A DNA stretch of 63,994 nucleotides, the filler included, from Rhizaria sp. SCN 62-66 (Eukaryota): assembly GCA_001724265.1 (NCBI GenBank). It is 3 parts of 3 records of this genome, joined end to end, with 100 filler letters (N's around TTAATTAATTAA, not from the genome) between each part and the next. Parts side by side here need not be neighbours in the genome. Positions count along the whole stretch, not along the records: positions 1 to 24,453 come from MEDY01000418.1; positions 24,554 to 49,023 come from MEDY01000419.1; 1 more part is not named here. The stretch is one strand, 5' to 3'. Both the position numbers and the translations under genes were made by a program. Below, piece by piece: positions 1 to 63,994 of the stretch. Each line of letters opens with the position of its first letter. Within the stretch, counting starts at the first letter, position 1. The notes beneath the pieces were generated by a model. It made no database searches. It was not told the DNA's origin and saw only the letters and a program-made list of their open reading frames with translations.

Positions 1-1053
1 CGCGCCGCGCGCGCCCCCGGCCCCGCCGCCGCCGCCCGCGCTGGCCGCGGCGACGGCGGCGGCGGCCTTGGCCGTGGCGGCGGCGGAGGCGGCCGAGGGC
101 GGGCCCGCCGCGTCGAGCAGTGGCAGCCGCCGCAGCGGGGGGTTCCGCGCCAGCGCCAGCAGCAGCACGCCGTCCGCGGGCGCCAGCGATGCCGCCGCGG
201 CCTCGGCGCCGCTCGTGCTGTTCCGCCTGCTGCCGCCGCCGCTGCCGTCTGCGCCCGCGGCGGCGGGCTCGTTCTCCGTGTCGACTGTGGCAAGCGCGGC
301 GGCCAGCGCGGCGGCGCGCGCGGCGACGGCGGACGCCACGTGCGCGCTCACGGCCCTCTCGGCGCGCCGCCGCGCGGCCAGCCCAGACACGCACGCGCCG
401 TCGTCCTCGCGCTCCGCAGCCGCCACCGCGCCGGGGCCGGGACCGCCGCCGGCTCTGGACTGCGCCTGAGAGCGCGACTGAGACTGCGAGCGCGAGCGCG
501 AGCGCGGGCGCGGGCGCGGGGGGCCGTTGGCGCGCGCCGAGTCCGTGCGGTGCAGCAGCGCGTGCGAGGGCTGCGGCAGCCGGGCCGCGCGCGCGCTGTC
601 GCCGTCCGTCGCCTGCAAGCGCGGCAGCGCGCCGGAGCCGGCGCCGGCGCTGGAGCCAGCGGCGTCGGCGTAGTAGTTGCTGTTGTCGTCAGCACTGAGG
701 TAGGACGAGGATGAGTGCATAGGAGGCCGCGGAAAGGCGCCAGGCGCAGCGCGCTGTGGAAAAAAGCCCGAGTCGGTGCCAGTTGAAGCGGACGACGTGG
801 CGTAGAGAAAAGGGTCGTCAGAGAGGAGGCCGCCGCCGCCAGCGGGCAGAGTAGCGGCCACTGCGGGAACCACGTCTGCCGCGGGTGCATACGCAATCTA
901 TGCAAGAACATGTCGGTATAAAGCGTAAATGTTAGCTCATTGTGCAGGGATGCGTCAGAAACATTCAGAAATATGGGAAGGATGACGGCGTACCTGCTTG
1001 GGCAGAGGGTCTCGGTAGGTGTAGAGACTCAGCGGCCACGAGAAGGAACTCAT
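1..1053 (-). CDS. Uncharacterised Ala/Gly-rich protein, 3' end outside window; exons 1053-994 and 897-<1
   Basis: ATG at 1053 (MSSFSWPLSLYTYRDPLPKQ), GTACGC donor at 993, TAG acceptor ending at 898. Exon 2 (IAYAPAADVV...) stays open to the window edge. No family recognised. Confidence 0.6.
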
Positions 1054-1421
1054 GACGCGCTGCGGAAAGAAAGATTGAGATTGAAAGAAAAATAAGTTGT
1101 TTACGAGATATAATTTAAAGTGAGATGATGCAACTTTGAACGATGTTTGATTTAACGGAATTTATAGTGTGCTGGAGCTTTAAACAGAAGTAGACGTTAC
1201 TTAGCCACTGGACTCGTCGCGGCGACGCGTCCAACGGCTAGCTGGTCTAGACGATTTTTGAAGCGTGTGATACTGACATGTAAATACCGTTATTTCAAAT
1301 ATCATGTCTTGATTATCATAAGTTGTGCCGACTCTTATCTGATTTGATTTGGTTTTTTTGTTAATAAGTCTTAGACACCTCTTAAAAGCAGCGAATTCAA
1401 AAGAACAGTTAGCCTTGACGA

Positions 1422-2594
1422 ATGTCCGCACTTCCGTTCACCAAACAAGGTACGTACCGCTCTCCACATCACTGTAAGGAAATGTTTTTATGGTATGTCT
1501 TTTTGTTTCAGTACAGTCTAACTTGTGTACTCTTATTTTACCCCACCCTTTATATATCCTTGAAAACTGTAGACATCGAGGACCAGCTGCGGACGATGGG
1601 CTTCTCCGACATCCCGCCTGGTCTGCTCTAGTCCTTCATGAGCAAGCTCAGCACGCCCGATGCCAACAGCACCATTGTATCCGCAGTCAGCAGCGACGGT
1701 TTGGAGCCTGTGCCCGCTGCAGCTGTGGCGGACGGCAGTCATGCGACCACCGACAAAAACCAGCTCGAAGAATTGCACCCACAGCACCAACAGCAGCTGC
1801 AGCAGCAGCAGTCGGAGTATCAAGGCTTTGCTGACTATGTGCAGCAACAGCCGCCTTTTCCGCCTGCTCCTGCAACCCTTGTTGCTCCTGCCATTGCCCC
1901 GACGACTGCTCACAGCCACGGCCACGGCCACGGTCAGCTCAGCGACCTGTCTGCGTTCACGTACGTGCCCCGCGCCCCGCTCGTTGCGAGCGCGAGCACT
2001 GCGAGCACCGCGACTGCTGCCGCGGGTGCGCCTGCGGCCGCGGGCGCGGGGCTCGGCGCGAACAACAGCCTTTACTACCCTCTGCCTTCGGTCTCCTTCC
2101 CGCCCGCCGCCCCCCTCTTCTCCGGCAACGGAAGCAACTACAACGGCAACGACGGCGACGCCGACGGGAACGGTGGCGACGCAGCCCGCGGCGCAGCCCA
2201 CGGCGCTGACGTCAACGCGACGCTTGAAGAGCACTACCTAGGTCCCCAGCATGCTCACAGTCACTCTGACAAGGCAGAGGCTACGGACCTTGTAAGGGAA
2301 CACTTACCCGCCGCCGCCGGCTCCGGTCTGAGGAGCGATGTGACCGACAGCGCGTACAACGGGGAGTTTGCGGACCACAGCTACTTAGTCGGGGACCAGA
2401 GCTACTTAGCGCAGCAGGGCAACGCGCAGAGTCACAGTCACATTCACGGCCACCATGGTCAAACTGAGACTGAGGCTGAGTACAGGGCTGCGGGCGCTGA
2501 GGCTGGTGACAGCGATGCCAACGACAACGGCGGCGACGACTACGACTACGACTACTATGGCAACCAGCCGCAACAGGAGCAGCAGCAACAACTC

Positions 2595-2626
<32 letters not shown>

Positions 2627-4418
2627 CGGCGCTGTCAGCGGGGACTTGAGCAACGACAGCCTTGACGACAACTACTACAACCACAACAACGACGACGGCG
2701 ACGGCGACGACGACAACGCTGGCAGCGGCGGTGACGACTCAGATCTCCAGCCTGAAGCGTCCGCGCCAGCGTCAGTGCCCACGGCCGCCGCAGTCGCGGG
2801 CGCGAGCGCAAGCGCGCCCGCTGACAGCGTCGTGGTCGCCCGGCGCGGCGGCTTCGCGGTCGCCCTGAGTCCCGGCGCCGCCGCCCGCGCCGCCCACGGT
2901 CACTCCGCTGCCCACAGTTATGCCGCAACCCATAGGCAACAGCAGCAGCAGCATCAGCAGCAGCAGGGCCGTGATATTGCAAGCCTGCTGGCCACGCCGC
3001 CGCCGGTGCCTGCCCACAGGCACGCCACGAGCGGCGCGCACGGTCACCCGTTCTCGCAGCAAAACCAGCTGCACTCTGCCGCTGCCGCCGGCGCCGCTGC
3101 CGCCGGCTCTGGCGTCGGGGCCCCCGGCCGCCGGCGCGCGCAGGTCACGAACACCCCTGCGCCCGCGCCCGCGCCTGCTGCTGCCCAATACCAACAACAG
3201 CAGCAGCAACAGCAGCGTTCGCGCTCGCGCTCGCGCCCCGGGACTGCTACTGCGACTGCCGTAGGCCCCGCCCCGCAGAGCCACAGCCAGAGCCAGGGCC
3301 ACTTGCTGTCGCAGTCGAACGCCGGCGCCCGCTCCGTGTCCCGCCCAGGAGCCCGGACCAACTCCAACGTTAACACTAGCGCCAGCGCCAGCCACATGCC
3401 GCAGCCGCAGCCGCAGTTGCAGTCGTATCAGCCGCGTCGGCAGCGGTCGGCGACGGCAACCGCCAGCGCCGGGCGCGGCCCGCACATGCCCACCTACTCG
3501 CAGTCGCACTTACTTTCTGAGTCACAGTCGCTGTCGCAATTGCGTGCGCGCCCGCGCTCGCGCCCGCGCCCGCCCCCGTCGCGCCCCTCCACCGCCACCG
3601 CCGCCACAGCAGCCAATGCGGTCAACGTGAGCGCCGGTGCGAGTCGCCCGGGCTTCGGCGCGCGCCCCAGCACGGGCACGAGCGCGCGCGCGCACCCGCA
3701 GTGGCCGCCGCAGCGGCCGCCGCAGCCGCTGCCGCAGCCGCCGCTGCAGCACCAGCGGCCGCCGCTGGCGCCGGCCAAGGGCGCCTTCGTGGGCTTCGGC
3801 GCAGCGCTGGCGCAGGAGCGCCGCGCGCGCGCGCGGGCGGCGGCGGCCGCGGCGGCCGCGGACAAGGGCAAGGGCGGCCGCGGCCGCGGGCTGGGGCTCG
3901 AGGGCTCGGTCATCGTCGGCGACGGCCACCACGACTACGACGAGGACTCCGACGACGATGACGACCGTAGCCACACCTACAGCAGCAGGCATGACCGCAG
4001 CGGCAACCGCAGCGGCAGTCGCAGTCAAGGTCGCGCGCTTGCGCCGAACAACAACGTCGGGCAGTCGCACTCGCGGGCACGGCTGCAGCAGCAGCAGCAG
4101 CAGCAGCGCAAGCGCATTGACAACAGCGGCAGCTACAACAGGAACAACAACGGGAACGACTACGACGACGACTACGACGATGGAGACAACTATGCTGATG
4201 ACAACGGCTATGATGGCGACGGCAATGAGGACGACGAGGACTACTTGGCTCGTGCCGAGTCGCAAATCAACAACTACAGCCTCATTCGCACTGCTGCCGA
4301 CGACGACAACGAAGGCAACGAAAACGACTATGCTGATCAGCACAGCAGCAGCTACCGCCAGGGCCGCAGCCGCGTCGGGGACCGCAACAGCAGCAGCAAC
4401 CGTGCGCAACACCCGTAC

Positions 4419-4450
<32 letters not shown>

Positions 4451-4946
4451 GCGCTCGCGCTCCCGCTCCCGTCCAGTCACTGCAGCTGCAAGCAACAACA
4501 ACAACATCAGCAACAGCGCAAGTTTCGGTCGCGGTGACAGCAGCTATGCTGGCATCGACAACAGCAACGTCAGCCGCAGCCGCGCTCATCCCGCGCCGCG
4601 CCGGCCCGCTGCTGTGGCGGCGGCGACTGCAAGCATCACGAGCCACCCCCAGCATCGGAGGCCGCGGGACGCAGCCGCCGCGCTGGCGGCCGCCGAGGCT
4701 GCCGCAGCCGCTGCCGCAGCCGCCGCAGCGGTCGCGGCCGAGGCCGCCGCAGAGCTGAGGCGGCGCGCGGGCGTGCAGACGTTTATGCAGGAGCAGCGCG
4801 CGCGGCGGCGCGAGCGCGAGGGACTGCGCGCGCAGACGCGCGGCGGCGCGGGCGGCGGGCGCCGCAGCGACGTGCTGAGCCGGCACCAGCGCTACGAGGC
4901 TGCCTGGGATGAGAGCTTCCTGCGCCGCCGCGGCGGGCTCGAGTGA
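1422..4946 (+). CDS. HYLS1-like centriolar protein, ~1133 aa; exons 1422-1449 and 1573-4946; one in-frame TAG at 1629-1631
   Basis: The spliced N-terminus MSALPFTKQDIEDQLRTMGFSDIPPGLL*SFMSKL resembles the HYLS1 N-terminal motif, and the C-terminus SDVLSRHQRYEAAWDESFL resembles the HYLS1_C motif. The middle is Gln/Asp/Asn/Ala low-complexity sequence. Ends in TGA. Confidence 0.55.
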
Positions 4947-5288
4947 GCGTCGCCCAGGGGCAAGGGCCGAAACCAAGATAGCCTCAGTCGGACCGCTAAG
5001 TGATCGAGTTATCAACATCGATCACCCATGTCGTTGAACGAACCATTTTGATTACAATAGTATTGACAGAAATGTAATGATACAAAAGATATAAGACTAT
5101 TTTTAAAGTGAAATACAGATTGGTCAATTTGTATTGCGATTATTTTCTGTGTTGAAAAGCGTCTTTGTGCGGAGAAATGCATGGCTATTTAATTACTAAG
5201 TAGAGAGGAACAACGACGCAGCTTGCTGTTTTGTGTTGTACGGACCCGCCTTGCCTTGGCTGCCTTGCCCTGCTATCACGCTCAAATC

Positions 5289-5687
5289 TTAGTCGAGCTT
5301 GGAAGAAAGCTTGGGTGCAAGCGGCACGGGCGAGGGGCCGGACACGGTGGTGCCGTAAGCGCGTGCGCTGGCAGGGCCAGAGGGCGCAGACTGCTGCTAC
5401 TGTTGCTGTTGCTGGTCGAAAACCTCGAAGGGAGGAGGGACGAGCTTGAACGACTGGTTGGATAGGATGGACTTCGCAGTCATGAGGATCCAGATGGCCT
5501 GTAGTGTGTTGCGTATCATTTTTGGGGCGAAAAGCAGTGAAAAGTGGTGGCGATTGAGTGGGGAATGGTAATGGTGGGGAGAACAATTTGGATGATAACT
5601 TGAGAAACGTACGAGCGCGACGCCATGGACAATAAGGAGGTACTTGATAATAGTTCCCCAAGGCTCGGGAAGCAAAGGAGCGCCCAT
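5289..5687 (-). CDS. Small single-pass membrane protein, ~94 aa; exons 5687-5613 and 5498-5289; in-frame TAG at 5399-5397
   Basis: MGAPLLPEPWGTIIKYLLIVHGVAL|AIWILMTAK...FDQQQQQ*QQSAPSG...SKLD then TAA. GTACGT donor at 5612, CAG acceptor ending at 5499. Splicing gives one continuous hydrophobic helix. Confidence 0.7.
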
Positions 5688-6718
5688 TTGACTGCAAATA
5701 GTTTGAAGGGATTGCACAAGAATTGTGTGAGGCTGCAAGGAAATCCGGGCGCAAGGCGCGCGTAGAATAGCTAGAATTCTGACGTTATTTGAACACCTAA
5801 CGAGAAATTAAAAGAACAATCAAACAATATACTGACATATCTAACATATAATTCCGTGGATTCCAAATTGACGATAACATGTATGTTTTCCTGATTCATC
5901 AGGACAATGCTACAACCAACGGGTGCTCAAACAAGCTGACTGTGAGCAGGCAGCTCCAACAACGCTACTCGCTTAGTTTAACGTGCGTTAGTTAGCACAC
6001 CCAAGGTGGTTACAAAATCTACATCTTTTCAAGCCAAATTGTTGTGTTGGTGAGCTAAAATACCGTTTTTATTCCTTAAGGAGCCTGTTGCTTCGAGTAC
6101 AAGACTGAAAGTCTCCATGGATAGACCTCTGGGTCCTTATAGTGATTTTAATATGACTAAATTAAAAAAATATACTGTTTAATATATATTATATAACTTA
6201 TAAATATTTTATAAACATTAAATCAGCTATAAAAATATTTTTCCTTAATTTAATGTATAATAGAAATAAGAAGATGTAAATAATGTTAAAATGATTTTAT
6301 TTAACTGTTTACTTTTCTTTTGCTTATTTTAACTTTAAACTAATTTACATCCATGTTATCCCAAAGTCCCCTCATTTTTGACATAACTCCTATAAAACTA
6401 ATAACAAATATATTAATAACTAACAAAATATCATGGTAATTTAATTAATTGTTTTTTAACGATATCAAAAAATATATTTTTAAAGTATTGTTTTGATTTA
6501 AAATACTTGCTTTAAAAAATATTTAGTCTAATTTATATTGTTTTATTAAAAGTTTACACATGTTAATGCTTTGTAAAAACGCGATGTAATATCAATTATT
6601 TTAACCTCTAGTCGTTGCCGCTGGTCACGAATTGAAAGGACAGATCCGATACCATTTGTTTCAAACAAATTATACTGAAATGCTGTTAAATGTGCTAAAA
6701 AAGTGATTAACACTTCTT

Positions 6719-8508
6719 TTATGCACTGGGCTCCCACTCGTCATGGAACTTGCCAGGCATGTCTGTGCGCTCGAAGGTGTGAGCACCGAAGTAGTCACGT
6801 TGCGCCTGTGTAAGGTTGGCAGGAAGACGAGCACGGCGATACGTGTCAAAGTAGCTGAGCGACGCCAGCAGCGCAGGCGCAGAGATGCCAGCGTCAATGC
6901 TTAACTTGCAGATGTGGCGCAGGTGTGGCGCAGCGCCTGCGACAACGGTTGCGACCTCCGGCGCCAGCAGTAGGTTCTCAAGCCCCGGCTACTTGGCGTA
7001 TACGCGTTGCATAGTGGCAAGGAAGGCTGCACGGATAATGCAGCCGCCTGTCCAGATGCGCGCAATCTCGGCCAGCGGCAACTCCCAGCCGCGTAACGAG
7101 CTTTTGGTCCGCAGCAGCGCCATGCCCTGCGCGTAGCTCGCGATCTTACTCGCATACAGCGCCTGCTTCACCGCCTCCACCACTCCATACTTCTCTTCAT
7201 CATTTAACGTGACAGACTTACCAGTGCTGCCATGAGCAATAATGCTGCCGTAGAGCTTAGCGGCGGTCTGCCGCTCAGCGTGCATGGCGGCGAGCTGCCT
7301 GGCGGTGAGCGCAGCGGCGATGGTGGGCACTGGGACGCCCTCCAGAGCCGCGTCGCGCACCGTCCACGTGCCCGTGCCCTTCATCCCGGTCTTGTCCAGC
7401 ACTACGTCTAGAAGGTCGCCGCTCGAGCCTTGCTTGTCGGCGACGCGTAGAACGCGCGCAGTGATCTCGACAAGGTACGACTGCAGCTCCTCCCCGTCTT
7501 GGTTCCATGACTCGAACACGGCCGCGATCTCGCGGTTCGTCATCCCACACACCGTACGAAGCACGTCGTAAGCCTCAGCAATGAGCTGCATGTCGCCGTA
7601 CTCAATGCCGTTGTGTACCATCTTGACGTAGTTGCCTGCGCCGCCGGGGCCCAGGTACGTGACGCACGGAGCGCCCCCGACCTGGGCCGCGATCTTGCTC
7701 AAGATCGGCTCGACGCGGTCGAACGCAGCGCGCGGGCCACCGGGCATGAGCGACGGGCCGTGGCGCGCGCCCGTCTCGCCACCGGAGACGCCCAGACCTA
7801 GGTAATGCACGCCGTGCGGGGCGAGCTTAGCGGCGCGTGCCTCAGTCTGCTCCCACCACTCGTTGCCGCCGTCGATGAGCGTGTCGTCAGCAGATAACAG
7901 CGGAAGCAGTGTCGCGATAGTGCCGTCCACAGCCTGCAAAAGAGGTTGGAATATAAGTAATTTCAACAAACACACGTATTAGTTTGTTTAGTTCATCGCG
8001 AAACATCATGTTACAATTGTTAGAGGGTTTCACCCCATGCAGCGGTGCGACTTAAAGTAGGTTTATTTCAAGTCTGTAGAGATGATAACGTACGATACCA
8101 GCGTCAACCATGATGAGAATAACACGAGGAGTAGATAATGAAGCGACGAACGCCTTGGGATCATGGATCGCAATGACATTGCTCTTGAGCTCGGCCTACA
8201 ATCAAGATAAGAGAGAAGTCAACGAAGGAGCAGTGAGTCACAACAAAGACAGGTGATAGCGCATCAAGGAGTCGTGGGATGGGACTGTAACAAAAGTTAA
8301 ACGAACAATTTGGCGTATATAACTTAGTATTGTTAAAGATTTGTCGATTTCGCACCTTTTGAGCCTCCTCGACGGCCTGATCAAGGCGGGGTTGAGAGCG
8401 GTTGGAGATGGCTACACGGAATCCTTTGGAGGCGATGTTTAGGGCGAGGTTGCGACCCATAACGCCCATGCCAAAAACGCCGATATCAGCCTTAGTAGCA
8501 CAGCTCAT
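6719..8508 (-). CDS. gnd: 6-phosphogluconate dehydrogenase (decarboxylating), ~489 aa; exons 8508-8356, 8195-8094, 7933-6719; in-frame TAG at 6991-6989
   Basis: GMGVMGRNLALN, DGGNEW, VKMVHNGIEYGDMQ, WTGGCIIR and, beyond the TAG, the conserved LPANLTQAQRDYFGAHTFER. Ends in TAA at 6719. Confidence 0.97.
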
Positions 8509-10725
8509 TGTTGAGTTAATGTCAAGCAAAAGAACAACTTGAGTGTCTCAGGAAAGCGATCTCAAACGGAACCACTTCAAGTTGGGTCAGAGTCTGGCCT
8601 GCCGCAGCAACTACTGAACATGTTCAAGTGAGAAACGTATGAAACATTTGCAAATAAACTTAAGCTTACTATTGACAAGAATTACGAGTCTGTATAAATT
8701 GACGATTGATAGTGGAGTCAGCATATCCTGAGAAAGTATAATTACAAAGTTACACCTGGGTAAACAACATTATTGAAGTTAACATTCACCTTGGCCATAG
8801 TCTAAGTTGGATTAAAATTCTCGCTCACGGCTCTGCTGTGCTTTGGCACGAGTCCGCGACTCGCCCCCGCGCTATCAGTATAGGCAATACTGGGTGACTA
8901 TTTGGCATCACAGCCATTAAGAGCTACACCGTATGAAATGAGCGCAGTAACACACTTGAAGAAATAAGAAACACAGGAACATCAGCGACGACAACAGTCC
9001 AGCTCAGCCGACACCTCCCGCTTGCTTGTTCCCGCACTCGCTCGGACCCCGCTCTCCGTCGGCACTGCGGCCCACGCCGCGCCGCGCCGCCGCACCGGCC
9101 CGCACTGGCGCGGCCCACAGGCTCGGCGACAGAACGGGACGGCGCGGGCGGCGGTGACGGAGTGAGTGGCAGTGGCGTGTTTCAGTTGCCCGACAGATGT
9201 GTGCCGACGGAAGTACAGTTGCGCGGTTTGGTTAGCATCGCTGTGGCAGTGTCGCGCCCCCGTGTCGCGAAAGTGGCGGGGCGGGCGCGGCTACGTAGCA
9301 CAGCGAGAGACAGCTAACCAATCGCAACATTGGTTCCAGCACAGCATCAGACTTTCGCCAGCGAAAGCTTGAGTGAACCGAGAGCAGTGAAACAGCGCAG
9401 GCGAGTGGGTGCGAGGGGAAGAATGGGGCGACGCAGAGAGAGTGGGGAGCGGCAAGCGAGAAAGCGTGACGGAGAGCGACTGAGAGCAGTACCTGAGAAC
9501 AGTGACTGTGAGACATAGTGAGGTGACTGTGCGCAGAGCGGAGCGAATAATGACTGTGAGTCAGCAATGGCCAGCAAGTATCGATTAAAAAACAAACTAA
9601 AACAAAGCGCATTAAAAAAAAAGAGACACAAAAACACAGAACAAATGTACAAGCAAAAAAGGGGCAATTTTGTCAATAGCAAACAAAAAGGAAAGTGATT
9701 TGGACTATGACTGTGATTGTTGCTATGATTGATTGCTGTTTGTTGTTTGTTATTATCGTGATTATGGCGTGTGAGGACGGCAAAGGAGAGGCCGCTTCAG
9801 CACTTGAACGAACGAGCTCCAGTTTTGACTACTAGTACTCATACGAGGGTGAGCTGCGACTCCAGCTGTTGTCTTGATACGAGGACTAAATGTTCGAGAG
9901 TAATGGTATCAATAATAGCTGCTGCTTGCGGGATGTGAGGTAGTGATGATCGCTTGTAAGTTATGAGAGATATTTTGTTGATTTTGTTTTTGATTGTAAG
10001 AAAGTATGCAACACAAGAACAAAACAACAACACCGCGCAACACGATTGTCATAACTGTCGTAATCGATAACACTACAAAACACATCACAAACACGAATGT
10101 AAAATTGATTCAGAGAAAGAGAGAGTGAACATAGATCGTATATAAACAACACGAGACACTTAGGAGACTAAAGTAAACTAAGAAAATAAGACAAGAAAGA
10201 GAGACCCAAAAAGTATAAAACAAGAATACAAGTTATAAAAAGAAAGTGAAAGAAATGACCATATTGTTTGAAACGAAACGAAAAGGCAAAAAAAGAAAGC
10301 ACACAAGAATAAGAAAGATTTTCTTATTATCAGCAAGCACGAGTGGGCATGAGCGAGCGCAGTGCTGACGAGTGTAAGTGTGTAGAGTGCTTTGTTGCGG
10401 CAGTCAGCGAGCGTTCAGAACGGCGAGAGCAGAAGAAAACTGCGGCTCAAACCTCCGAGCACCCATGCCAACCAGCAACAGAAGACACTTACACTACACC
10501 TGCGTTCTATTCCGCTCAGCGCTGCATGCGTGCTGCGACTCATTCACGCCGCTTTCTCTGCGCTCCTGTGTGATTTGCTTGATTGCTTTGTTTCGATAAG
10601 CTGCGCGCAGCTTGACTTGATATATGGTCCAACAACACCCCTCACTTTGCTCCCGACGAAACCTGCACTGCACTGCGTCGCACTTTGTGTGTGCATGAGT
10701 GTGTCCACGCTGTGCTCAGGTCCGC

Positions 10726-13700
10726 TTACTCGAGGGCGCGGTAGGGGCTCTCACTGTCGCTGCCGTTGCCGCTGTGGCTGTGCGCGTACGTCGGGCCGAA
10801 GTGTACCGACCGGGACTTGCCAGTCGCAGCCGCGCCGTGGCCGTTGCCGCTGCTGTTGCCGTAGCCGTTGCCGGACACAAGCGGCACCGACAGGCCCTGG
10901 GGCTGCTGCTGGGGCGGGGGCTGGCTGTGGTCGTAGCGCGGCGGCGCGTACACGCTGTGCGAGCGGTTGTTGCCGTGGCCGTTGCCGTAGTGGACGTTGA
11001 CAGGGACCGGCACGGCGACGGCGGCGGCGGGGACGGGGGCGGCGACGGGCTTCTGGCTGTAGCCGGGGGGCGGGTGCGCGCCGTAGTACGCACTGTTGCC
11101 GTTGCCGTTGCCGTTGCCGTTGTTACCGCCGTTGTTGATGTTGAGGTTGGCGGGCACGCTGTTGTGGTGAGGGTGGAGCTGGAAGTACTGGTTGCCCTGG
11201 GGGCCGTGGGCCGCGCCGGGCGCCGGGTGGCTGCCGTGGTGGGGCCCGGGGGGGCCGTGGGGGCGGCCGTCCTCGCTGTCGGACCACGATGAGGCCGAGG
11301 CGTGCGAGGCGGCGCGTGCGCGCGATGACGCCGTGCCCGCCACGGGGCCCGGGACCATCGCCGCCACGGGGGCGGGGGAGGCGGAGGCAGGGCCGCCGGG
11401 GGCGGCGAAGGGCGCGGGGCTGCTGTTGCCGCGGTTGAGCTGCAGGTGGGCCGGGATTGACGGGTACATAACAGGGCCGGCAGCAGCCGCGGCGGCGGCG
11501 TTGTAGGGCTGGTACTGCTGGTACTGCTGGTACTCCTGTTGCTGCTGGTAGGGGTTGTACTGCTGCTGCTGCTGCTGCTGCTGGAACTGGACGGCGGCGG
11601 CGGCGGCGGCGCTCGAGGGCACGAGTACGTACACGGCGGGGGCGTCGGGGGCCGCGCCGGGCGGCGGCGGCACCTGCTGCAGCAAGTAGACGCCGCTGCC
11701 GTCGCCGCCGGGCAGCACCGTCGCGCGCACCGTCGCGCCGCCGGCAGCGCTCGCGACGCCCTCGACGGCGCCGCCGTTGTTGTTGGCGTTGGCGTTGGCG
11801 TTGGGGACGAAGATGTCGACGGTCATGCCGCCGAGGGCGCCGATGCCGACGCCAGCGCTGCCGACGCTGCCGGCACCGCGGCCGCCGAAGCTGACGCTGC
11901 CGTTGTGCGCGACGAGCACGCCGTTGCTCAGCGCCAGCGTCGCGGGGGCGGCGGCGGCGGCGGGGGCGGGCGGGGCCTTGTAGGGCCGGTAGATGCGGTA
12001 GACCGCCCAGGCCGAGAGCAGCGCAGTGGCCAGCGCGGCGACGGCGGCGACGACGGCGACCCACCAGCCGAGCGGCGCCCAGACGTGCGTCACGCGGCGC
12101 TCGGCCGCCACGCCGCCGGTCACGGCCGCCGCGCCGAACAGAGTCGACGGGACGGGGGCGGGGGACTGGGGCTGCGGGGGGTGGGTGAGAGCGACGAGCT
12201 TGCGCTGACTGGCAGAGCGCTGACTGGCGGGGCGGCCGTCGCCGCGGCCACGGCCACCGCTGCGGCCACGACCACCGCGGCTGCGCTTCTTGCTGCTGGC
12301 ACTGCCGCTGCCGCTGCTGGTGCCGCTGGAGGAGCCGGACGCGGAGCCCTCCTCGTCCCAGACGCGGAGCGGCGCGGCGGTGATGACGCGCTCGGTCGAG
12401 CCCAGCAGGCTGAAGCACGGCGACGCCGTCAGCGCGCGCCGCCACAGCTCCTCGACCACGGTCGCGCCCGCGTCGGCGTCGGCGTCGCGGGCGGAGGTCA
12501 GGGCGCCGTTGCCGCGGCGGGGGCCGTTGTGGGGGGCAGAGGCAGAGGCGGAGGCAGGGGAGGCGACAGACGACTCGGAGTCGGACTCGGGCTCAGGCTT
12601 GGGGGGTGCAGCGTCGGAGTCGGCGTCCTTGTTCTCATCGCCGTGACGGCGACCGCGACGGCCACCACGACCGTGACGGCGACCGCGGCCATGGCGGTGA
12701 CCGCGGCCGCGAAGGCCATGGCGGCGGCCACCGTGACGGGGGCCGAAGCCGAAGCCGCTGCGGCGGGGGCCGACGAAGCCGTGGCCGTGGCCGCCGCGCG
12801 CAGCGAGGGCGTCGGTGGCGGCGGGGGCGACGTCGACGCGGCGCAGGCCGTGGCCGAAGTGGTCCATGTCGCGGTGGCCGCCGTGGCGGGGGCCGACAGA
12901 GTCGCGACTGCGACTCAGGGAGCGGCCGCGGTGGCCGTGGGGGCGGTGGCCGTGGACGCGGTGGCCGTGGCCATGGCCGTGGGGGCCGTGACGGCGACCA
13001 TGGCCGTGGCCGTGACGGTGGGGGTCAGAGGCAGAGTCGGAGCCGATAGACAGCTCGCGAGGGCCGCGGGGGCCGCCGCGGGAGCCGTGGCCGTGGCCGT
13101 GACCGTGGCCGTGGGGGCCATGACGGCGCCCGCCGCGGCGGTGGCGGTGGCGGTGGCCGTGCTCCGGCTCAGCGTCAGCGCCAGCCTCAGCGACGGGGGC
13201 CTTGTCGGCAGCGTCGGCACTCGGGGTCGGGGTGGCGCTGTCAGCGGAAGCGCTGTCAGCGGAAGCCTGCTTGTCCTCAGTCTTAGCCGCAGTGTCGGGC
13301 TTGGGGTCAGTCTCAACCTCGTCGTCATCGTCGTCGTGGTGGCGGTGGTGGCGGCGGTGACCGTGACCGTGCCCATGAGGGCCGTGGTGGCCGTGGCGGT
13401 GACCGTGGTGGTGACCGAGAGCAGCAGGACCGTGACGGTGACCGTGGCCGTGGCCGTGGCCGTGGCCGTGACGGTGACGGTGACGGTGACCGTGGCGGCG
13501 GCGGTGGTGCTCAGTGACAGCGTCATCGTCATCATAATCCTCGTCGTCCTCGTCCTCGTCGTCGTCGTCAGCCTCAGCCTCGTCGTCCTTAAACTGAGTC
13601 ACGGTCACGGTCTCCGCGGACTCAGTGGCAGCAGCCTCAGTGGCCGTGGCGGGCGACTGGGGCGGCTTGGCGAAGGAGAAGATGACCGGCGCGGCGCCCG

Positions 13701-16700
13701 AGGCGGTGGCAGGAGCGCCGTTCGCAGCAGCACCGGCCTTGATGGCGCCGGTCTCGGTCGAGACGCGCGTGGGCACAGCGACTGCCGCAACCGGGGCAGC
13801 AGCAGACTCAGTCGACTCAGTAGCGGCGATGACGGGAGCGGCCGCAGACTCGGAGGCAGCAGTGGCGGCGGTGGCAGAGGCGGCGGTGGCGGGGGTCTGG
13901 GGCGCCTGCTCGCGCTGGCGCCGCTGGAGCGCGAGCTCGACGTTCTTCGAGTACTGGGCGCGCTTGGAGTGCTTGGAGCCATGGCGGCCACCGCGACGGC
14001 CACCACGGCGGCCATGGCGACGGCCGTGGCGGCGGCGGCGGGGCTCCTCGGCCTCAGTCGCCTCAGTCTTCGTCGCAGTCTCCGCAGCAGTGGAGTCAGC
14101 AACAACAGCGGCGGCGAACTCGGCGGACTCGGTGCTCACAGCCTTCGACTCGGGCTCAGTGTCGGGCTCAGCCTCGTCAGCATCGTCCTCGTCATCGTGG
14201 TGGTGGCGGTGGTGGCGGTGACGGCGACCGTGGTGACCGTGACCATGACGGTGGCCATGGTGGTGGCGGTGGCGGTGGCCCTCGTCCTCACCGTCAGCAG
14301 CACGCAGACCGTGACGGTGGCCGTGGCCGTGGCCGTGGCCGTGACGGTGGCCGTGGCGGCGGGCCGGAGCAGCGTCGGCGTCAGCGTCAGCGTCGGTCTC
14401 AGTCTTCGCGTCCTCGTCCTTGCGGATGGTTGCGACGCCGTCGACAGCGCTGGCAGCGGCGGCGCCAGTGGCGGGCACGGCGGAGACGAATTGCACCTTG
14501 GCCTCACCAGAATCAGCAGACGCAGGCTCAGGCTTATACTCCGGCTCGAAATCATCGGCCTCGGCCTCATCCTCTTCGTGGTGATGGCGGTGGTGGCGAG
14601 AAGGGCGACCGTGGGGTCCGCGACCGTGGCCGTGGCCGTGGCGGTGACCGTGAGGGCCGTGGCCGTGGCCGTGGGAGGGAGCCTCGTCGTCGTAGTCGTT
14701 GACATCGGAGGCCTCAACATCGCTGTCGCTGGCACTGGCGCGGCGCATGCCGTAGCCGTGGCGAGGGCCGCGGGGGCCGTGGACGTGGCCGTCGCGGTCG
14801 TCGCTGCCGCCCAGGGACAGCACATGCACGGCGTTGCTGCCGCCGGCGCCGGTGTCGGAGCTCTCGCTGGCGAACAGGTCGAGCAGACTGCTGCGGCTGC
14901 CGGCGAGCACGCTGCTGCTGCTGTCGACGGAGCCCATGGTGCAGACAGAGCTGAAGGGGTCGGCGCGGCGGTACGCCTTGCGGAGCGCGCGCGCGTGGCG
15001 ACTGGCCCAGTAGCCCGCGGCCGAGGTCGCCAACGCGAAGGCGGCGACGGAGAAGACGAGCAGCGCGAGCGACAGGCGTACGCGGCGCCGCGTCTCGAGC
15101 GGCGTTTCGGGCGCCAGAGGCCCGCCGGGGCCGTAGCTGTGCGCGTAGCACGCCACTGCCCCCGCGGAGGCCGAGGCGGGGACGACGGCGCGGCTGGCGT
15201 CGCCGCTGCTGTTGTTGTTGCGCGAGAGGGCGTTGATGTCAGACTCGTCGCCGTCGACACCACCGGCGGCGTCGTTGGCGTTGGGGTTGGCGTTGTTGAC
15301 GCTGCCGACCGCAGACACGCGCATGACGTTCACGTTGTTGTGCGCGGCGGCGTTGGCCGCAGCGGCGGCGGCGTCGGCGGCTGGGGCGGCCTTGGGCGCG
15401 CAGAGCAGCGCGGCGGCCAGCAGCGCGGCGGCGGCGAGCACGGTGGCGACGACGGCGAGCGCGAGCGTCGTGTCGTAGACCCGGGCGAGGCGGTTGCAGC
15501 GGAGGCCCAGCACGGAGCACTCGCCGGCGTCGTCTTCGTCGTTGGGCCCCCAGGGCCGCGAGCCCTCGCCCACGGGGCAGCTGAGGTCGATCGACGAGGC
15601 CGCGTAGGGCGCGGGGCGCGTGCAGTAGAGCGTCTTCCAGGAGCGCAGCGTGACGCGCGCGACGATGTGCGCCGAGGTGGGCTCGTGCGCGTCGGCCTCC
15701 TCCTCGGCGCGCACGCCGTCGCTTGACTCGTCCTCGCCGGACTGCGTCCAGCTCGACGCCAGCGGGGCCACGGGGGCCGCGGCGTCAGCGGTGACGTTGC
15801 CAGAGGGCTCGGAGGCGTCGGCGTTGGCGTTGCTGCCGGACTCGTAGTCGTCGTACTGGTGGTGGCGGCGGCCGTAGCCGTAGCCGTGGCGTGCGTAGCC
15901 GCGGCCGCGGCCGTGGCGGCGGCCGTGGCGGCGGCGGCGGTGCCCATGCTCACGCCCATGCTCACGATCCAACTCACTGGCGTCGTCGCTGGCACTGGCG
16001 CTGGCGCTGGCGTCGGCGTCGGTGGTGTTGACGGCGTCCGTCTCGGCGTCGTCGTGCTCAGGGTGAGGACGGCGGCCGTGGCGGCGGCCGTGGCGGCGGC
16101 CACCGTGATGCGGGTGGCCGGGGGGGCCGCGGCGCTTGTGGTCAGACTCGGACTCGGGCTCAGGCATGCCGTCGCTGTCAGAGGCAGCAGCAGAGGCATC
16201 CTTGGTCTCAGTCTCGGTGTTCACAGGGGTCTCAGGCTTATCGGACTCGTCCTCGCCCTTGCGAGGCGGGGGGCCGCGGCGGTCACCGCGGCCGGGGGGA
16301 CCACGGCCGGGGCCGCCACGGCGGGGAGGAGGGCCGCGGCGGTCGCCGGCCTCAGGCGACTCCTCAGTCGCAGCATTCTCGGACTGGGCCTCAGACTCGC
16401 CACGGCCACGGCCATGGCCACGGCTACGGCCGGGGGGGCCGCGGCCGTGCTCAGCGTCAACGTTGTCACCGTTGGCCTCAGTCTTGGAGTCAGACGACTC
16501 GTCCTCAGAGTCACGGCGGGGGCCACGAGCGCCGCCACGGCGGCCACGAGGGCCATGAGAGCCGCGGGGGCCGTATGAGCCGTGGGGGCCGCCGCGACGA
16601 CTGCCACCGGACTCGGCGGCGCCGGAGAAGCGGGAGGAAAAGCGCGAGGTGAGGGAAAACACCGAGGCCGTGAGCGAGGACGACAGCGACGAGAGGAACG

Positions 16701-17238
16701 ACTTGTGCTCGGCAACTTGCGCGCCAGAGCCAGAGCCAGAGTCGGAGTCGCCGTCACCGGAGTGGGAGCCTGAGCCGGCGTCGCCGCCGCGGAGGGCGTT
16801 GTAGACCGCGGCGCGGGGGGAGCGGTCCATGGCATCGCTGCCATGGCGGGGGCCACCGCGGCCGTGACGGCCGGGCGGACCGGGCGGACCGGGCGGACCA
16901 GGGGGGCCGGGGGGGTCGCGGGGGGTGCCGTCGTTGGAGGCTGAGTCAGAGGCAGACTGGGGGGGCTTGTCGGCGTTGCTGTCGTCGATGATCGAGAGAA
17001 GCGCAACGGTGCCATCGGCGTTATTGTTGTTGCTGTTAAGCAGGCTGTCGGCGTGCTGCTGGTACTGCTCGAAGGTCAGCGAGGCCGTGCTGAGGTCGTC
17101 GAGCGGGAACGACACGAGGTGCATCTCGAGGTACCAGGGCACGAGCAGCGAGACGAAGAGCGCGAGCACCGTGACGGCGGCCAGCGCAAACGTGCACCCG
17201 CCCAGCGGGGTCACGTACCGGGACCCGCACTTGCACAT
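10726..17238 (-). CDS. Giant four-TM (claudin/amastin-like topology) membrane protein with His/Gly/Arg/Asp-rich loops, ~2170 aa, single exon
   Basis: Likely start MCKCGSRY at 17238. Four hydrophobic segments (~17135-17195 ending PWY, ~15400-15475, ~15010-15075, ~12000-12070 preceded by SPCFSLLGS and VWAPLGW), Cys-containing loops and a Pro/Gln/Tyr tail. Ends in TAA. Confidence 0.6.
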   Translation of the reverse strand: MCKCGSRYVTPLGGCTFALAAVTVLALFVSLLVPWYLEMHLVSFPLDDLSTASLTFEQYQQHADSLLNSNNNNADGTVALLSIIDDSNADKPPQSASDSASNDGTPRDPPGPPGPPGPPGPPGRHGRGGPRHGSDAMDRSPRAAVYNALRGGDAGSGSHSGDGDSDSGSGSGAQVAEHKSFLSSLSSSLTASVFSLTSRFSSRFSGAAESGGSRRGGPHGSYGPRGSHGPRGRRGGARGPRRDSEDESSDSKTEANGDNVDAEHGRGPPGRSRGHGRGRGESEAQSENAATEESPEAGDRRGPPPRRGGPGRGPPGRGDRRGPPPRKGEDESDKPETPVNTETETKDASAAASDSDGMPEPESESDHKRRGPPGHPHHGGRRHGRRHGRRPHPEHDDAETDAVNTTDADASASASASDDASELDREHGREHGHRRRRHGRRHGRGRGYARHGYGYGRRHHQYDDYESGSNANADASEPSGNVTADAAAPVAPLASSWTQSGEDESSDGVRAEEEADAHEPTSAHIVARVTLRSWKTLYCTRPAPYAASSIDLSCPVGEGSRPWGPNDEDDAGECSVLGLRCNRLARVYDTTLALAVVATVLAAAALLAAALLCAPKAAPAADAAAAAANAAAHNNVNVMRVSAVGSVNNANPNANDAAGGVDGDESDINALSRNNNSSGDASRAVVPASASAGAVACYAHSYGPGGPLAPETPLETRRRVRLSLALLVFSVAAFALATSAAGYWASRHARALRKAYRRADPFSSVCTMGSVDSSSSVLAGSRSSLLDLFASESSDTGAGGSNAVHVLSLGGSDDRDGHVHGPRGPRHGYGMRRASASDSDVEASDVNDYDDEAPSHGHGHGPHGHRHGHGHGRGPHGRPSRHHRHHHEEDEAEADDFEPEYKPEPASADSGEAKVQFVSAVPATGAAAASAVDGVATIRKDEDAKTETDADADADAAPARRHGHRHGHGHGHGHRHGLRAADGEDEGHRHRHHHGHRHGHGHHGRRHRHHRHHHDDEDDADEAEPDTEPESKAVSTESAEFAAAVVADSTAAETATKTEATEAEEPRRRRHGRRHGRRGGRRGGRHGSKHSKRAQYSKNVELALQRRQREQAPQTPATAASATAATAASESAAAPVIAATESTESAAAPVAAVAVPTRVSTETGAIKAGAAANGAPATASGAAPVIFSFAKPPQSPATATEAAATESAETVTVTQFKDDEAEADDDDEDEDDEDYDDDDAVTEHHRRRHGHRHRHRHGHGHGHGHGHRHGPAALGHHHGHRHGHHGPHGHGHGHRRHHRHHDDDDDEVETDPKPDTAAKTEDKQASADSASADSATPTPSADAADKAPVAEAGADAEPEHGHRHRHRRGGRRHGPHGHGHGHGHGSRGGPRGPRELSIGSDSASDPHRHGHGHGRRHGPHGHGHGHRVHGHRPHGHRGRSLSRSRDSVGPRHGGHRDMDHFGHGLRRVDVAPAATDALAARGGHGHGFVGPRRSGFGFGPRHGGRRHGLRGRGHRHGRGRRHGRGGRRGRRHGDENKDADSDAAPPKPEPESDSESSVASPASASASAPHNGPRRGNGALTSARDADADAGATVVEELWRRALTASPCFSLLGSTERVITAAPLRVWDEEGSASGSSSGTSSGSGSASSKKRSRGGRGRSGGRGRGDGRPASQRSASQRKLVALTHPPQPQSPAPVPSTLFGAAAVTGGVAAERRVTHVWAPLGWWVAVVAAVAALATALLSAWAVYRIYRPYKAPPAPAAAAAPATLALSNGVLVAHNGSVSFGGRGAGSVGSAGVGIGALGGMTVDIFVPNANANANNNGGAVEGVASAAGGATVRATVLPGGDGSGVYLLQQVPPPPGAAPDAPAVYVLVPSSAAAAAAVQFQQQQQQQQYNPYQQQQEYQQYQQYQPYNAAAAAAAGPVMYPSIPAHLQLNRGNSSPAPFAAPGGPASASPAPVAAMVPGPVAGTASSRARAASHASASSWSDSEDGRPHGPPGPHHGSHPAPGAAHGPQGNQYFQLHPHHNSVPANLNINNGGNNGNGNGNGNSAYYGAHPPPGYSQKPVAAPVPAAAVAVPVPVNVHYGNGHGNNRSHSVYAPPRYDHSQPPPQQQPQGLSVPLVSGNGYGNSSGNGHGAAATGKSRSVHFGPTYAHSHSGNGSDSESPYRALE

Positions 17239-17912
17239 GGTGGCTGAGAAGCGGGGAGAGCTGGACGCGGTTTCGCTGTGCGAGTTGCTGTGTCGCGGGG
17301 TGACGAGCTGGGGTCTGAGCTTTGTTGCTCGGGTAGCTGTGGACGTCCGGTTGTCCGGGAGACGGAGAAGAAAAGAAAAACGACCGCGGGTCTGGAGACG
17401 GCGGCTGCAGAGAGAAGCAGCGAGAAAAGGGAACGCGTAAGGCACACAGGGGGAAAGAAAGCAGAGGAGCAAAGGCCGAGTGAGACGAAGCATGGAGACT
17501 CGAAATGCGGAGCATAGGTGCGTGAAATGGCAATGTGGGCTTATGTCGAAGATAATATTGAGTGTGGTAATGCTGCAACACGAAATGAATAACGGAGGTA
17601 GTCTGATTAAGGCCTTGTTTGTCCGGCTTAGAGGGAGCAGGGAAGGGAATAAATGCCAAGGGGCTGAGCAAGCTCCTGCGAAAAGTCCATATAGACGCGC
17701 TGAAGTCTTTATGCACGAAACTGTTACTCTACTAGAAAACGCAAAAGAACAGTTTATCTAAGAGCAATAACGCATCACCCGGAATTACGGTCACATAGCC
17801 ACGGTTTCAGTCATTCTAGTCCAACCTCAAGTTCCTTTCAAGCGACGACCACAAAACATCCGACCAGCGACGCTAGCAAGCTAGCCTGGTGGTTCTCAAA
17901 AAAGCACCGATA

Positions 17913-17944
17913 GATCGATCGATCGATCGATCGATCGATCGATC
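17913..17944. repeat. (GATC)8 palindromic microsatellite between divergent genes
   Basis: Read directly; followed by degenerate GACC GACC units. Confidence 0.95.
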
Positions 17945-18220
17945 GACCGACCGATGATGAGTCCGAGTATGAAAATGTCATTGCGAGATTTCTGGTGTAC
18001 AAACCGTCAGGAAAGACATAACAATGATTTTGGAGTCAAAACAGTCTTGGTTTATGATATATTTTGTTTAGTTTTATCTGCGGTGCCTGTAATCGCCCTC
18101 AAGTCACGCCCATTCTCCGCCTTTGTGCTCCCTGCTCGCACTTTCTGACCCACTCCTTTCCGTCCTCCTTACCTTCTCGATCTCTTCCTTCCGCGCCCCG
18201 TTTAGACTTGCGAGCGAGCC

Positions 18221-20616
18221 ATGCGTGTGTCTCCCTTCGCCTCGGCGCTGAGCCGCCGCGCTGCCGCCGCAGCCAAGCCCCTTTTGTCGGCCCCCCGCAC
18301 CGCTCTCCCCGTCACCACGCCCGTGCGCCTGCTGTCCTCCGCCCCCGCCGACGCCTTCGTGCCCGGCTCCGGCGCCCCCGCCTGCGCCGCGCCTGCGCCC
18401 GACGCGCAGGAGGGCGGCGCGCTGCTGCGATCGCGCGGCACTCTTCTCAATGGCCGCCCCATGTACCTCGATGCCGCCGCCACCACCCCCGTCGACCCCC
18501 GGTACGTCCATCTCTCACCAATCAATCCTTTACGCTAAATATTGTCTTAATCTCCCACTGTTCGAGATATTACTTAATTTAACCATGCTTGATGGCATAA
18601 TGGCTTTTGTATTTCTGTTTCATTCCAACAAATGGATGTATACCCGATTTCATACCTGATATTGTACCTCTATCGTACTTTCGCTCCCGTTTGCATTTTC
18701 CTCATTATATCTCCGATTTCTCCCTATTTTCGCATCACTTTGCATCACCTCGCCTTATTTTTATCTTTTCTTGACATGGATATGTTGTTTTTGCTATGAT
18801 TTCCTTCCCGCGCAGCGTGCTGGACGCGATGCTGCCGCTGATGACGCAGCAGTTCGGCAACCCGCACTCGACTACGCACTCGTTCGGCTGGGAGGCCGAT
18901 GACGCCGTTGAGCACGCGCGCGCGCAGGTACGCCGCACTCGCGACTAAGTGTTTCACTTGCTCCACGTCTTATGCGCTCTCTCTCAGCTCTGTAGTCGCC
19001 CTATATTTTCCTTCGGTCTCACTCAATATCTCTCACTCATCATCACTCTGCTGTGTTTGTATGCTTTCTTTGTTCTGTCCTCTAGGTCGCCTCGCTGATC
19101 AACGCGAGCCCGGCCGAGATTGTCTTCACATCGGGCGCGACCGAGAGCAACAACGCGGTGATCAAGGGCGCCATGCGCTTCCTCTCCCCGAAAAAGCGCC
19201 ACGTCATCACGGTGCAGACGGAGCACAAGTGCGTGCTCGACTCGTGCCGCGCGCTGCAGCAGGAGGGCTTCGAGGTCACCTACCTGCCCGTCAACTCCGT
19301 CGGGCTGATCGACCTGGCACAGCTCGAGGCCGCGATCCGTCCCGACACCGGGCTGGTCTCGGTCATGGCCGTCAACAACGAGATCGGCACCATCCAGCCG
19401 CTCAAGGCCATCGGTGAGATCTGCGCAAAGAAGGGCGTCAAGTTCCACACTGACGCCGCGCAGGTACGAACAATTTGCGATGCATTGCAATATTTCTCTA
19501 TTTTGCGATACTGTGTCACGTTTTCGCTTGATATATCACGACTGTCACTCACACCAAAGATTTTTGTTTTTTTGGTTTTTCTATCCTCTTGTTCTTCTCC
19601 TCTAGGCTGTCGGCAAGATTCCCATCGATGTGGCCGCGCTGGGCTGCGACGCGCTGTCTCTGTCGTCGCACAAGCTCTACGGGCCCAAGGGCGTCGGCGC
19701 CATGTACGTGCGCCGCCGCCCGCGTCTGCGCCTCGAGCCCATCATCTCCGGCGGCGGCCAGGTACGCCCACGTTAAATCACAATATCTTGTGGATATACG
19801 CTCTGAGTGACTATTTAGCATTAGATTTATGTTCACATGCATTTTTATCCATTAATTAAGTAAATTTCACATCTAACCACTCTTATCTTTCCCTATCTCT
19901 TTCCCTATCTGACCACAGGAACGCGGCATGCGCAGCGGCACGCTCGCTGCGCCGCTGATCGCGGGCCTGGGCGCGGCGGCCGAGATCGCGCAGCGCGACA
20001 TGGCCTTCGACGCCGCGCACATCTCGCGCCTCTCGCACCGCCTCGTGGCGGGCCTTCGCAGCCGTCTCCAGCACATCGTCATGAATGGGCCCGAGCTCGA
20101 ATCCGGCGACAGGTCCGTCCAACAGTCTATATTCGCAAAACGAGAACAAAGATGTCACATTCATGAGAGAGAGGTGATCAAATTTTTTTAATGTATAATG
20201 TCTACTTTTGTATCGTTATTTTATACTTTGTTTTATAGTAACTTTATATCTCACTTTTATTATATATTCTCTATATGTCTTGATGCCACAGGTACCTGGG
20301 CAACGTCAACATGTCGTTCGCGTACGTCGAGGGCGAGTCCCTGCTGATGGGGCTGAAGCAGGTCGCTGTGTCCTCCGGCTCCGCGTGCACGTCGGCCTCG
20401 CTGGAGCCGTCGTACGTGCTGCGCGCGCTGGGCGTCGAGGACGACATGGCGCACACGTCGATCCGCTTCGGCATCGGCCGCTTCACGACGGAGCGCGAGG
20501 TGGACCTGGCCGTCGCTATGACGGCCGCGCAGGTCGAGCGTCTCCGCGAGCTCTCGCCGCTCTGGGAGATGGTCCAGGAGGGCATCGACCCCGCCACCAT
20601 CCAGTGGGCCCACTAA
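18221..20616 (+). CDS. NFS1: Mitochondrial cysteine desulfurase, ~481 aa; exons 18221-18501, 18816-18927, 19086-19463, 19606-19761, 19919-20112, 20292-20616
   Basis: [56 protein letters not shown]. Arg/Ser/Ala-rich presequence. All five introns are GT-AG and in phase. Ends in TAA. Confidence 0.97.
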
Positions 20617-21280
20617 GTGCACCGCTAAGTGCGCCGCTGAGTAAGTTTCCCAGCTGCTATGCTATGGGGGACACTTGAGTGAGTGCATCTCCAACTCGGG
20701 AGAAAACGAGAAAACTCAAACGATTTTTTTTATTTTGATGTTTTTTAGTGATCATATGAGAGCTTGCTTTTACTTTTTAGCTTTCACGTTTGTTGTTTGT
20801 TTGATTACAACAACACAACACAGGCTCTCTCTAATTATATGAGCTGTCGATGCGACAATAACGCAATGTGATGCACAGTTGTGTGTACTAGTAGTACGGC
20901 TGTACGCGTGTGCTGGTGATGATGACGACGATGATGACTGATGCGAGTGTTTGAGCTCGTTTCGTTCGTTCGTTTGTGTGTAAGTGTAATTGTGTGAACC
21001 TTTCTTTTCTACGTGAAAAGTAAGATGTGAATCTGAAAGCTTTGTTACTGTCAAGCTGTGATAATAGTAATACTTAGTTTTAAAATAATACACATAATAA
21101 TCGTATACATTCGCAATACCGTAGCTTTGTGTGACTTGTTTTGAGTTAAAAGTCCATGTGTGTATTGTGAGATTTAGTCAGAGTGTTAAAGTCATGCATG
21201 TTTTGCAATCGATACATTGCAATCAAATAAAGGCTTGAGATGTGCCCACAGCCATTAAGTTGCTATTTTTGAGTGATGGC

Positions 21281-24200
21281 TTATTCTTTGCGCGGCACAG
21301 CGTGCGCGATTTGAGTCGCCACAGGAGCCTGGCTGCCAGAGTCAGTACTTGCACCCGCATTCACATTGGCACCGGCATTCCTGTTTTTGCCCACTGGCAT
21401 CGCCACCTGCGGCTGTGACAGCTGCTGCTGCTGCTGTGCCGCGTTTGTAGGGGCGGCAACGGGCGGCGCGGCAGCAAGCGTCAGCACCTTGGCCCCCATA
21501 GCCTTGGCCTCGCACTGCAACAACGCACCCGCCGACCGCATTGCATTCGCACTACTCCCCGTCGCATTCGCCGCAGCACCGCTCTTACTCTTGCTGCTGG
21601 TCGCAGCAGCAGCAGCAGCAGCAACCGTCGCCGCTGTGGTGGCCTCGGCGGCGGCGTCAGCGGCAGCGCTGGCGGCCTCGGCCGCCGCCTCTGCCGCGAC
21701 CGCTGACAGATTGCTCGCACCGACGCTGCTGCTGTTGCTGCTGTTGCTGGCAACGGTCGCGAGCGCGGCGGTGAGCGCGGCCAGCGCGGCGCCGCCCCGG
21801 AGGTGGAGCGCGGCGAGTACAGCGCGGATGTAGCGCGCGTCTGCGGCCAGCTGCACCGCGGCCGAGGGCGAGAGACCGTGAGCGGGGTCTGCGGCCGCGG
21901 CGGCGACGCGCGAGCAGAGCGCGGCGACCGCGGCGGCCGCGGCCGAGGACAGCCAGAGCAGCGGGGCCGGGCGGGACAGCGAGGACGCCAGCGACAGAGA
22001 TAGGGGCGGCGACTGCGACTGCGAGAGAGTGAGCGACTGCTGCTGCTGTTGCTGCTGCTGCTGATGCTGCGAGCGGAGCAGCAGCATGCCGAGAGCAGTG
22101 GCGAGAGGCAGCGGGGGCGCGGCGGCGGCGGCAGCGTCCGCGCTGTCGGGCGACACGAACACGCTCCGGCGCGCGGCGGACTTGGCAGTAACGCTCGCAC
22201 TATCATGGCTGCCGTCGTTGTCAACATCACTATCGTCGTCGTCGTCGCTGTCGGTGCTGCCACACCCGTCGTCGTCGGCACTGAGAGCGTTGGCGCCGAG
22301 GTGACCGACGGCGTCGAGGTCGTCGTCCTCGTCGTGACCGTCGGCGCCGCCACTCTTGTTGCCGCCCCGGTGCCCAGCTCCAGCGCTGGCGCCGGCGCCC
22401 GCGCCGCCCTGCTTGGCGCCACGGTGGTCCGCGGCCGCGCGCTTGAGCCGGCGCCGGAGCCGCACGCCCACGGTCTCAAGCGCGCGCGCCAGCACCGGCG
22501 CGGCGCGGCCCGGCGTGCGGAGAATGCCCTGCGCGAGCGCGCGCGCCCAGTGCCACAGCAGGCCCTGGCGGGGCCGCGCCAGGGACCGCTCCAGAGAGGT
22601 CACCAGGCGAGAGCTAGAGCTTGCGCGAGAGATCGAGATAGCCGTGCTGACGACCGCGTTGCTGCTGCTGCTGGAGGCGTTACTGCTGTTACCGATGCTG
22701 TTGGCGGCGAGTGCGTGCGCGAGCAAGGAGGCCAGTGCGGACGCGGTGTCGACGACGACGGCCTCGGCCTCAGCAGCCGCGGCCGCGGTCGCATTCGCAG
22801 CGGTCCTGGCGCCCGCGCTGTAGCTGTCGCGATCATGATAATCGTCGGCAGAGTTCGCGTTGGCGTCGGCGCTCGCGAGAGGCGTGACCGCCGTCGCAGC
22901 GTCAGTCAGCGCGCGGACGCTGACCCGAATCACACCGCCACTGCCGCGAGCGCCGCTGCCGCTGTAGTTGTGGCCGCCACCGCGAGCGCCGCTGCCCAGA
23001 CTGCCGGCGCTTGCGGAGAGGTTGGTGACCGTGAGCGCGGCCTCGACCCCGCCAACCACCGCGACGAGCGCCTCGCCCGCCGCAACGGCGCCGACAGAGG
23101 GCGCGGAGAATAGCGGCAGCGCGCCCGCGAACCGGTGGCTTCGCGCCCCCGCCCCCGCTCCCGCCATAATAGCGCCCGCGGCCGCGGCGGGCGCGGCGGC
23201 ACAGGCGGCGGCGACGGCCGCGGCCAGGTGCGCGGCGGCGGGCGCAGCCAGCGCAAAGGCCGCAGCGTCCAGGGCGTGCGCGAACAGTGGCCACAGGGCG
23301 GCGGCAGCGCGCGGCGGCAGCGGCCAGAGGGGCTCGCGGGGGCCGCGGCCGGCGCCGGCGCCGACGAGCGTCGAGCTGGCGCTAGAGCTTGATGACGAGC
23401 TGCGACTGCTCGCGCTAGAGCTGCTACTGTTGGTGTTGCTGCTGCTGCTGCTGCTGCTGTTGCTGGGGTCGGTGAGGGCGAGGGCCGCGGCGGCGGTGGC
23501 GGCGTCGGCCTCGGCGGCGGCGGCGGGCGCGGCGGCGGCGGCCAGCAGCGCGCGCGACAGAGCGACGGACAGCGGCCGCTGCAGCTGCCACAGCAGAGGT
23601 AGGGATGACGACGATGATGATGACGAGAACTGGTCGCTGTTGCTCGCACCGCAGAACGCGCTGAAAAGAGCGCAGTTGATGTCGCTAGTCGTGCCGCTGC
23701 TACTGCTGTTGTTCTGAGCACTGTGGGTGTCGTTGTTGCTGCTCTTGCTGGCGGTCGAGCTGGAGGAGGCGAGTGCGAGATCCAGAGCGAGCGCGCGCGT
23801 GTGACACAGGGGCACGAAGAGGGGCAGCGCCTGCGCCGCGGTGTCGGGGCTGATCGTCGAAACCGCACTCGCCGTCGCAGTCGCGGAGTCAGCGCCGCTG
23901 GCGGTGGTCGCGAGGGTAGTCACAGTCGTCGTCGCCGTCGTCGTGATGGTTGTAGTGCCCGCGACGTTGTTGTCGCGAGCGCTAGCGGCGTTGCTGAAGA
24001 CGGCGGGTGACTTGAGCTGGTCGGCGTCCGCGTCCGCGTCGTTGTCGTTCTCGTCGCCGTCACCGTGTCCCTGGCTGTCGGCACTGCTGTCGTTGCCATT
24101 GCAGCTGTTGCGGAGCCAACCGGACAGCCACGGCGCATTGGACGCGCGAGAGAGCGAGCGAGCAGCGTCGCCGCCGTCTCCACTATCGCCGCTGCCATAC

Positions 24201-24453
24201 GCCGTCACAGGGGTGAAGGCGGCCATAGCGACGGCGACGGCGGGGTCGCCCGCGCCCGCACTTTTAGCCTGGTTGCCCGACCTGTTGCCCTTCTTGGGAA
24301 CCGCGAGACTGTGGCCGCCGTAGCCGCCAGTCGCCTTGCCGGTGTTTCTCGCGGCCAGCCGCCACGCCGGCAGCGCAGCCGCCAGCGCGGCCCGCACCGC
24401 CCCCGCCGCGGCCTCTGCGCAGCGCAGCACGGCCGTCGCCGCCGCCGCCGCTA
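21281..24453 (-). CDS. COG7-like Golgi tethering subunit, C-terminal part; 5' end lost at the contig break
   Basis: LPLFSAPS...GEALVAV and WLSSAA...LSPSAAVQLAADARYIRAVLAALHL resemble COG7 C-terminal motifs as recalled. The frame is open to the gap and ends in TAA. Confidence 0.5.
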
Positions 24454-24553
24454 NNNNNNNNNNNNNNNNNNNNNNNNNNNNNNNNNNNNNNNNNNNNTTA
24501 ATTAATTAANNNNNNNNNNNNNNNNNNNNNNNNNNNNNNNNNNNNNNNNNNNN
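24454..24553. other. Artificial contig linker (Ns flanking TTAATTAATTAA)
   Basis: 100-nt N block with a six-frame-stop palindrome at 24498-24509; identical to the second gap. Confidence 0.97.
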
Positions 24554-24988
24554 TGGACTATTTCGCTCGTAGTGAAATAGAAAAGTGCGCACCAAGGCGC
24601 GAAAATCGCGGAAAACACGTTTTTTCATAAACCTCTACATCGGGGGTATGTGAATGTTACATCTCATGTAAACTAATAAGTTGTTTTCGTTGTTGTTTTT
24701 GTTCATCAACTGCGTGACTCGAAAATAATGTTAAGCTTCTTCCGTATCACATTATATTAACCTTCACCACTGCCCAAAACAAAAAGTGAAACGAAGCGAG
24801 TAAAAAACATATAAAGATGACACCAACCCTTGTTATCAAAACCACTCACCAGACATGCTACACGGCTCGGTTTCTTGTGCACTACAGAAGACCGTGTCGC
24901 ATTACCCAACTCACCACCTTGCACTGGACTGTGCTGCTGCGCTGCACCTCATGTCACTCCGCCACACGTTGCTGCAATGTGGTAGAAT

Positions 24989-27900
24989 TCAGTTGAAAAG
25001 GTGACGCTTTACTCCAATGTACCTATCGTTGAATTCCTGCGTCTTATATACAGCGTACTCCTGCGACGTGTCCGCCTTGTTGGCGTAAAAGTTCGCCAGC
25101 GCGCGGCGCGCAGACTCAGGCGCCTCATCAAGAGCGGCAAAAACGCGGCGGGTACGACGAGCCGCGGTCAAACGTACTTTTTCCTCATCTGTCAGCGATA
25201 AATTCATGCTGCAGCCGTGGTCTTTAGTGCACTTCACAACGTGTTTGTGCATGTCGGCGCGGGTTGGTGCGGTGGCGTCAAAGCAGACACCGCAAAAGTG
25301 GTGCTAAGGAAGACTAGTATTGTCGCATTGCACTGCGGCGCAAGCTTCCCAATCGATCACCATGCTGCCACAGCCTGGCATCGGGCAGTGGTCACGTAAG
25401 GCGTCCTGCAGCTTCTCAACAACGTCCCAGTGTTCTTGCTCAATAGGGTCGCGCGTCGTAAAATCTGGGTCGCCAAAACGGTGTGTCTTGTTGCATGACG
25501 TGCACTTGAAGTACTTCGAGTTCTGAGTGTTCGCAGAGACCTCGTGAATCTCAAAGCAGCGCGTCGAAGGGCACTTGACAAACTCGTGCTCCGGGTCCGA
25601 ATCGATGTAGGTCACGAGCGCAGCGCCAACAAGGCCGTCGACGTCCTCGCGGCTCAGAGCGCCCATCGGCAGATCACAGAGCAGCAGCGATTGATGACAA
25701 ACCGAACACTTGATCTTCCCACCTTTGATATCGGGAAGAGCGTTCTGCAAGCACTCCGTGCAAAGCAAATGGTCACACAAGAAGGGTGCAAGACCAAGGT
25801 TAAGGTGCGACACAGGCTCCCCGCAGGTACAGCACTGGTTTTTGGCACCATTTTTGCTCAGCTCGTTGCGGTGCGTTTCATTGGTTTCCTTGAACAATTG
25901 TCCACGGCTCCTAAACGTTGCTTCAAACTCCTCAACTTGCCTCTTCGAACCCGAAACGTAGAACGACTTCTTTGTGCTTGTGGCTTCAAAGTCGACAATA
26001 GTTGCCTTGCTAGCCGAGCGAACGGACTCGATTGCCGTCGCGGGCGTGCTGGCAACAACCTCAACAAGCTTATCGACCACCTCCATGGAAACTAGCTCGG
26101 CCACGAGCAACTTGACGTTGGCGAGCATCTTTGTGGATGCATCCATGCTGCTGTAGACAAACATTGCGCAAGACGTGCGACAGTAACGACCCCATGCGGG
26201 TCCAGTGCCCTTACGTTGGCTGATTAAGGTGGCAATCTTCTTGGTCGCGGTGGGCCCAGCCATACGCCGGACAATCTCCAAGCAGCGAGTCGTAGTCGTG
26301 TCAATTTTGTGCTCAGCACACGTGATGACGCTCTTGAGTGTGTCAATGCGCTTAACGTCAGCCAGGCCAACAGTTACAACGACGTGGGTTTTGCTCAACT
26401 CATCGCGCCCGATAGAGCTTTTGTTGTCAGGCGAGTCCAGTTTTGAGCTAATGCACTGCTGCAACTCATCGCCAATTGCGTTACCTGCGTCAAGCGGCAT
26501 GGTGATACTGAGCACAAATATCTTACCCTGACACTCGAGGCTGTCGATGTTACCAAGCTCAGCCTTTGTGGGCACAACGGGGCACGACGCCATAGTAACA
26601 TCGGCGTAGTAGCGCTTTGGCTTGGACTTATAGAGGAAGCCTGAGGACACAACCTTCATGTTGCGCTCAGTTACAAACGCGGGCAGCTTGCGCTCACCGT
26701 TGGCGGACCACGTAAAGCGCACGCACTGCTCCACGCGCCGGCGCACTGTTGGGTCGGGGCTGACGCGATAATCGCCCTCCGCTGCCGAAATCAACTCAGC
26801 AGTGCGCGCGAAGGCGTAGGTCCCGTTATTCTTGAGGTATTTGTGTACCTCGGCTGCGTCTGTGCTGCTCGCGCATACAAGCGTCACGCGCAGATTCTGG
26901 GAGTCTTCCTGTGGCGCTGAAACAACTGTGACAACCTTCTTACTCACGCCACGCAACGCGCGCTGACGGATACGGAACTCAGGATAGCACTCGTTTAAGG
27001 GTACATCAGTGAGACGCATCATCGCAGTCGCGCCGCTCGGTAGCAGGTTTGTGGCTGTAAGCCCAGCGCCACAAATGACCGCAGTACCGTCACCAATGTC
27101 AAACTGACGCTGCTCACACAGCATCCTCTCTCGGGTCTCTTGCATATGATCCTTGAGTAGATCGAGGGCTTTCTCAAGGTTAGTTGCGTTGTGAGCGCGC
27201 ACGGTGACGTAACCAGATCCCAGCTGGAGCGTGCAAATGTTGCCGTAGCGATTCTCGAACGCCTGAATGTGCCAGACACCGGGGAATGCGGCGTTAAGCT
27301 GACCAACCGTGTAGCTGTTGATCTCCTGCTCGGCCATCTGCGGCATGCTGTTCATGTACTCGCTGCACTTCTTGTACATGCTACTACTCTCACGGGTAAT
27401 CCAATCCAGCTCGACGGCGTACGGCGGCGTTGTGATGATGAACTGATTTTGCACGGCGTGTGACGTGAGGAACACGGACCAGTCACGAGCCTTCATGATG
27501 TTTTCAGCAGTCTGGGGACGCCAGTTAGTAAGAATCCTACCGCTTGCAACATGCACGTACTGGGCTTGGAACATCGCTGTACTCTTGTTCGCGGCGGCCT
27601 CTTGAACTGCCTTGGGCACAAGCTTAAGCAAAGCGTGCGTAAAGTAACCAGACGCAACGCATTCGCACACCATTTTAGACGAAATGTCGCTGACCTGAGG
27701 CTGTACGTTTAGCGCGGACGGCTCGGCAACGCTGGCGAAGAAATTCTTAAAGTCACTGCTAGCGCGCTCAATCCACTTTTCTGCCAGCGTAAAGTACTCG
27801 CGCGGAAGCTTGCTCTCGTTCATAATCTTATGCTTGTCCATAGACCCGGACACCCATTCGATAATAAACTTCACGCAGACAGACAATGCAACAGGCTTCT

Positions 27901-30247
27901 TAGTGCAAACGCTGGTTGCCGCATTGTTTGCACTCTCCGCATCTCCCGCGCTCCTGCGCTCGTTTTCTGCACCATCCGCCGACGCCACGCCAAGTCCGTT
28001 GTAGCCCGGGCTTGACACGTGCACAAGTTGCAGTGCCGCAGCCACGTACAGACCGATCGAGTTCCTGTGCCGCTTCATGGCCTCCCAGACAACACGCGTA
28101 AGCTCGATTGAGCAGCCCACGATGACACTTAAGCGACCGTAGTCGGTAATGGTGTAGCTCTTGCCGTCGTAGTGAACAGCTTTGAGATCACACAAGTCAT
28201 CGAGTGCCTGCTTGACGCTGTTTTCCGGGGGACGCTCAAACCACTCGAAGTTTAATGGGTTCTTGCGCAATGAGATAAGTGCCATCAGCGTCGTCTGCAG
28301 AGGCTGACTGAGCACCACGGGGCGGTTCGACGCTGGAAAGCGCTCAAAGTCATCCTTGCCGTACAGGCGCACACAGATGCCGGCGCGCGTGCGGCCCGCG
28401 CGTCCGGCGCGCTGGGTGGCAGAGGCCTTCGAAATGGACTGCAGCGACACGTGTGCAACGTGCGTCTCGGGGTTGTACTCGGTCGCGGAGCGTAGTCCAG
28501 GGTCAATGACAACAGCAACGCCGTCAATCGTCAGTGATGTCTCAGCCATTGCTGTCGCCAAGTACACGACAACGGTCGCACGTTTTTCATCGGCTTCGAT
28601 GTGCCGCTGTGCCAGCTGTTCCTGCTTGGGCGTCAAAGTTCCACTCTGAAACAACGGCAGGTTGGATGCGGCAGCCAGCTCGCTTTCGCTGTCGGTCAGA
28701 GTCATAGTCTCGTAGCATACATCGACAGCAACGCCGCGCGTGTGCGCCGGGCGGCGCAACGCACGGTTTGCCGCCTCGACGTCGGCGTCCGTCGGAAGAA
28801 AAACGAGGACGTTACCTTGCGCGCGCCCGCAGAGGTCACCACGGAAGTACTCATCGACGGCGCGCACAGCTGCAGCCACAACAGTGCTAGCGCTGAGACG
28901 CTCGACAGGGGGACGATACACAATCTTGAGCCAACTGTGCGCGCTCTGAATATCGACGTGTTGGACTTTAAGTCCAGAAGCCTCGAAATAACGTTTGAAT
29001 GCGTTGGCGTCAATCGTGCCCGACATCACGACGAGCTTGACACCAGCGCGCGCGGCGTCGGCCGCAAGCTCCAGCAGCACGTCACTTTCGATACTGCGCG
29101 TGTGCGCCTCGTCGACAACAATGCAGCCAACGGTGGCCTTGGGAACAAGCTCAGACACCTTGTCTCCACGGCCCTTGTCGATAAGCGCGCGGTAAGCGCT
29201 AATGACGTCGCTCTCCGACGCATATGCAATGCGCAAGGTGTCCGGGGCGTTCGCGCAAGCACTGCCCAGGCAGTATACCGCATCTTTGAAGTGCTTTGGA
29301 ACGTCCTTAAGAGCGTCAGAGACTACCTCGGCGTTATTCCTGACCTGAGTATTGGCCTTGAGTAGGCCGCGAACCTTGAAGCAGTCGCCGGCGAAGACAT
29401 CGCGTACGTATTTGGCAAGGCTAAATGCCGCAATGCGATGCGGCTGCGAGCACAGCACAATCTTGCCGTCCATGATGCTCATGTCAGCGATGTATTGGGG
29501 CACGAGAGTACTCTTACCACAGCCGGGCGCACCGGTGACGAGGACGACGTCGTTCGAAGCGACTGCTTTCTCGATATCGTTGCGAGCCCACCGTGCCGCG
29601 TGCTTACCGTTCAGCAGAGCTGCCTCGCGCCGCGCATAGCTGAAGAACTCAGTGCACTGACTTGCGCTAGTAGCAACGCGCTGTAGCGCAGCGAGCTTCG
29701 AGTTGATGCGTGTGCGTACGACGTTGAGGTAGAGCGTGAGCTTGGCCTCCTCTGCAGCCTTGTCCTCGTCAGACAGATTACTATGCGTCGCGCGAATGAG
29801 GTCGGCCACAGCTTCAACTTCCATGCCACAGTGGCTTGCAAGGCTGAGCAAGGTGGACAGACTCAGAGAGCTGCTTTGTGCTGGAGTGGAGGGTGTAGTG
29901 GAGGAGGACCTGGTACTGCTGCTCGCAGCCTTCTGGGGAGTCGACTTAAGGGAGGAGATCACATTGGGCTAGGGCCGGTTCTTAGCCGCCTCATAATCCT
30001 TATCGTCGCGATGCGTGTAAGGGCAGATGTTGCATGCGTTTTCGCCAATCTTGCACAACGCACGAAGTCCCTTGAAACTGCACAAAGCTGTTGCGCCAAC
30101 ATGACGATCTGTGCACCCAGGCTTCTTGCACAACGCGGTACGTACGTAGTAGCAGAGAGGAGTGGCGTGATTTCGGCAGTTGTGCCGAAAGCACCCATAA
30201 CCATGCTTTTGGTTATGTGGGTCCCTCTCGAAGACGCACTCTTGCAT
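24989..30247 (-). CDS. CCCH zinc finger + DEAH-box helicase + RBR (RING1-IBR-RING2) ubiquitin ligase, ~1752 aa, intronless CDS; in-frame TAGs at 29971-29969 and 25306-25304
   Basis: ORFs 29969-30247, 25304-29962 and 24989-25252 share one frame and are separated only by TAG. Motifs GAPGCGKST, VVDEAH, MSGT, AETSLTIDG, QRAGRAGR and C-terminal Cys/His clusters. Ends in TGA. Confidence 0.88.
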
Positions 30248-30477
30248 TTTTGGTTTGCTTTCGATCGCTAGTCCCTGTGTTCGGATAGTCGGGTGGGAGA
30301 AAAAGGAACACGGAGAAAGTAGTCAAATAAGGTGTTTTCAGTATTTGTTCGCAAAAAAAAACTATTACGTAAATAAAAACACTATATTTGCTAATGAATA
30401 GTTATACTTCGAGGCACGCGAGGATTAACTTAACTTGGATTATAGCAAGTAGCAAGAAAGATCCTTGGACAGACAAA

Positions 30478-30524
30478 ACATCACTTACCTGGATTGGTGG
30501 TGGACATCACTTACCTGGATTGGT
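30478..30524. repeat. Direct repeat of 21-mer ACATCACTTACCTGGATTGGT (30478-30498, 30504-30524); on the minus strand, two CAG|GTAAGT donor sites
   Basis: Read directly; lies upstream of the helicase gene. Confidence 0.85.
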
Positions 30525-31082
30525 TGTGAGAAGCCGTCATTGTTTTTGATTCGTGGTGGATTTGAAATCCAGACAATAACATCCACCCAGGATGCGCATA
30601 CTACGTCCTCAACAACAAAACTGACAACCGATGTGAAATTCTGATCTCATTTTGACTTCCACCATGTATGCGCGCGCAATATCTCCCTACACGAGCTGCG
30701 CGAACTTGTTTAAGGATAGTTATGTTTGTTTTCGGTTGTAATTGTGTATAATAATCATTTACTATTTACGTAATATCATCATCATTATCATCAAAATATA
30801 ACAACAACACTAAACCACACAACCCGTACGGTATGAGTACAAGCGGCGAGTGTTTGATCAGTGATATCGTAACATCGTAACTTTTCCTTTCTCTTTTGTT
30901 TGTCAGTTAGGTTAGATGAGATCAAGCATGTTCGGATGAGCGCTGCCGAGATTCGCTGTTTTAACAATACCTCCAAATTTCTTCGTTGTGTGTCTCAAAA
31001 TAGCACCTCTCTCTTTTCAGCTCGCTCGGGCACTTAGATTGAGATGAGACAACAATCTAAGCGGGGATCCGCGTCAGCCCAC

Positions 31083-32562
31083 TTACTCCTGCTTCTCGGC
31101 CTCGACGGGCTCGTCATCCGAGTCGCCGCCCGCGGCCTCGGCGTCGGCGTCGTCGCCCTCGCCGCCGAAGTTCATGCCGGAGAAGTCGGGCATGCCGCCC
31201 GCGCCGCCCATGCCCTGCATGAGGGACGCCATGTCCATGCCGCCCATGCCCTCCATGCCGGGCATGCCGCCCATGCCGCCCATGCCGCCCTGTGCAGCGC
31301 GGAAAGAGAACAAAAAGGGGAAGATGTCGAGACAAAAGTGAGCGTGACGTGGGAAAAATAAGTGCAGGAATAGCTTCAGTCGAGGGGAATATGTTAAAGC
31401 TAAGGTTGTGATGAGCATCAAAATAATGTTTTCGTGGTTAATTTAGTTGTTATATAAACGTACCTGGCCCATCTGAGCCATAAGGGAGGCAAGGTCGAAG
31501 TTGCCGCCGCCCATGCCGCCCATGCCGCCTGTTGCAACGAGAGAAATAAGGGAATATAGGACATAAAAGATGAAACCAAAAGTGAGCCAACGTGAAATTT
31601 GTCATGAAACTAACAAACTATATCTTGCAGCAAAGACATGAACGCAACGCGACTTGATCTTTGTGAACAGAACGAAGTAATCAAGTCGAGGGGCTCAAGC
31701 TTAGAGCTTATGCCGAGTGTTACTTCAAGCTGTAGTTCGGCATATTGATATGTACACGTACCCATGCCACCCTGGCCGAAGTCGGCGTCGGGGGCCTTCT
31801 CACCCTCGTCGTCCTCGTCAGCCCAGAGGTCCCAGTCGACCTTCATGTGCTGCTTGAACTTGGCGGCGTCGGGGGTGAGCTTGTTCCACCAGCCCTGGGC
31901 GGACTCAGCCTTGACGAGGCGGATCTCAACGCCACGGTCCTTGACGGCGAACGCGGAGGCGGAAGCATCGATCTTGTCCTTGAGGGGGAACTCGAGCTTG
32001 AACTCCTTGCCCTGCTCGTTGGCGGTGAAGGAGAGGGAGGACTCGGTGAGATCGAGCTTGGTGGACTTGGCGGTGGGGATCTCGATGGTGACCCAGAGCT
32101 CGGTGGCGTTCTCAGCCCAGCGGAAAGGAGGAATAGTACTGTGGTGGAAATAAACAGAAGAATGAGCCCGGTGGCAGTAGTGTGATGAAGGAAAAATAGC
32201 GAAACAGTGGCGAGATGGGAACAAACAAAGTGGGGAAAGGCACGGTTCGGGAACGAAGGTCGGCCGGAGACACGCATGATGGTGATTGGGAGATAGGTTA
32301 TGGCGTTAGAACAATCATTCAAGAAGTGAAACAAGAATGAAAAGGATGAAAATCAAGAGGGAAATGTGTGAGGAATGGTTTCAAGGTCGAAAAAGCTGAT
32401 TAGCGGAAAGGACGTAGGAAAAGAAAGAGGCGCGGAAAGAGTCCTCTCAAGCCGACATCTCACAATGCGCAATGAGCAAAACAGCGGACAAAAGCGCTCG
32501 CTCTGCTCACAGAATATCGCCAATAAAAAAGATCTTCCAAAGTTGTCGCTAACGTACCTCAT
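31083..32562 (-). CDS. HSP90 co-chaperone p23/Sba1 (CS domain) with GGM-repeat tail, ~217 aa; exons 32562-32558, 32138-31762, 31528-31464, 31289-31083
   Basis: PPFRWAE...WVTIE, WWNKL, MKVDWDLWADEDDE and GGMGGM repeats. Three GTACGT-AG introns, all in phase. Ends in TAA. Confidence 0.92.
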
Positions 32563-33280
32563 AGTAAGTTCTGATGATCAGTTACAAACGGAACAACACA
32601 GCGACAAAGTCACCGCAACTTGAGATATGGTTCCCTGTCCCGCTCGCCGGTCAGCCACCTCACCTCGACCACAAACGCACACTTTCGTCAACTTCGCGAA
32701 CTTCGGTTACGGAGGACCGAAAAAAACTCCGACATGAAACACTAACAAAGCTAATATACTGCGAATAAACAAGTTGTGGAAACAAATAAGCAATAGAGCA
32801 AAACATTGTTGGGGGAATTGTTTTGTTATTTCGTTTGTATGTATTGTTTCTTTGTCGTTATCATCGCATAAAGTAACATTGTCCGTGTCTGCCTATGTGT
32901 CTGCGCAGTGTACGCGCAACACTCACAAACACACACTTAATAACACATTAAATTTCACTACATCTTCTTTCCACGCACTCACTAAGTATAGTTTCGTATC
33001 CCAAACACAAAAACAAGAACAAAGCCGTCAAAGACACAAGGCGCACGCATCGCGCTCTGCTGCTGAAGTCACAGTTACACTTGATTGCTCCTGCCTTTGT
33101 TTGTTGTCCTGGGACACACGTTCTACGATATTATTATTATTATTATATAGAACGCTTAATGTCTCTGCCGTACATCACCATCGTCATTATCACATCACAA
33201 TAAAAACTCCCCACAAACTGGACAACATTCGCTATATTAGCCAATAGTACTGAGCAATATACGAAGCGGTTGTTGTTCCT

Positions 33281-34627
33281 TTAGGGGAGAGAATCAATGA
33301 GCGAGATGCGCATGTCATCGAGCAGCTCAGTGCTCTGCGTGTCCTTAAGGTTGAAGATGTTCTCAATCACCTCGAGCTCGGTCGCCGTGGTGTCGAAGCC
33401 GCAGAAGGCAACCCAGTCGTTAACGACCATGCCGGCGCCCACGACATCGGAGCCGCGGTTGACGGTGCCGGCTGTGACGGGGACCTGCAGCAGCACCGAG
33501 AGCTCCTCCTGCTCCTCGACCGAGGTGCGGGGGTGCACGAGCGCGCCCTGGTTGGTCAGCGCGAGGAAAGAGCCGACGAGCATGTACTTGGCGACAGACT
33601 GGCGGAAGACTTCCACGCCCAGCACGTCGGCGACGATGTCCTCGGTCTCCTGGTCCAGGTCGGGGTGCACCAGCGCGACGTGGTCGTTGCACACGATGCA
33701 GTTGCCCAGCGCCGAGAGCTTCTCCTCAACGCGGGCGACCTTGACAGAGTCGGGCAGCGCGTTGCGCAGCGACTGCAGCTCCTGTTGAGTGTTGAGAGGC
33801 GGGAATTAAGGTTAACGTAAATGAAGATGAAACAAGCGAATTTGTGAGCGTGGTGTTATAAAACAAGAGAGCATGTGTAGTCTGTGTTTAAATGCAACTG
33901 TCGATAGAACGGTGCGGTGAAAGAGTGAGATATGCCAGAGGTGTCGCTTGTTTAGAAGCTGCGGCAAAAGCATGGGAGTGAGACGAACCTGGTCAGTGGT
34001 GGTGGAAGGAACGAGGAGGCCGTTCTTGTTGCCGACGCAGAGACGACCGATGACGCGGGTGCCACCGATCGAGGTGTGGACGACGGGGATGAGGCCGCCG
34101 AGGTGCTCCTCGAAGGAAGAGTAGAAGTGCTCAGAGCCGCCGATAGCAACGAGGCAGTAGGCGTTGGTGAGCTTGGCGAAGACGCCGATGTTGTTGTTGT
34201 TCTCGAACTGGGTCTCTGTGGGGGCCGCAAAACACAGCGTGGGTGTAAATCAAATGTAGATGGGACGGGCATAGCGCGTGATTGGTGAAGATTTGATAGC
34301 AGGAAGGGGCGCGGCAGGTGCGGGGCGAGAGTGATGATGCGAAAGATGGTTTTGTGGTGAGACGACGAAAGGTGAGGCAGCGCGGCAATATATATCGCGG
34401 CGTGGACTAATGACAAGCGCGCAGGGATGTAAAAGCAGCGAATATATGTGGGCGCGTTGCAAATAAGGAGCGATAGGTGGCGAATGGTGTCAGACTGGGG
34501 GGGATGAAGCAAGCGGACCGCGTTGCGGTGGGGGTCTGCCGGATGCTCACGGCTTCATACCAGTACTGACACGCTTTCGCCATAACACAACAAATGGATA
34601 ATTGATAAAGAACGTACGGTGCGCCAT
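33281..34627 (-). CDS. EIF6: Eukaryotic translation initiation factor 6, 245 aa; exons 34627-34618, 34215-33989, 33781-33281
   Basis: [56 protein letters not shown]. The spliced length matches the family. Ends in TAA. Confidence 0.97.
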
Positions 34628-35127
34628 TTTTCCGAAAACTTCAGATACGTTGCAACTGCTCCGTGCACTCGACCCCAAACGACGCCCCAAAACATCATTC
34701 CAAGCGCCTCCCCCAAGCTGCTTCCAAGCCGCAACCACAGCTTGCCTCGCCGTTGCCCACGGTCACTCGCCACCCAGCCAGCCACTTGCGGTAAGCTTAC
34801 TAACCAACATCTAAGTTAGTATATATCGTTAGACCTCAAGTTCAATCTTTGATATAGTGATGTTATTAATAATTTATATCTTATATAATAGTTATTTTAA
34901 GTATATGAGGCTATATATCTAACTAAAAGCTTGGTTTATTGACCAACATCACCTATTATCAAACACACTTGATGTGATATAAAGTGCATAAAGAATTATA
35001 AATTAGGAAACAAGTTTAAAATATGCATATATAGCAATTACATGTGTGCTTATAACTAGAAACCTCTATATATCTCGTTAAATTGACAAAGTTGTCATCT
35101 GGTGTCACAAGCCCCCCTTTGTTGTCT

Positions 35128-38100
35128 TTAAATGAGCCCAAAGCCTTCAGCGTAGGTGATCGCCTTAAGCATCAGGCTGCGGAACTTCTCCTCCGTGGCG
35201 TACTCGGGGATACACACATGGTTGAAGCACGTGTGCGCCGTCGGCAGCCTGTCGCAGTCGGGCCCCCCGCGGGTGAACGTGAGGACCAAGTCGCCCAGGC
35301 CGGCAACGGGGGCGCGCGGGCTGCCAGTCGCGAAGGCCAGAAAGCGCTTCTTCTGCTCCAGGTCCAGCCCGTGCAGCAGGCGCCAGATCCACGCGACCAT
35401 CGGAGAATGCTTCGAATATCCGTCCGCATACCGCGCCGCACGCTCTAATTCTCCGAAGTCGAGCTCCTCACAGCCGCAGACGATGCGCTGCAGCTCCGCC
35501 GGCTCCAGTTGCGACAGGATCGGACTGTCGCAGCACTGCAGGAAGCCCGCGCGGAACGCCGAAAACGCCGTCTCGATCGCCGAGTTGAGCGTGTAGCTGA
35601 CCTTGGCGTCGACGAAATCGCCGCGAGACGCGTTGGTCACGGTGCGGGTTTCGCCGCCTTTGCAGAGCGGGACCTCGGTGGTGACGCCCCAGGCCGTCTG
35701 CGGCGTCGTGAACGTGGCGCAGTACGTGCCGGCCACGTCGCCGGGGAACTGTAGCAGGGACAGCAGCGCGCTGCAGTCAGCAGGAAAGGCGCCCATGTAG
35801 TCCTTCAGTGTGACGGGGCGACCGAGCAGCTTGGCGTACCTGCGGGGGATTTAAGAGCATAGATCGAGATTAAATCCAAGCAAAGTTAGAAATGTCATTA
35901 AAACTTAGTATACCAATAGATTAGTAGGAGTTAATGTTGGATTGTCAATGTTATGAAGAAAGTTTTGTGGTAACGTACAGGACAGTGGGGAAGGAGAGCG
36001 GCAAGATGATATTGTTGTGAATCGCAAGGCCAATCAGGATACCAATCAGCTCAAACGTAGACCGTGAGTCAAACGTGTTGGGGTTGATCCAGCACACACG
36101 CGCAGCAGTCCTGCCATTTGTCGCTGCTCCAGTCGAAGTCGCAGCTGCTGTCGCAGGCGCACGGCTATCGCTCGCACTCGCGCTACCACTGGAGCTGGAG
36201 CTGCCGTAGTCGTCAGAGGGCGTGACTTCGTTGCCGTCGTGGTCGTAGTAGACAAACATGCCGTACTTGGGATCCAGCAGCTCTCCAGTCACGAGCTGAA
36301 AGAACTCCTTGCTCACGCCTCCTTGGTCGATTCCCTGCTCGCCTTTGAACTCGACCTTGAGCGGCAGCTTTAGGTGGTACGACGAGCACTGCTGCAGCAC
36401 GTTGAGTGTGTCCTCAACCAGCGCGTCGCGCCGCACGCGCAGCATGAGCGCGCGCCGGCCCATCCCGCCCATGAAGGAGCCCGCGAACTGGGTGCGCTCG
36501 TTCATCGCCCGCATCAGCTTCGCCTTCCCCGCTGTGTCGAGCACGCGGAAGCGCGACCACCAGCCGTCGCCGCCGCGGCGCTGTGTGTCCAGGTCGTCGT
36601 GCGCGTCGAGCGCGTCACTCACGGACTCGGCCTGGAACCACTCCGCGCGCAGACGCGAGCGCCGCAAAGCCTACAGTTCGGAATATGACAAAGCAAAGAA
36701 GTAAAAGGTTGTGAGATCGAAAATACAAAATAAAAATATATAAATGACATTATACAATGCATTTTTAGCAAAGAAACGTACTTGACTGGGCGCGTGCGCA
36801 GGCACTGCGGCCGCAACGAGCCCCGCCGCGCCGGCCCTGTCCTTCGGGACAGGCTCGTTGCCGACGGCGGCGGCCAGCGACCACAGCATTCCGCGCCACG
36901 ACAGCCGCTGGTAGCCGGCCGCGGGCGTCGTCAGCGGCATCGCCACCCACTGCGCGGGCTCGATGACCGTGAGCAGCGCGTCGAGCCAGTCGGCAAAGGG
37001 CCAGCGGCGGCGCGCGTGCTCGCCGGTGACCGTGAGCACGGCCAGGTGCTGCTGCGCGGGTAGCGCCAAGGCGTTGAGCCGCGCAGGAGGCAGCGCGCGC
37101 AGCCAGTCGGCGAGCAGCGACGCGGCCGCGGCGGCCGTGGCGGCGGCGGGAGTCGCAGCGGGGGTGGTCAGAGCGGTGGGCGTGTGGCTGGCAAAGGACG
37201 AGTTGGTGAGCGGGAAGCCGTGGAGCGCGCCGGTGGTCGCGGCGGTGGTGAGGACGGGGTACGGGGCCGAGTGGCGGGCGTAGGAGACGCACGATTCGGA
37301 GCGCTCGGGGTCGGAATTGTTTAAGTACTTAAAGGCGGTGTTGAATTCGAAGGAGTTGAGACGCTCCTGCAAAGCGCGTTCTTCGTGCTCCTCCTGCTCC
37401 TCCTGCTGCTCCTGGTGCTGCTGACGCGTTTGCTCAGATGCCAAGTCGGTCTCTGTGTCGTCCGTCATCGGTTGACTCATGCTTATAACACTCGCACGAG
37501 CACTCGCGCTTGTACTGGCACTGGCGGCGCTCGAGTCGCTATTGTCGTCGCCCGCTGAAGTCGTCGATGTGGCGAGCAAAAGAATGGGCGGGGGCGCAAT
37601 CGCCTCGATCCCAACACTGTTGACATTGAGCGTCGCGCTTGCACTGCCGCTAGAGCTAGAGCTGAGGCTCCGGCTAGAGCCACTACCGCTGCGGCTACTG
37701 CTACTGCTAGAGTAGGTACCGGCGCCAGTGCCGTTCGCAGTCATCTCAGCAGCAACAATGTCCTGCTTAAGCGGCGGCTGCCACCGGTGCGCGGCCCGCA
37801 GATGCCCGCCAGAGAGCAGCGGCGAAACCCCCTTGATCTTGCCCAGCGTCAGCAGCAACGCGTAATGGAGCGTGGCGGCGACGTGCGAGAGCACGGGCGA
37901 GTCCAGCGCGGGGTACGCCAGTAGGATCAGCACGGCGCGGACGTGCAGCTGCGAGAGCGGGTCGAAGCACGCGGCGGGATGGGAGTCAGGCTTGGCGCTC
38001 ACGGCGGAGTCTAAGGGGTCCTTAGACAAGCGGGGGGGGCGACGCTTAGACTGGGCATCGGTCTCAGCACTAAGGGCTGTCTCTGCAGCGGGGGACTCAG

Positions 38101-41100
38101 TACCCTGAGCAGACTGAGCAGCGTCGCCCTTAGATTGAGCGGAGGCACCCTTAGACAGTTCAGAGGCACCCTTAGCCTTCGACCTCGATCTCGAGCGAGT
38201 CCGGGTGCTTACGCTCGCGTTCTCCTCGTCGTCGTTATCATCGTCGTCCTTCATTGCAGCAACAGCAGCAGCGCTGCTACTGGAGCTAGAAGAGCGTGCG
38301 TCGGCGTTGCTCTCGATCGTCTCGGTGTCAGGAACGTCCTCAGTGTCAGGAATGCTGCTGTTGTTGCCAGCGCTGGTGCTGGCCGGAGTCAGGCCGTTGA
38401 AGCGCAGCTTGGGGAGAATGAGCGCCAACTCAACCGCACGGCGCTCCTGGCCCCTCTCGCTCACGACCTCACTCGCACTCGGACTCGAGCTAGAGCTAGA
38501 GCCAGAGCCAGAGCTCGAGGTCGAGCCGTTGCTGCTGCTACTGCTGCTTGCACTGGGACTGCGGCCGGAAAGCATGCTCAACAAGTTCGCGAAGATATTC
38601 CCGCCGCCACTTGCAGGGCTAGGAGCGCTCGCACTCGAGCTCGCACTGATGGCCTTGAGCGGGGTGCTGGAGCGGATGCTCTTGCCCTTCTTCTTGGCCG
38701 TCGCGACAGAGTCGGACTGAAGCGCCTTCTCTTCCTCCGCCCACCGCGCCAACACCTGCTCACGGTCACGCGCCTCAAGATCGCTCGCCTCACGGTCACT
38801 CTTGGCCTGTTTCGCCTGCAGCTGGCGGCGGAGCTTATACAGCTCCCACTCTTCCTCGCTCTCGGCGAGCTCGCGTCGCACAGTCGCGCTCGCGTTGGCG
38901 ACAATCGACGACACAGTCGCGGTCGCCTTAGTTTCGTCGCGGATCTTGGTGCAGAGCGCGTTGAGCGCCTTCTCGAAGCTAAGCCGCGCGGGGGTGTTTC
39001 GAAGCAAAGCCGTGTAGAAGTTGTCGAGGAGAACCCAGTCGATGCCGGGCGAGTCTGAGGTCGAGGCCCAGTGCACGAGCCCGTGGCCGTGGGCCGCGAC
39101 CGCGGCAGAGTGACCGTGGGCGGCAGGACTGGAAGCAGAGCGGCTGCGGGTAGAATGCATGTGGCTGTGAGCGAAGTGACTGTGCGCGGCGGCCACCTGA
39201 CGGTGGGTGAGCATGCGGAGCCGCTCGGCCTCGATGACGGCGTCGAAGGCGCGCGCAGTGACCGTGAGCGAGCGCGGCGACGAGACCAACTCGACGCCGA
39301 CACACTTAGTCTCGCCCGCGGGACCCTTAGACGCGCCTGACGCAGCACCCACACCCTTAGATGATGGTAACAGGAGCTCGGAAACAACGGCACGCAGACG
39401 ATTGTAACGCAACTGCAGCTGTGATTCGTCGTCTTGAGCACTCGCGCTCGCACTCGCGCCATCGCTCGCGCCAGCGCCGTTGGCAGTGCTGTTTCGACTG
39501 CCAGCGATGAGCGAGCGAAAAGTGCGCATCGCCATTGCCGCAGTATGCGCTGAGTGGCGCGCGAGATGTCCCAGAAACAAGAGCGAGTCCTCCTTAGAGC
39601 GGATGGCCCACTGCTCCTCCACCGAGTAGGACTTGAGACTCGTCTTGAACGGAGGCAGACTTTGCGGCGCTTCGGTTAAAACTGACGACGACGACGACGA
39701 TGACAATGATGACGACAAGGATGAAGAAGGTGAGGAAACAGGTGCAGTAATGCGTTTTGCGAGCACATTCTCGACCTTCTGCGCTGCTTCGAGCGTCTTT
39801 TCAGTGACTGTGGGGCACGCCACCGATGTAAGTACCCTCAGCTCGGCTGGTGTAAGCACCGCGGACACGTCTAAGGGGGTTGGTTGCGCGGACTTGTCTG
39901 GCGAGCACAAATCTAAGGGGTGGCCTCGGAGCCGTAGCGTCGCGTGTGAGAAGTCCGAGAGTAAGGGCCGCGGCAATGTAAGGGGCAAGGGAGGAAATAG
40001 CGCAGAGAATGTAAGCACCTCGTGGGTCACCCAGTCAGACACAGATGCAGCCATACACGGGGAAGAGTTGCTGCTAAGGTCAGAGAAGTCATACTGCTCA
40101 TCAGGGCCAGTAGCACTTGCACTGGCACTGGCAGTGCAATCTTCGCGGGTGTTCGCGGAGTGGTCGTTGCTCGCGACAGTCGCAAGGGCAGCAAAAACAG
40201 TGTCAATCAAGCTATTGTTGCGACTACTGTCGCCTTTGTCGTTCGCAGCCGCAATCGCACTCGCAGAGATCTCGCTATTGTTCGTGTTATTACCGCTGTT
40301 GTTGTTGCTACGGGCGAGAGCAACAGCTTCGGTGTGAAGCTCTGAGAAAAAGGTCGAAAAAGCCGCAATCTCACTCTCTGTCGCCCTGTCGTAAGTCGAC
40401 ACCGGGCTTGTATTGTCGCCGGTGTCATCGCTGTTGTCGCTGATGTTGTTGTTATTGGCGATGTTGATGCCGTTGTCCGTGCTGCTCACGTTGTTCTCGC
40501 ACGACAGAAGAGCCTTGACCAGCGCGTAGCGGCGCCTCTGTCGCTCACGCGCCCTATAGAGGACAGTTTGCACGATCTTCTCAAACATTCCCAAGTCCGC
40601 GCGGCTCTCCAGCGCCCTTCTAGCGCGCGAGCGAACCGGAGAGGACGGCAGCGCGTATGCGCCGGCGTGCGCGGCCGTCGACACCGCGCGCGCGGCCGCG
40701 GCCGCGGCGACGGCGATGGTGGTGCGGGAGCAAAAGAGCAGGGACCATGAGCAAAGCGGGTCGCCGGGGGCCAAAAAGGGGTTTTCGTCAATCGCGGCAA
40801 CGCTCAAAGCGGTGAAAAGCGACTGGGTGTCGACCGCGCTCTCTTTCGAGCTCCTCTTAGTGGTGGAAAGACGAGAGTTGACACTCTCAGTATCGGTCGT
40901 GTTCGAGTCGGTCATCGCTTTATCGTTGTCGTCATCGTCGACGTCGTCGTCATCGTCGTTAGTGATGCTCGGGAGAGTGTTCGCGTTGGCGACTGCGTTG
41001 TGAAGAGAGACGTACGACTGCAGTGTGTGAATGCAGGCAGCGCGCAGCTCCGAAGTCAAGCCGCCCTCTGAGGCCTCGCACTGAGGACGAAGCAAGAGCC

Positions 41101-43141
41101 GCGCGCACGCGAGCGCAACGGTAGCAATTGCAGACTCAGCAGCCGTCGCGGGGGCCGACGCGCGCGCCAGCGTCGCGACCAAAGCGTGGCCGACAACGCC
41201 GTCGCTCGTAAAGCTGCGGGCGGACGTGTCAGCGCTCGCGTGGGCGGGGGCGCGGGCGTCAGCGTTGGCGTTGCTCGAGAGAGCGAAGTGCTGCTGCAAC
41301 ATCGCAGTCTCGATCTGCTGCTGGCGGAACCACGCGTTCTCCCCCAGCCCCGGCGCGAGGCCGTACTGGTACTTGAACGGGTCCATCGAATCTGACAGCA
41401 TCGCGGCGTAGCTCTGAGCGTCTGTCGGGAAACAGCCTGTGTTGACGCGAATGGGCACGTTATGTCCGCTGACAGAGCCAGTTTCCGCCGCAGGAGACGT
41501 TGCACTCGCGTCAGTCATGGGCTGGCTGTTCAAACTAGAACTAGAGCTAGAGCTTGAGCTGCTGCTCTGAGGCGCGAAGGTCAGCCGGTTGCTCTTCAAG
41601 TCAAGCCGTCCCTGCTTCAACTCAAGCCGCTCCCGGGCGTGCATTTCCCTCGCCTGCGCCGCCCCCTGCGCGGCGGCGATGTCCGGCAACACGGCGCCCG
41701 CGGCGCGCATGAGCACCGAGATGGGCCGCGTCTGCGTGAACGACGCGCCCAGAAGGGCCAGGTCGCCGAAAACGGCCGCGATCGAGCGCGGGCTGACGGC
41801 CAAAGGGGCGTACGGGTCGACCGACGCCGCAGCCGCCGCAGCCGCAGCAACAGCAGCAAACTGAGATTGGTCGGCATTGTCGTTGTTGTTCTCATTGTCA
41901 GCGTTGGCTTGCTGGCTCGTGAGCGCGCGACGAGCCTTGGCGACGGAGATGTACCGGAAGTTGCTGCCCCTATTGTTGCCGATCGAGCTCGCACTGGAGC
42001 CCAGCGTCGCGGCAAGCGCGCGCGCGTCGAGCTCGGCGCTGTTGGTGGCTCTACCGCTGCCCGCGGCGCCGCCAGCGCCCGCGCGGGGGCCAGATCCCGC
42101 GCGCGCGCCCCGGGCCGCGGCGGGGCGGGTGCTGAGCGCGGACAGCGCATCGGACATGGCCGCAAGATCGTTGCTGGGGCCGCTCGAGCTGGAGCTGCCG
42201 GAGGCGGAGGCTGGCGGGGCCAGGGCGTCGCTACTGCCAGTATTCGCAGCGGCGAGCGAGTCTGACCGAGACCGAGTCTGCGGTCGCGATCGAGACTGCG
42301 AGCGCGAGAGTGACGGTGACCGAGACTGAGACTGCGAACGAGAGTGCGACTGCGGCTGGCCTTGCGTGCGTGGCCGAGACCGCCGCATCTGTAAGCGCGC
42401 AGCAGCAGCATTCGCAGCCGCATTGACGGCACTGGCGGACAAGGCGGACGAGCTGGGATCGGGGAACTGTGATGTGAACTGCAGCGTCCGGCAGTAGCGC
42501 ACCGGGACGCGCCAGTGCAGCGCGGGCAGCATCGCGGCGGCGAGGGCGGCGGCGTGCTTCCGCGTCACGAAGCACGGGTCGTCAAACTGGTCGAGGGAGA
42601 GAGCCGTGGCGGCCGCGACCGGGTCTTCATCGTCGTCGTCGTGCTCTTCCTCTTCCTGCGCTTCCGTTTTGCCCTCACTCTTGCCCTCGACCTCGCCCTC
42701 GCTCTCGTTCTTGCTCTTGCTCTGACTGGCGTCACCAGGCGCACTCGCACTCGCGCTCAAACTCGCAGCAGGCGCGGCCATGGTCGCAGCAGGGGCAGTG
42801 GCAGTGGCAGCTGGGGCAGCAGCTGGGGCAGGCTCAGAAGCAGCAGCAGTCGGAGCAGCAGGAGCGATAGAGTCAGTGGCAGCAGCCGTGCTCTGTTGCG
42901 TCATCGCCGCTGCGGTTGCCGCAGCTGCTGCAAGGTCTGCGGGGCACGAAAGCGGCGTGTTGTTGCGCATCAGCAGCGCCGCCTCTTTAGCGGCGTCGGC
43001 CGTGGTCCGCGCTCCCGGGCCCTCGGGGTTCGAAGCGCAGTGCGCGCTGCGACATTGTGCGTCGCCGCAACCGGTGCGGAGACGCGCGAGGTGCTGCGTG
43101 AACAGCGCGCGGGCCGCGGACTGCGCAGCGGGGAGGGACAT
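35128..43141 (-). CDS. UBE3A/E6AP-type HECT E3 ligase with N-terminal AZUL Zn finger, ~2587 aa; exons 43141-36782, 36670-35979, 35839-35128
   Basis: N-terminal LRTGCGDAQCRSAHCASNP. HECT motifs VEFKGEQGIDQGGVSKEFF, FATGSPRAP, LPTAHTCFN (catalytic Cys), EGFGLI followed by TAA. Confidence 0.93.
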
Positions 43142-43900
43142 GGCTGGCGCGAGGGAGGTATCCCGGGGGTCTGTGCGCCGGGGGAGTCGTTGCTCGCGAG
43201 CTTGTGAAGGATGAACAAGTCTCGAAGGAAGCTAGAAAGACGGAGCTGTGGAGGGATATAAGAAGCAAGAGAGATAAATAATGCAATTGAGGTCAATATT
43301 TCCTGAATCAGTTGGGTATCAACATGCTTTGATGCGCTTTCAAGCAGAAAGTAGCTGTATAGCAAGGGAGATTTGTTGGTTGATCGAGAGGGCATACTGA
43401 GAGCCTCGAGTCTTGCACATCAACTGCTCCAGAGCAATACACCAGCACCATCTCATCGTGTAATAAGAAATATAAAAAGAACAATGTGTGTAAAGTGTTA
43501 ATCGCAAGTTGCAAATGTATTGTCAGTCGCAATGACGCACAAGAGAGTGTTGAAAATACAGCCACAATCTCTCTTTGATGGCGGGTTGGATCGGAGATGC
43601 AGCCAGGTTCGCAAAAAGTCGCTTACAAAGTGACAGAAGCGAAACCGCCAGCCCAAAAAAGCATCTCCCTTGACCGCTATACGTCGTCAATAACCGAAGC
43701 CATTTAGCTGCAGGAACTTCTACATTCTTTTTTTACTAATACTTTTAGTCACACTTTTCCAATCTCCTCCTTTCTCATCGAACCCGCCCCTACATTGCCG
43801 CCTCAGAACCACTACTTCGAGCTCTCCTACACCACTCCCTCAGCGCGCCTTGCAGTCTGCGATCAAACAGTACACGTACCGCGCGTTGCCCTAAGCTGCA

Positions 43901-46900
43901 ATGTCCTCCGGCGCCTCCGACTCCGGCGGTGCGGGCGGTAACTCTGAGGTCTCGAGCCTCCGCCGCAACCCGAAGTACACTGGCGGCCGCGTCAAGTCGA
44001 CCAAACCCCTGTCGCAGCCCAGCTCGCTGCAGAGCACGACGCGCGCCTTCGTCGAGGTGCAGTCAGTCCGCACCACGCCATACCTGCGCATGGTCGACCC
44101 CTCGATGCCGCTAATGCGCCACTTCATTGCCGCGGCGCAGAAGCCTGGCGGGCTGGACGCCGATCTGACGCAGACGCTGCTGCGCGGCGTCAAGCCCTCG
44201 CCGCCGCCTGGCGCGTCGCCCAACTCCAAGAACAAGGGCCAAACTGGCGACGCTTATAGCGCTGGCGCGAACCATGGTGATGGGGCTGTTGCGAAGCCCG
44301 AGAGTGCGCGCGCTGAGAACGCTGGCGCTGATGATGCTGATGCTGCTGGTGTCAACAAAGAGGCTGACGCTGATGCTGCTGCTGCTGCAAACAACGAAAG
44401 TGGCGATGGTAGCGACAAGGATAAGGGTGATGTTCCCCCTGAGCAGGCCCCGTTCGACCCGACACGCCCTCCCTCCTCCCCCGGCAACAACAACAACAAC
44501 AACGCCAACCCCAACAGCAGCAGTGCCCGCAAGGACGGCGACACCAACACCAACGCCGCTGGCGGCAAGAAGCAGCAGGCGCAGGTGCATCTGTCCGTGT
44601 CGCAGCGCATGCAGACCTCGCGCCGCGTGGCGACGCACTCCACAGCCGCGTCCGAGGCCGCCTTCCTGCGCTCGCAGCTCGCAGCTGAACCGCAGGTACG
44701 TGTGCTTTTTCACATGAAAGAGCACTTATATCCACATAATATTGTTCTATTTTCATATCACTCTTTAATGTTGTTAGAAACTGTAAATGCCATCTTATTG
44801 TACAATATCTCATTAATAATATATCATCTTCATATTGTGTTTTATTAAATTTCCACTTACTCCACCCCAGGCGGCCAAACTTCTCTCCCGCCCCGGCTGG
44901 CGCGAGGACACCTCTGTGCAGTGGCTGCGCGAGGTCGAGACTGCCGCCGCGTTCCGCAGCAAGGCCGCCGAACTGGAGCACGCCAAGGCGCACGCGCACG
45001 CGCCCGCGTACATGGGCATCACGCTAATACCGTCGGCTTCGGAGCATCCCCACGGCAAGACGACATCGCCTCGCAAGCAGCAGCAGCAGCAGCAGCAGAT
45101 TCAGCATCATCCCAGTAACGAGGCCAGGCCCGCGCTGATGCCGCCGCCGCAGCAGCAGCACTCGAACACGCAGTCGCAAGCCGCTGCCGCGCGCTATGGC
45201 GACCAACTCGCCGAGAGCTGCAGCGCTCGCGGCTCTGGCGCTGGCGCTGGCGCTGGCGCTGGCTCTGCGCCGGTGGTGTTGCCGCCGCTGTTCCGCACGA
45301 CGCTGCTCTACTCGCACAAGTCTGACGCCGCTGCGGCACAAAAGCCTCAGCAACAGCAGGGGCAGCAGCAGCAGGGCAGTCAGACGCAGCGGTTGAGTCA
45401 CACGCAGACACAGCCGCAGGCGCAGCAACAGCACTCGCGCACTCAGCAGCACCAGCACCAGCAGTCGCAGTCCGCACGGACGCACTCGAACAGCAACAGC
45501 AGCAGCAGCACCGCGCTTGTGCTTGCTGATGAAGCCAGTAGCAGCGGCAGCAACGGCACCACGCAGTGCCACAACAGGACTGCCCGCACTGACCGTGACC
45601 GTGAGCAGAGCTCTGGCGGCGCCAAGGGTGACCGTGAGCGCGACCGCGCGGGCGAGGAGGCCCGCGCTCGCGCCGCCGCTGTGTACGGCCAGTACGACGT
45701 CGACCCCACCCGCGTGTACGCGTTAGTTAAGCCGCATAAGCGCCACAACCAGAACAGCAACGGCGCCAACAACGGTAAGAGCGAGACTAGCAAAGGCAAC
45801 AACAACAAGACTGCGACAAGTTCTGCAGCTGCAGCTGGTGACGAAGCTGATGCTCCTGCTAGTGATGGCAACGCCGATGACAACAAGGATAAAGACGCAG
45901 ACGCAGTCCCGCGGCTTAACTTCGATAGCATTGACGGCAATAGCAGCAACAACAATAACTCTCGCAACACTGCAAAGACCGGCAATGCCAGCGCTGAGAG
46001 TGGGGACAACGAGGAGACCGAGGAGAGCGGCGTTGTCGCCTATGCGCACGCCTACGCCGCCGCGGTCGAGGCGCGCTGGGCTGGCCGCATCCTGCCACCC
46101 AACCACCCCAGCTCCCTGCTATGGCACCCTGGGCTGCCCGCCAAGGCGCCCTACGCGGAGCACGTGACCGTGGGCTTGCCCGGCGCGACTGCGCGGCGCA
46201 AGGACCGCGGTCTGGGCTACCCGGGCAGCGGCAGCGGCAGCGGCGCCGTGGTGGGCGTCGGTGCCGAGGACCAGGAAGGCGCGGGCAGCAAGGGCGCGGT
46301 GGTGCGCGCGGCCAAGGAGAAGCAGCGGCAGGACCGCAAGAAGCGGGAAGAGGAGAAGAAGAAGCGCAGCGAAAGCAAGGAAAAGGCTAAGAATGGCAAC
46401 GGGAAGACGCAGGCTAGCAAGGACAACAAGGACAGCAGCGGCAACAGCAAGGATGGCAAGGATAAGAACAAGACCATCGCGTCGCCCTCTGCCAAGGACA
46501 AGGACAACAAGGCCGAGTCTAAGCCTGAGTCCAAGCCGGCTGGCGACAGTAGCAAAAACAGCAACAGCGCTGACAATCTCGACGACGAGTACGCTGCTGA
46601 TACCTACGATGAACCTGCTGCTGCTGAGCCTGCTCCCGCCGCGTCTGCCTCTGCGTCCCCCAAGCCCACTGAGTCTAAGCCCTCTGAGCCTAAACCTGCT
46701 GAGGCTGAGCCCAAGACTGGAGCTGTTAAGCACGATGATAAGAGCAAGAGTAGCGGCAGCAAGAGCAACAACACTAGAGAGAGTGACAGAGCTGAGGCTG
46801 CTGCTGGTGCTCCGAAGTCGCCTGCCAAGTCTAAGGGTGACGGCGACAAGTCTAAGGGTGATTCTCAGAGAGACGCCGCTGCCGCTGCGGCTGCTCCCGC

Positions 46901-47957
46901 TTCTCCCGCTAAGTCCAAGGGCGACGACAAGAAGTCTAAGGGCGATGACACAAAGTCTAAGGGTGACTTGGATGACTCGCTCGGTGACCTCGAGGCCGAC
47001 TCTCTCGGCGATGACGACAACGACGCCGACAAGAGCAAGGGCAAGGGCAAGAGCAGCAGCAAGGGTGACAGCAAGGCCGACAGTAGCAAGAGTGACAGAG
47101 ACAGACACAAAGATGCCAAGGCTAAAGCCGAGGCTGACGCTAAGGCGAAGGCTGAGGCTGATGCCAAGGCCAAAGTTGAAGCCAAGGCTAAGGCAGACGC
47201 AGAGGCCAAGGCCAAGGCTGAGGCTAAAGCCAAGGCTGAGGCTGAAACGAAGGCCAAGGCTGAAGCGAAGGCCAAGGAAGAGGCCGAGGCTAAAGCGAAG
47301 GCCGATGCTGAGGCCAAGGCTACGGCTGAGGCGGAGGCGAAGGCAAAGGCTGTCGCCGCTGCGCAGGCCAAGGCCAAGGCAGACGCGGACGCCAAAGCGA
47401 AGGCCGACGCTGACAAGGCCAAGGCGAAGGGCAGCGACGACGATGACGATGACGACGACGATGATGATGACTTGTCAGACATGAATCTCAACGACGACGA
47501 TGACGACGACGATGACGCTGCTGCTAAGGCTGACGCCGAGGCTAAGGCCAAGGTTGAGGCCAAGGCCAAGGCCGATGCTGAGGCTAAGGCTAAGGCTGAC
47601 GCTGAGGCTAAAGCCAAGGTCAAGGCTCGTGAAGCCGCGGAGGCTGCCAAGGCCAAGGCCGTCGCTGAAGCCAAGGCCAAGGCTGACGCCGCCGCTGCCG
47701 CTGCTTCTGCTGCTGCCAAGAAGGACGACGATGACGATGAGTTGTCAGATATGAGTGACCTTGAGGGCGAAGAAAAAAGTGTGAAGGCTAAGCCTGCTGC
47801 CAGCGCGAGCACTCCTGCCAAGCCCGCTGCCGCTGCTGCGACTGCGGCAGCGTCGAAGCCGACTCCTGCCTCCGCTGCCAAGCCAGCCGCTGCCCCTGCT
47901 GCGAAGAAGGAGGAGCCTGAGGATTTGGACGACATGGATCTTGATGACGATCTTTGA
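43901..47957 (+). CDS. Uncharacterised low-complexity protein with a KAKA(D/E)AEA charged-repeat C-terminus, ~1293 aa; exons 43901-44695 and 44871-47957
   Basis: Two long ORFs joined in phase by an AT-rich GTACGT...CAG intron. Ends in TGA. Confidence 0.8.
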
Positions 47958-48649
47958 ACACAACAATAATCACAAAACAAAATTGAAATGGAGATGGAAG
48001 GATAGAGAGACAGTGAGAGCGACGTACGCTGTGTCGTTATGTTTGACGCTGATTACTCCTTCTCTCGTGTTATATTAGGCTGACGATAGGGCCAAGATAC
48101 TGTCTGCTGCGAAAAATAATACACGTTTATTTAAAACTAAAACAACTTAAATTATCTCTAGTTCTGCTTAAAAAACTCAAAAACTTTGCTTTCTCGAGGT
48201 ATCCTTTGCTTGTTTGTAGATGGCGCGAGTGGCGAGCTGCCGTCGCAAGTGACGAGAGAGCAGGACCGAAAAAAGAGAGTTGCGGGCGGGAGCGAGTCAC
48301 TTCGCGAGAACTTTGGAAAGCAAATTCGGCTGTCAAAGTTTGACTTTTAAAGGTATGTTAAACATTTCCTTATGTACATGCCTCTTTTTTCTGCTATGCA
48401 TTTTTCTGCACTCTGATTGTGGTCCTAGAACAGACTCTAAATTACTCCTAAGCTCACCATTCACGTCTTCCTCGCACCTCGCCCTTCTTGCTCTCTTTCC
48501 TGCCCGACAGCAGTACGTCACTCCGCCATCATACCCTGCTGTAGTATTGTTTTGATGCTACTCAGTCCATATTATGCACCAACTTTTCTCTCTGCTTCGA
48601 ATGCCTTGTAGTCTTTATGTGCAAGCGCCATTGCTCGCACACTCCACCG

Positions 48650-48758
48650 CTGCCATACGACAGATGACTTGGATCAACTATACAGCCGCTCTCTAGAGTG
48701 ACTGCTATCCTCTGATATATTGTCTTTGGTGGAACAAGATTTGATTTGCCGTATGGTG
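48650..48758 (+). ncRNA. Candidate intronic box C/D snoRNA in the RPS10 5'-UTR intron
   Basis: Closing stem CCATACGACAGAT/ATTTGCCGTATGG and C-like CAGATGA. CTGA at 48712 is preceded by CTGCTATCCT, complementary to the conserved LSU rRNA stretch AGGAUAGCAG as recalled. Confidence 0.4.
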
Positions 48759-48891
48759 TCCCTTCCCTACGCGCCTCTTGTTCTTTCTAATGACCATTGC
48801 TTCGTGCCTCCGCGACCCCCATCCTAGCCCGACCCTTTCCTATTGCCTCACATCCCTGCTCTCTCCTTGCTTTGCTTGCTCGCCCCAGACC

Positions 48892-49023
48892 ATGTACATC
48901 GACAAGGCTTCTCGTCTCCGCGTGCTCTCGCACGTCTTCGCCAAGGGCGCCATCGCGATCCCCGCCGACATCACCCTCAAGAAGCACCCCCAGATTGACG
49001 CCCCCAACCTCTACGTCAAGATG
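48892..49023 (+). CDS. RPS10: 40S ribosomal protein S10 (eS10), N-terminal part, truncated by the contig break
   Basis: MYIDKASRLRVLSHVFAKGAIAIPADITLKKHPQIDAPNLYVKM. Probable 5'-UTR intron 48513-48888. Confidence 0.85.
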
Positions 49024-49123
49024 NNNNNNNNNNNNNNNNNNNNNNNNNNNNNNNNNNNNNNNNNNNNTTAATTAATTAANNNNNNNNNNNNNNNNNNNNN
49101 NNNNNNNNNNNNNNNNNNNNNNN
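49024..49123. other. Artificial contig linker (Ns flanking TTAATTAATTAA)
   Basis: Same structure as 24454-24553. Confidence 0.97.
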
Positions 49124-49305
49124 GTATTTTGTTGCCAACTTGACTTGAACGAAATCCCTCTGGGCTCCCTCCCCACGGCCCAGAGGCCGGTCCGCGCCAT
49201 CCTACGACGGACCGATGGTAATATGATAGTTATTGTATTGGAATTCATTTGAAAATTTAAACACTAAATAGCATTCATGTTAGGATGAACTTTCTTATCC
49301 GAGTA

Positions 49306-52300
49306 TTACGTCCGCGATGCCTTCTCACCGTCCTTTCCAGGCGCAACATCTGCGGTGGCTGCGCCGCTTGGCGTGATCGCGGTCGCCGCACTGAGCGCAG
49401 CCTGTTCGGCTGCCTCGACTGCGCGCGCCCTCCGGCGAGCCGCACGCGCCGCCTTACCGACCGCGCGCTCCATGCGGCTTAACATAAGCGCATGCATCGC
49501 CCGGACGACTGCGGTGCCGCGCGCGAGTAGCGCCGTGAGCTGCCACGGCCACAGCTGCGTGCCGAGGGTGTAGTGCGGCAATGGCGGCAGCGTGGTAGTC
49601 GTCGCAGACACATTGGAACTTGATGTCGCTGCAGTTGCGAGCGCAGTGGGAGTTGCAAGCGCGGTACTGGCGACGGGAGACGCAACAACCGCGAACGCAG
49701 CATTGGACGCAGTTGGTGTCGCGGCCGCAGTCAACGCCGAGCTGCCGCTGCTGTTGTTGCTGCTGCCGCCAACCACGGGGATGGTGACGAAAGGCGCGCG
49801 CTCAGGAACCGGCGCCCTCAGCCAGGCAAGAATGGCCCTGCCCATCGCGAGCATCACGCGTTTCATGAACCTGTTGTGCGCCTCGGCCGCGGCCGCGAGG
49901 ATCGCGTTGGCGAGGAGACGACGCCGCTGCAGGTGCTGGAGCTGCTGTTGATACGCCTGCTGCTGGTGGTACTGCTGCAACAGCGCGCTTGTGTCGACCG
50001 CCAACGCCGAGCCCGAGCCAGACGCGGTGACTGGCAAGCCGGAAAGGAGCGACGCAGGCACTGAGGGGTCGGACCAGGGCCCCGGGCCGGCGGAGGGCGG
50101 GAAGAGGTGCTCGATGCTCAGCGGCTGCGGCAGGCGCGGCAGCGACGCGAGCGAGATCTGGCCGAAGACAGTGTTGCCGCTGGTGACCGCGAGCGACGCA
50201 CCGCCGGCGACGCCGCTGCTGCCGTGCCCGTGACTGCTGGGGCTGTGGCCCTTGAGGTGATGCGCGTGACCTTGGCTGTGGCGCTGCGGCTGCGGAGGTG
50301 GAGCGTGCGCATGAACATGAGGACCAGGCTTAGCGGCCGCGTTGGCGGCCGCTGCCGCAGCGGCCATCGCGGCGACGTGCGTGGGACCGATGATCTTGGA
50401 GAGCTTCTTGCCGAACATGCGGCCGCGGATCTTGACGGGCGGCTTGACTTTCGTCGGGTTGAGGAGAGGCAGGTGCTGCTGGTTGTGACCATGAACGTGG
50501 ATCGATTGGGCGTGATGCTGGTGATGCTGATGCAAATGAAGCTGGCTGTGGGCATGAATGTGACTGTCGTGGCCACGATGAGTGTGATTAGGACCGTGAC
50601 TGTGCTCGTGACTCTGGTGTGGACTGTGCCCATGAAGGTGAGAGTGTGGAGCAGCAGCACTAGGTTGTAACATGGCCGCAGAGTTCAGCGCAAGGTTATC
50701 ATGAGCAAGCCGTGCAGTGCTTGGAACGACGGTAGTGTTGTTGTTTCCAGACAAACTGGATGATGTTGCACCGGAATCACCAGTGTTATCGATGCGAATC
50801 GACTGCAATGCGATCGAGGCACCGGTGTTGTGTTGTTGACTCTGCTCGTCGGGCGTCAACGGCGTAAGCGGTGAGAGCATAGGCGTCGCAGTCATGCTCG
50901 CGCACGTACTGCCACAAACAGAACTCTGATTCGAGCCCGAACTCGCGCTAGAACTGGAGCTCGAGCTTGAACTACTCGAGTTGCTAGTTGAGTTGTTGCG
51001 CAGAGTCTCGCGCCAGAGCTTCTCCTCGCGCTTCCTCTGCCGCCTCTCGCGACGCTTCTCCTTCTTCACCGCCTTGCGCACACGCCGCTCGGCGCGCCGC
51101 CGCTCGCGCGCGGTCTGTACCGCGCGCAGCACCGTGCGCGTTGAGGTCGCGCCGTGCAAGGGGTGCGTATACGTGCCCGCGACGGCGAAGTCAGCCATCG
51201 ACATCGGCACGGCGGGCGCGGCCACTGCGCTTTGCGAGAGAGCGGTTACGGCGGCGACCGTGCGCGCGCGACTGAAGGTGGGCCTTGGGGGCACCGACAA
51301 CGCGCCCACGCCTGTGGCCGCCGCGGCGGCAGCGGAGGCTGCGGCAAGCTTCTTGAGCATGCGGCGACGACGACGGCGATGGCGGCGGCGACGGCTCGCC
51401 TCGCTGTCGCTGCTGTCACTTGAGCTGGAGCTGCTCGAGGATGAGCTTGAGCTGGAGCTTGAACTTGACGTGCTCGAGCTAGAACTAGAGCTGGACGACT
51501 TGGACGACGAGCGCGAGTTGCGGCGACTGCGATCGCGGCGACTGCGGCGGCGACGGCTCCTGCGACTTCGTCTACTGCGACTGTGCTTCGGCAGAGACAG
51601 GCCGCCGCTGCGGCGCTCGCGCGCATCGGTGTCAGGGCTGTCGCCGCCGCTGCTCGGGCTGCGGCTGCGGCTACGACTCGGACTGCGCTCGCTGCGGCCG
51701 CCGCCGTCGCCGCGACTGCGCCGACCACGGCGCTCGGAGTCGGAGTGGGACGTGTCCACAAGACGTGCAGACACAGGCGCACTCAGCTGTGACAGAGGCG
51801 GCTGCAGCTGCAGCTGCGACAGCGGGGGCTGCAGCTGGAACAGCGAGCGTGACTGCGTCTGCGCACGCAAAGACTGAACGACGGGAGAGCCTGCAGCGAG
51901 GTCGAGCGGCGTGACATCGTCTCCTTCCTCCTCTTCGTCCGCTGCGTCAGCCTCGGCCTCGTCCTCCGCGACAGTAGTCTCGTGCTCGCCGTCACGGCCG
52001 TGCTTGTTGACGGCGCCAGTGGCAAGCGCGGCCGCGGCGGCAAATGCGGAGGGCGCAGCGCGGAGACGCCTGCGTGCAGCGGCAACCTTGGGGGACAGTG
52101 CAGGACGTCCCATGATCAGCCTCTGTTCGCTACCGCCAGCACCAGCGACACCAGAGCCGCTGTTAAGAGCGGGTGGAGGCGGGAGGCGCGGCCGGCGCAG
52201 CGAGTGTGAAAGCATCGGTGACGGGCCAGACGCGAGAGAAATCGCAGGTGCCGGAGCAGGACTAATGAGGTCATCAGCAGTGGTGGCAGCGTGGGTAGAA

Positions 52301-54766
52301 GCAACCTTAGTCGTCGTGCCGTGAGTCAATGTCTTGTTCGGGATCAAGTCGAAAACATGACCGCTTCGGATCGCCTCGATGTCACGTTCACGGCGCTCAC
52401 CGCTGCGGCTGCGGCTCGGGCTTTGACTGTAACTGCGGCTGCGGCGACTCTTGCGCGATTTCCTACTACGTCGAGTGCGCCTGTCTCCATCGCTGTAGCG
52501 AGCGTTGTCGTCGCTCGAGTCCGAACTGCTGTCCCTAACATTGCTGGGGCGAGGGCGGGGACGCTGGCGGTCGCGAATGTGGCGCGGGAGAACGCCGCCA
52601 TTGAGCTCAGCCATGTCTTCCAGTTCGGTTTCCGACCGAGAATCATCGCCATCATCGCGATCGAGCATACTGCGTTCGCTAGCCGAGCCAGTGTAGCTGC
52701 TCGTGCTGTAATCAGAGTCGTATGACGATGATGATGAAGAGCTCGAAGATGATGACGATGACGAAGATGACGAGCTCGATGATGACGATGACGAAGAGGA
52801 TGAAGACGATGACGAGTCAGTGTACAACGCAGGATCGTACACACTTCCCTTGCGTCCACCAGCTCCATCAACGCCATACATCAGTTTGCCCAGCAGCAGC
52901 GACTCCTCCGGCGAGTCAAACAAGTACATGCCCTTGGCGCGGCGAAGGTCAAGGCCGGCGTCGGGCGCCTCGAGGAACACGAAATACTCCATGCACGCCA
53001 GTGCAAGACGGTGAGTCCACAGCGAGAAGAGGAAGACGTAGATATACAGGAACACGCGCGATGAGTAGAACCCAGCGAGGCCACCAGGACCAGCCGCGAG
53101 CTCTGTGAATGTCTCGAGAATGTTGTCACCACTCATGATGGCAAACAGCGAGGTCATGGTCATGCCGAGAGACTGGAAGCGCGGCGCGTACGCGTCGGAG
53201 AATATGAGCCATGCGAAGATGCAGAATCCCATCCAGACAGGCAGAATGACGCCGAGGAATAGCGTGAGCAGCGGGAACGCGCGGCGCACGGCAAGAATGA
53301 AGACGTTAAATGAGCGCGGGAGGAACGTGAAGAACGGCAGCAGGTTCGCCCATGCGAGGAAACAAAGCAAAGCAAATACAGGCTTCATGAAGTGAGTCAA
53401 CACAGTGAGCTCACCAGTTCCACCTGCGGCGTTGGCACTAGATACTGCCATGAACACAAATGACAAAGCAAGTATGTCCTGTAGCAACGACATTTGCCAG
53501 GTCAAGTCAAGCACGCGCCACCATTGCGCGTGCTCACGCTTTGAGCGCCGCGCGCGCACGCCGGATGCTTGCGACGTTGCAGCCGCACCGGCGGTCGTGG
53601 CAGTGATGGGGCCAGGACGCAGCATCATCGACGTGTTCAGCAGCGAGTCAGCGTCGCCAGAGCGAACTTTAGCGCCGGAGAGCGTCCTCTGGACGAGGCC
53701 GCTACTGGGCCCTGACGAGGTCGGAGACAGGTGCATATGTGGCTTGATTTCAGCGCTACCGTAGTGAGTAGCGCTCACAACTGCAGAGCTGCCGCGTCTG
53801 TCGTCAGATCCGTAGAACTGACCGACATCAGCGCGCGCGCCGTGGCCACCGTAACTGTAGTCGTACTCGCTGCCGTCGCCGTCGTCAAAAATATCGCGGC
53901 CGTGAGCCGGGCGCGAGATCAGAGTCTGCATCTCGCTCTCTGCGCCGCGCCCTGCAACGCCAATACTGCCGCTGAAATTGCTATTGCTGTCGAGCCCGAC
54001 GACAGTGCTCAGCCCGCGCTGCAGTGCGATGCGCGCGGTTGTTGCGGCCGCTGCAGCCGCAGACCCGGCAGACACAGCCGCGGACTTTGCAGAGGTGACA
54101 GCGCGGACCATGCCCGTCTTGGTAGCCATCCACAGCTTGCGCCAGGGCGTCGCTGTGCGCCGCTGCGTCCACCGCGGCGAGCCGTCCGCAGTGGGGCTGC
54201 CCGCTACATCATAGGCGCCGGCAGTGGCGCTCGTGTGCAGCGGGCTTTGCAGCAGTGAATCGGAGGTACCAGTCACGGGAGCGGCGGTGGGGACGGCGGC
54301 GACGCGACGCAAGCGCATGCCAGAAGCACCAGCGCTGCCACTTAAAAGGCTGTCTCGGGCAGACCAACTCTGACCGCGCTCGTCGGTCTGGTAGTCGTCA
54401 AGGTCTTCGTCATCGCTGCCGCTGACGAACCCAGCGCCGCGATCTCCGGACCGCGTTTTGCTGGCGCTGTTGCTGTTCGCCTCGTAGTACTGGTCGTCGT
54501 CATCGTCGTCGTCTTCGTCGTTGATGTCGGCGAGCAGCGATGCGGGGTGGAGGCCCCACGGGGACGCCTCGTAGCCCAGCACGAGCGACGATAGCGCGCG
54601 CGTCGTCGAGGGGCGGATGGGGGGCGGCAGCACGGTGTGTGCGCGCGCGAGCATGTGCGGCGTCCCGGGGTTGCTGTTGCTGTTGCCGAGACCGGAGCTG
54701 CGGGAGCGGGGCGAGTGGTCGGGAGAAGAGCTGCCCGACGACGGCGACGACGATGATGAGGATGAT

Positions 54767-54798
<32 letters not shown>

Positions 54799-57700
54799 GG
54801 ATGATGACGAGGACGAGGACGTCGAGGAGGATGAAGAGGAGGACGACGAAGAATGGTGGCGACGACGGCGACTCTTCTTGCTCCTGCTCTTGCCACTCTT
54901 GCTCTTGCCACTCTTGCGCCTCCGGCCGCTCTTGCCCTCGCCGCTACTCTGATCGTGGTTGGCGTGCGTCACATCGCCACCGTACACGATTCCCGGCATC
55001 GTCGTGTGGCCGGCAGGTGCAGGCCCCAGGCCGGGGGTCAACGGCAGCGGCGGGGGCGGCAGCGGCGCGCGGCGCGAGAGCAGTGACATCTGCACACTTG
55101 CACCAGCCCCGTCTTCATCTTCCTCCTCTTCACTGCTGCTTTTGTTGTGACCGAACCCAAGCGCTAAAGGTGCGCTGCCGAGTCGGGTACCGTTGGAGCT
55201 GATGGTGATACTGTCTCCGGATCCATACCCTTTGCTCGCAGTCAGGCTAGCAAAGCTTGCGTTGGCGTCGCTGTTGCTGCCCACACTCAAAGAGGTTGAG
55301 TTGGATCGAGGCGGCAAGAGCGAGGCTGTAACGGGGGGCGTGTACAGAGGTGTAATGGGGGAGTGCGCGGCCTGTCCGAGTTGCGACTGCGAGAGTGAAC
55401 CACTGTCTTGGCCAGCAGGCGAGCGACTCGGCGACGGCAGATGCGGGTGTGGTGGCGGCGGAGACAGCGGGCCGCGGGGACCAAAACGCTTAATACCGGC
55501 GCTCTTGAGCGGTGCCCCAGCCCATACCCCCGCCGCAGCTGCAATCCCGGACACGTCGCCCGACTTGCCCGCCTCAGCCCCAGCGAGCGCTTCGGCGTCG
55601 GGCCCCGAGTAGGGCGCGGCAGGAAGCGAGCGGCCGAGGCGCCAGAGCAGCGACAGCGTCGACACCACAGAAAGCGAGAATAGCAGGAAGTATAGGACAA
55701 CGCGCGCGAATGACTGCGAGTCGACGGAGTAGGGGGAGAACGAGAGTGGAGACGCACTGGGGGATGACGGTGAAAGCATGTCGCGGGAGCTCGTGAGAAA
55801 AGTACGGTCTGCAGAGGCGGCGGCCACCGCAGCAGCGGCAGCAGCCTTGCGTGTCACCTTCGTTTCAGCCGGTGCCGTGACGTTTGCAGATGTCGCATCA
55901 GTCGTGACAGGAGTGATAGCCGTAGAAGCAGCGCGGCAGCGTCGGTAGGACTGCGAGAGCGCAGCAAGAAGCGTGGCGGAGATGGAGTCGCGCCAGACTG
56001 AGAACGACAGGCCCCAAAGCACGCAAACGCGCTCAGACTCGGTGAACTGCAGGTTGCGCAGCAAGATGGAGACGGAAAGTGAACGGAACGGGGCGCGTAG
56101 CAACGTGGACCACTCAGCGACTTCCTTGGCTTCCTCTGCGCCTTGTGCTGACGAGTCGCTCGCGTCGTGCTCACTCGCAGAGTCAGGTGTCGCGGAGTCA
56201 CCATCAGCGGTCTCACTATCAGAACCAGAGCTGGCGCTGAACTTGGCGCCACGACTCTCAAGCTTCTTCGTGGGGAGCTTCTTCACCGCCTTCAACAGCG
56301 ACTTCATGTCTTTCTTGGCCGGCGCCTTCGCTCTATCACTTGCAGCGTTAGTTTTAGAGACAATGGCAGAAGACCCAGCGTCCAAGCTGTCAACGACATT
56401 TGTTGCAGTGACATTAGTACCCGTAGAGTTCGAATCGGACTTAGGGTGCGAACTCGCCATTTTGTTCGCATGCGCTTGTGCACGCGCCGCTTTCGCTGCG
56501 TCCGCAGCAGCCCGCGCCGCAGCGGCGGCCGCCGTGAGCGACTCCAGCACTGCGCGCGCCTTCTCCACAGCCTTCTCGTCCTTCCTGCTCATAGCGCTCG
56601 TACTCTCGCTGTCCGCCGCAGCCGCGGCCGCAGCAGCTGCCGCGTCCGCAAGCGCAGCCGCAGCCGCGGCGCGCGCTGCCTCCGCCTCTGCGGCCGCAGC
56701 CTCGGCCTCGTGCGCGGGCGTGCCGGGACCCCAGCGCTGCGCGTCGGCCATGGCGGCCTCGCGGCGGCGGCGGCGGCGCGCGGCGCTGGCGCGGGCGCCC
56801 GACGGCAGCGGTCCGCGGTACCCCTGCAGCGCCGGGAAGGGCTGCGCGGCGGAGACCGCGAAGGCCATGACGCAGGGGCCGCAGACGTGCGTCTCGGACG
56901 CGGGCGCGAGGGCGCGCGTTCGGGCCGCGGCAGCGGCGGCAGCGGCGGCGCGGGCGGTCTTGGCGGCAACGGCGGCAGCGGCCTTGGTGCGCGCCTTGTG
57001 CGTCGACGTTGCAGACGACACGGACGCAGATGGCGAGGGACGGCGGAAACGAGGGTCACTGTCAAGGTCCCAGAGCTCGTTGGGGTCGCCGATTGCGACA
57101 TCCTTTCCTTTGCCCTTGCTATTGGTCTTGCTGGCAACATCAACTGCGTCAGGGGTCGCGTCAGCGCGGCTCGGGGGCAGCCGGCGCGCCGCGGTCTCGA
57201 GCGCCTTGGACAGCAGCTTGTTAGCTTTGGGGTCTTTGGGGCCGACGTCAGGATCTTTTTCGGACAGCATAGCGTGATACGGTGATTGAGAATCAGTTTC
57301 CATCTCAGCATACACACCAACAAATCCGGGGGCGCCAGGCTCAAGGTCCGTTGCAGGATCCGCTTCGTCCTCGATCTCGGCCTCGTCGTAATCCTCATAG
57401 TCGTCGTCCTCATCGTCGTCGCTGCCGTCGTCGTCCGTGTCGCCGTGTGCAATTGTGTGCATGAGCTCTAAAGACAGCGGGAACGCACACAACGGCTCCG
57501 ACAGCAGCAGACGGCGTTGCGGGGCAGCGGCCGCAGCTGCAGCGGCCGCGGCGGCCGCGGCGGCCGCGGCTGTAGCAGCGGTGGCGGCCGCGGCTGCTGC
57601 TGATGCGGGTCGACTTTGCCGTGACACCACAGGCGATTCCTCTGAGTAAACCAGTCTCGCAGAGCCGGTGCCCGTGGACGTGGTGGCGTGCGTGGCGGTG

Positions 57701-60700
57701 ACTGTCGTGCGCGAGGTCGACACAGTGGTCGTGGTGACCGTGGCTGCGTGGGACTGCGAGCCGGAGAGAGAGTCGAGGCCGAGGCCAAGACGGGTCCAAG
57801 TCTCCTCCTCATCCTCGTCTTCTTGTTCCTCTTCGTCCTCGGCGACATCGCTGTCGTCGCCATCGTCCTGCTCAGTATCATCATCCGTCTCGTGCATAGA
57901 ATCAATGCCACTGTTAGTGCGATCATGAGGAGTCGTATTGCTCACGTTATGGGCTGAATGGGTGAAGTGAGAATCAAGAGAAGCCGAAAAAACCTTACGG
58001 TTGCTTCTAAAAGAGCTAGCGACGGGATTGGTAAAGCCGGGGCCCGACCATACGAAGGGCGCATCCGCCTCCGCAGCCTCCGCAGCCACCGCGCCCGCGC
58101 CTGCGAAGTTAAGCGTCGCGGGGTTCATCAGCCGCTCCGTCGGGTGCAGCCACGGCGCGCGGTGGCCCCGTGTCACGGCAGCCTCGTCGGCGGCAGCGTT
58201 GAGCGCCGCCGCGGGGGTTGCGTGGTGCGGCGAGCCTGTGATAGTGCGCCAAAGCGTCGTGAACAGACCAAAGCCGCTCGTCTTGCTCTCGTCACTGTCA
58301 GCAACCAGAGTGATTTTCTCTGTTGCAGGTGCGGACGCCGCGCTGACGTCGCTCACGCCAGTGTCATCAGTCTCCGCATTAATAAGTCGAGCAACACCAT
58401 CGTCAGCGGTCGACATAGCAATAGCCGCAGGCCGGCCCAGCGCGCTGTGCTGCCGAGCAAGCGGCTTGAATTCGGGGAAGCCCCTAGACATCGCAGACGC
58501 GCCAGCAGATGCCGCCATGTACTGATTGGGGCCGCCGGTCACCGCCCTGAGCTTCACACCATCACCGCCGCCGCCCTTGCTGCTCTTGCTAGGGTTCACA
58601 CCAGTGCTCTCGGCGCTGCCGCGCGGGCGGCGGCCGTAGGGATGGCGACTGCGACGAGACTTGCGAACACGGTGGCGCCTGGGGCGTTGAACTGCGAAAA
58701 GCGTTTCAACACCACCTGAAGCCAGCATGTCGCTCATGCTGAGACCGGCCGATGAAGTTGTCGGCTTTGCCGTCGTGGTCATCGTCGTCGTCGTTGTCGT
58801 GGTGGTGGTCGTCGTCGCCTGATCATAGTCGGACGGGGCCCACGGGTAGCTCGCAGACAGGCCCAGGCGTCGCGCGCGCTCCGCGGCCGCCGCAAGCCGC
58901 CGCTGATGCTTCAGCTGCTGCTTGTTAGTCGCCACAAGAGCGGATGGACTGGCACCAATGATGTCAACGTCTGTCTCCAGAGCAGTGACAGTAGCGGCGG
59001 CGGCAGAAGCGACAGCGGCAGCGGCAGCGGCCACGGCAGCGTCGGCCTTGGCAGTCGCCGCAACCTCGTCGACCGCCTCCTTCGACTCCGCGACCTCAGT
59101 CGCTTTGGCCTCGGTCGGCAGAACAATCTCGCCCGTGTAGGGGTCAACGCCGAGCGCGCGCCAATACTCGGACTGCGACAGCACGATCGCGTCACGCGGC
59201 GCAGTCCCCACGGGCAGCCACGGCAGCGACGACTTGTGCCCGCTCCCGGGCCTTGCGGTCGCCACGGTGTCGTTGCTCAAGTGCTGCGTGGAGTTGCGGA
59301 AGGCGCGCGGGCGCGAGTGCGGGTACCGCATAATCGCGACTTCGCGCGCGGCGCCAGGACCCCATAGTAGCGATGCGGGGGCAGCACCCAGCGCCGCCGA
59401 AGGAGCGCCGAACGCGGCAAAAGCGTCGGCTGACACGAAGATGCTTTGCTCCGCTGCAACGAGACACACTGGCCAGGGGCGCGCGCCGACACCGGGGCCG
59501 CGAGTCGGCCAGGGGTCAAAGTCAAGCCGCATGATTGCGTGGCGACGGCGGTGCGGGCGCCCGCTGCTGCTGGAGTCGCTGTCATCGCTGTGGCGGCGGC
59601 GGCGGCGGCGGCGAAGGCGGCGAGGGGTGACTTCGCCGACCTCAGCCTCCTCCGCCTTGCTCTCCTCAGCAGCTTCGTCGCTGGCGACAGGGTCCGTCGT
59701 GGCTACGATCTCGGTCTCGGCAAGAGCCGCGCTTGCTCCAATTGCAGGGCTGCCCTGCAAGGAGCGAGGGGCGAACTTGTTCACAGGTACAAGCTCATCG
59801 CTGATCGTCCCAACGTTGTTCGGTGGCCGCGGCAGCGTAATTTTGTGCCCGAGCACAGGGCCAGTCCACCCACCAGAGCTACCCGTTCCGTTAGGCTCAG
59901 CACTCGCGTTCGGCCCAATATCAATCTCAGCTGCATTGGCTGCAGCCTTACCAGCCGAACTCGTGCTCGAATTGGCGTCTATTGACGCAGTCGTGTCGCG
60001 AGACGTCGGCACGACGGCAGCGTCTGCCGCAGTCACATCGAGCGCGCTCGCAGGCAGTGTCACGCCCAGCGTGGCTCCAGAAGAACCATCACCAGCTTCG
60101 TTTTTCTCACTCTTGCTCTTGCTAGCACTCGCACTCGCATGTGCAGGGTCAGTCTTCTGCCTCGCGCCCTGCTTCTGCGCGTCCGCGGTGGCCGCCGTCG
60201 CGCTGTAGGCCGAGAGCACGGTGCGCACGGCGGCCGCGACCTCGGACACGGCGCGCACGCGGTACAGCTGTGGATGCGCACGGTGGATCGCGCCCGGCGG
60301 CAGCGGCACAAGCACACCGCCCTGCGCCACGGCGGCGGAGCCGGTGCCGGCGTTCGCCTCCGCAGCCGCGGCCGCAGCCGCGTCCGAGGCGCGGGCGCGC
60401 GCGCTGGCGCCGGCGCTGCGGGCGCGCGGGCCCGCGGCGGGCGCGACGTTGACGCTGGCGGCAGCGGCGGGCGGCAGGCCGGCGGCCTCGAGCGGCGGCA
60501 GCGGTTCCAGTCCGCCGAGCCCGAAGGGGGGCGGGAACAGCTGCGCCACCCACTGCTCGGGGGCGAGCGCAAGGAACGAGAAGTCGTTGTGGCCCTCGTG
60601 CGCGAGCAGAAGCGCAGTGACAACGATGAACAGCAGCTGGACGAGCAGGCGCAGGTGCAGGTAACGGAAGCGGGAGAAGAGCCCGTGGCGGCCGCGGTGC

Positions 60701-61646
60701 GCGCGCGGGGCACCGGCAGCCCCGCCGGCGCCGGCGTCAGCGCCGCTGAGAGGCTTTGCGACGCCCCTGCCGTCGCCGGTTGTGACGCCGTCGGACCAAG
60801 TGACTGCGCCGGGGACGCGGCGGCCGGCGGCACTGTTGCTGTTGGCTGCAGCGTTGGCCTTGACCAGCGCAGTAGGCGGCCGTGACCGCAGCAGTGACGC
60901 GCTCTCGTTAATGCCACCCATCTCGGCGTCGAGATCGGCATCAGCGTCAGCGTTGGCGTCGGCGTCACCGTCGGCGGCCGTTGTTAGAGAGGCCTCGGTG
61001 CCATAGCCATCAGTCTTGTGCACGCGCGAAAGCAAGCGCGCCCACGCGCGCGCGCGCAGCTCCGCCGCGTCAGGCCGCTCGCCGCGCCCCGCCGCTGCCT
61101 CCGCCTCGGCCTCCGCCTCTGCTTCAGCCTCAGCCTCTGCCAGCGCAGCCGCCTCAGCCTCGGCTTCGGCTTCGGCCGCCGCGAGCGCAGCCGCAGCGCT
61201 TTGCCCCTGCCCGCCTGAGACCGCGGACGAGATGGCGTTGGCCGTCTTGCGCCACAGGCCGGCGATCGCGTCGACCGCAGTGCCAAGAACCGACGACGGC
61301 GGCAAGAGGCGGCGGATCGACCGCGACATCCTCAAGTTAGGCCGGGTCAGCGGCGCGCCGGTGGCGGTGCTGTTGTCGGTCGCGATGGCGCTGGGGCTGG
61401 GGCCGTGGCGGCGGTCGCGGTGGCCGCGGCGCGAGTGACCGTGGGCACCGTGGGTTCCGTGGTTGTGGCTGCGTGAGTGAAGATGCGGGAGAGCGCTGCT
61501 GGTGACGCCGCCCTCGCTGACCGTGCCCACGGCGGCGATGGTAGCGACTGCGGCGGCGGCGGCGGCAGCAGCAGCGGCCTCTTTGCTGGGAGCATCGCGA
61601 CCTGTGCGCCCGTGGCTGTGGCCGTGGCCGTGGCCGTGCGGGCCGG

Positions 61647-61691
<45 letters not shown>

Positions 61692-62907
61692 GGCGACGAC
61701 TGGCCAAGTTCTCAAGCGCCGCGAGCGGGCCAACGGCAGGCGACGCGCGACGGCTGCGGCTCTGTGTCTGACCGTGAACGTGACCGTAGCCGTGACCGCT
61801 GAGCGCGGGGGAGGCGTTCTGGCTCAGCGCCGGGGATGAGCTCGCCGCAGAGTGGCGGCTGTGGCTGCGCGGCCGGTGTCCGTGGTCGTCATGACTGTGG
61901 GGACCGCTGCCAGAGCGACCGTGGGCTGGCGAGCGACCGTGGGCGGGCGAAGGCGCGGGCGGCACGGCGGCGGCACCGAGACGGAAGCTGGGGCTCGGAC
62001 TGGCGCGGTTGCGACTCCCGCTGTGTGCGTGCTCGCGAGCGTGCATGTGGCTGCGACTGTGGCTATGAGCACTAAGACCGCCGTGCGCAGTGGGGGTCTG
62101 GACGGAAGCGCCATGAACGTGGGCGTGTGCGTTGACGCTGCTGCCGACAATTCCGGTGTCGCGGCCGCCGCTGGTGACGCTGCTGTCGCGCCTGCGCTCG
62201 CGCCCGCGGTGCCCCGCGGCCCCTGCGTCCGCATACGCGCCGAGCCCCGCGGGTCCGAGGCCGTCGTGGTGCCTGCTCTTGCCCCTGCCCTTGGCCCTGC
62301 TGTTAGCGTTAGTGTCGCTGCCCGAGTCCGGCTCCGCCACGCGCAGTGTGTGTGCGAGTGCGGACATATACGAGGCCTCGATCGGGGTCGGCGTCCGCGG
62401 CGGCGCGCCACGCAGGGCCAGCGGCAGCGCGGCGGCGCCGGCCGTGGGCGTCAGTGCGGCCGCTGAGGGCGAGGCGAGCGCGTTGTGGCTCTTGCTGTGG
62501 TGGGGTGACGATGACGTCGACACCGACGGTGAAAAGGACGATGTCGCGGGCAGAGCTGACCCGGGAGTCGGGGCGGGTGCGGCAAGCGACAGAGCGAGGC
62601 CCGGGAGCGCGGTGGATGAGCGCGTACGGCGGGGCGGGAGTCCCGAGGCGGCCACTGGCGACGCGAAGGCCTGGGTGGCCGCCAGAGCAGCAGAAGAGAG
62701 TGAGGACGAAGAGGAGGAGGGGTGTGGGGGGGCGGGGACGCCAACCGGGGGCGTGGGGGGCCCAAACGTTCCCGATGCATGACCAACGCGCGGGGACGGC
62801 GTGCGCACGCTCAGCGGCGGCCGTGCAGCCGGTGGGATATTGCCAGAAGCAGGGTTCGACCCCGGGCGGCGGTCCCGCTCAGAGGATCCTGAGTGAGGGG
62901 TCGACAT
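49306..62907 (-). CDS. Giant mucolipin (TRPML)/polycystin-family cation channel, 4533 aa, single open frame
   Basis: S1-like LLVQLLFIVVTALL (~60600-60660), S2 (~55640-55705), and an S3-S6 block (~52980-53520) with RFQSLGMTMTSLFAIMSGDNILETF (pore helix/filter, compare TRPML NGDD) and SRVFLYIYVFLF. Ends in TAA. Confidence 0.8.
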
Positions 62908-63529
62908 GAGGCACCGGAGCGGAATCGCCCGCAGAAGGGCTTCGTAAAGGGCTTAAACAACAAAAAGTGTTCCGCGTCAAAGGCACGCTCTTGCTAAAGT
63001 AAGAATGTTCGTTAACTATTTTGCTTGCAGTTGATAAGTGGAAGAGAATCGAGTGTAAAAACAAAATGTGGTTGTGAGAATCAAGCATGACTTGTCTACA
63101 AAAGTAGCATGATCTAATGAGATATAACCGTCAAATGGGAATTCAACTCAAAGGCAAAAAGGATAACTGTGCGCAAATCATGGACTGAAATAAAATTACG
63201 ATTACAATTCACGTGCAGCGTCAAACACGTCATGGTCTATCAAATTCTCGGTCTCTCGTGTCTGTTGTTGGTCGCTCAATTGGGTTCTCAAAAATCTGGG
63301 AGTGACTGTGAGCAAACTGCGGCTAAGTAAGCCGCAGCCGAGCGACCGCTTGGGCGCCGACGAAAATGGGCTCGCGACGTCAGCACATCTGTACTTTAAG
63401 ATAGTTTAATTTCATGGCATGGTTATATGGTGTGTTTTCTGCACATTATTTGTATTGCGACGCCTATCACCCCCCTGCGGCACTTCTCCCAGGCCCTCGG
63501 CCGCCGCCGCTTCCCACAAGCTCGACCGA

Positions 63530-63630
63530 GTCTCGGTGTGATGATGCTTTCGTTGTATCCGCGCAGACTGGCCACGCGCGAGCGACGATCTCTGTGTATT
63601 TGCGTAGTACTGCCTGTGTGCTGAGGATTA
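63530..63630 (+). ncRNA. Candidate box C/D snoRNA upstream of the RPL6 CDS, probably intronic
   Basis: Perfect box C GTGATGA at 63538-63544 and box D CTGA at 63621-63624, with a weak terminal stem AGTCT/GGATT. No target identified. Confidence 0.35.
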
Positions 63631-63817
63631 TCGTGCATCTAATGCTGCCCTTCCTTACGCTCACCAACCCCTCTTTCTGTGTGCCTTTTTGCTCCCTTCA
63701 TTGAACCTTCTCTTTCGCGACTACTTGCTCTCGCGCTTCCGCTCTCTGCGCAACCTTTCTCTTCCGACGCACGGACACAACTCCGCGCATTAACTACGCT
63801 TTTATAGTGGTGTAAGT

Positions 63818-63994
63818 ATGGCCAAGAAGATCACTGCCGCCCGCAAGGCTGTCATTGCCAAGCGCAAGGGTTCCCTCGCTAAGCTCTCCAAGTCCCTCGC
63901 CCCCAAGGTCGTGAACAAGAGCGCCCTCCCCGCCAACATCACCCCCGGCACCGTCCTCATCCTCGTTGCCGGCCTCCACAAGGGCAAGCGCGTT
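63818..63994 (+). CDS. RPL6: 60S ribosomal protein L6 (eL6), N-terminal part
   Basis: MAKKITAARK...NITPGTVLILVAGLHKGKRV (eL6 KOW motif). Runs off the window. Confidence 0.9.
   Translation, partial: MAKKITAARKAVIAKRKGSLAKLSKSLAPKVVNKSALPANITPGTVLILVAGLHKGKRV

Follow-up and report, generated by a model that had tools for sequence, protein, structure and literature searches.

Departures from the standard nuclear genetic code are few, and those in which UAG and UAA differ in meaning are fewer still. In the code of NCBI table 6, found in ciliates, some green algae, and diplomonads, both UAR codons specify glutamine. A change confined to UAG is known from one member of the fornicates, a group of anaerobic metamonads. 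The endobiotic fornicate Iotanema spirale has been described as translating UAG as Gln and terminating with UAA and UGA, with a CUA-anticodon tRNA-Gln predicted (Panek et al. 2017, PMC5304391). As reported by McGowan et al. (2024, PMC11687900), the phyllopharyngean ciliates Hartmannula sinica and Trochilia petrani also translate UAG as Gln, prefer UAA as terminator, and retain UGA as a stop; in these species UAG makes up 18.5-31.8% of the Gln codons and occurs in 78-84% of the genes. A second meaning of UAG, Leu, has been reported for the rhizarian exLh (PMC5304391) and for three TARA phyllopharyngean MAGs (PMC11687900). The cases of UAG reassignment described in these two papers are heavy users of the codon. 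A preliminary description of the DNA analyzed here had treated UAG-only reassignment as rare; it is uncommon but less so than was assumed, since three phyllopharyngean ciliate lineages also have it according to PMC11687900.

Here, we analyzed a 64-kb stretch of DNA (63,994 nt including filler; referred to below as the window) in which UAG probably specifies an amino acid, Gln being the likeliest, and translation ends at UAA and UGA. The preliminary description had proposed this division of the three codons, and the window supports it by three TAGs in two conserved genes and by the composition of its gene ends.

Organization of the window and its in-frame TAG codons

The window comprises three contigs, joined by runs of N at positions 24454-24553 and 49024-49123. 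It probably represents the nuclear DNA of an intron-bearing, GC-rich eukaryote found in wastewater and bioreactor metagenomes. An ESM Atlas search with eIF6 did not resolve its taxonomic position. Its features had been judged unlike those of a ciliate or a fornicate, and this was borne out by GT-AG introns of 123 and 160 nt, GC3 values of 0.66-0.97, and an NFS1 of the mitochondrial type. Multi-gene contigs longer than 24 kb, long introns, and high GC content are likewise unlike ciliate macronuclear DNA. The five in-frame TAGs initially listed are all present within long open frames (Table 1). Coding sequence had been claimed to continue past each of them, a claim that is backed by outside evidence at 6991, 29971, and 25306 and by frame continuity at 1629 and 5399.

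Table 1. Coordinates of genes, in-frame TAG codons, and homology-anchored terminators in the window.
Feature	Position	Strand	Details
In-frame TAG, weak site	1629..1631	+	Low-complexity gene, putative exon 2; start ATG 1422, intron 1450-1572, stop TGA 4944-4946
In-frame TAG, weak site	5397..5399	-	In CAG CAA CAG CAA CAG TAG CAG CAG of a 76-codon ORF, 5519-5292, stop TAA
6PGDH gene	6719..8511	-	Exons 8511-8356, 8195-8094, 7933-6722; stop TAA 6721-6719
6PGDH introns	8355-8196, 8093-7934	-	160 nt each, GT..AG; ends and continuous translation checked
In-frame TAG, strongest site	6989..6991	-	Codon 401 of 490 of the three-exon 6-phosphogluconate dehydrogenase
TAA terminator, NFS1	20614..20616	+	Last exon, positions 2-109 of 110, aligned with human NFS1, residues 282-389 of 391
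Helicase/RING-IBR-like gene	24989..30247	-	Single exon; ATG 30247, stop TGA 24991-24989; Helicase_C match
In-frame TAG	25304..25306	-	Codon 1648 of the helicase/RING-IBR-like protein, inside a Cys/His zinc-binding-like domain
In-frame TAG	29969..29971	-	Codon 93 of the helicase/RING-IBR-like protein
TAA terminator, eIF6	33284..33286	-	Pfam eIF-6 match at 68-196 of 197
TAA terminator, HECT ligase	35131..35133	-	Pfam HECT match at 66-305 of 306

Three further in-frame TAGs were considered and rejected. At 36673-36671 on the minus strand, the TAG forms the 3' end of a HECT-gene intron (GTACGT...TAG); the in-frame stretch here is AT-rich, and HECT profile positions 2-66 start after the TAG. The TAGs at 43234-43232 and 17760-17758 lie upstream of likely start codons and were not taken as evidence.

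TAG codons within conserved proteins

The strongest site lies in the gene for 6-phosphogluconate dehydrogenase (6PGDH). The Pfam profile PF00393 was matched over its full length (positions 1-290 of 290) in a single stretch across the TAG (E = 1.1e-112), and the alignment to PDB entries reached the C-terminus past this codon (best match E = 4.9e-117, query 14-416). All 119 homologues aligned on both sides of the TAG. A stop at this position would deprive the product of 90 residues, including the conserved tail LPANLxQAQRDxFGAHT.

Two more TAGs with outside support occur in the helicase/RING-IBR-like gene, whose product has relatives in P0129 and P0248. The relative P0129 (57% identity) aligned to residues 9-1046 as a single uninterrupted ORF over the TAG at 29971-29969, and the Cys/His-rich N-terminus upstream of this TAG is conserved in it. 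A Pfam search with the helicase N-terminus gave no match. At the TAG itself, SKPHA of P0129 faces NRP[TAG]P of the window, the residue of the relative being His. The ORF pieces of the relative (P0129, P0248, and P0250) may reflect in-frame stops or introns in the relative and were not counted as evidence. Identity of the relatives P0007, P0129, P0248, and P0250 ranges over 57-64%. Around the TAG at 25306-25304, an exhaustive phmmer search gave 31 matches, in 26 of which the best stretch spans the codon, and the motif LP[TAG]HHFCGVC matches LPQHYFCG, IQQHLFCG, and LPQCGFCA. The Cys/His domain that contains it matched Pfam IBR weakly (E = 5.1e-4, below the cut-off), and a PDB search with the C-terminal domain returned weak RING matches only (E >= 0.085). 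In-frame UAG with downstream homology, as in a code of the NCBI table 15 type, was thus found at three sites in two genes.

The remaining two TAGs were followed by frame continuity only, and no family or homologue support was found for the sites at 1629-1631 and 5399-5397. The low-complexity gene with the TAG at 1629 has an intron of 123 nt (GTACGT..TAG) upstream of the putative second exon, and the ATG at 1638 is a possible start that would leave this gene free of TAG. The small ORF with the TAG at 5397 gave a low-complexity Pfam match only (E = 0.012), and the TAG is retained in X4 record 13. In the CAG-repeat regions (1641-1881 and 5256-5496), RNA coverage derives from many organisms and was not used.

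Terminators and codon usage

The 13 gene ends in the window are formed by TAA in nine cases and by TGA in four, with no instance of TAG. All four homology-anchored ends (6PGDH, NFS1, eIF6, and HECT) are TAA, as is the p23 gene end in the ORF list, and all four TGA ends belong to genes defined by ORFs only. If TAG normally ends 20-25% of genes, its absence from 13 ends has a probability of about 0.02-0.06, which we regard as modest evidence that it has lost its stop function. Codons were counted in 11 segments, with the segment 19090-19470 left out. Among the 14,613 confident codons, the frames contained three TAGs and neither TAA nor TGA. The absence of interruption by TAA, TGA, or frameshift, as initially described, was confirmed for the homology-checked 6PGDH (three exons), the NFS1 exons, eIF6, and HECT; for ORF-only genes, the lack of internal TAA and TGA holds by construction.

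The sampled coding sequences contain 423 CAG and 89 CAA codons, so that the three TAGs amount to approximately 0.6% of the Gln codons, and UAG to approximately 0.02% of all codons. An in-frame TAG is certain in two genes and present in at most four among approximately 13, and ORFs of 4,548 and 2,344 codons contain none. The rarity of UAG among the Gln codons suggests that the reassignment is recent or little used.

Readthrough as an alternative to reassignment

The main rival explanation is site-specific readthrough. UAG would still be a stop genome-wide, and UAGs in leaky contexts would be read by a near-cognate tRNA, typically tRNA-Gln(CUG), either at specific sites or as an ambiguous intermediate. 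The scarcity of TAG in coding sequence agrees with this explanation, which we nevertheless consider rather unlikely. The base after the TAG is T, C, C, C, and C at the five sites, hence a pyrimidine in all of them, and a purine follows 10 of the 11 true terminators. A pyrimidine at +4 is a weak-termination context, a pattern that leaky readthrough would also yield, and four or more C among five have a probability of 0.017 given the first-codon-base composition. However, the bias is non-significant if the TAGs arose from CAG, because 48% of the CAG codons have C as the next base (P ~0.16). According to a preprint, Gln insertion at premature stops in yeast is favored by a QXQ context (Leslie et al. 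2026, PMC13192750), and the TAG at 5399 is similarly flanked by Gln codons.

Several observations argue against readthrough. The 6PGDH TAG is centrally placed within the catalytic domain rather than ahead of a C-terminal extension, and low-level readthrough would lose most of the product. In programmed readthrough the stop follows a complete protein, whereas the TAGs here fall inside the 6PGD C-terminal domain and the Cys/His domain. No common motif follows the TAGs, whose contexts share only the +4 pyrimidine. The folding z-scores downstream of the five sites were +1.53, -0.14, +0.88, +0.44, and +1.69, a range of -0.14 to +1.69 that speaks for the absence of a stable, stimulating structure. 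Finally, none of the 13 gene ends in the window is a TAG.

With UAG as a sense codon, decoding would proceed via a CUA-anticodon tRNA derived from tRNA-Gln(CUG), or via tRNA-Gln(CUG) itself, and eRF1 would recognize UAG poorly. The eRF1 positions corresponding to human T32 and L69 have been discussed in PMC5304391. ARAGORN detected no tRNA genes in the 64-kb window, hence no tRNA(CUA), and neither Rfam families nor an eRF1 gene were found in the same 64 kb.

Candidate amino acids for UAG

The residues aligned with the TAGs are mainly polar (N, D, Q, K, R, and H), the only hydrophobic one being M (2 of 21). In the Cys/His domain, the TAG column of alignment A2 has Q in all three homologues with residues there, at the LPQ motif. 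The pairwise alignments at 25306-25304 yielded 21 residues, with Q the commonest (5) and with K (4), R (4), and M (2) among the others. The column of 119 homologues at the 6PGDH site has a different composition, with N in 107, D in 8, S in 2, and A and E in one each. Crude BLOSUM62 sums over three sites were 1.48 for Q, 0.69 for E, 0.27 for K, 0.12 for S, -1.83 for Y, -7.94 for L, and -8.49 for W, and both H and N scored above Q.

Judged from these alignments, Gln appears to be the best reading among the usual candidates, narrowly ahead of Glu and Lys, and we regard this assignment as moderately supported. The suggestion in the preliminary description that UAG is probably Gln therefore stands as far as the ranking of Q among the usual candidates, the LPQ motif, and the polyQ context are concerned; the 6PGDH column without Q and the higher scores of H and N do not accord with it.

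That UAG is a sense codon for a residue other than Gln seems fairly improbable. Glu and Lys are the plausible choices, and Leu is a precedent that needs exclusion. Room for Glu or Lys is left by the N-dominated 6PGDH column, by the His in P0129, by the scores of H and N, and by a polymorphism at 1629, where X4 has one contig with TAG and one with GAG. The sums for E and K are close to that of Q, and so are the counts of K and R at the domain site. On the other side stand the Q of all three homologues in the LPQ motif and the position of the TAG at 5399 within a polyQ run. Leu is disfavored by its absence from the aligned residues at both the 6PGDH site (0 of 119) and the Cys/His domain (0 of 21), as well as by its strongly negative sum.

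Integrity and expression of the TAG-containing genes

Alternatively, the affected genes could be copies that are decaying or dispensable, either pseudogenes or null alleles specific to a strain, in which the TAGs arose by nonsense mutation. In coding sequence rich in CAG and GAG, a nonsense change would most likely produce TAG, and just two well-supported genes are hit. We nonetheless consider this very improbable, as the frames are intact and conserved on either side of the TAGs, with no frameshift, TAA, or TGA, and GC3 is still high (0.76 in the last exon of 6PGDH and 0.66 in the helicase gene). Moreover, the 6PGDH transcript is spliced and found in an RNA-derived contig. Both splice joints of this gene are visible in X5 contigs. 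In X5 record 20, a contig of spliced cDNA obtained in another study, the segment 6728-7932 is joined to 8093-8195 with zero differences from the window, the 160-nt GT..AG intron is absent between the two parts, and the TAG is kept. The TAG at 6989 is also kept in a diverged strain, namely in X4 record 14 from another study, which has four substitutions and three indels close by. The 6PGDH TAG lies outside the coverage of X7 and X12; one X7 contig stops at 6988, where the depth is approximately 4, and nothing was drawn from this end.

The same records bear on whether the TAGs stem from assembly or sequencing error, or whether C-to-U or U-to-C RNA editing restores CAG in the mRNA, both of which had been raised at the outset as possible refutations. 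Contigs of two independent runs, X4 and X5, carry the identical TAG, as does L001, a separate record that is identical to window positions 6249-9373 (one locus among at least 80 matches to P0007). The spliced cDNA contig reads TAG rather than CAG, so the codon is present unedited in processed 6PGDH mRNA. As it is retained both there and in the diverged strain, neither assembly error nor editing can account for the TAG at the 6PGDH site, and for the TAGs as a whole the probability of such an origin is negligible. Recoding of the pyrrolysine or selenocysteine type was set aside on general grounds, because pyrrolysine is, to our knowledge, not known in eukaryotes and selenocysteine uses UGA.

Significance and comparison with known codes

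The occurrence of UAG in conserved, expressed genes together with gene ends formed only by UAA and UGA implies that UAG very probably specifies an amino acid, Gln being the likeliest. The lineage represented by the window is probably new and its code of a known type, in which UAG means Gln and UAA and UGA are stops. In the literature searched, we found no paper on a wastewater eukaryote with a UAG-only sense code. Each new split between UAG and UAA tests ideas on how a supposedly frozen code changes. Should the pattern be genome-wide, it would provide a case in a GC-rich, intron-bearing, aerobic genome, and the extremely low, apparently context-restricted use of UAG is what would be expected of an early reassignment. 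Standard gene callers cut proteins at UAG, and the database gene calls P0006 (6PGDH) and P0128 (helicase) both end at the TAG; such genes are consequently mis-annotated in public metagenome resources.

A more specific and tentative possibility is that the window shows stop-codon capture while still early or at an intermediate stage, in a GC-rich eukaryote that has mitochondria and is not a ciliate. UAG would have been lost as a terminator and would be returning as an infrequent codon for Gln, tolerated only at the sites of weakest termination, those with a +4 pyrimidine. The restriction of UAG to such sites would then be explained by eRF1 still competing with the decoding tRNA. If true, this would offer a direct natural test of the 'codon capture' and 'ambiguous intermediate' models, and it would mean that a change of UAG alone arose independently in a group other than the ciliates, fornicates, and Rhizaria.

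Among known systems, the code of NCBI table 6 shares the change from stop to Gln but differs in that UAA is plainly a terminator here, at nine of the 13 ends including the four anchored by homology. The near-cognate tRNA-Gln readthrough described for yeast resembles the window in the insertion of Gln at UAG, in the weak contexts, and in a Q-stop-Q arrangement like that of the site at 5399. As described, however, yeast readthrough is partial and operates under the standard code, whereas the window has UAG in essential domains and no UAG gene end. With exLh and the TARA MAGs, as reported, the window shares a change limited to UAG with UAA still a stop, and it differs in that Leu is disfavored. 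Compared with the figures given for Hartmannula and Trochilia, UAG use here is low, at approximately 0.6% of the Gln codons and in two to four of approximately 13 genes. The account of Iotanema spirale (PMC5304391) provides a counterpart in which, as in the window, UAG alone is sense, UAA is the main terminator, and Gln is the likely meaning. Unlike Iotanema as described there, the window combines this code with a mitochondrial-type NFS1, GC-rich exons, introns of 123-160 nt, and a far rarer UAG.

Nature and gene content of the window

The window is eukaryotic nuclear DNA, with GC-rich exons (GC3 of 0.66-0.97) and AT-rich introns and spacers. The introns are of the GT..AG type, 123 and 160 nt long, with recurrent GTACGT 5' ends; both introns of the 6-phosphogluconate dehydrogenase (6PGDH) gene measure exactly 160 nt. 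Recognizable genes encode 6PGDH, a mitochondrial-type NFS1, eIF6, a p23/CS-domain protein, a HECT ligase, and a DEAH-like helicase fused with RING/IBR-like zinc fingers, and several very long low-complexity proteins are also encoded. The tabulated ORFs of 4,548 and 2,344 codons contain no TAG codons. Pfam searches with the two gene starts truncated by contig ends gave no match at E <= 0.001; by eye, the one at 63818 resembles a ribosomal-protein N-terminus (eL6-like). The 6PGDH belongs to the plant/cyanobacterial type; its closest relatives share 60-64% identity. Matching contigs are found in metagenomes of bioreactors and wastewater, across several studies (2015-2025), and the Atlas search gave no resolution on the placement of the organism.

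Features of the window, with the base following each in-frame TAG (+4)
Feature	Coordinates	Strand	Description
N runs	24454-24553; 49024-49123		join three contigs (63,994 bases in total)
In-frame TAG	1629-1631	+	+4 T
In-frame TAG	5399-5397	-	+4 C
In-frame TAG	6991-6989	-	6PGDH; +4 C
In-frame TAG	25306-25304	-	helicase gene, C-terminal Cys/His domain; +4 C
In-frame TAG	29971-29969	-	helicase gene, 92 codons downstream of ATG 30247; +4 C
6PGDH gene	6719-8511	-	TAA end, anchored by PDB alignment
Helicase/RING-IBR-like gene	24989-30247	-	
NFS1 gene			TAA end; last exon (2-109/110) aligns with human NFS1 residues 282-389 (of 391)
eIF6 gene			TAA end; matches through profile position 196/197
HECT gene			TAA end; matches through profile position 305/306
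5' splice sites	1450-1455	+	recurrent GTACGT, once GTGCGA among the sites listed here
5' splice sites	8093-8088; 8355-8350	-	as above
GTACGT-type intron, HECT	ending 36671	-	
5' splice site of an intron	after about 44696	+	
ORF, 4,548 codons	49309-62952	-	intronless, mostly low-complexity (Ser, Ala, His-Gly, Gln)
ORF, 2,344 codons	10726-17757	-	intronless, mostly low-complexity (Ser, Ala, His-Gly, Gln)
Truncated gene starts	63818-63994; 48745-49023	+	cut by contig ends

In-frame TAG codons in conserved genes

All five TAGs reported in the preliminary description were confirmed in frame with long open frames. The best-supported is that of 6PGDH. With both introns removed, the gene encodes 490 residues and the TAG is codon 401. 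The Pfam profile PF00393 was matched over its full length (1-290/290) in a single stretch spanning the TAG (E 1.1e-112), the best PDB chain aligned with query residues 14-416 (E 4.9e-117), including the conserved tail beyond the TAG, and 119/119 homologues examined extend past this position. The public gene call P0006 terminates exactly at the TAG; each of the public protein calls for this organism (P0006, P0128, and P0249) is cut short or divided at TAGs.

In the helicase gene, the N-terminal TAG is crossed by a relative's protein (P0129, 57% identical), a single uninterrupted ORF aligned with residues 9-1046 that takes in the conserved, Cys/His-rich N-terminal part preceding the TAG and places 'SKPHA' opposite the window's 'NRP-TAG-P'. 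For the C-terminal TAG, the last 183 residues (TAG at position 79) were searched exhaustively with phmmer against 1.84 billion representatives. The best stretch crosses the TAG in 26 of 31 matches (25 without the repeat protein P0268); those not crossing are P0128 (the call made on the window's own gene, itself truncated), two short pieces (P0250 and P0252), P0265, and P0272. In the relative (54-65% identical), this gene is recorded as three ORF pieces (P0129, P0248, and P0250) that break near window-protein residues 1047 and about 1600; the breaks may be the relative's own in-frame stops, or introns.

Support for the TAGs at 1629-1631 and 5399-5397 consists of the open frame only; no Pfam family was found at either, and ATG 1638 provides an alternative TAG-free start for the former gene. 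Three further TAGs in long frames were not counted as evidence: the one at 36673-36671 forms the acceptor site of an intron of the HECT gene (GTACGT...TAG) and is not a sense codon, and those at 43234-43232 and 17760-17758 lie upstream of probable starts.

Stop usage

The 13 readable gene ends in the window comprise nine TAA, four TGA, and no TAG; four of these ends are homology-anchored true C-termini, all TAA. Confident coding sequence of 14,613 codons (14,740 minus one 127-codon off-frame segment) contains three TAG, zero TAA, and zero TGA, the zeros arising by construction in ORF-defined genes. With the same qualification, the earlier statement that no gene is interrupted by TAA or TGA stands.

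Rarity and context of the UAG codons

The three TAGs in confident coding sequence compare with 423 CAG and 89 CAA. A pyrimidine at +4 is a weak-termination context in eukaryotes. All five in-frame TAGs carry one, whereas the 11 tabulated terminators have a purine in 10 cases and C in none. The probability of at least four C was 0.017 against first-codon-base composition and about 0.16 against the composition after CAG (C = 0.48), both for a small sample and post hoc. The rarity and context complicate a simple reassignment. The +4 pattern may reflect eRF1 still competing at UAG; it fits either such residual competition, in an early or incomplete reassignment, or site-specific near-cognate readthrough. 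We consider readthrough of UAG in leaky contexts without full reassignment unlikely. Several observations speak against classical programmed readthrough: the TAGs lie inside catalytic or structural domains and share no downstream motif, and RNA folding of the 100 nt downstream of each TAG was no better than shuffles (z from -0.14 to +1.69).

Amino acid probably specified by UAG

The 6PGDH column shows N in 107 of the 119 homologues, D in 8, S in 2, and A and E in 1 each. At the C-terminal helicase site, a MAFFT alignment has Q in all three homologues with residues at the TAG column (LPQHYFCG, IQQHLFCG, and LPQCGFCA opposite LP-TAG-HHFCG), and pairwise phmmer alignments of 21 homologues give Q 5, K 4, R 4, G 2, S 2, M 2, N 1, and E 1. 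The relative's residue at the N-terminal site is H. The TAG at 5399 is embedded in CAG CAA CAG CAA CAG TAG CAG CAG. A crude ranking of the candidates one anticodon change away, in which mean BLOSUM62 scores were added up across the three supported sites, yielded Q 1.48, E 0.69, K 0.27, S 0.12, Y -1.83, L -7.94, and W -8.49. Overall, Q is outscored by H and N, each driven by a single site. Because of the aligned residues, the 5399 context, and this ranking, Gln appears to be the best reading on sequence comparison, with Glu and Lys possible and Leu disfavored. The suggestion of 'probably Gln' is moderately supported, in that Gln tops these candidates, but the 6PGDH column is N-dominated and the margin over Glu and Lys is narrow. 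That UAG is a sense codon for another polar residue is more doubtful still than leaky readthrough.

Transcript and independent-record evidence

RNA evidence covers the 6PGDH site alone among the five TAGs. A contig from sequencing run X5 joins 6728-7932 to 8093-8195, with 160 nt gone and GT..AG ends on the coding strand, and the other 160-nt intron is missing at a second joint. This spliced contig has no differences from the window, and therefore the 6PGDH TAG is present in spliced mRNA. Run X4, from a different study, has four substitutions and three indels in the neighboring spacer but retains TAG at 6989-6991 and 5397-5399, and an independent metagenome record (L001) is 100% identical to window 6249-9373 (3,125 nt). 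An assembly error or editing to CAG at 6PGDH was rejected, as TAG stands unchanged in all three, as was a fresh null allele, given the spliced mRNA and the retention in X4; little remains of pseudogenes or artefacts as an explanation.

At window position 1629, X4 has one TAG contig and one GAG contig (G for T), reflecting polymorphism of co-occurring strains or a paralogue. A contig from the polyA RNA library X12 (7900-8082) passes unspliced out of exon 3 and into the 7934-8093 intron, representing either pre-mRNA or DNA carry-over.

Probable decoding of UAG and comparison with known codes

Homology across three of the TAGs, the spliced mRNA, and the 0/13 TAG ends support, within the window, the core claim that UAG is sense and UAA and UGA are stops. 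We consider it probable that UAG is an organism-wide sense codon meaning Gln. In the window, UAG lies within coding sequences and is retained in mRNA, with UAA and UGA terminating. A CUA-anticodon tRNA, one change from tRNA-Gln(CUG), would decode UAG, which eRF1 would recognize weakly. The window contains no tRNA genes, Rfam families, or eRF1 gene, and the close matches listed in a metagenome scan for further or relatives' DNA were the window's own locus only.

No published description of such an organism was found in the literature searched, supplements being outside its scope. UAG-only reassignment is described as Gln in the fornicate Iotanema spirale and Leu in the rhizarian exLh (PMC5304391), and in phyllopharyngean ciliates as Leu in one instance and Gln in two; in the UAG=Gln ciliates, 18.5-31.8% of Gln codons are UAG, which occurs in about 80% of genes (PMC11687900). 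The window probably shares its code type with Iotanema, Hartmannula, and Trochilia but differs in being GC-rich, with 123-160-nt introns, multi-gene contigs, and a mitochondrial NFS1, and in its very low UAG usage. UAG is Leu in exLh and some ciliates, whereas Leu is disfavored here. Most probably, the code is a further case of an already known code-variant type, and its low UAG usage and context bias make it more than a routine addition to the known UAG codes.

Follow-up and report, generated by a model that had tools for sequence, protein, structure and literature searches.

The described genetic system closest to the one considered here is that of the fornicate Iotanema spirale, in which UAG encodes glutamine and UAA and UGA serve as stops, a code called unprecedented in 2017 (PMC5304391). 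That paper counts 204 in-frame UAG codons in 126 genes, gives gene ends as 104 UAA and 15 UGA, and has UAG never acting as a terminator. For two phyllopharyngean ciliates, Hartmannula sinica and Trochilia petrani, UAG is described as putatively glutamine, with UAA the preferred stop (PMC11687900). Codes in which both UAA and UAG specify glutamine (NCBI table 6) are listed for many ciliates, hexamitid diplomonads and some ulvophyte green algae, and also for Amoeboaphelidium (PMC5304391). Leucine is the meaning reported for UAG in the rhizarian exLh (PMC5304391) and, among phyllopharyngean ciliates, in uncultivated ones (PMC11687900), while crAss-like phages are described as reading TAG as glutamine (“code 15”) with a suppressor tRNA of their own (PMC9523058). 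Finally, under the standard code of Saccharomyces cerevisiae, a QXQ motif at a premature stop codon is reported to promote read-through, with glutamine inserted via tRNA-Gln (PMC13192750, a 2026 preprint).

In the organism from which the window (the whole stretch of DNA analysed here, 63,994 bases) derives, TAG appears to be a rare sense codon, while UAA (the main stop) and UGA still terminate. This is probably a TAG-only glutamine code as in I. spirale and the two phyllopharyngean ciliates, which would make it a new case of a known code. As described for Iotanema, UAG is found in frame in conserved genes and at no gene end, UAA and UAG differ in meaning, and UAA dominates among the stops (104 UAA to 15 UGA in Iotanema, 9 TAA to 3 TGA in the window; PMC5304391). 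The two differ in that UAG is far sparser in the window (4 in 14,829 codons, against 204 in 126 genes), and in that glutamine was assigned in Iotanema from dozens of conserved columns and here from three sites; Iotanema is moreover a gecko-gut anaerobe studied by transcriptome, the window organism one from wastewater, bioreactor and sludge (PMC5304391).

With Hartmannula and Trochilia, as these are described, the window shares the reassignment of UAG alone and the preference for UAA as a stop (PMC11687900). It differs from them in being a multi-gene 64-kb contig, with GC-rich exons (GC3 0.75), introns of 144-160 bases and TGA also used as a stop. Phyllopharyngean ciliates have AT-rich, gene-sized chromosomes. 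As in the table 6 codes, glutamine would have captured a stop codon one transition away from CAG or CAA; unlike in those codes, TAA is the main terminator of the window (9 of 12 gene ends) and is never in frame. What is described for exLh and the leucine-coding ciliates likewise involves UAG alone, with UAA as stop, but the three informative sites of the window favour glutamine over leucine. The codon table is on paper that given for the crAss-like phages, but the window is from a eukaryotic nuclear genome with spliced genes (PMC9523058). With the yeast QXQ effect it shares a glutamine-flanked stop codon decoded as glutamine; in contrast to the partial read-through reported there, TAGs outside a QXQ context are also read in the window, and none stands at a gene end (PMC13192750). 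The literature yielded no report of a wastewater eukaryote with a TAG-only glutamine code, which is weak evidence of novelty.

The window and its source

The window is eukaryotic nuclear DNA, with GC-rich exons and AT-rich GT-AG introns. Its G+C content ranges from 0.52 to 0.74 among 4-kb blocks, and near the polyglutamine (polyQ) site from 0.13 to 0.84 among 100-base blocks; G+C at third codon positions is 0.75 in the long ORFs, with AT-rich spacers and introns between them. The recognised genes encode a plant-type 6-phosphogluconate dehydrogenase, eIF6, a CS-domain (p23-like) protein, a HECT/AZUL ubiquitin ligase, and a helicase with a RING-between-RING (RBR)-like C-terminal part. Pfam matches below the cut-off were to a class-V aminotransferase (IscS-like) and to ribosomal protein S10e, and several ORFs, of 1045 to 4548 codons, could be assigned to no family. 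The longer database proteins matched by eIF6, at 60-75% identity, are mis-fused entries from plants, fungi and animals. Rfam gave no match at its gathering score over the whole window, and none at E up to 1 within 5000-6750. The 64 kb yielded no tRNA gene, and eRF1 is not among the genes that could be recognised in it.

Part of the window DNA is contained in 13 of the 15 listed sequencing runs (10 studies), from bioreactor, wastewater, sludge and microbial-fuel-cell habitats. The organism is best explained as an uncultured microbial eukaryote of wastewater and bioreactor samples. A metagenome scan with the dehydrogenase recovered the same organism only as a 3125-base contig (L001), which ends short of the polyQ gene; the next-best of the 80 loci found was 57% identical. 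A database relative of this dehydrogenase at 64% identity (P0005) is absent from the 80 loci.

A TAG within a polyglutamine tract

The run of glutamine codons interrupted by a single TAG (Table 1), with 33 sense codons and then a TAA following it on the minus strand, had been given in an initial annotation of this DNA, and its reading is exact. The first CAG of the tract lies at 5414-5412, the TAG at 5399-5397 and the last CAG at 5393-5391; counted from the TAG, 35 further codons (105 bases) precede the TAA at 5291-5289. The peptide at this point reads FEVFDQQQQQ*QQSAPSG. The exon around it has a third-position G+C of 0.79 on the 5′ side of the TAG (5400-5498) and 0.74 on the 3′ side (5292-5396). 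A candidate first exon extends from an ATG at 5687 to 5643 (AAG/GTAC), with a codon score (see below) of just +3.7, and would be joined to the last by removal of a 144-base GT..AG candidate intron (5642-5499); an in-frame ATG at 5519-5517 is an alternative start.

In its correct frame the polyQ ORF matches no Pfam family. A comparison of orthologues had been proposed in the initial annotation; for the polyQ ORF itself, a word-index protein search gave two candidates with one related protein, the window's own 96-aa ORF, while homologues of the helicase, discussed below, place Q opposite a TAG in both of the two cases that share the loop concerned.

Table 1. Coordinates of the polyQ site, of genes and codons bearing on the reading of TAG, and of the cDNA contig across the site. 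Positions are those of the whole window.
Feature	Position	Strand	Basis or remark
Glutamine-codon tract, CAG CAA CAG CAA CAG TAG CAG CAG	5391..5414	-	Direct reading; translates QQQQQ*QQ
In-frame TAG, sense codon, most likely Gln; next base C	5397..5399	-	Sequence; same in X5 cDNA-library and X4 contigs
Coding segment, probably last exon of a small orphan gene; 69 codons including TAG, then TAA	5289..5498	-	Codon log-odds, GC3
Candidate 5′ part of polyQ gene	5499..5687	-	Predicted from sequence
207-base contig, cDNA library X5	5208..5414	.	0 other letters, 0 gaps
6-Phosphogluconate dehydrogenase, three exons, TAG 6991-6989, stop TAA 6721-6719	6719..8507	-	Homology, spliced cDNA
Dehydrogenase introns	8354-8195, 8092-7933	-	Removed in cDNA (X5, X6)
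Helicase-RBR gene, two in-frame TAGs, stop TGA	24989..30247	-	Homology
Helicase C-terminal TAG, in RING2-like Cys/His loop	25306-25304	-	Context CTT CCT TAG CAC; homologues align both sides
Helicase N-terminal TAG, in linker after Cys/His-rich N-terminus; probable only	29971-29969	-	Context CGG CCC TAG CCC
Possible fifth in-frame TAG, doubtful (MGFSDIPPGLL-TAG-SFMSKL)	1629..1631	+	Coding-like flanks, +7.5 and +15.8

At about 70% G+C, the chance that a frame of 35 codons is open is estimated at roughly one in two. Such frames not being rare, openness says little, and codon bias was used instead, as log-odds trained on 14,122 codons from the long ORFs of the window against their own off-frames and opposite strand. 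Scores are +11.9 bits for the 40 codons on the 5′ side of the TAG and +16.8 for the 35 on its 3′ side; the minus-strand segment 5400-5498 scores +13.6. The five remaining frames at the site give -10.4 to -44.8, and past the TAA the score of the polyQ frame falls to -4.4. Control windows of 35 codons in known coding frames have a mean of 12.8 (sd 9.0, n = 399). Non-coding control windows with a G+C content of at least 0.5 never reach 16.8 and once reach 11.9 (302 windows); for off-frame controls, 0.2% of 1995 reach 16.8. All seven stretches past genuine stops score -0.1 or less, and each contains another stop. On these scores and controls, the coding-like character of 5498-5292 extends across the TAG and ends at the TAA.

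In-frame TAGs in other genes

Fourteen TAGs in 11 candidate frames of the window were inspected, of which nine were dropped and five remain: three solid sites (those of the polyQ gene, the dehydrogenase and the helicase C-terminus), one probable and one doubtful. Those dropped, at 900, 36673, 31612, 17760, 43234, 18203, 63796, 8900 and 8804, are intron-acceptor-like (an intron ending in TAG) or lie in UTR or non-coding frames.

In the dehydrogenase gene the TAG stands in the context GCC AAG TAG CCG, and the predicted protein reads VYAK, then the TAG-encoded residue, continuing through PGLENLLLAPEV. Conservation extends over the 89 codons past the TAG, which take in QAQRDYFGAHT. Among the best 119 listed homologues, coverage of the query is 95% or more in every case but one, P0004, the standard-code prediction of the window's own dehydrogenase, which ends at the TAG after 313 aa.

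The helicase behaves similarly at its C-terminal TAG: the window's own database entry (P0247, 1506 aa) ends there, and three other proteins (P0249, P0251 and P0253) align to the part of the helicase beyond it. Its N-terminal TAG is only a probable sense codon, because the 91 codons preceding it score -5.9. The helicase orthologue of a relative, 54% identical over 551 residues, is itself split into two entries (P0248 and P0249) around the region of the window's TAG. None of 55 candidate stretches was related when prokaryote genome contigs were scanned with a helicase fragment.

The possible fifth TAG, at 1629, sits three codons before the first standard-code ATG of a 1102-aa ORF, and use of an ATG upstream of it is only possible. 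The IscS and eIF6 exons contain no TAG. Reading through TAG joins or lengthens several ORFs of the window.

Stop codon usage

In the gene set as a whole (14,829 codons) there are four in-frame TAGs and no TAA or TGA, the two zeros being partly by construction for the orphan ORFs, but not for the dehydrogenase, eIF6, the IscS exons or the HECT domain. TAG thus makes up about 0.03% of codons and under 1% of glutamine codons, CAG and CAA together numbering 491 in the 14,122-codon training set. Twelve gene ends could be counted in the window, nine of them TAA, three TGA and none TAG; this is a small sample, in which TAG would be missed altogether with a probability of about 7% even if it made up about 20% of stops. 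Six long orphan ORFs (1045 to 4548 codons) have no TAG inside them, and so truly end at their TAA or TGA. The HECT profile match stops at position 305/306, one residue ahead of the TAA.

The base that follows is C for all four in-frame TAGs, and T for the doubtful fifth. After the 12 real stops it is G in six, A in five, T in one and C in none. Among sense codons, 3611 of 14,122 (25.6%) begin with C, which would give four of four by chance with a probability of about 0.004 (a post-hoc test). In eukaryotes, C after a stop codon is the weakest context for termination.

UAG, then, is a terminator at none of the 12 gene ends and is retained in mRNA-derived contigs (below), while UAA and UGA are absent in frame. 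Since the in-frame TAGs have homology or coding signal past them, and no gene ends in TAG, the codon is to be read as sense.

RNA and population evidence

The cDNA library X5 contains a 207-base contig that takes in the TAG of the tract, the tail with its TAA and roughly 80 more bases, without a difference from the window; contigs carry no strand information, and this one is accordingly strand-blind. X5 and a second library, X6, belong to a study distinct from the likely source of the window, and evidence that they hold spliced cDNA of the organism comes from the dehydrogenase. Their contigs join 7932 to 8093 and 8194 to 8355, in each case leaving out 160 bases that, on the minus strand, begin with GT and end with AG; they also leave uncovered the introns and intergenic DNA of the surrounding 3.8-kb stretch. 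Spliced contigs from both pass through the dehydrogenase TAG at 6991-6989 with no differences. As TAG is unchanged in cDNA at both 6989-6991 and 5397-5399, these codons are not edited. For the 5′ part of the polyQ gene (5415-5800) there is no RNA cover in X5, X6 or X14, which is uninformative either way. The runs on record as RNA are just X14 and X15, polyA metatranscriptomes from the study of X4 (below), and they contain next to none of the stretch.

X4 comes from a third study, and from a later year. Its contig over 4939-6812 differs from the window only at 5994, 6036, 6164, 6226, 6384, 6562 and 6681. Over the whole 3.8-kb stretch the differences amount to four single bases and three indels in AT-rich spacer, plus one at 7813 that changes Gly to Ser; neither the polyQ nor the dehydrogenase TAG differs. 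Kept both in this contig and in that from X5 cDNA, the polyQ TAG is not an assembly slip.

Identity of the encoded amino acid

The initial annotation had taken the position of the TAG among glutamine codons to indicate Gln rather than Leu, Tyr or Glu, and the composition of the window's own proteins (15,096 residues) bears this out. The third position of a QQxQ context is occupied by 48 of the 525 Q residues, against 2 of 1058 L, 2 of 246 Y and 1 of 648 E; residues flanked by Q on both sides are 71 of 525 Q, 9 of 1058 L, 4 of 246 Y and 4 of 648 E. The QQxQ rates correspond to a likelihood ratio of about 10 to 60 for Gln over these three, presuming that TAG is distributed in the same way as its synonymous codons. 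The window has 15 more Q-runs of at least four residues, all made up of CAG and CAA. TAG is one C-to-T transition from CAG, however, and new TAGs are to be expected in CAG runs whatever they mean, so the contribution of the polyQ site to the case for Gln is inflated.

Independent of the tract is the RING2-like loop of the helicase. With the TAG masked as X in a BLASTP search, Q lies opposite it in P0255 (GLPQHYFCGYC) and P0254 (GIQQHLFCGIC), the only two of 17 helicase homologues with the longer loop, and both align without gaps from the X to FCG.C. At the same site the other 15 have a gap (7), M (2), N (2), K (2), R (1) or G (1), and are uninformative because their best alignments are gapped at or beside it.

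At the dehydrogenase TAG, the best 119 listed homologues have N (108), D (7), S (2), A (1) or E (1), and never Q; the three closest have A, D and D. The column is polar or small, with hydrophobic and aromatic residues absent, and as aligned it does not discriminate on the amino acid. A TAG opposite some other conserved residue was what the initial annotation had named as evidence against Gln. In a formal sense the dehydrogenase column, with N in 108 of the 119 listed and Q in none, comes under this heading, although none of the three closest homologues has N.

A posterior probability was computed with a crude flat prior, BLOSUM62 conditionals and one effective observation per site. The polyQ site taken alone gives 0.65 for Q; adding the loop raises this to 0.93, and with all three sites it is 0.92. 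The next-best residue is N, at 0.03, and all non-Q residues together come to about 0.08. These values are indicative, not proof. Over the three sites together, glutamine is the most likely meaning of TAG.

Interpretation and alternatives

The explanation we favour, to which we give a probability of about three in four, is that the polyQ TAG is translated as Gln because the code has changed throughout the organism. UAG would no longer be a terminator, having become a rare third glutamine codon beside the retained stops UAA and UGA. The initial annotation's description of this TAG as a synonymous variant among Gln codons fits well with TAG being sense both here and elsewhere in the window: it would be a C-to-T variant of CAG in a short polyglutamine run, in the last exon of a small orphan gene, and translation would run on for 35 codons to the TAA at 5291-5289. 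Decoding could be by a CUA-anticodon tRNA of glutamine identity, or by an ordinary tRNA-Gln, and the release factor might recognise UAG only weakly or no longer at all. This machinery is conjectural, since no tRNA gene, and no eRF1 among the genes identified, was seen in the window.

Incomplete or context-dependent decoding is one alternative. UAG might still be partly released, with Gln inserted by a near-cognate or suppressor tRNA where termination is weak; the Q-TAG-Q setting and the following C would make the polyQ site leaky, and the code would be in an ambiguous intermediate state. The yeast preprint reports just such a Gln-inserting effect for a QXQ motif at a premature stop (PMC13192750), and for this reason the polyQ site by itself cannot separate reassignment from contextual read-through. 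The rarity of TAG (4 of 14,829 codons) points the same way, as does the C after four of four in-frame TAGs, compared with 25.6% of sense codons and none of the 12 real stops; this pattern leaves room for an incomplete reassignment, which fits it better than a clean one does, but the sample is too small to carry weight. The other three in-frame TAGs, however, are outside any QXQ context, and each failure to read through the dehydrogenase TAG would cost 89 conserved C-terminal residues. TAG is also found at 0 of 12 gene ends, in contrast to a codon used ambiguously as stop and sense (of the Condylostoma or Blastocrithidia type). On balance we consider partial decoding unlikely.

As a second possibility, TAG may be sense for another residue (Glu, Leu, Tyr, Lys or Asn), the polyQ TAG then being a missense change tolerated in a low-complexity stretch. 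There is precedent in the UAG-to-Leu codes described for the rhizarian exLh (PMC5304391) and for some phyllopharyngean ciliates (PMC11687900). The dehydrogenase column, which lacks Q among the best 119 listed (N 108, D 7, S 2, A 1, E 1), could be read in its favour, and a single transition turns CAG into TAG irrespective of meaning. The same column has no hydrophobic or aromatic residue, however, while the QQxQ rates favour Q over Y, L and E by a factor of about 10 to 60, and both homologues that share the RING2-like loop have Q there. With a non-Q posterior of about 0.08, a different amino acid seems distinctly improbable.

Thirdly, the polyQ TAG could be a terminator, the protein ending in QQQQQ and the next 105 bases being 3′ UTR, whether always or since a recent nonsense mutation that has left the old codon bias in place. 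The TAG is in the last exon near the C-terminus, where truncation does least harm; no orthologue shows the tail to be conserved, and at such a G+C content a frame often stays open for 35 codons. Against this, none of the 302 non-coding windows reaches the +16.8 of the post-TAG codons, all seven post-stop stretches are at -0.1 or below, and here the score drops only past the TAA. The same TAG is present in the X4 sample, of another study and year, which varies at other sites; and TAG, at none of the 12 gene ends, is read through in two other genes. Termination at this codon is thus very improbable.

That there is no gene here at all, the tract being a CAG/CAA microsatellite in a UTR or non-coding transcript (for example in the 3′ UTR of a convergent plus-strand gene that ends at 4946), would agree with the lack of a Pfam family or homologue, the strand-blind RNA contig and the undefined 5′ exon, but is scarcely credible given that just one of six frames is strongly coding-like on both flanks of the TAG and that the X5 contig falls short of the plus-strand gene, with 4900-5153 uncovered.

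Implications

A practical consequence concerns gene prediction. Public protein collections cut proteins of the window at TAG (P0004 at 313 aa, P0247 at 1506 aa, P0126 at 96 aa), and to call this organism's genes in wastewater metagenomes, TAG therefore has to be treated as sense.

Few nuclear codes give UAG and UAA different meanings; those named in the two papers are the codes of Iotanema, of the rhizarian exLh and of some phyllopharyngean ciliates (PMC5304391, PMC11687900). Every further independent case can inform on the way these two codons come apart. Between codon-capture and ambiguous-intermediate models, a GC-rich organism with a very rare UAG that is always followed by C may be a useful test. 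More tentatively, and with the balance of probability against it, the organism could be an uncultured wastewater eukaryote outside the ciliates in which the capture of UAG by glutamine is still early or incomplete, UAG having gone from gene ends and returned as a very rare sense codon. It is just as tentative to suppose that UAG would so far be tolerated where termination is weakest, always before C and once within a Q-run. If an early capture of this kind is indeed what the window records, it would offer a natural snapshot of UAG becoming uncoupled from UAA.

Termination Context of the In-Frame TAGs

All four of the in-frame TAGs proposed as sense codons (the one at 29969 being only probable) have C as the next base. 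After the 12 real TAA or TGA stops in the window, the next base is G (6), A (5), or T (1), and in no case C. One possible meaning is that the organism tolerates TAG only where the context makes termination weak; the test is post hoc and rests on a small sample.

Other Features of the Window

A 36-codon ORF (MASRSYVSQ...SPQK) lies upstream in the polyQ gene region, in a frame other than that of the polyQ gene and within its candidate intron. It has a positive codon score (about +10), and its stop codon, TGA, shares bases with the ATG at 5519 (ATGA).

The AT-rich spacer between the polyQ gene and the 6-phosphogluconate dehydrogenase gene contains an island of ~40-50% G+C, in which neither a coding-like frame nor an Rfam match was found. 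Run X4, a sequencing run from another study, has two 5-base deletions there (at 5994 and 6036), consistent with non-coding DNA; the island could be an uncharacterized RNA gene or a promoter region. The two dehydrogenase introns, both cDNA-verified, are each exactly 160 bases long, with GT..AG ends.

The HECT ligase carries a UBE3A-like AZUL zinc-binding domain at its N-terminus, as well as very long low-complexity stretches rich in Ser, Ala, and Asn; its HECT domain is split by at least two AT-rich introns. For the longest listed ORF, which is uninterrupted, a Pfam search with an E cut-off of 0.001 gave no match. Each filler between record parts, which is not genome sequence, reads as two 44-base N runs 12 bases apart; in the joined stretch the first is close to the 5′ end of an ORF (21284-24505), and the second falls within an S10e-like exon.

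Features of the window
Feature	Position	Strand
In-frame TAGs	5397, 6989, 25304, 29969	-
36-codon ORF	5520-5626	-
G+C island	5900-6130	-
Dehydrogenase introns	7933-8092, 8195-8354	-
Fillers (N-run pairs)	24454-24553, 49024-49123	
Helicase-RBR gene	24989-30247	-
HECT ligase, >2300 residues	35131-43141	-
Uninterrupted ORF, 4548 codons	49309-62952	-

Possible In-Frame Stops in a Relative

The helicase has an orthologue in a related organism (54% identity, 551 residues), which is entered in the protein library as two fragments, P0248 and P0249. The break between them falls between the positions matching residues about 553 and about 650 of the window helicase, a region that includes the window's TAG. 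The in-frame stops may be shared by the relative and the window organism.
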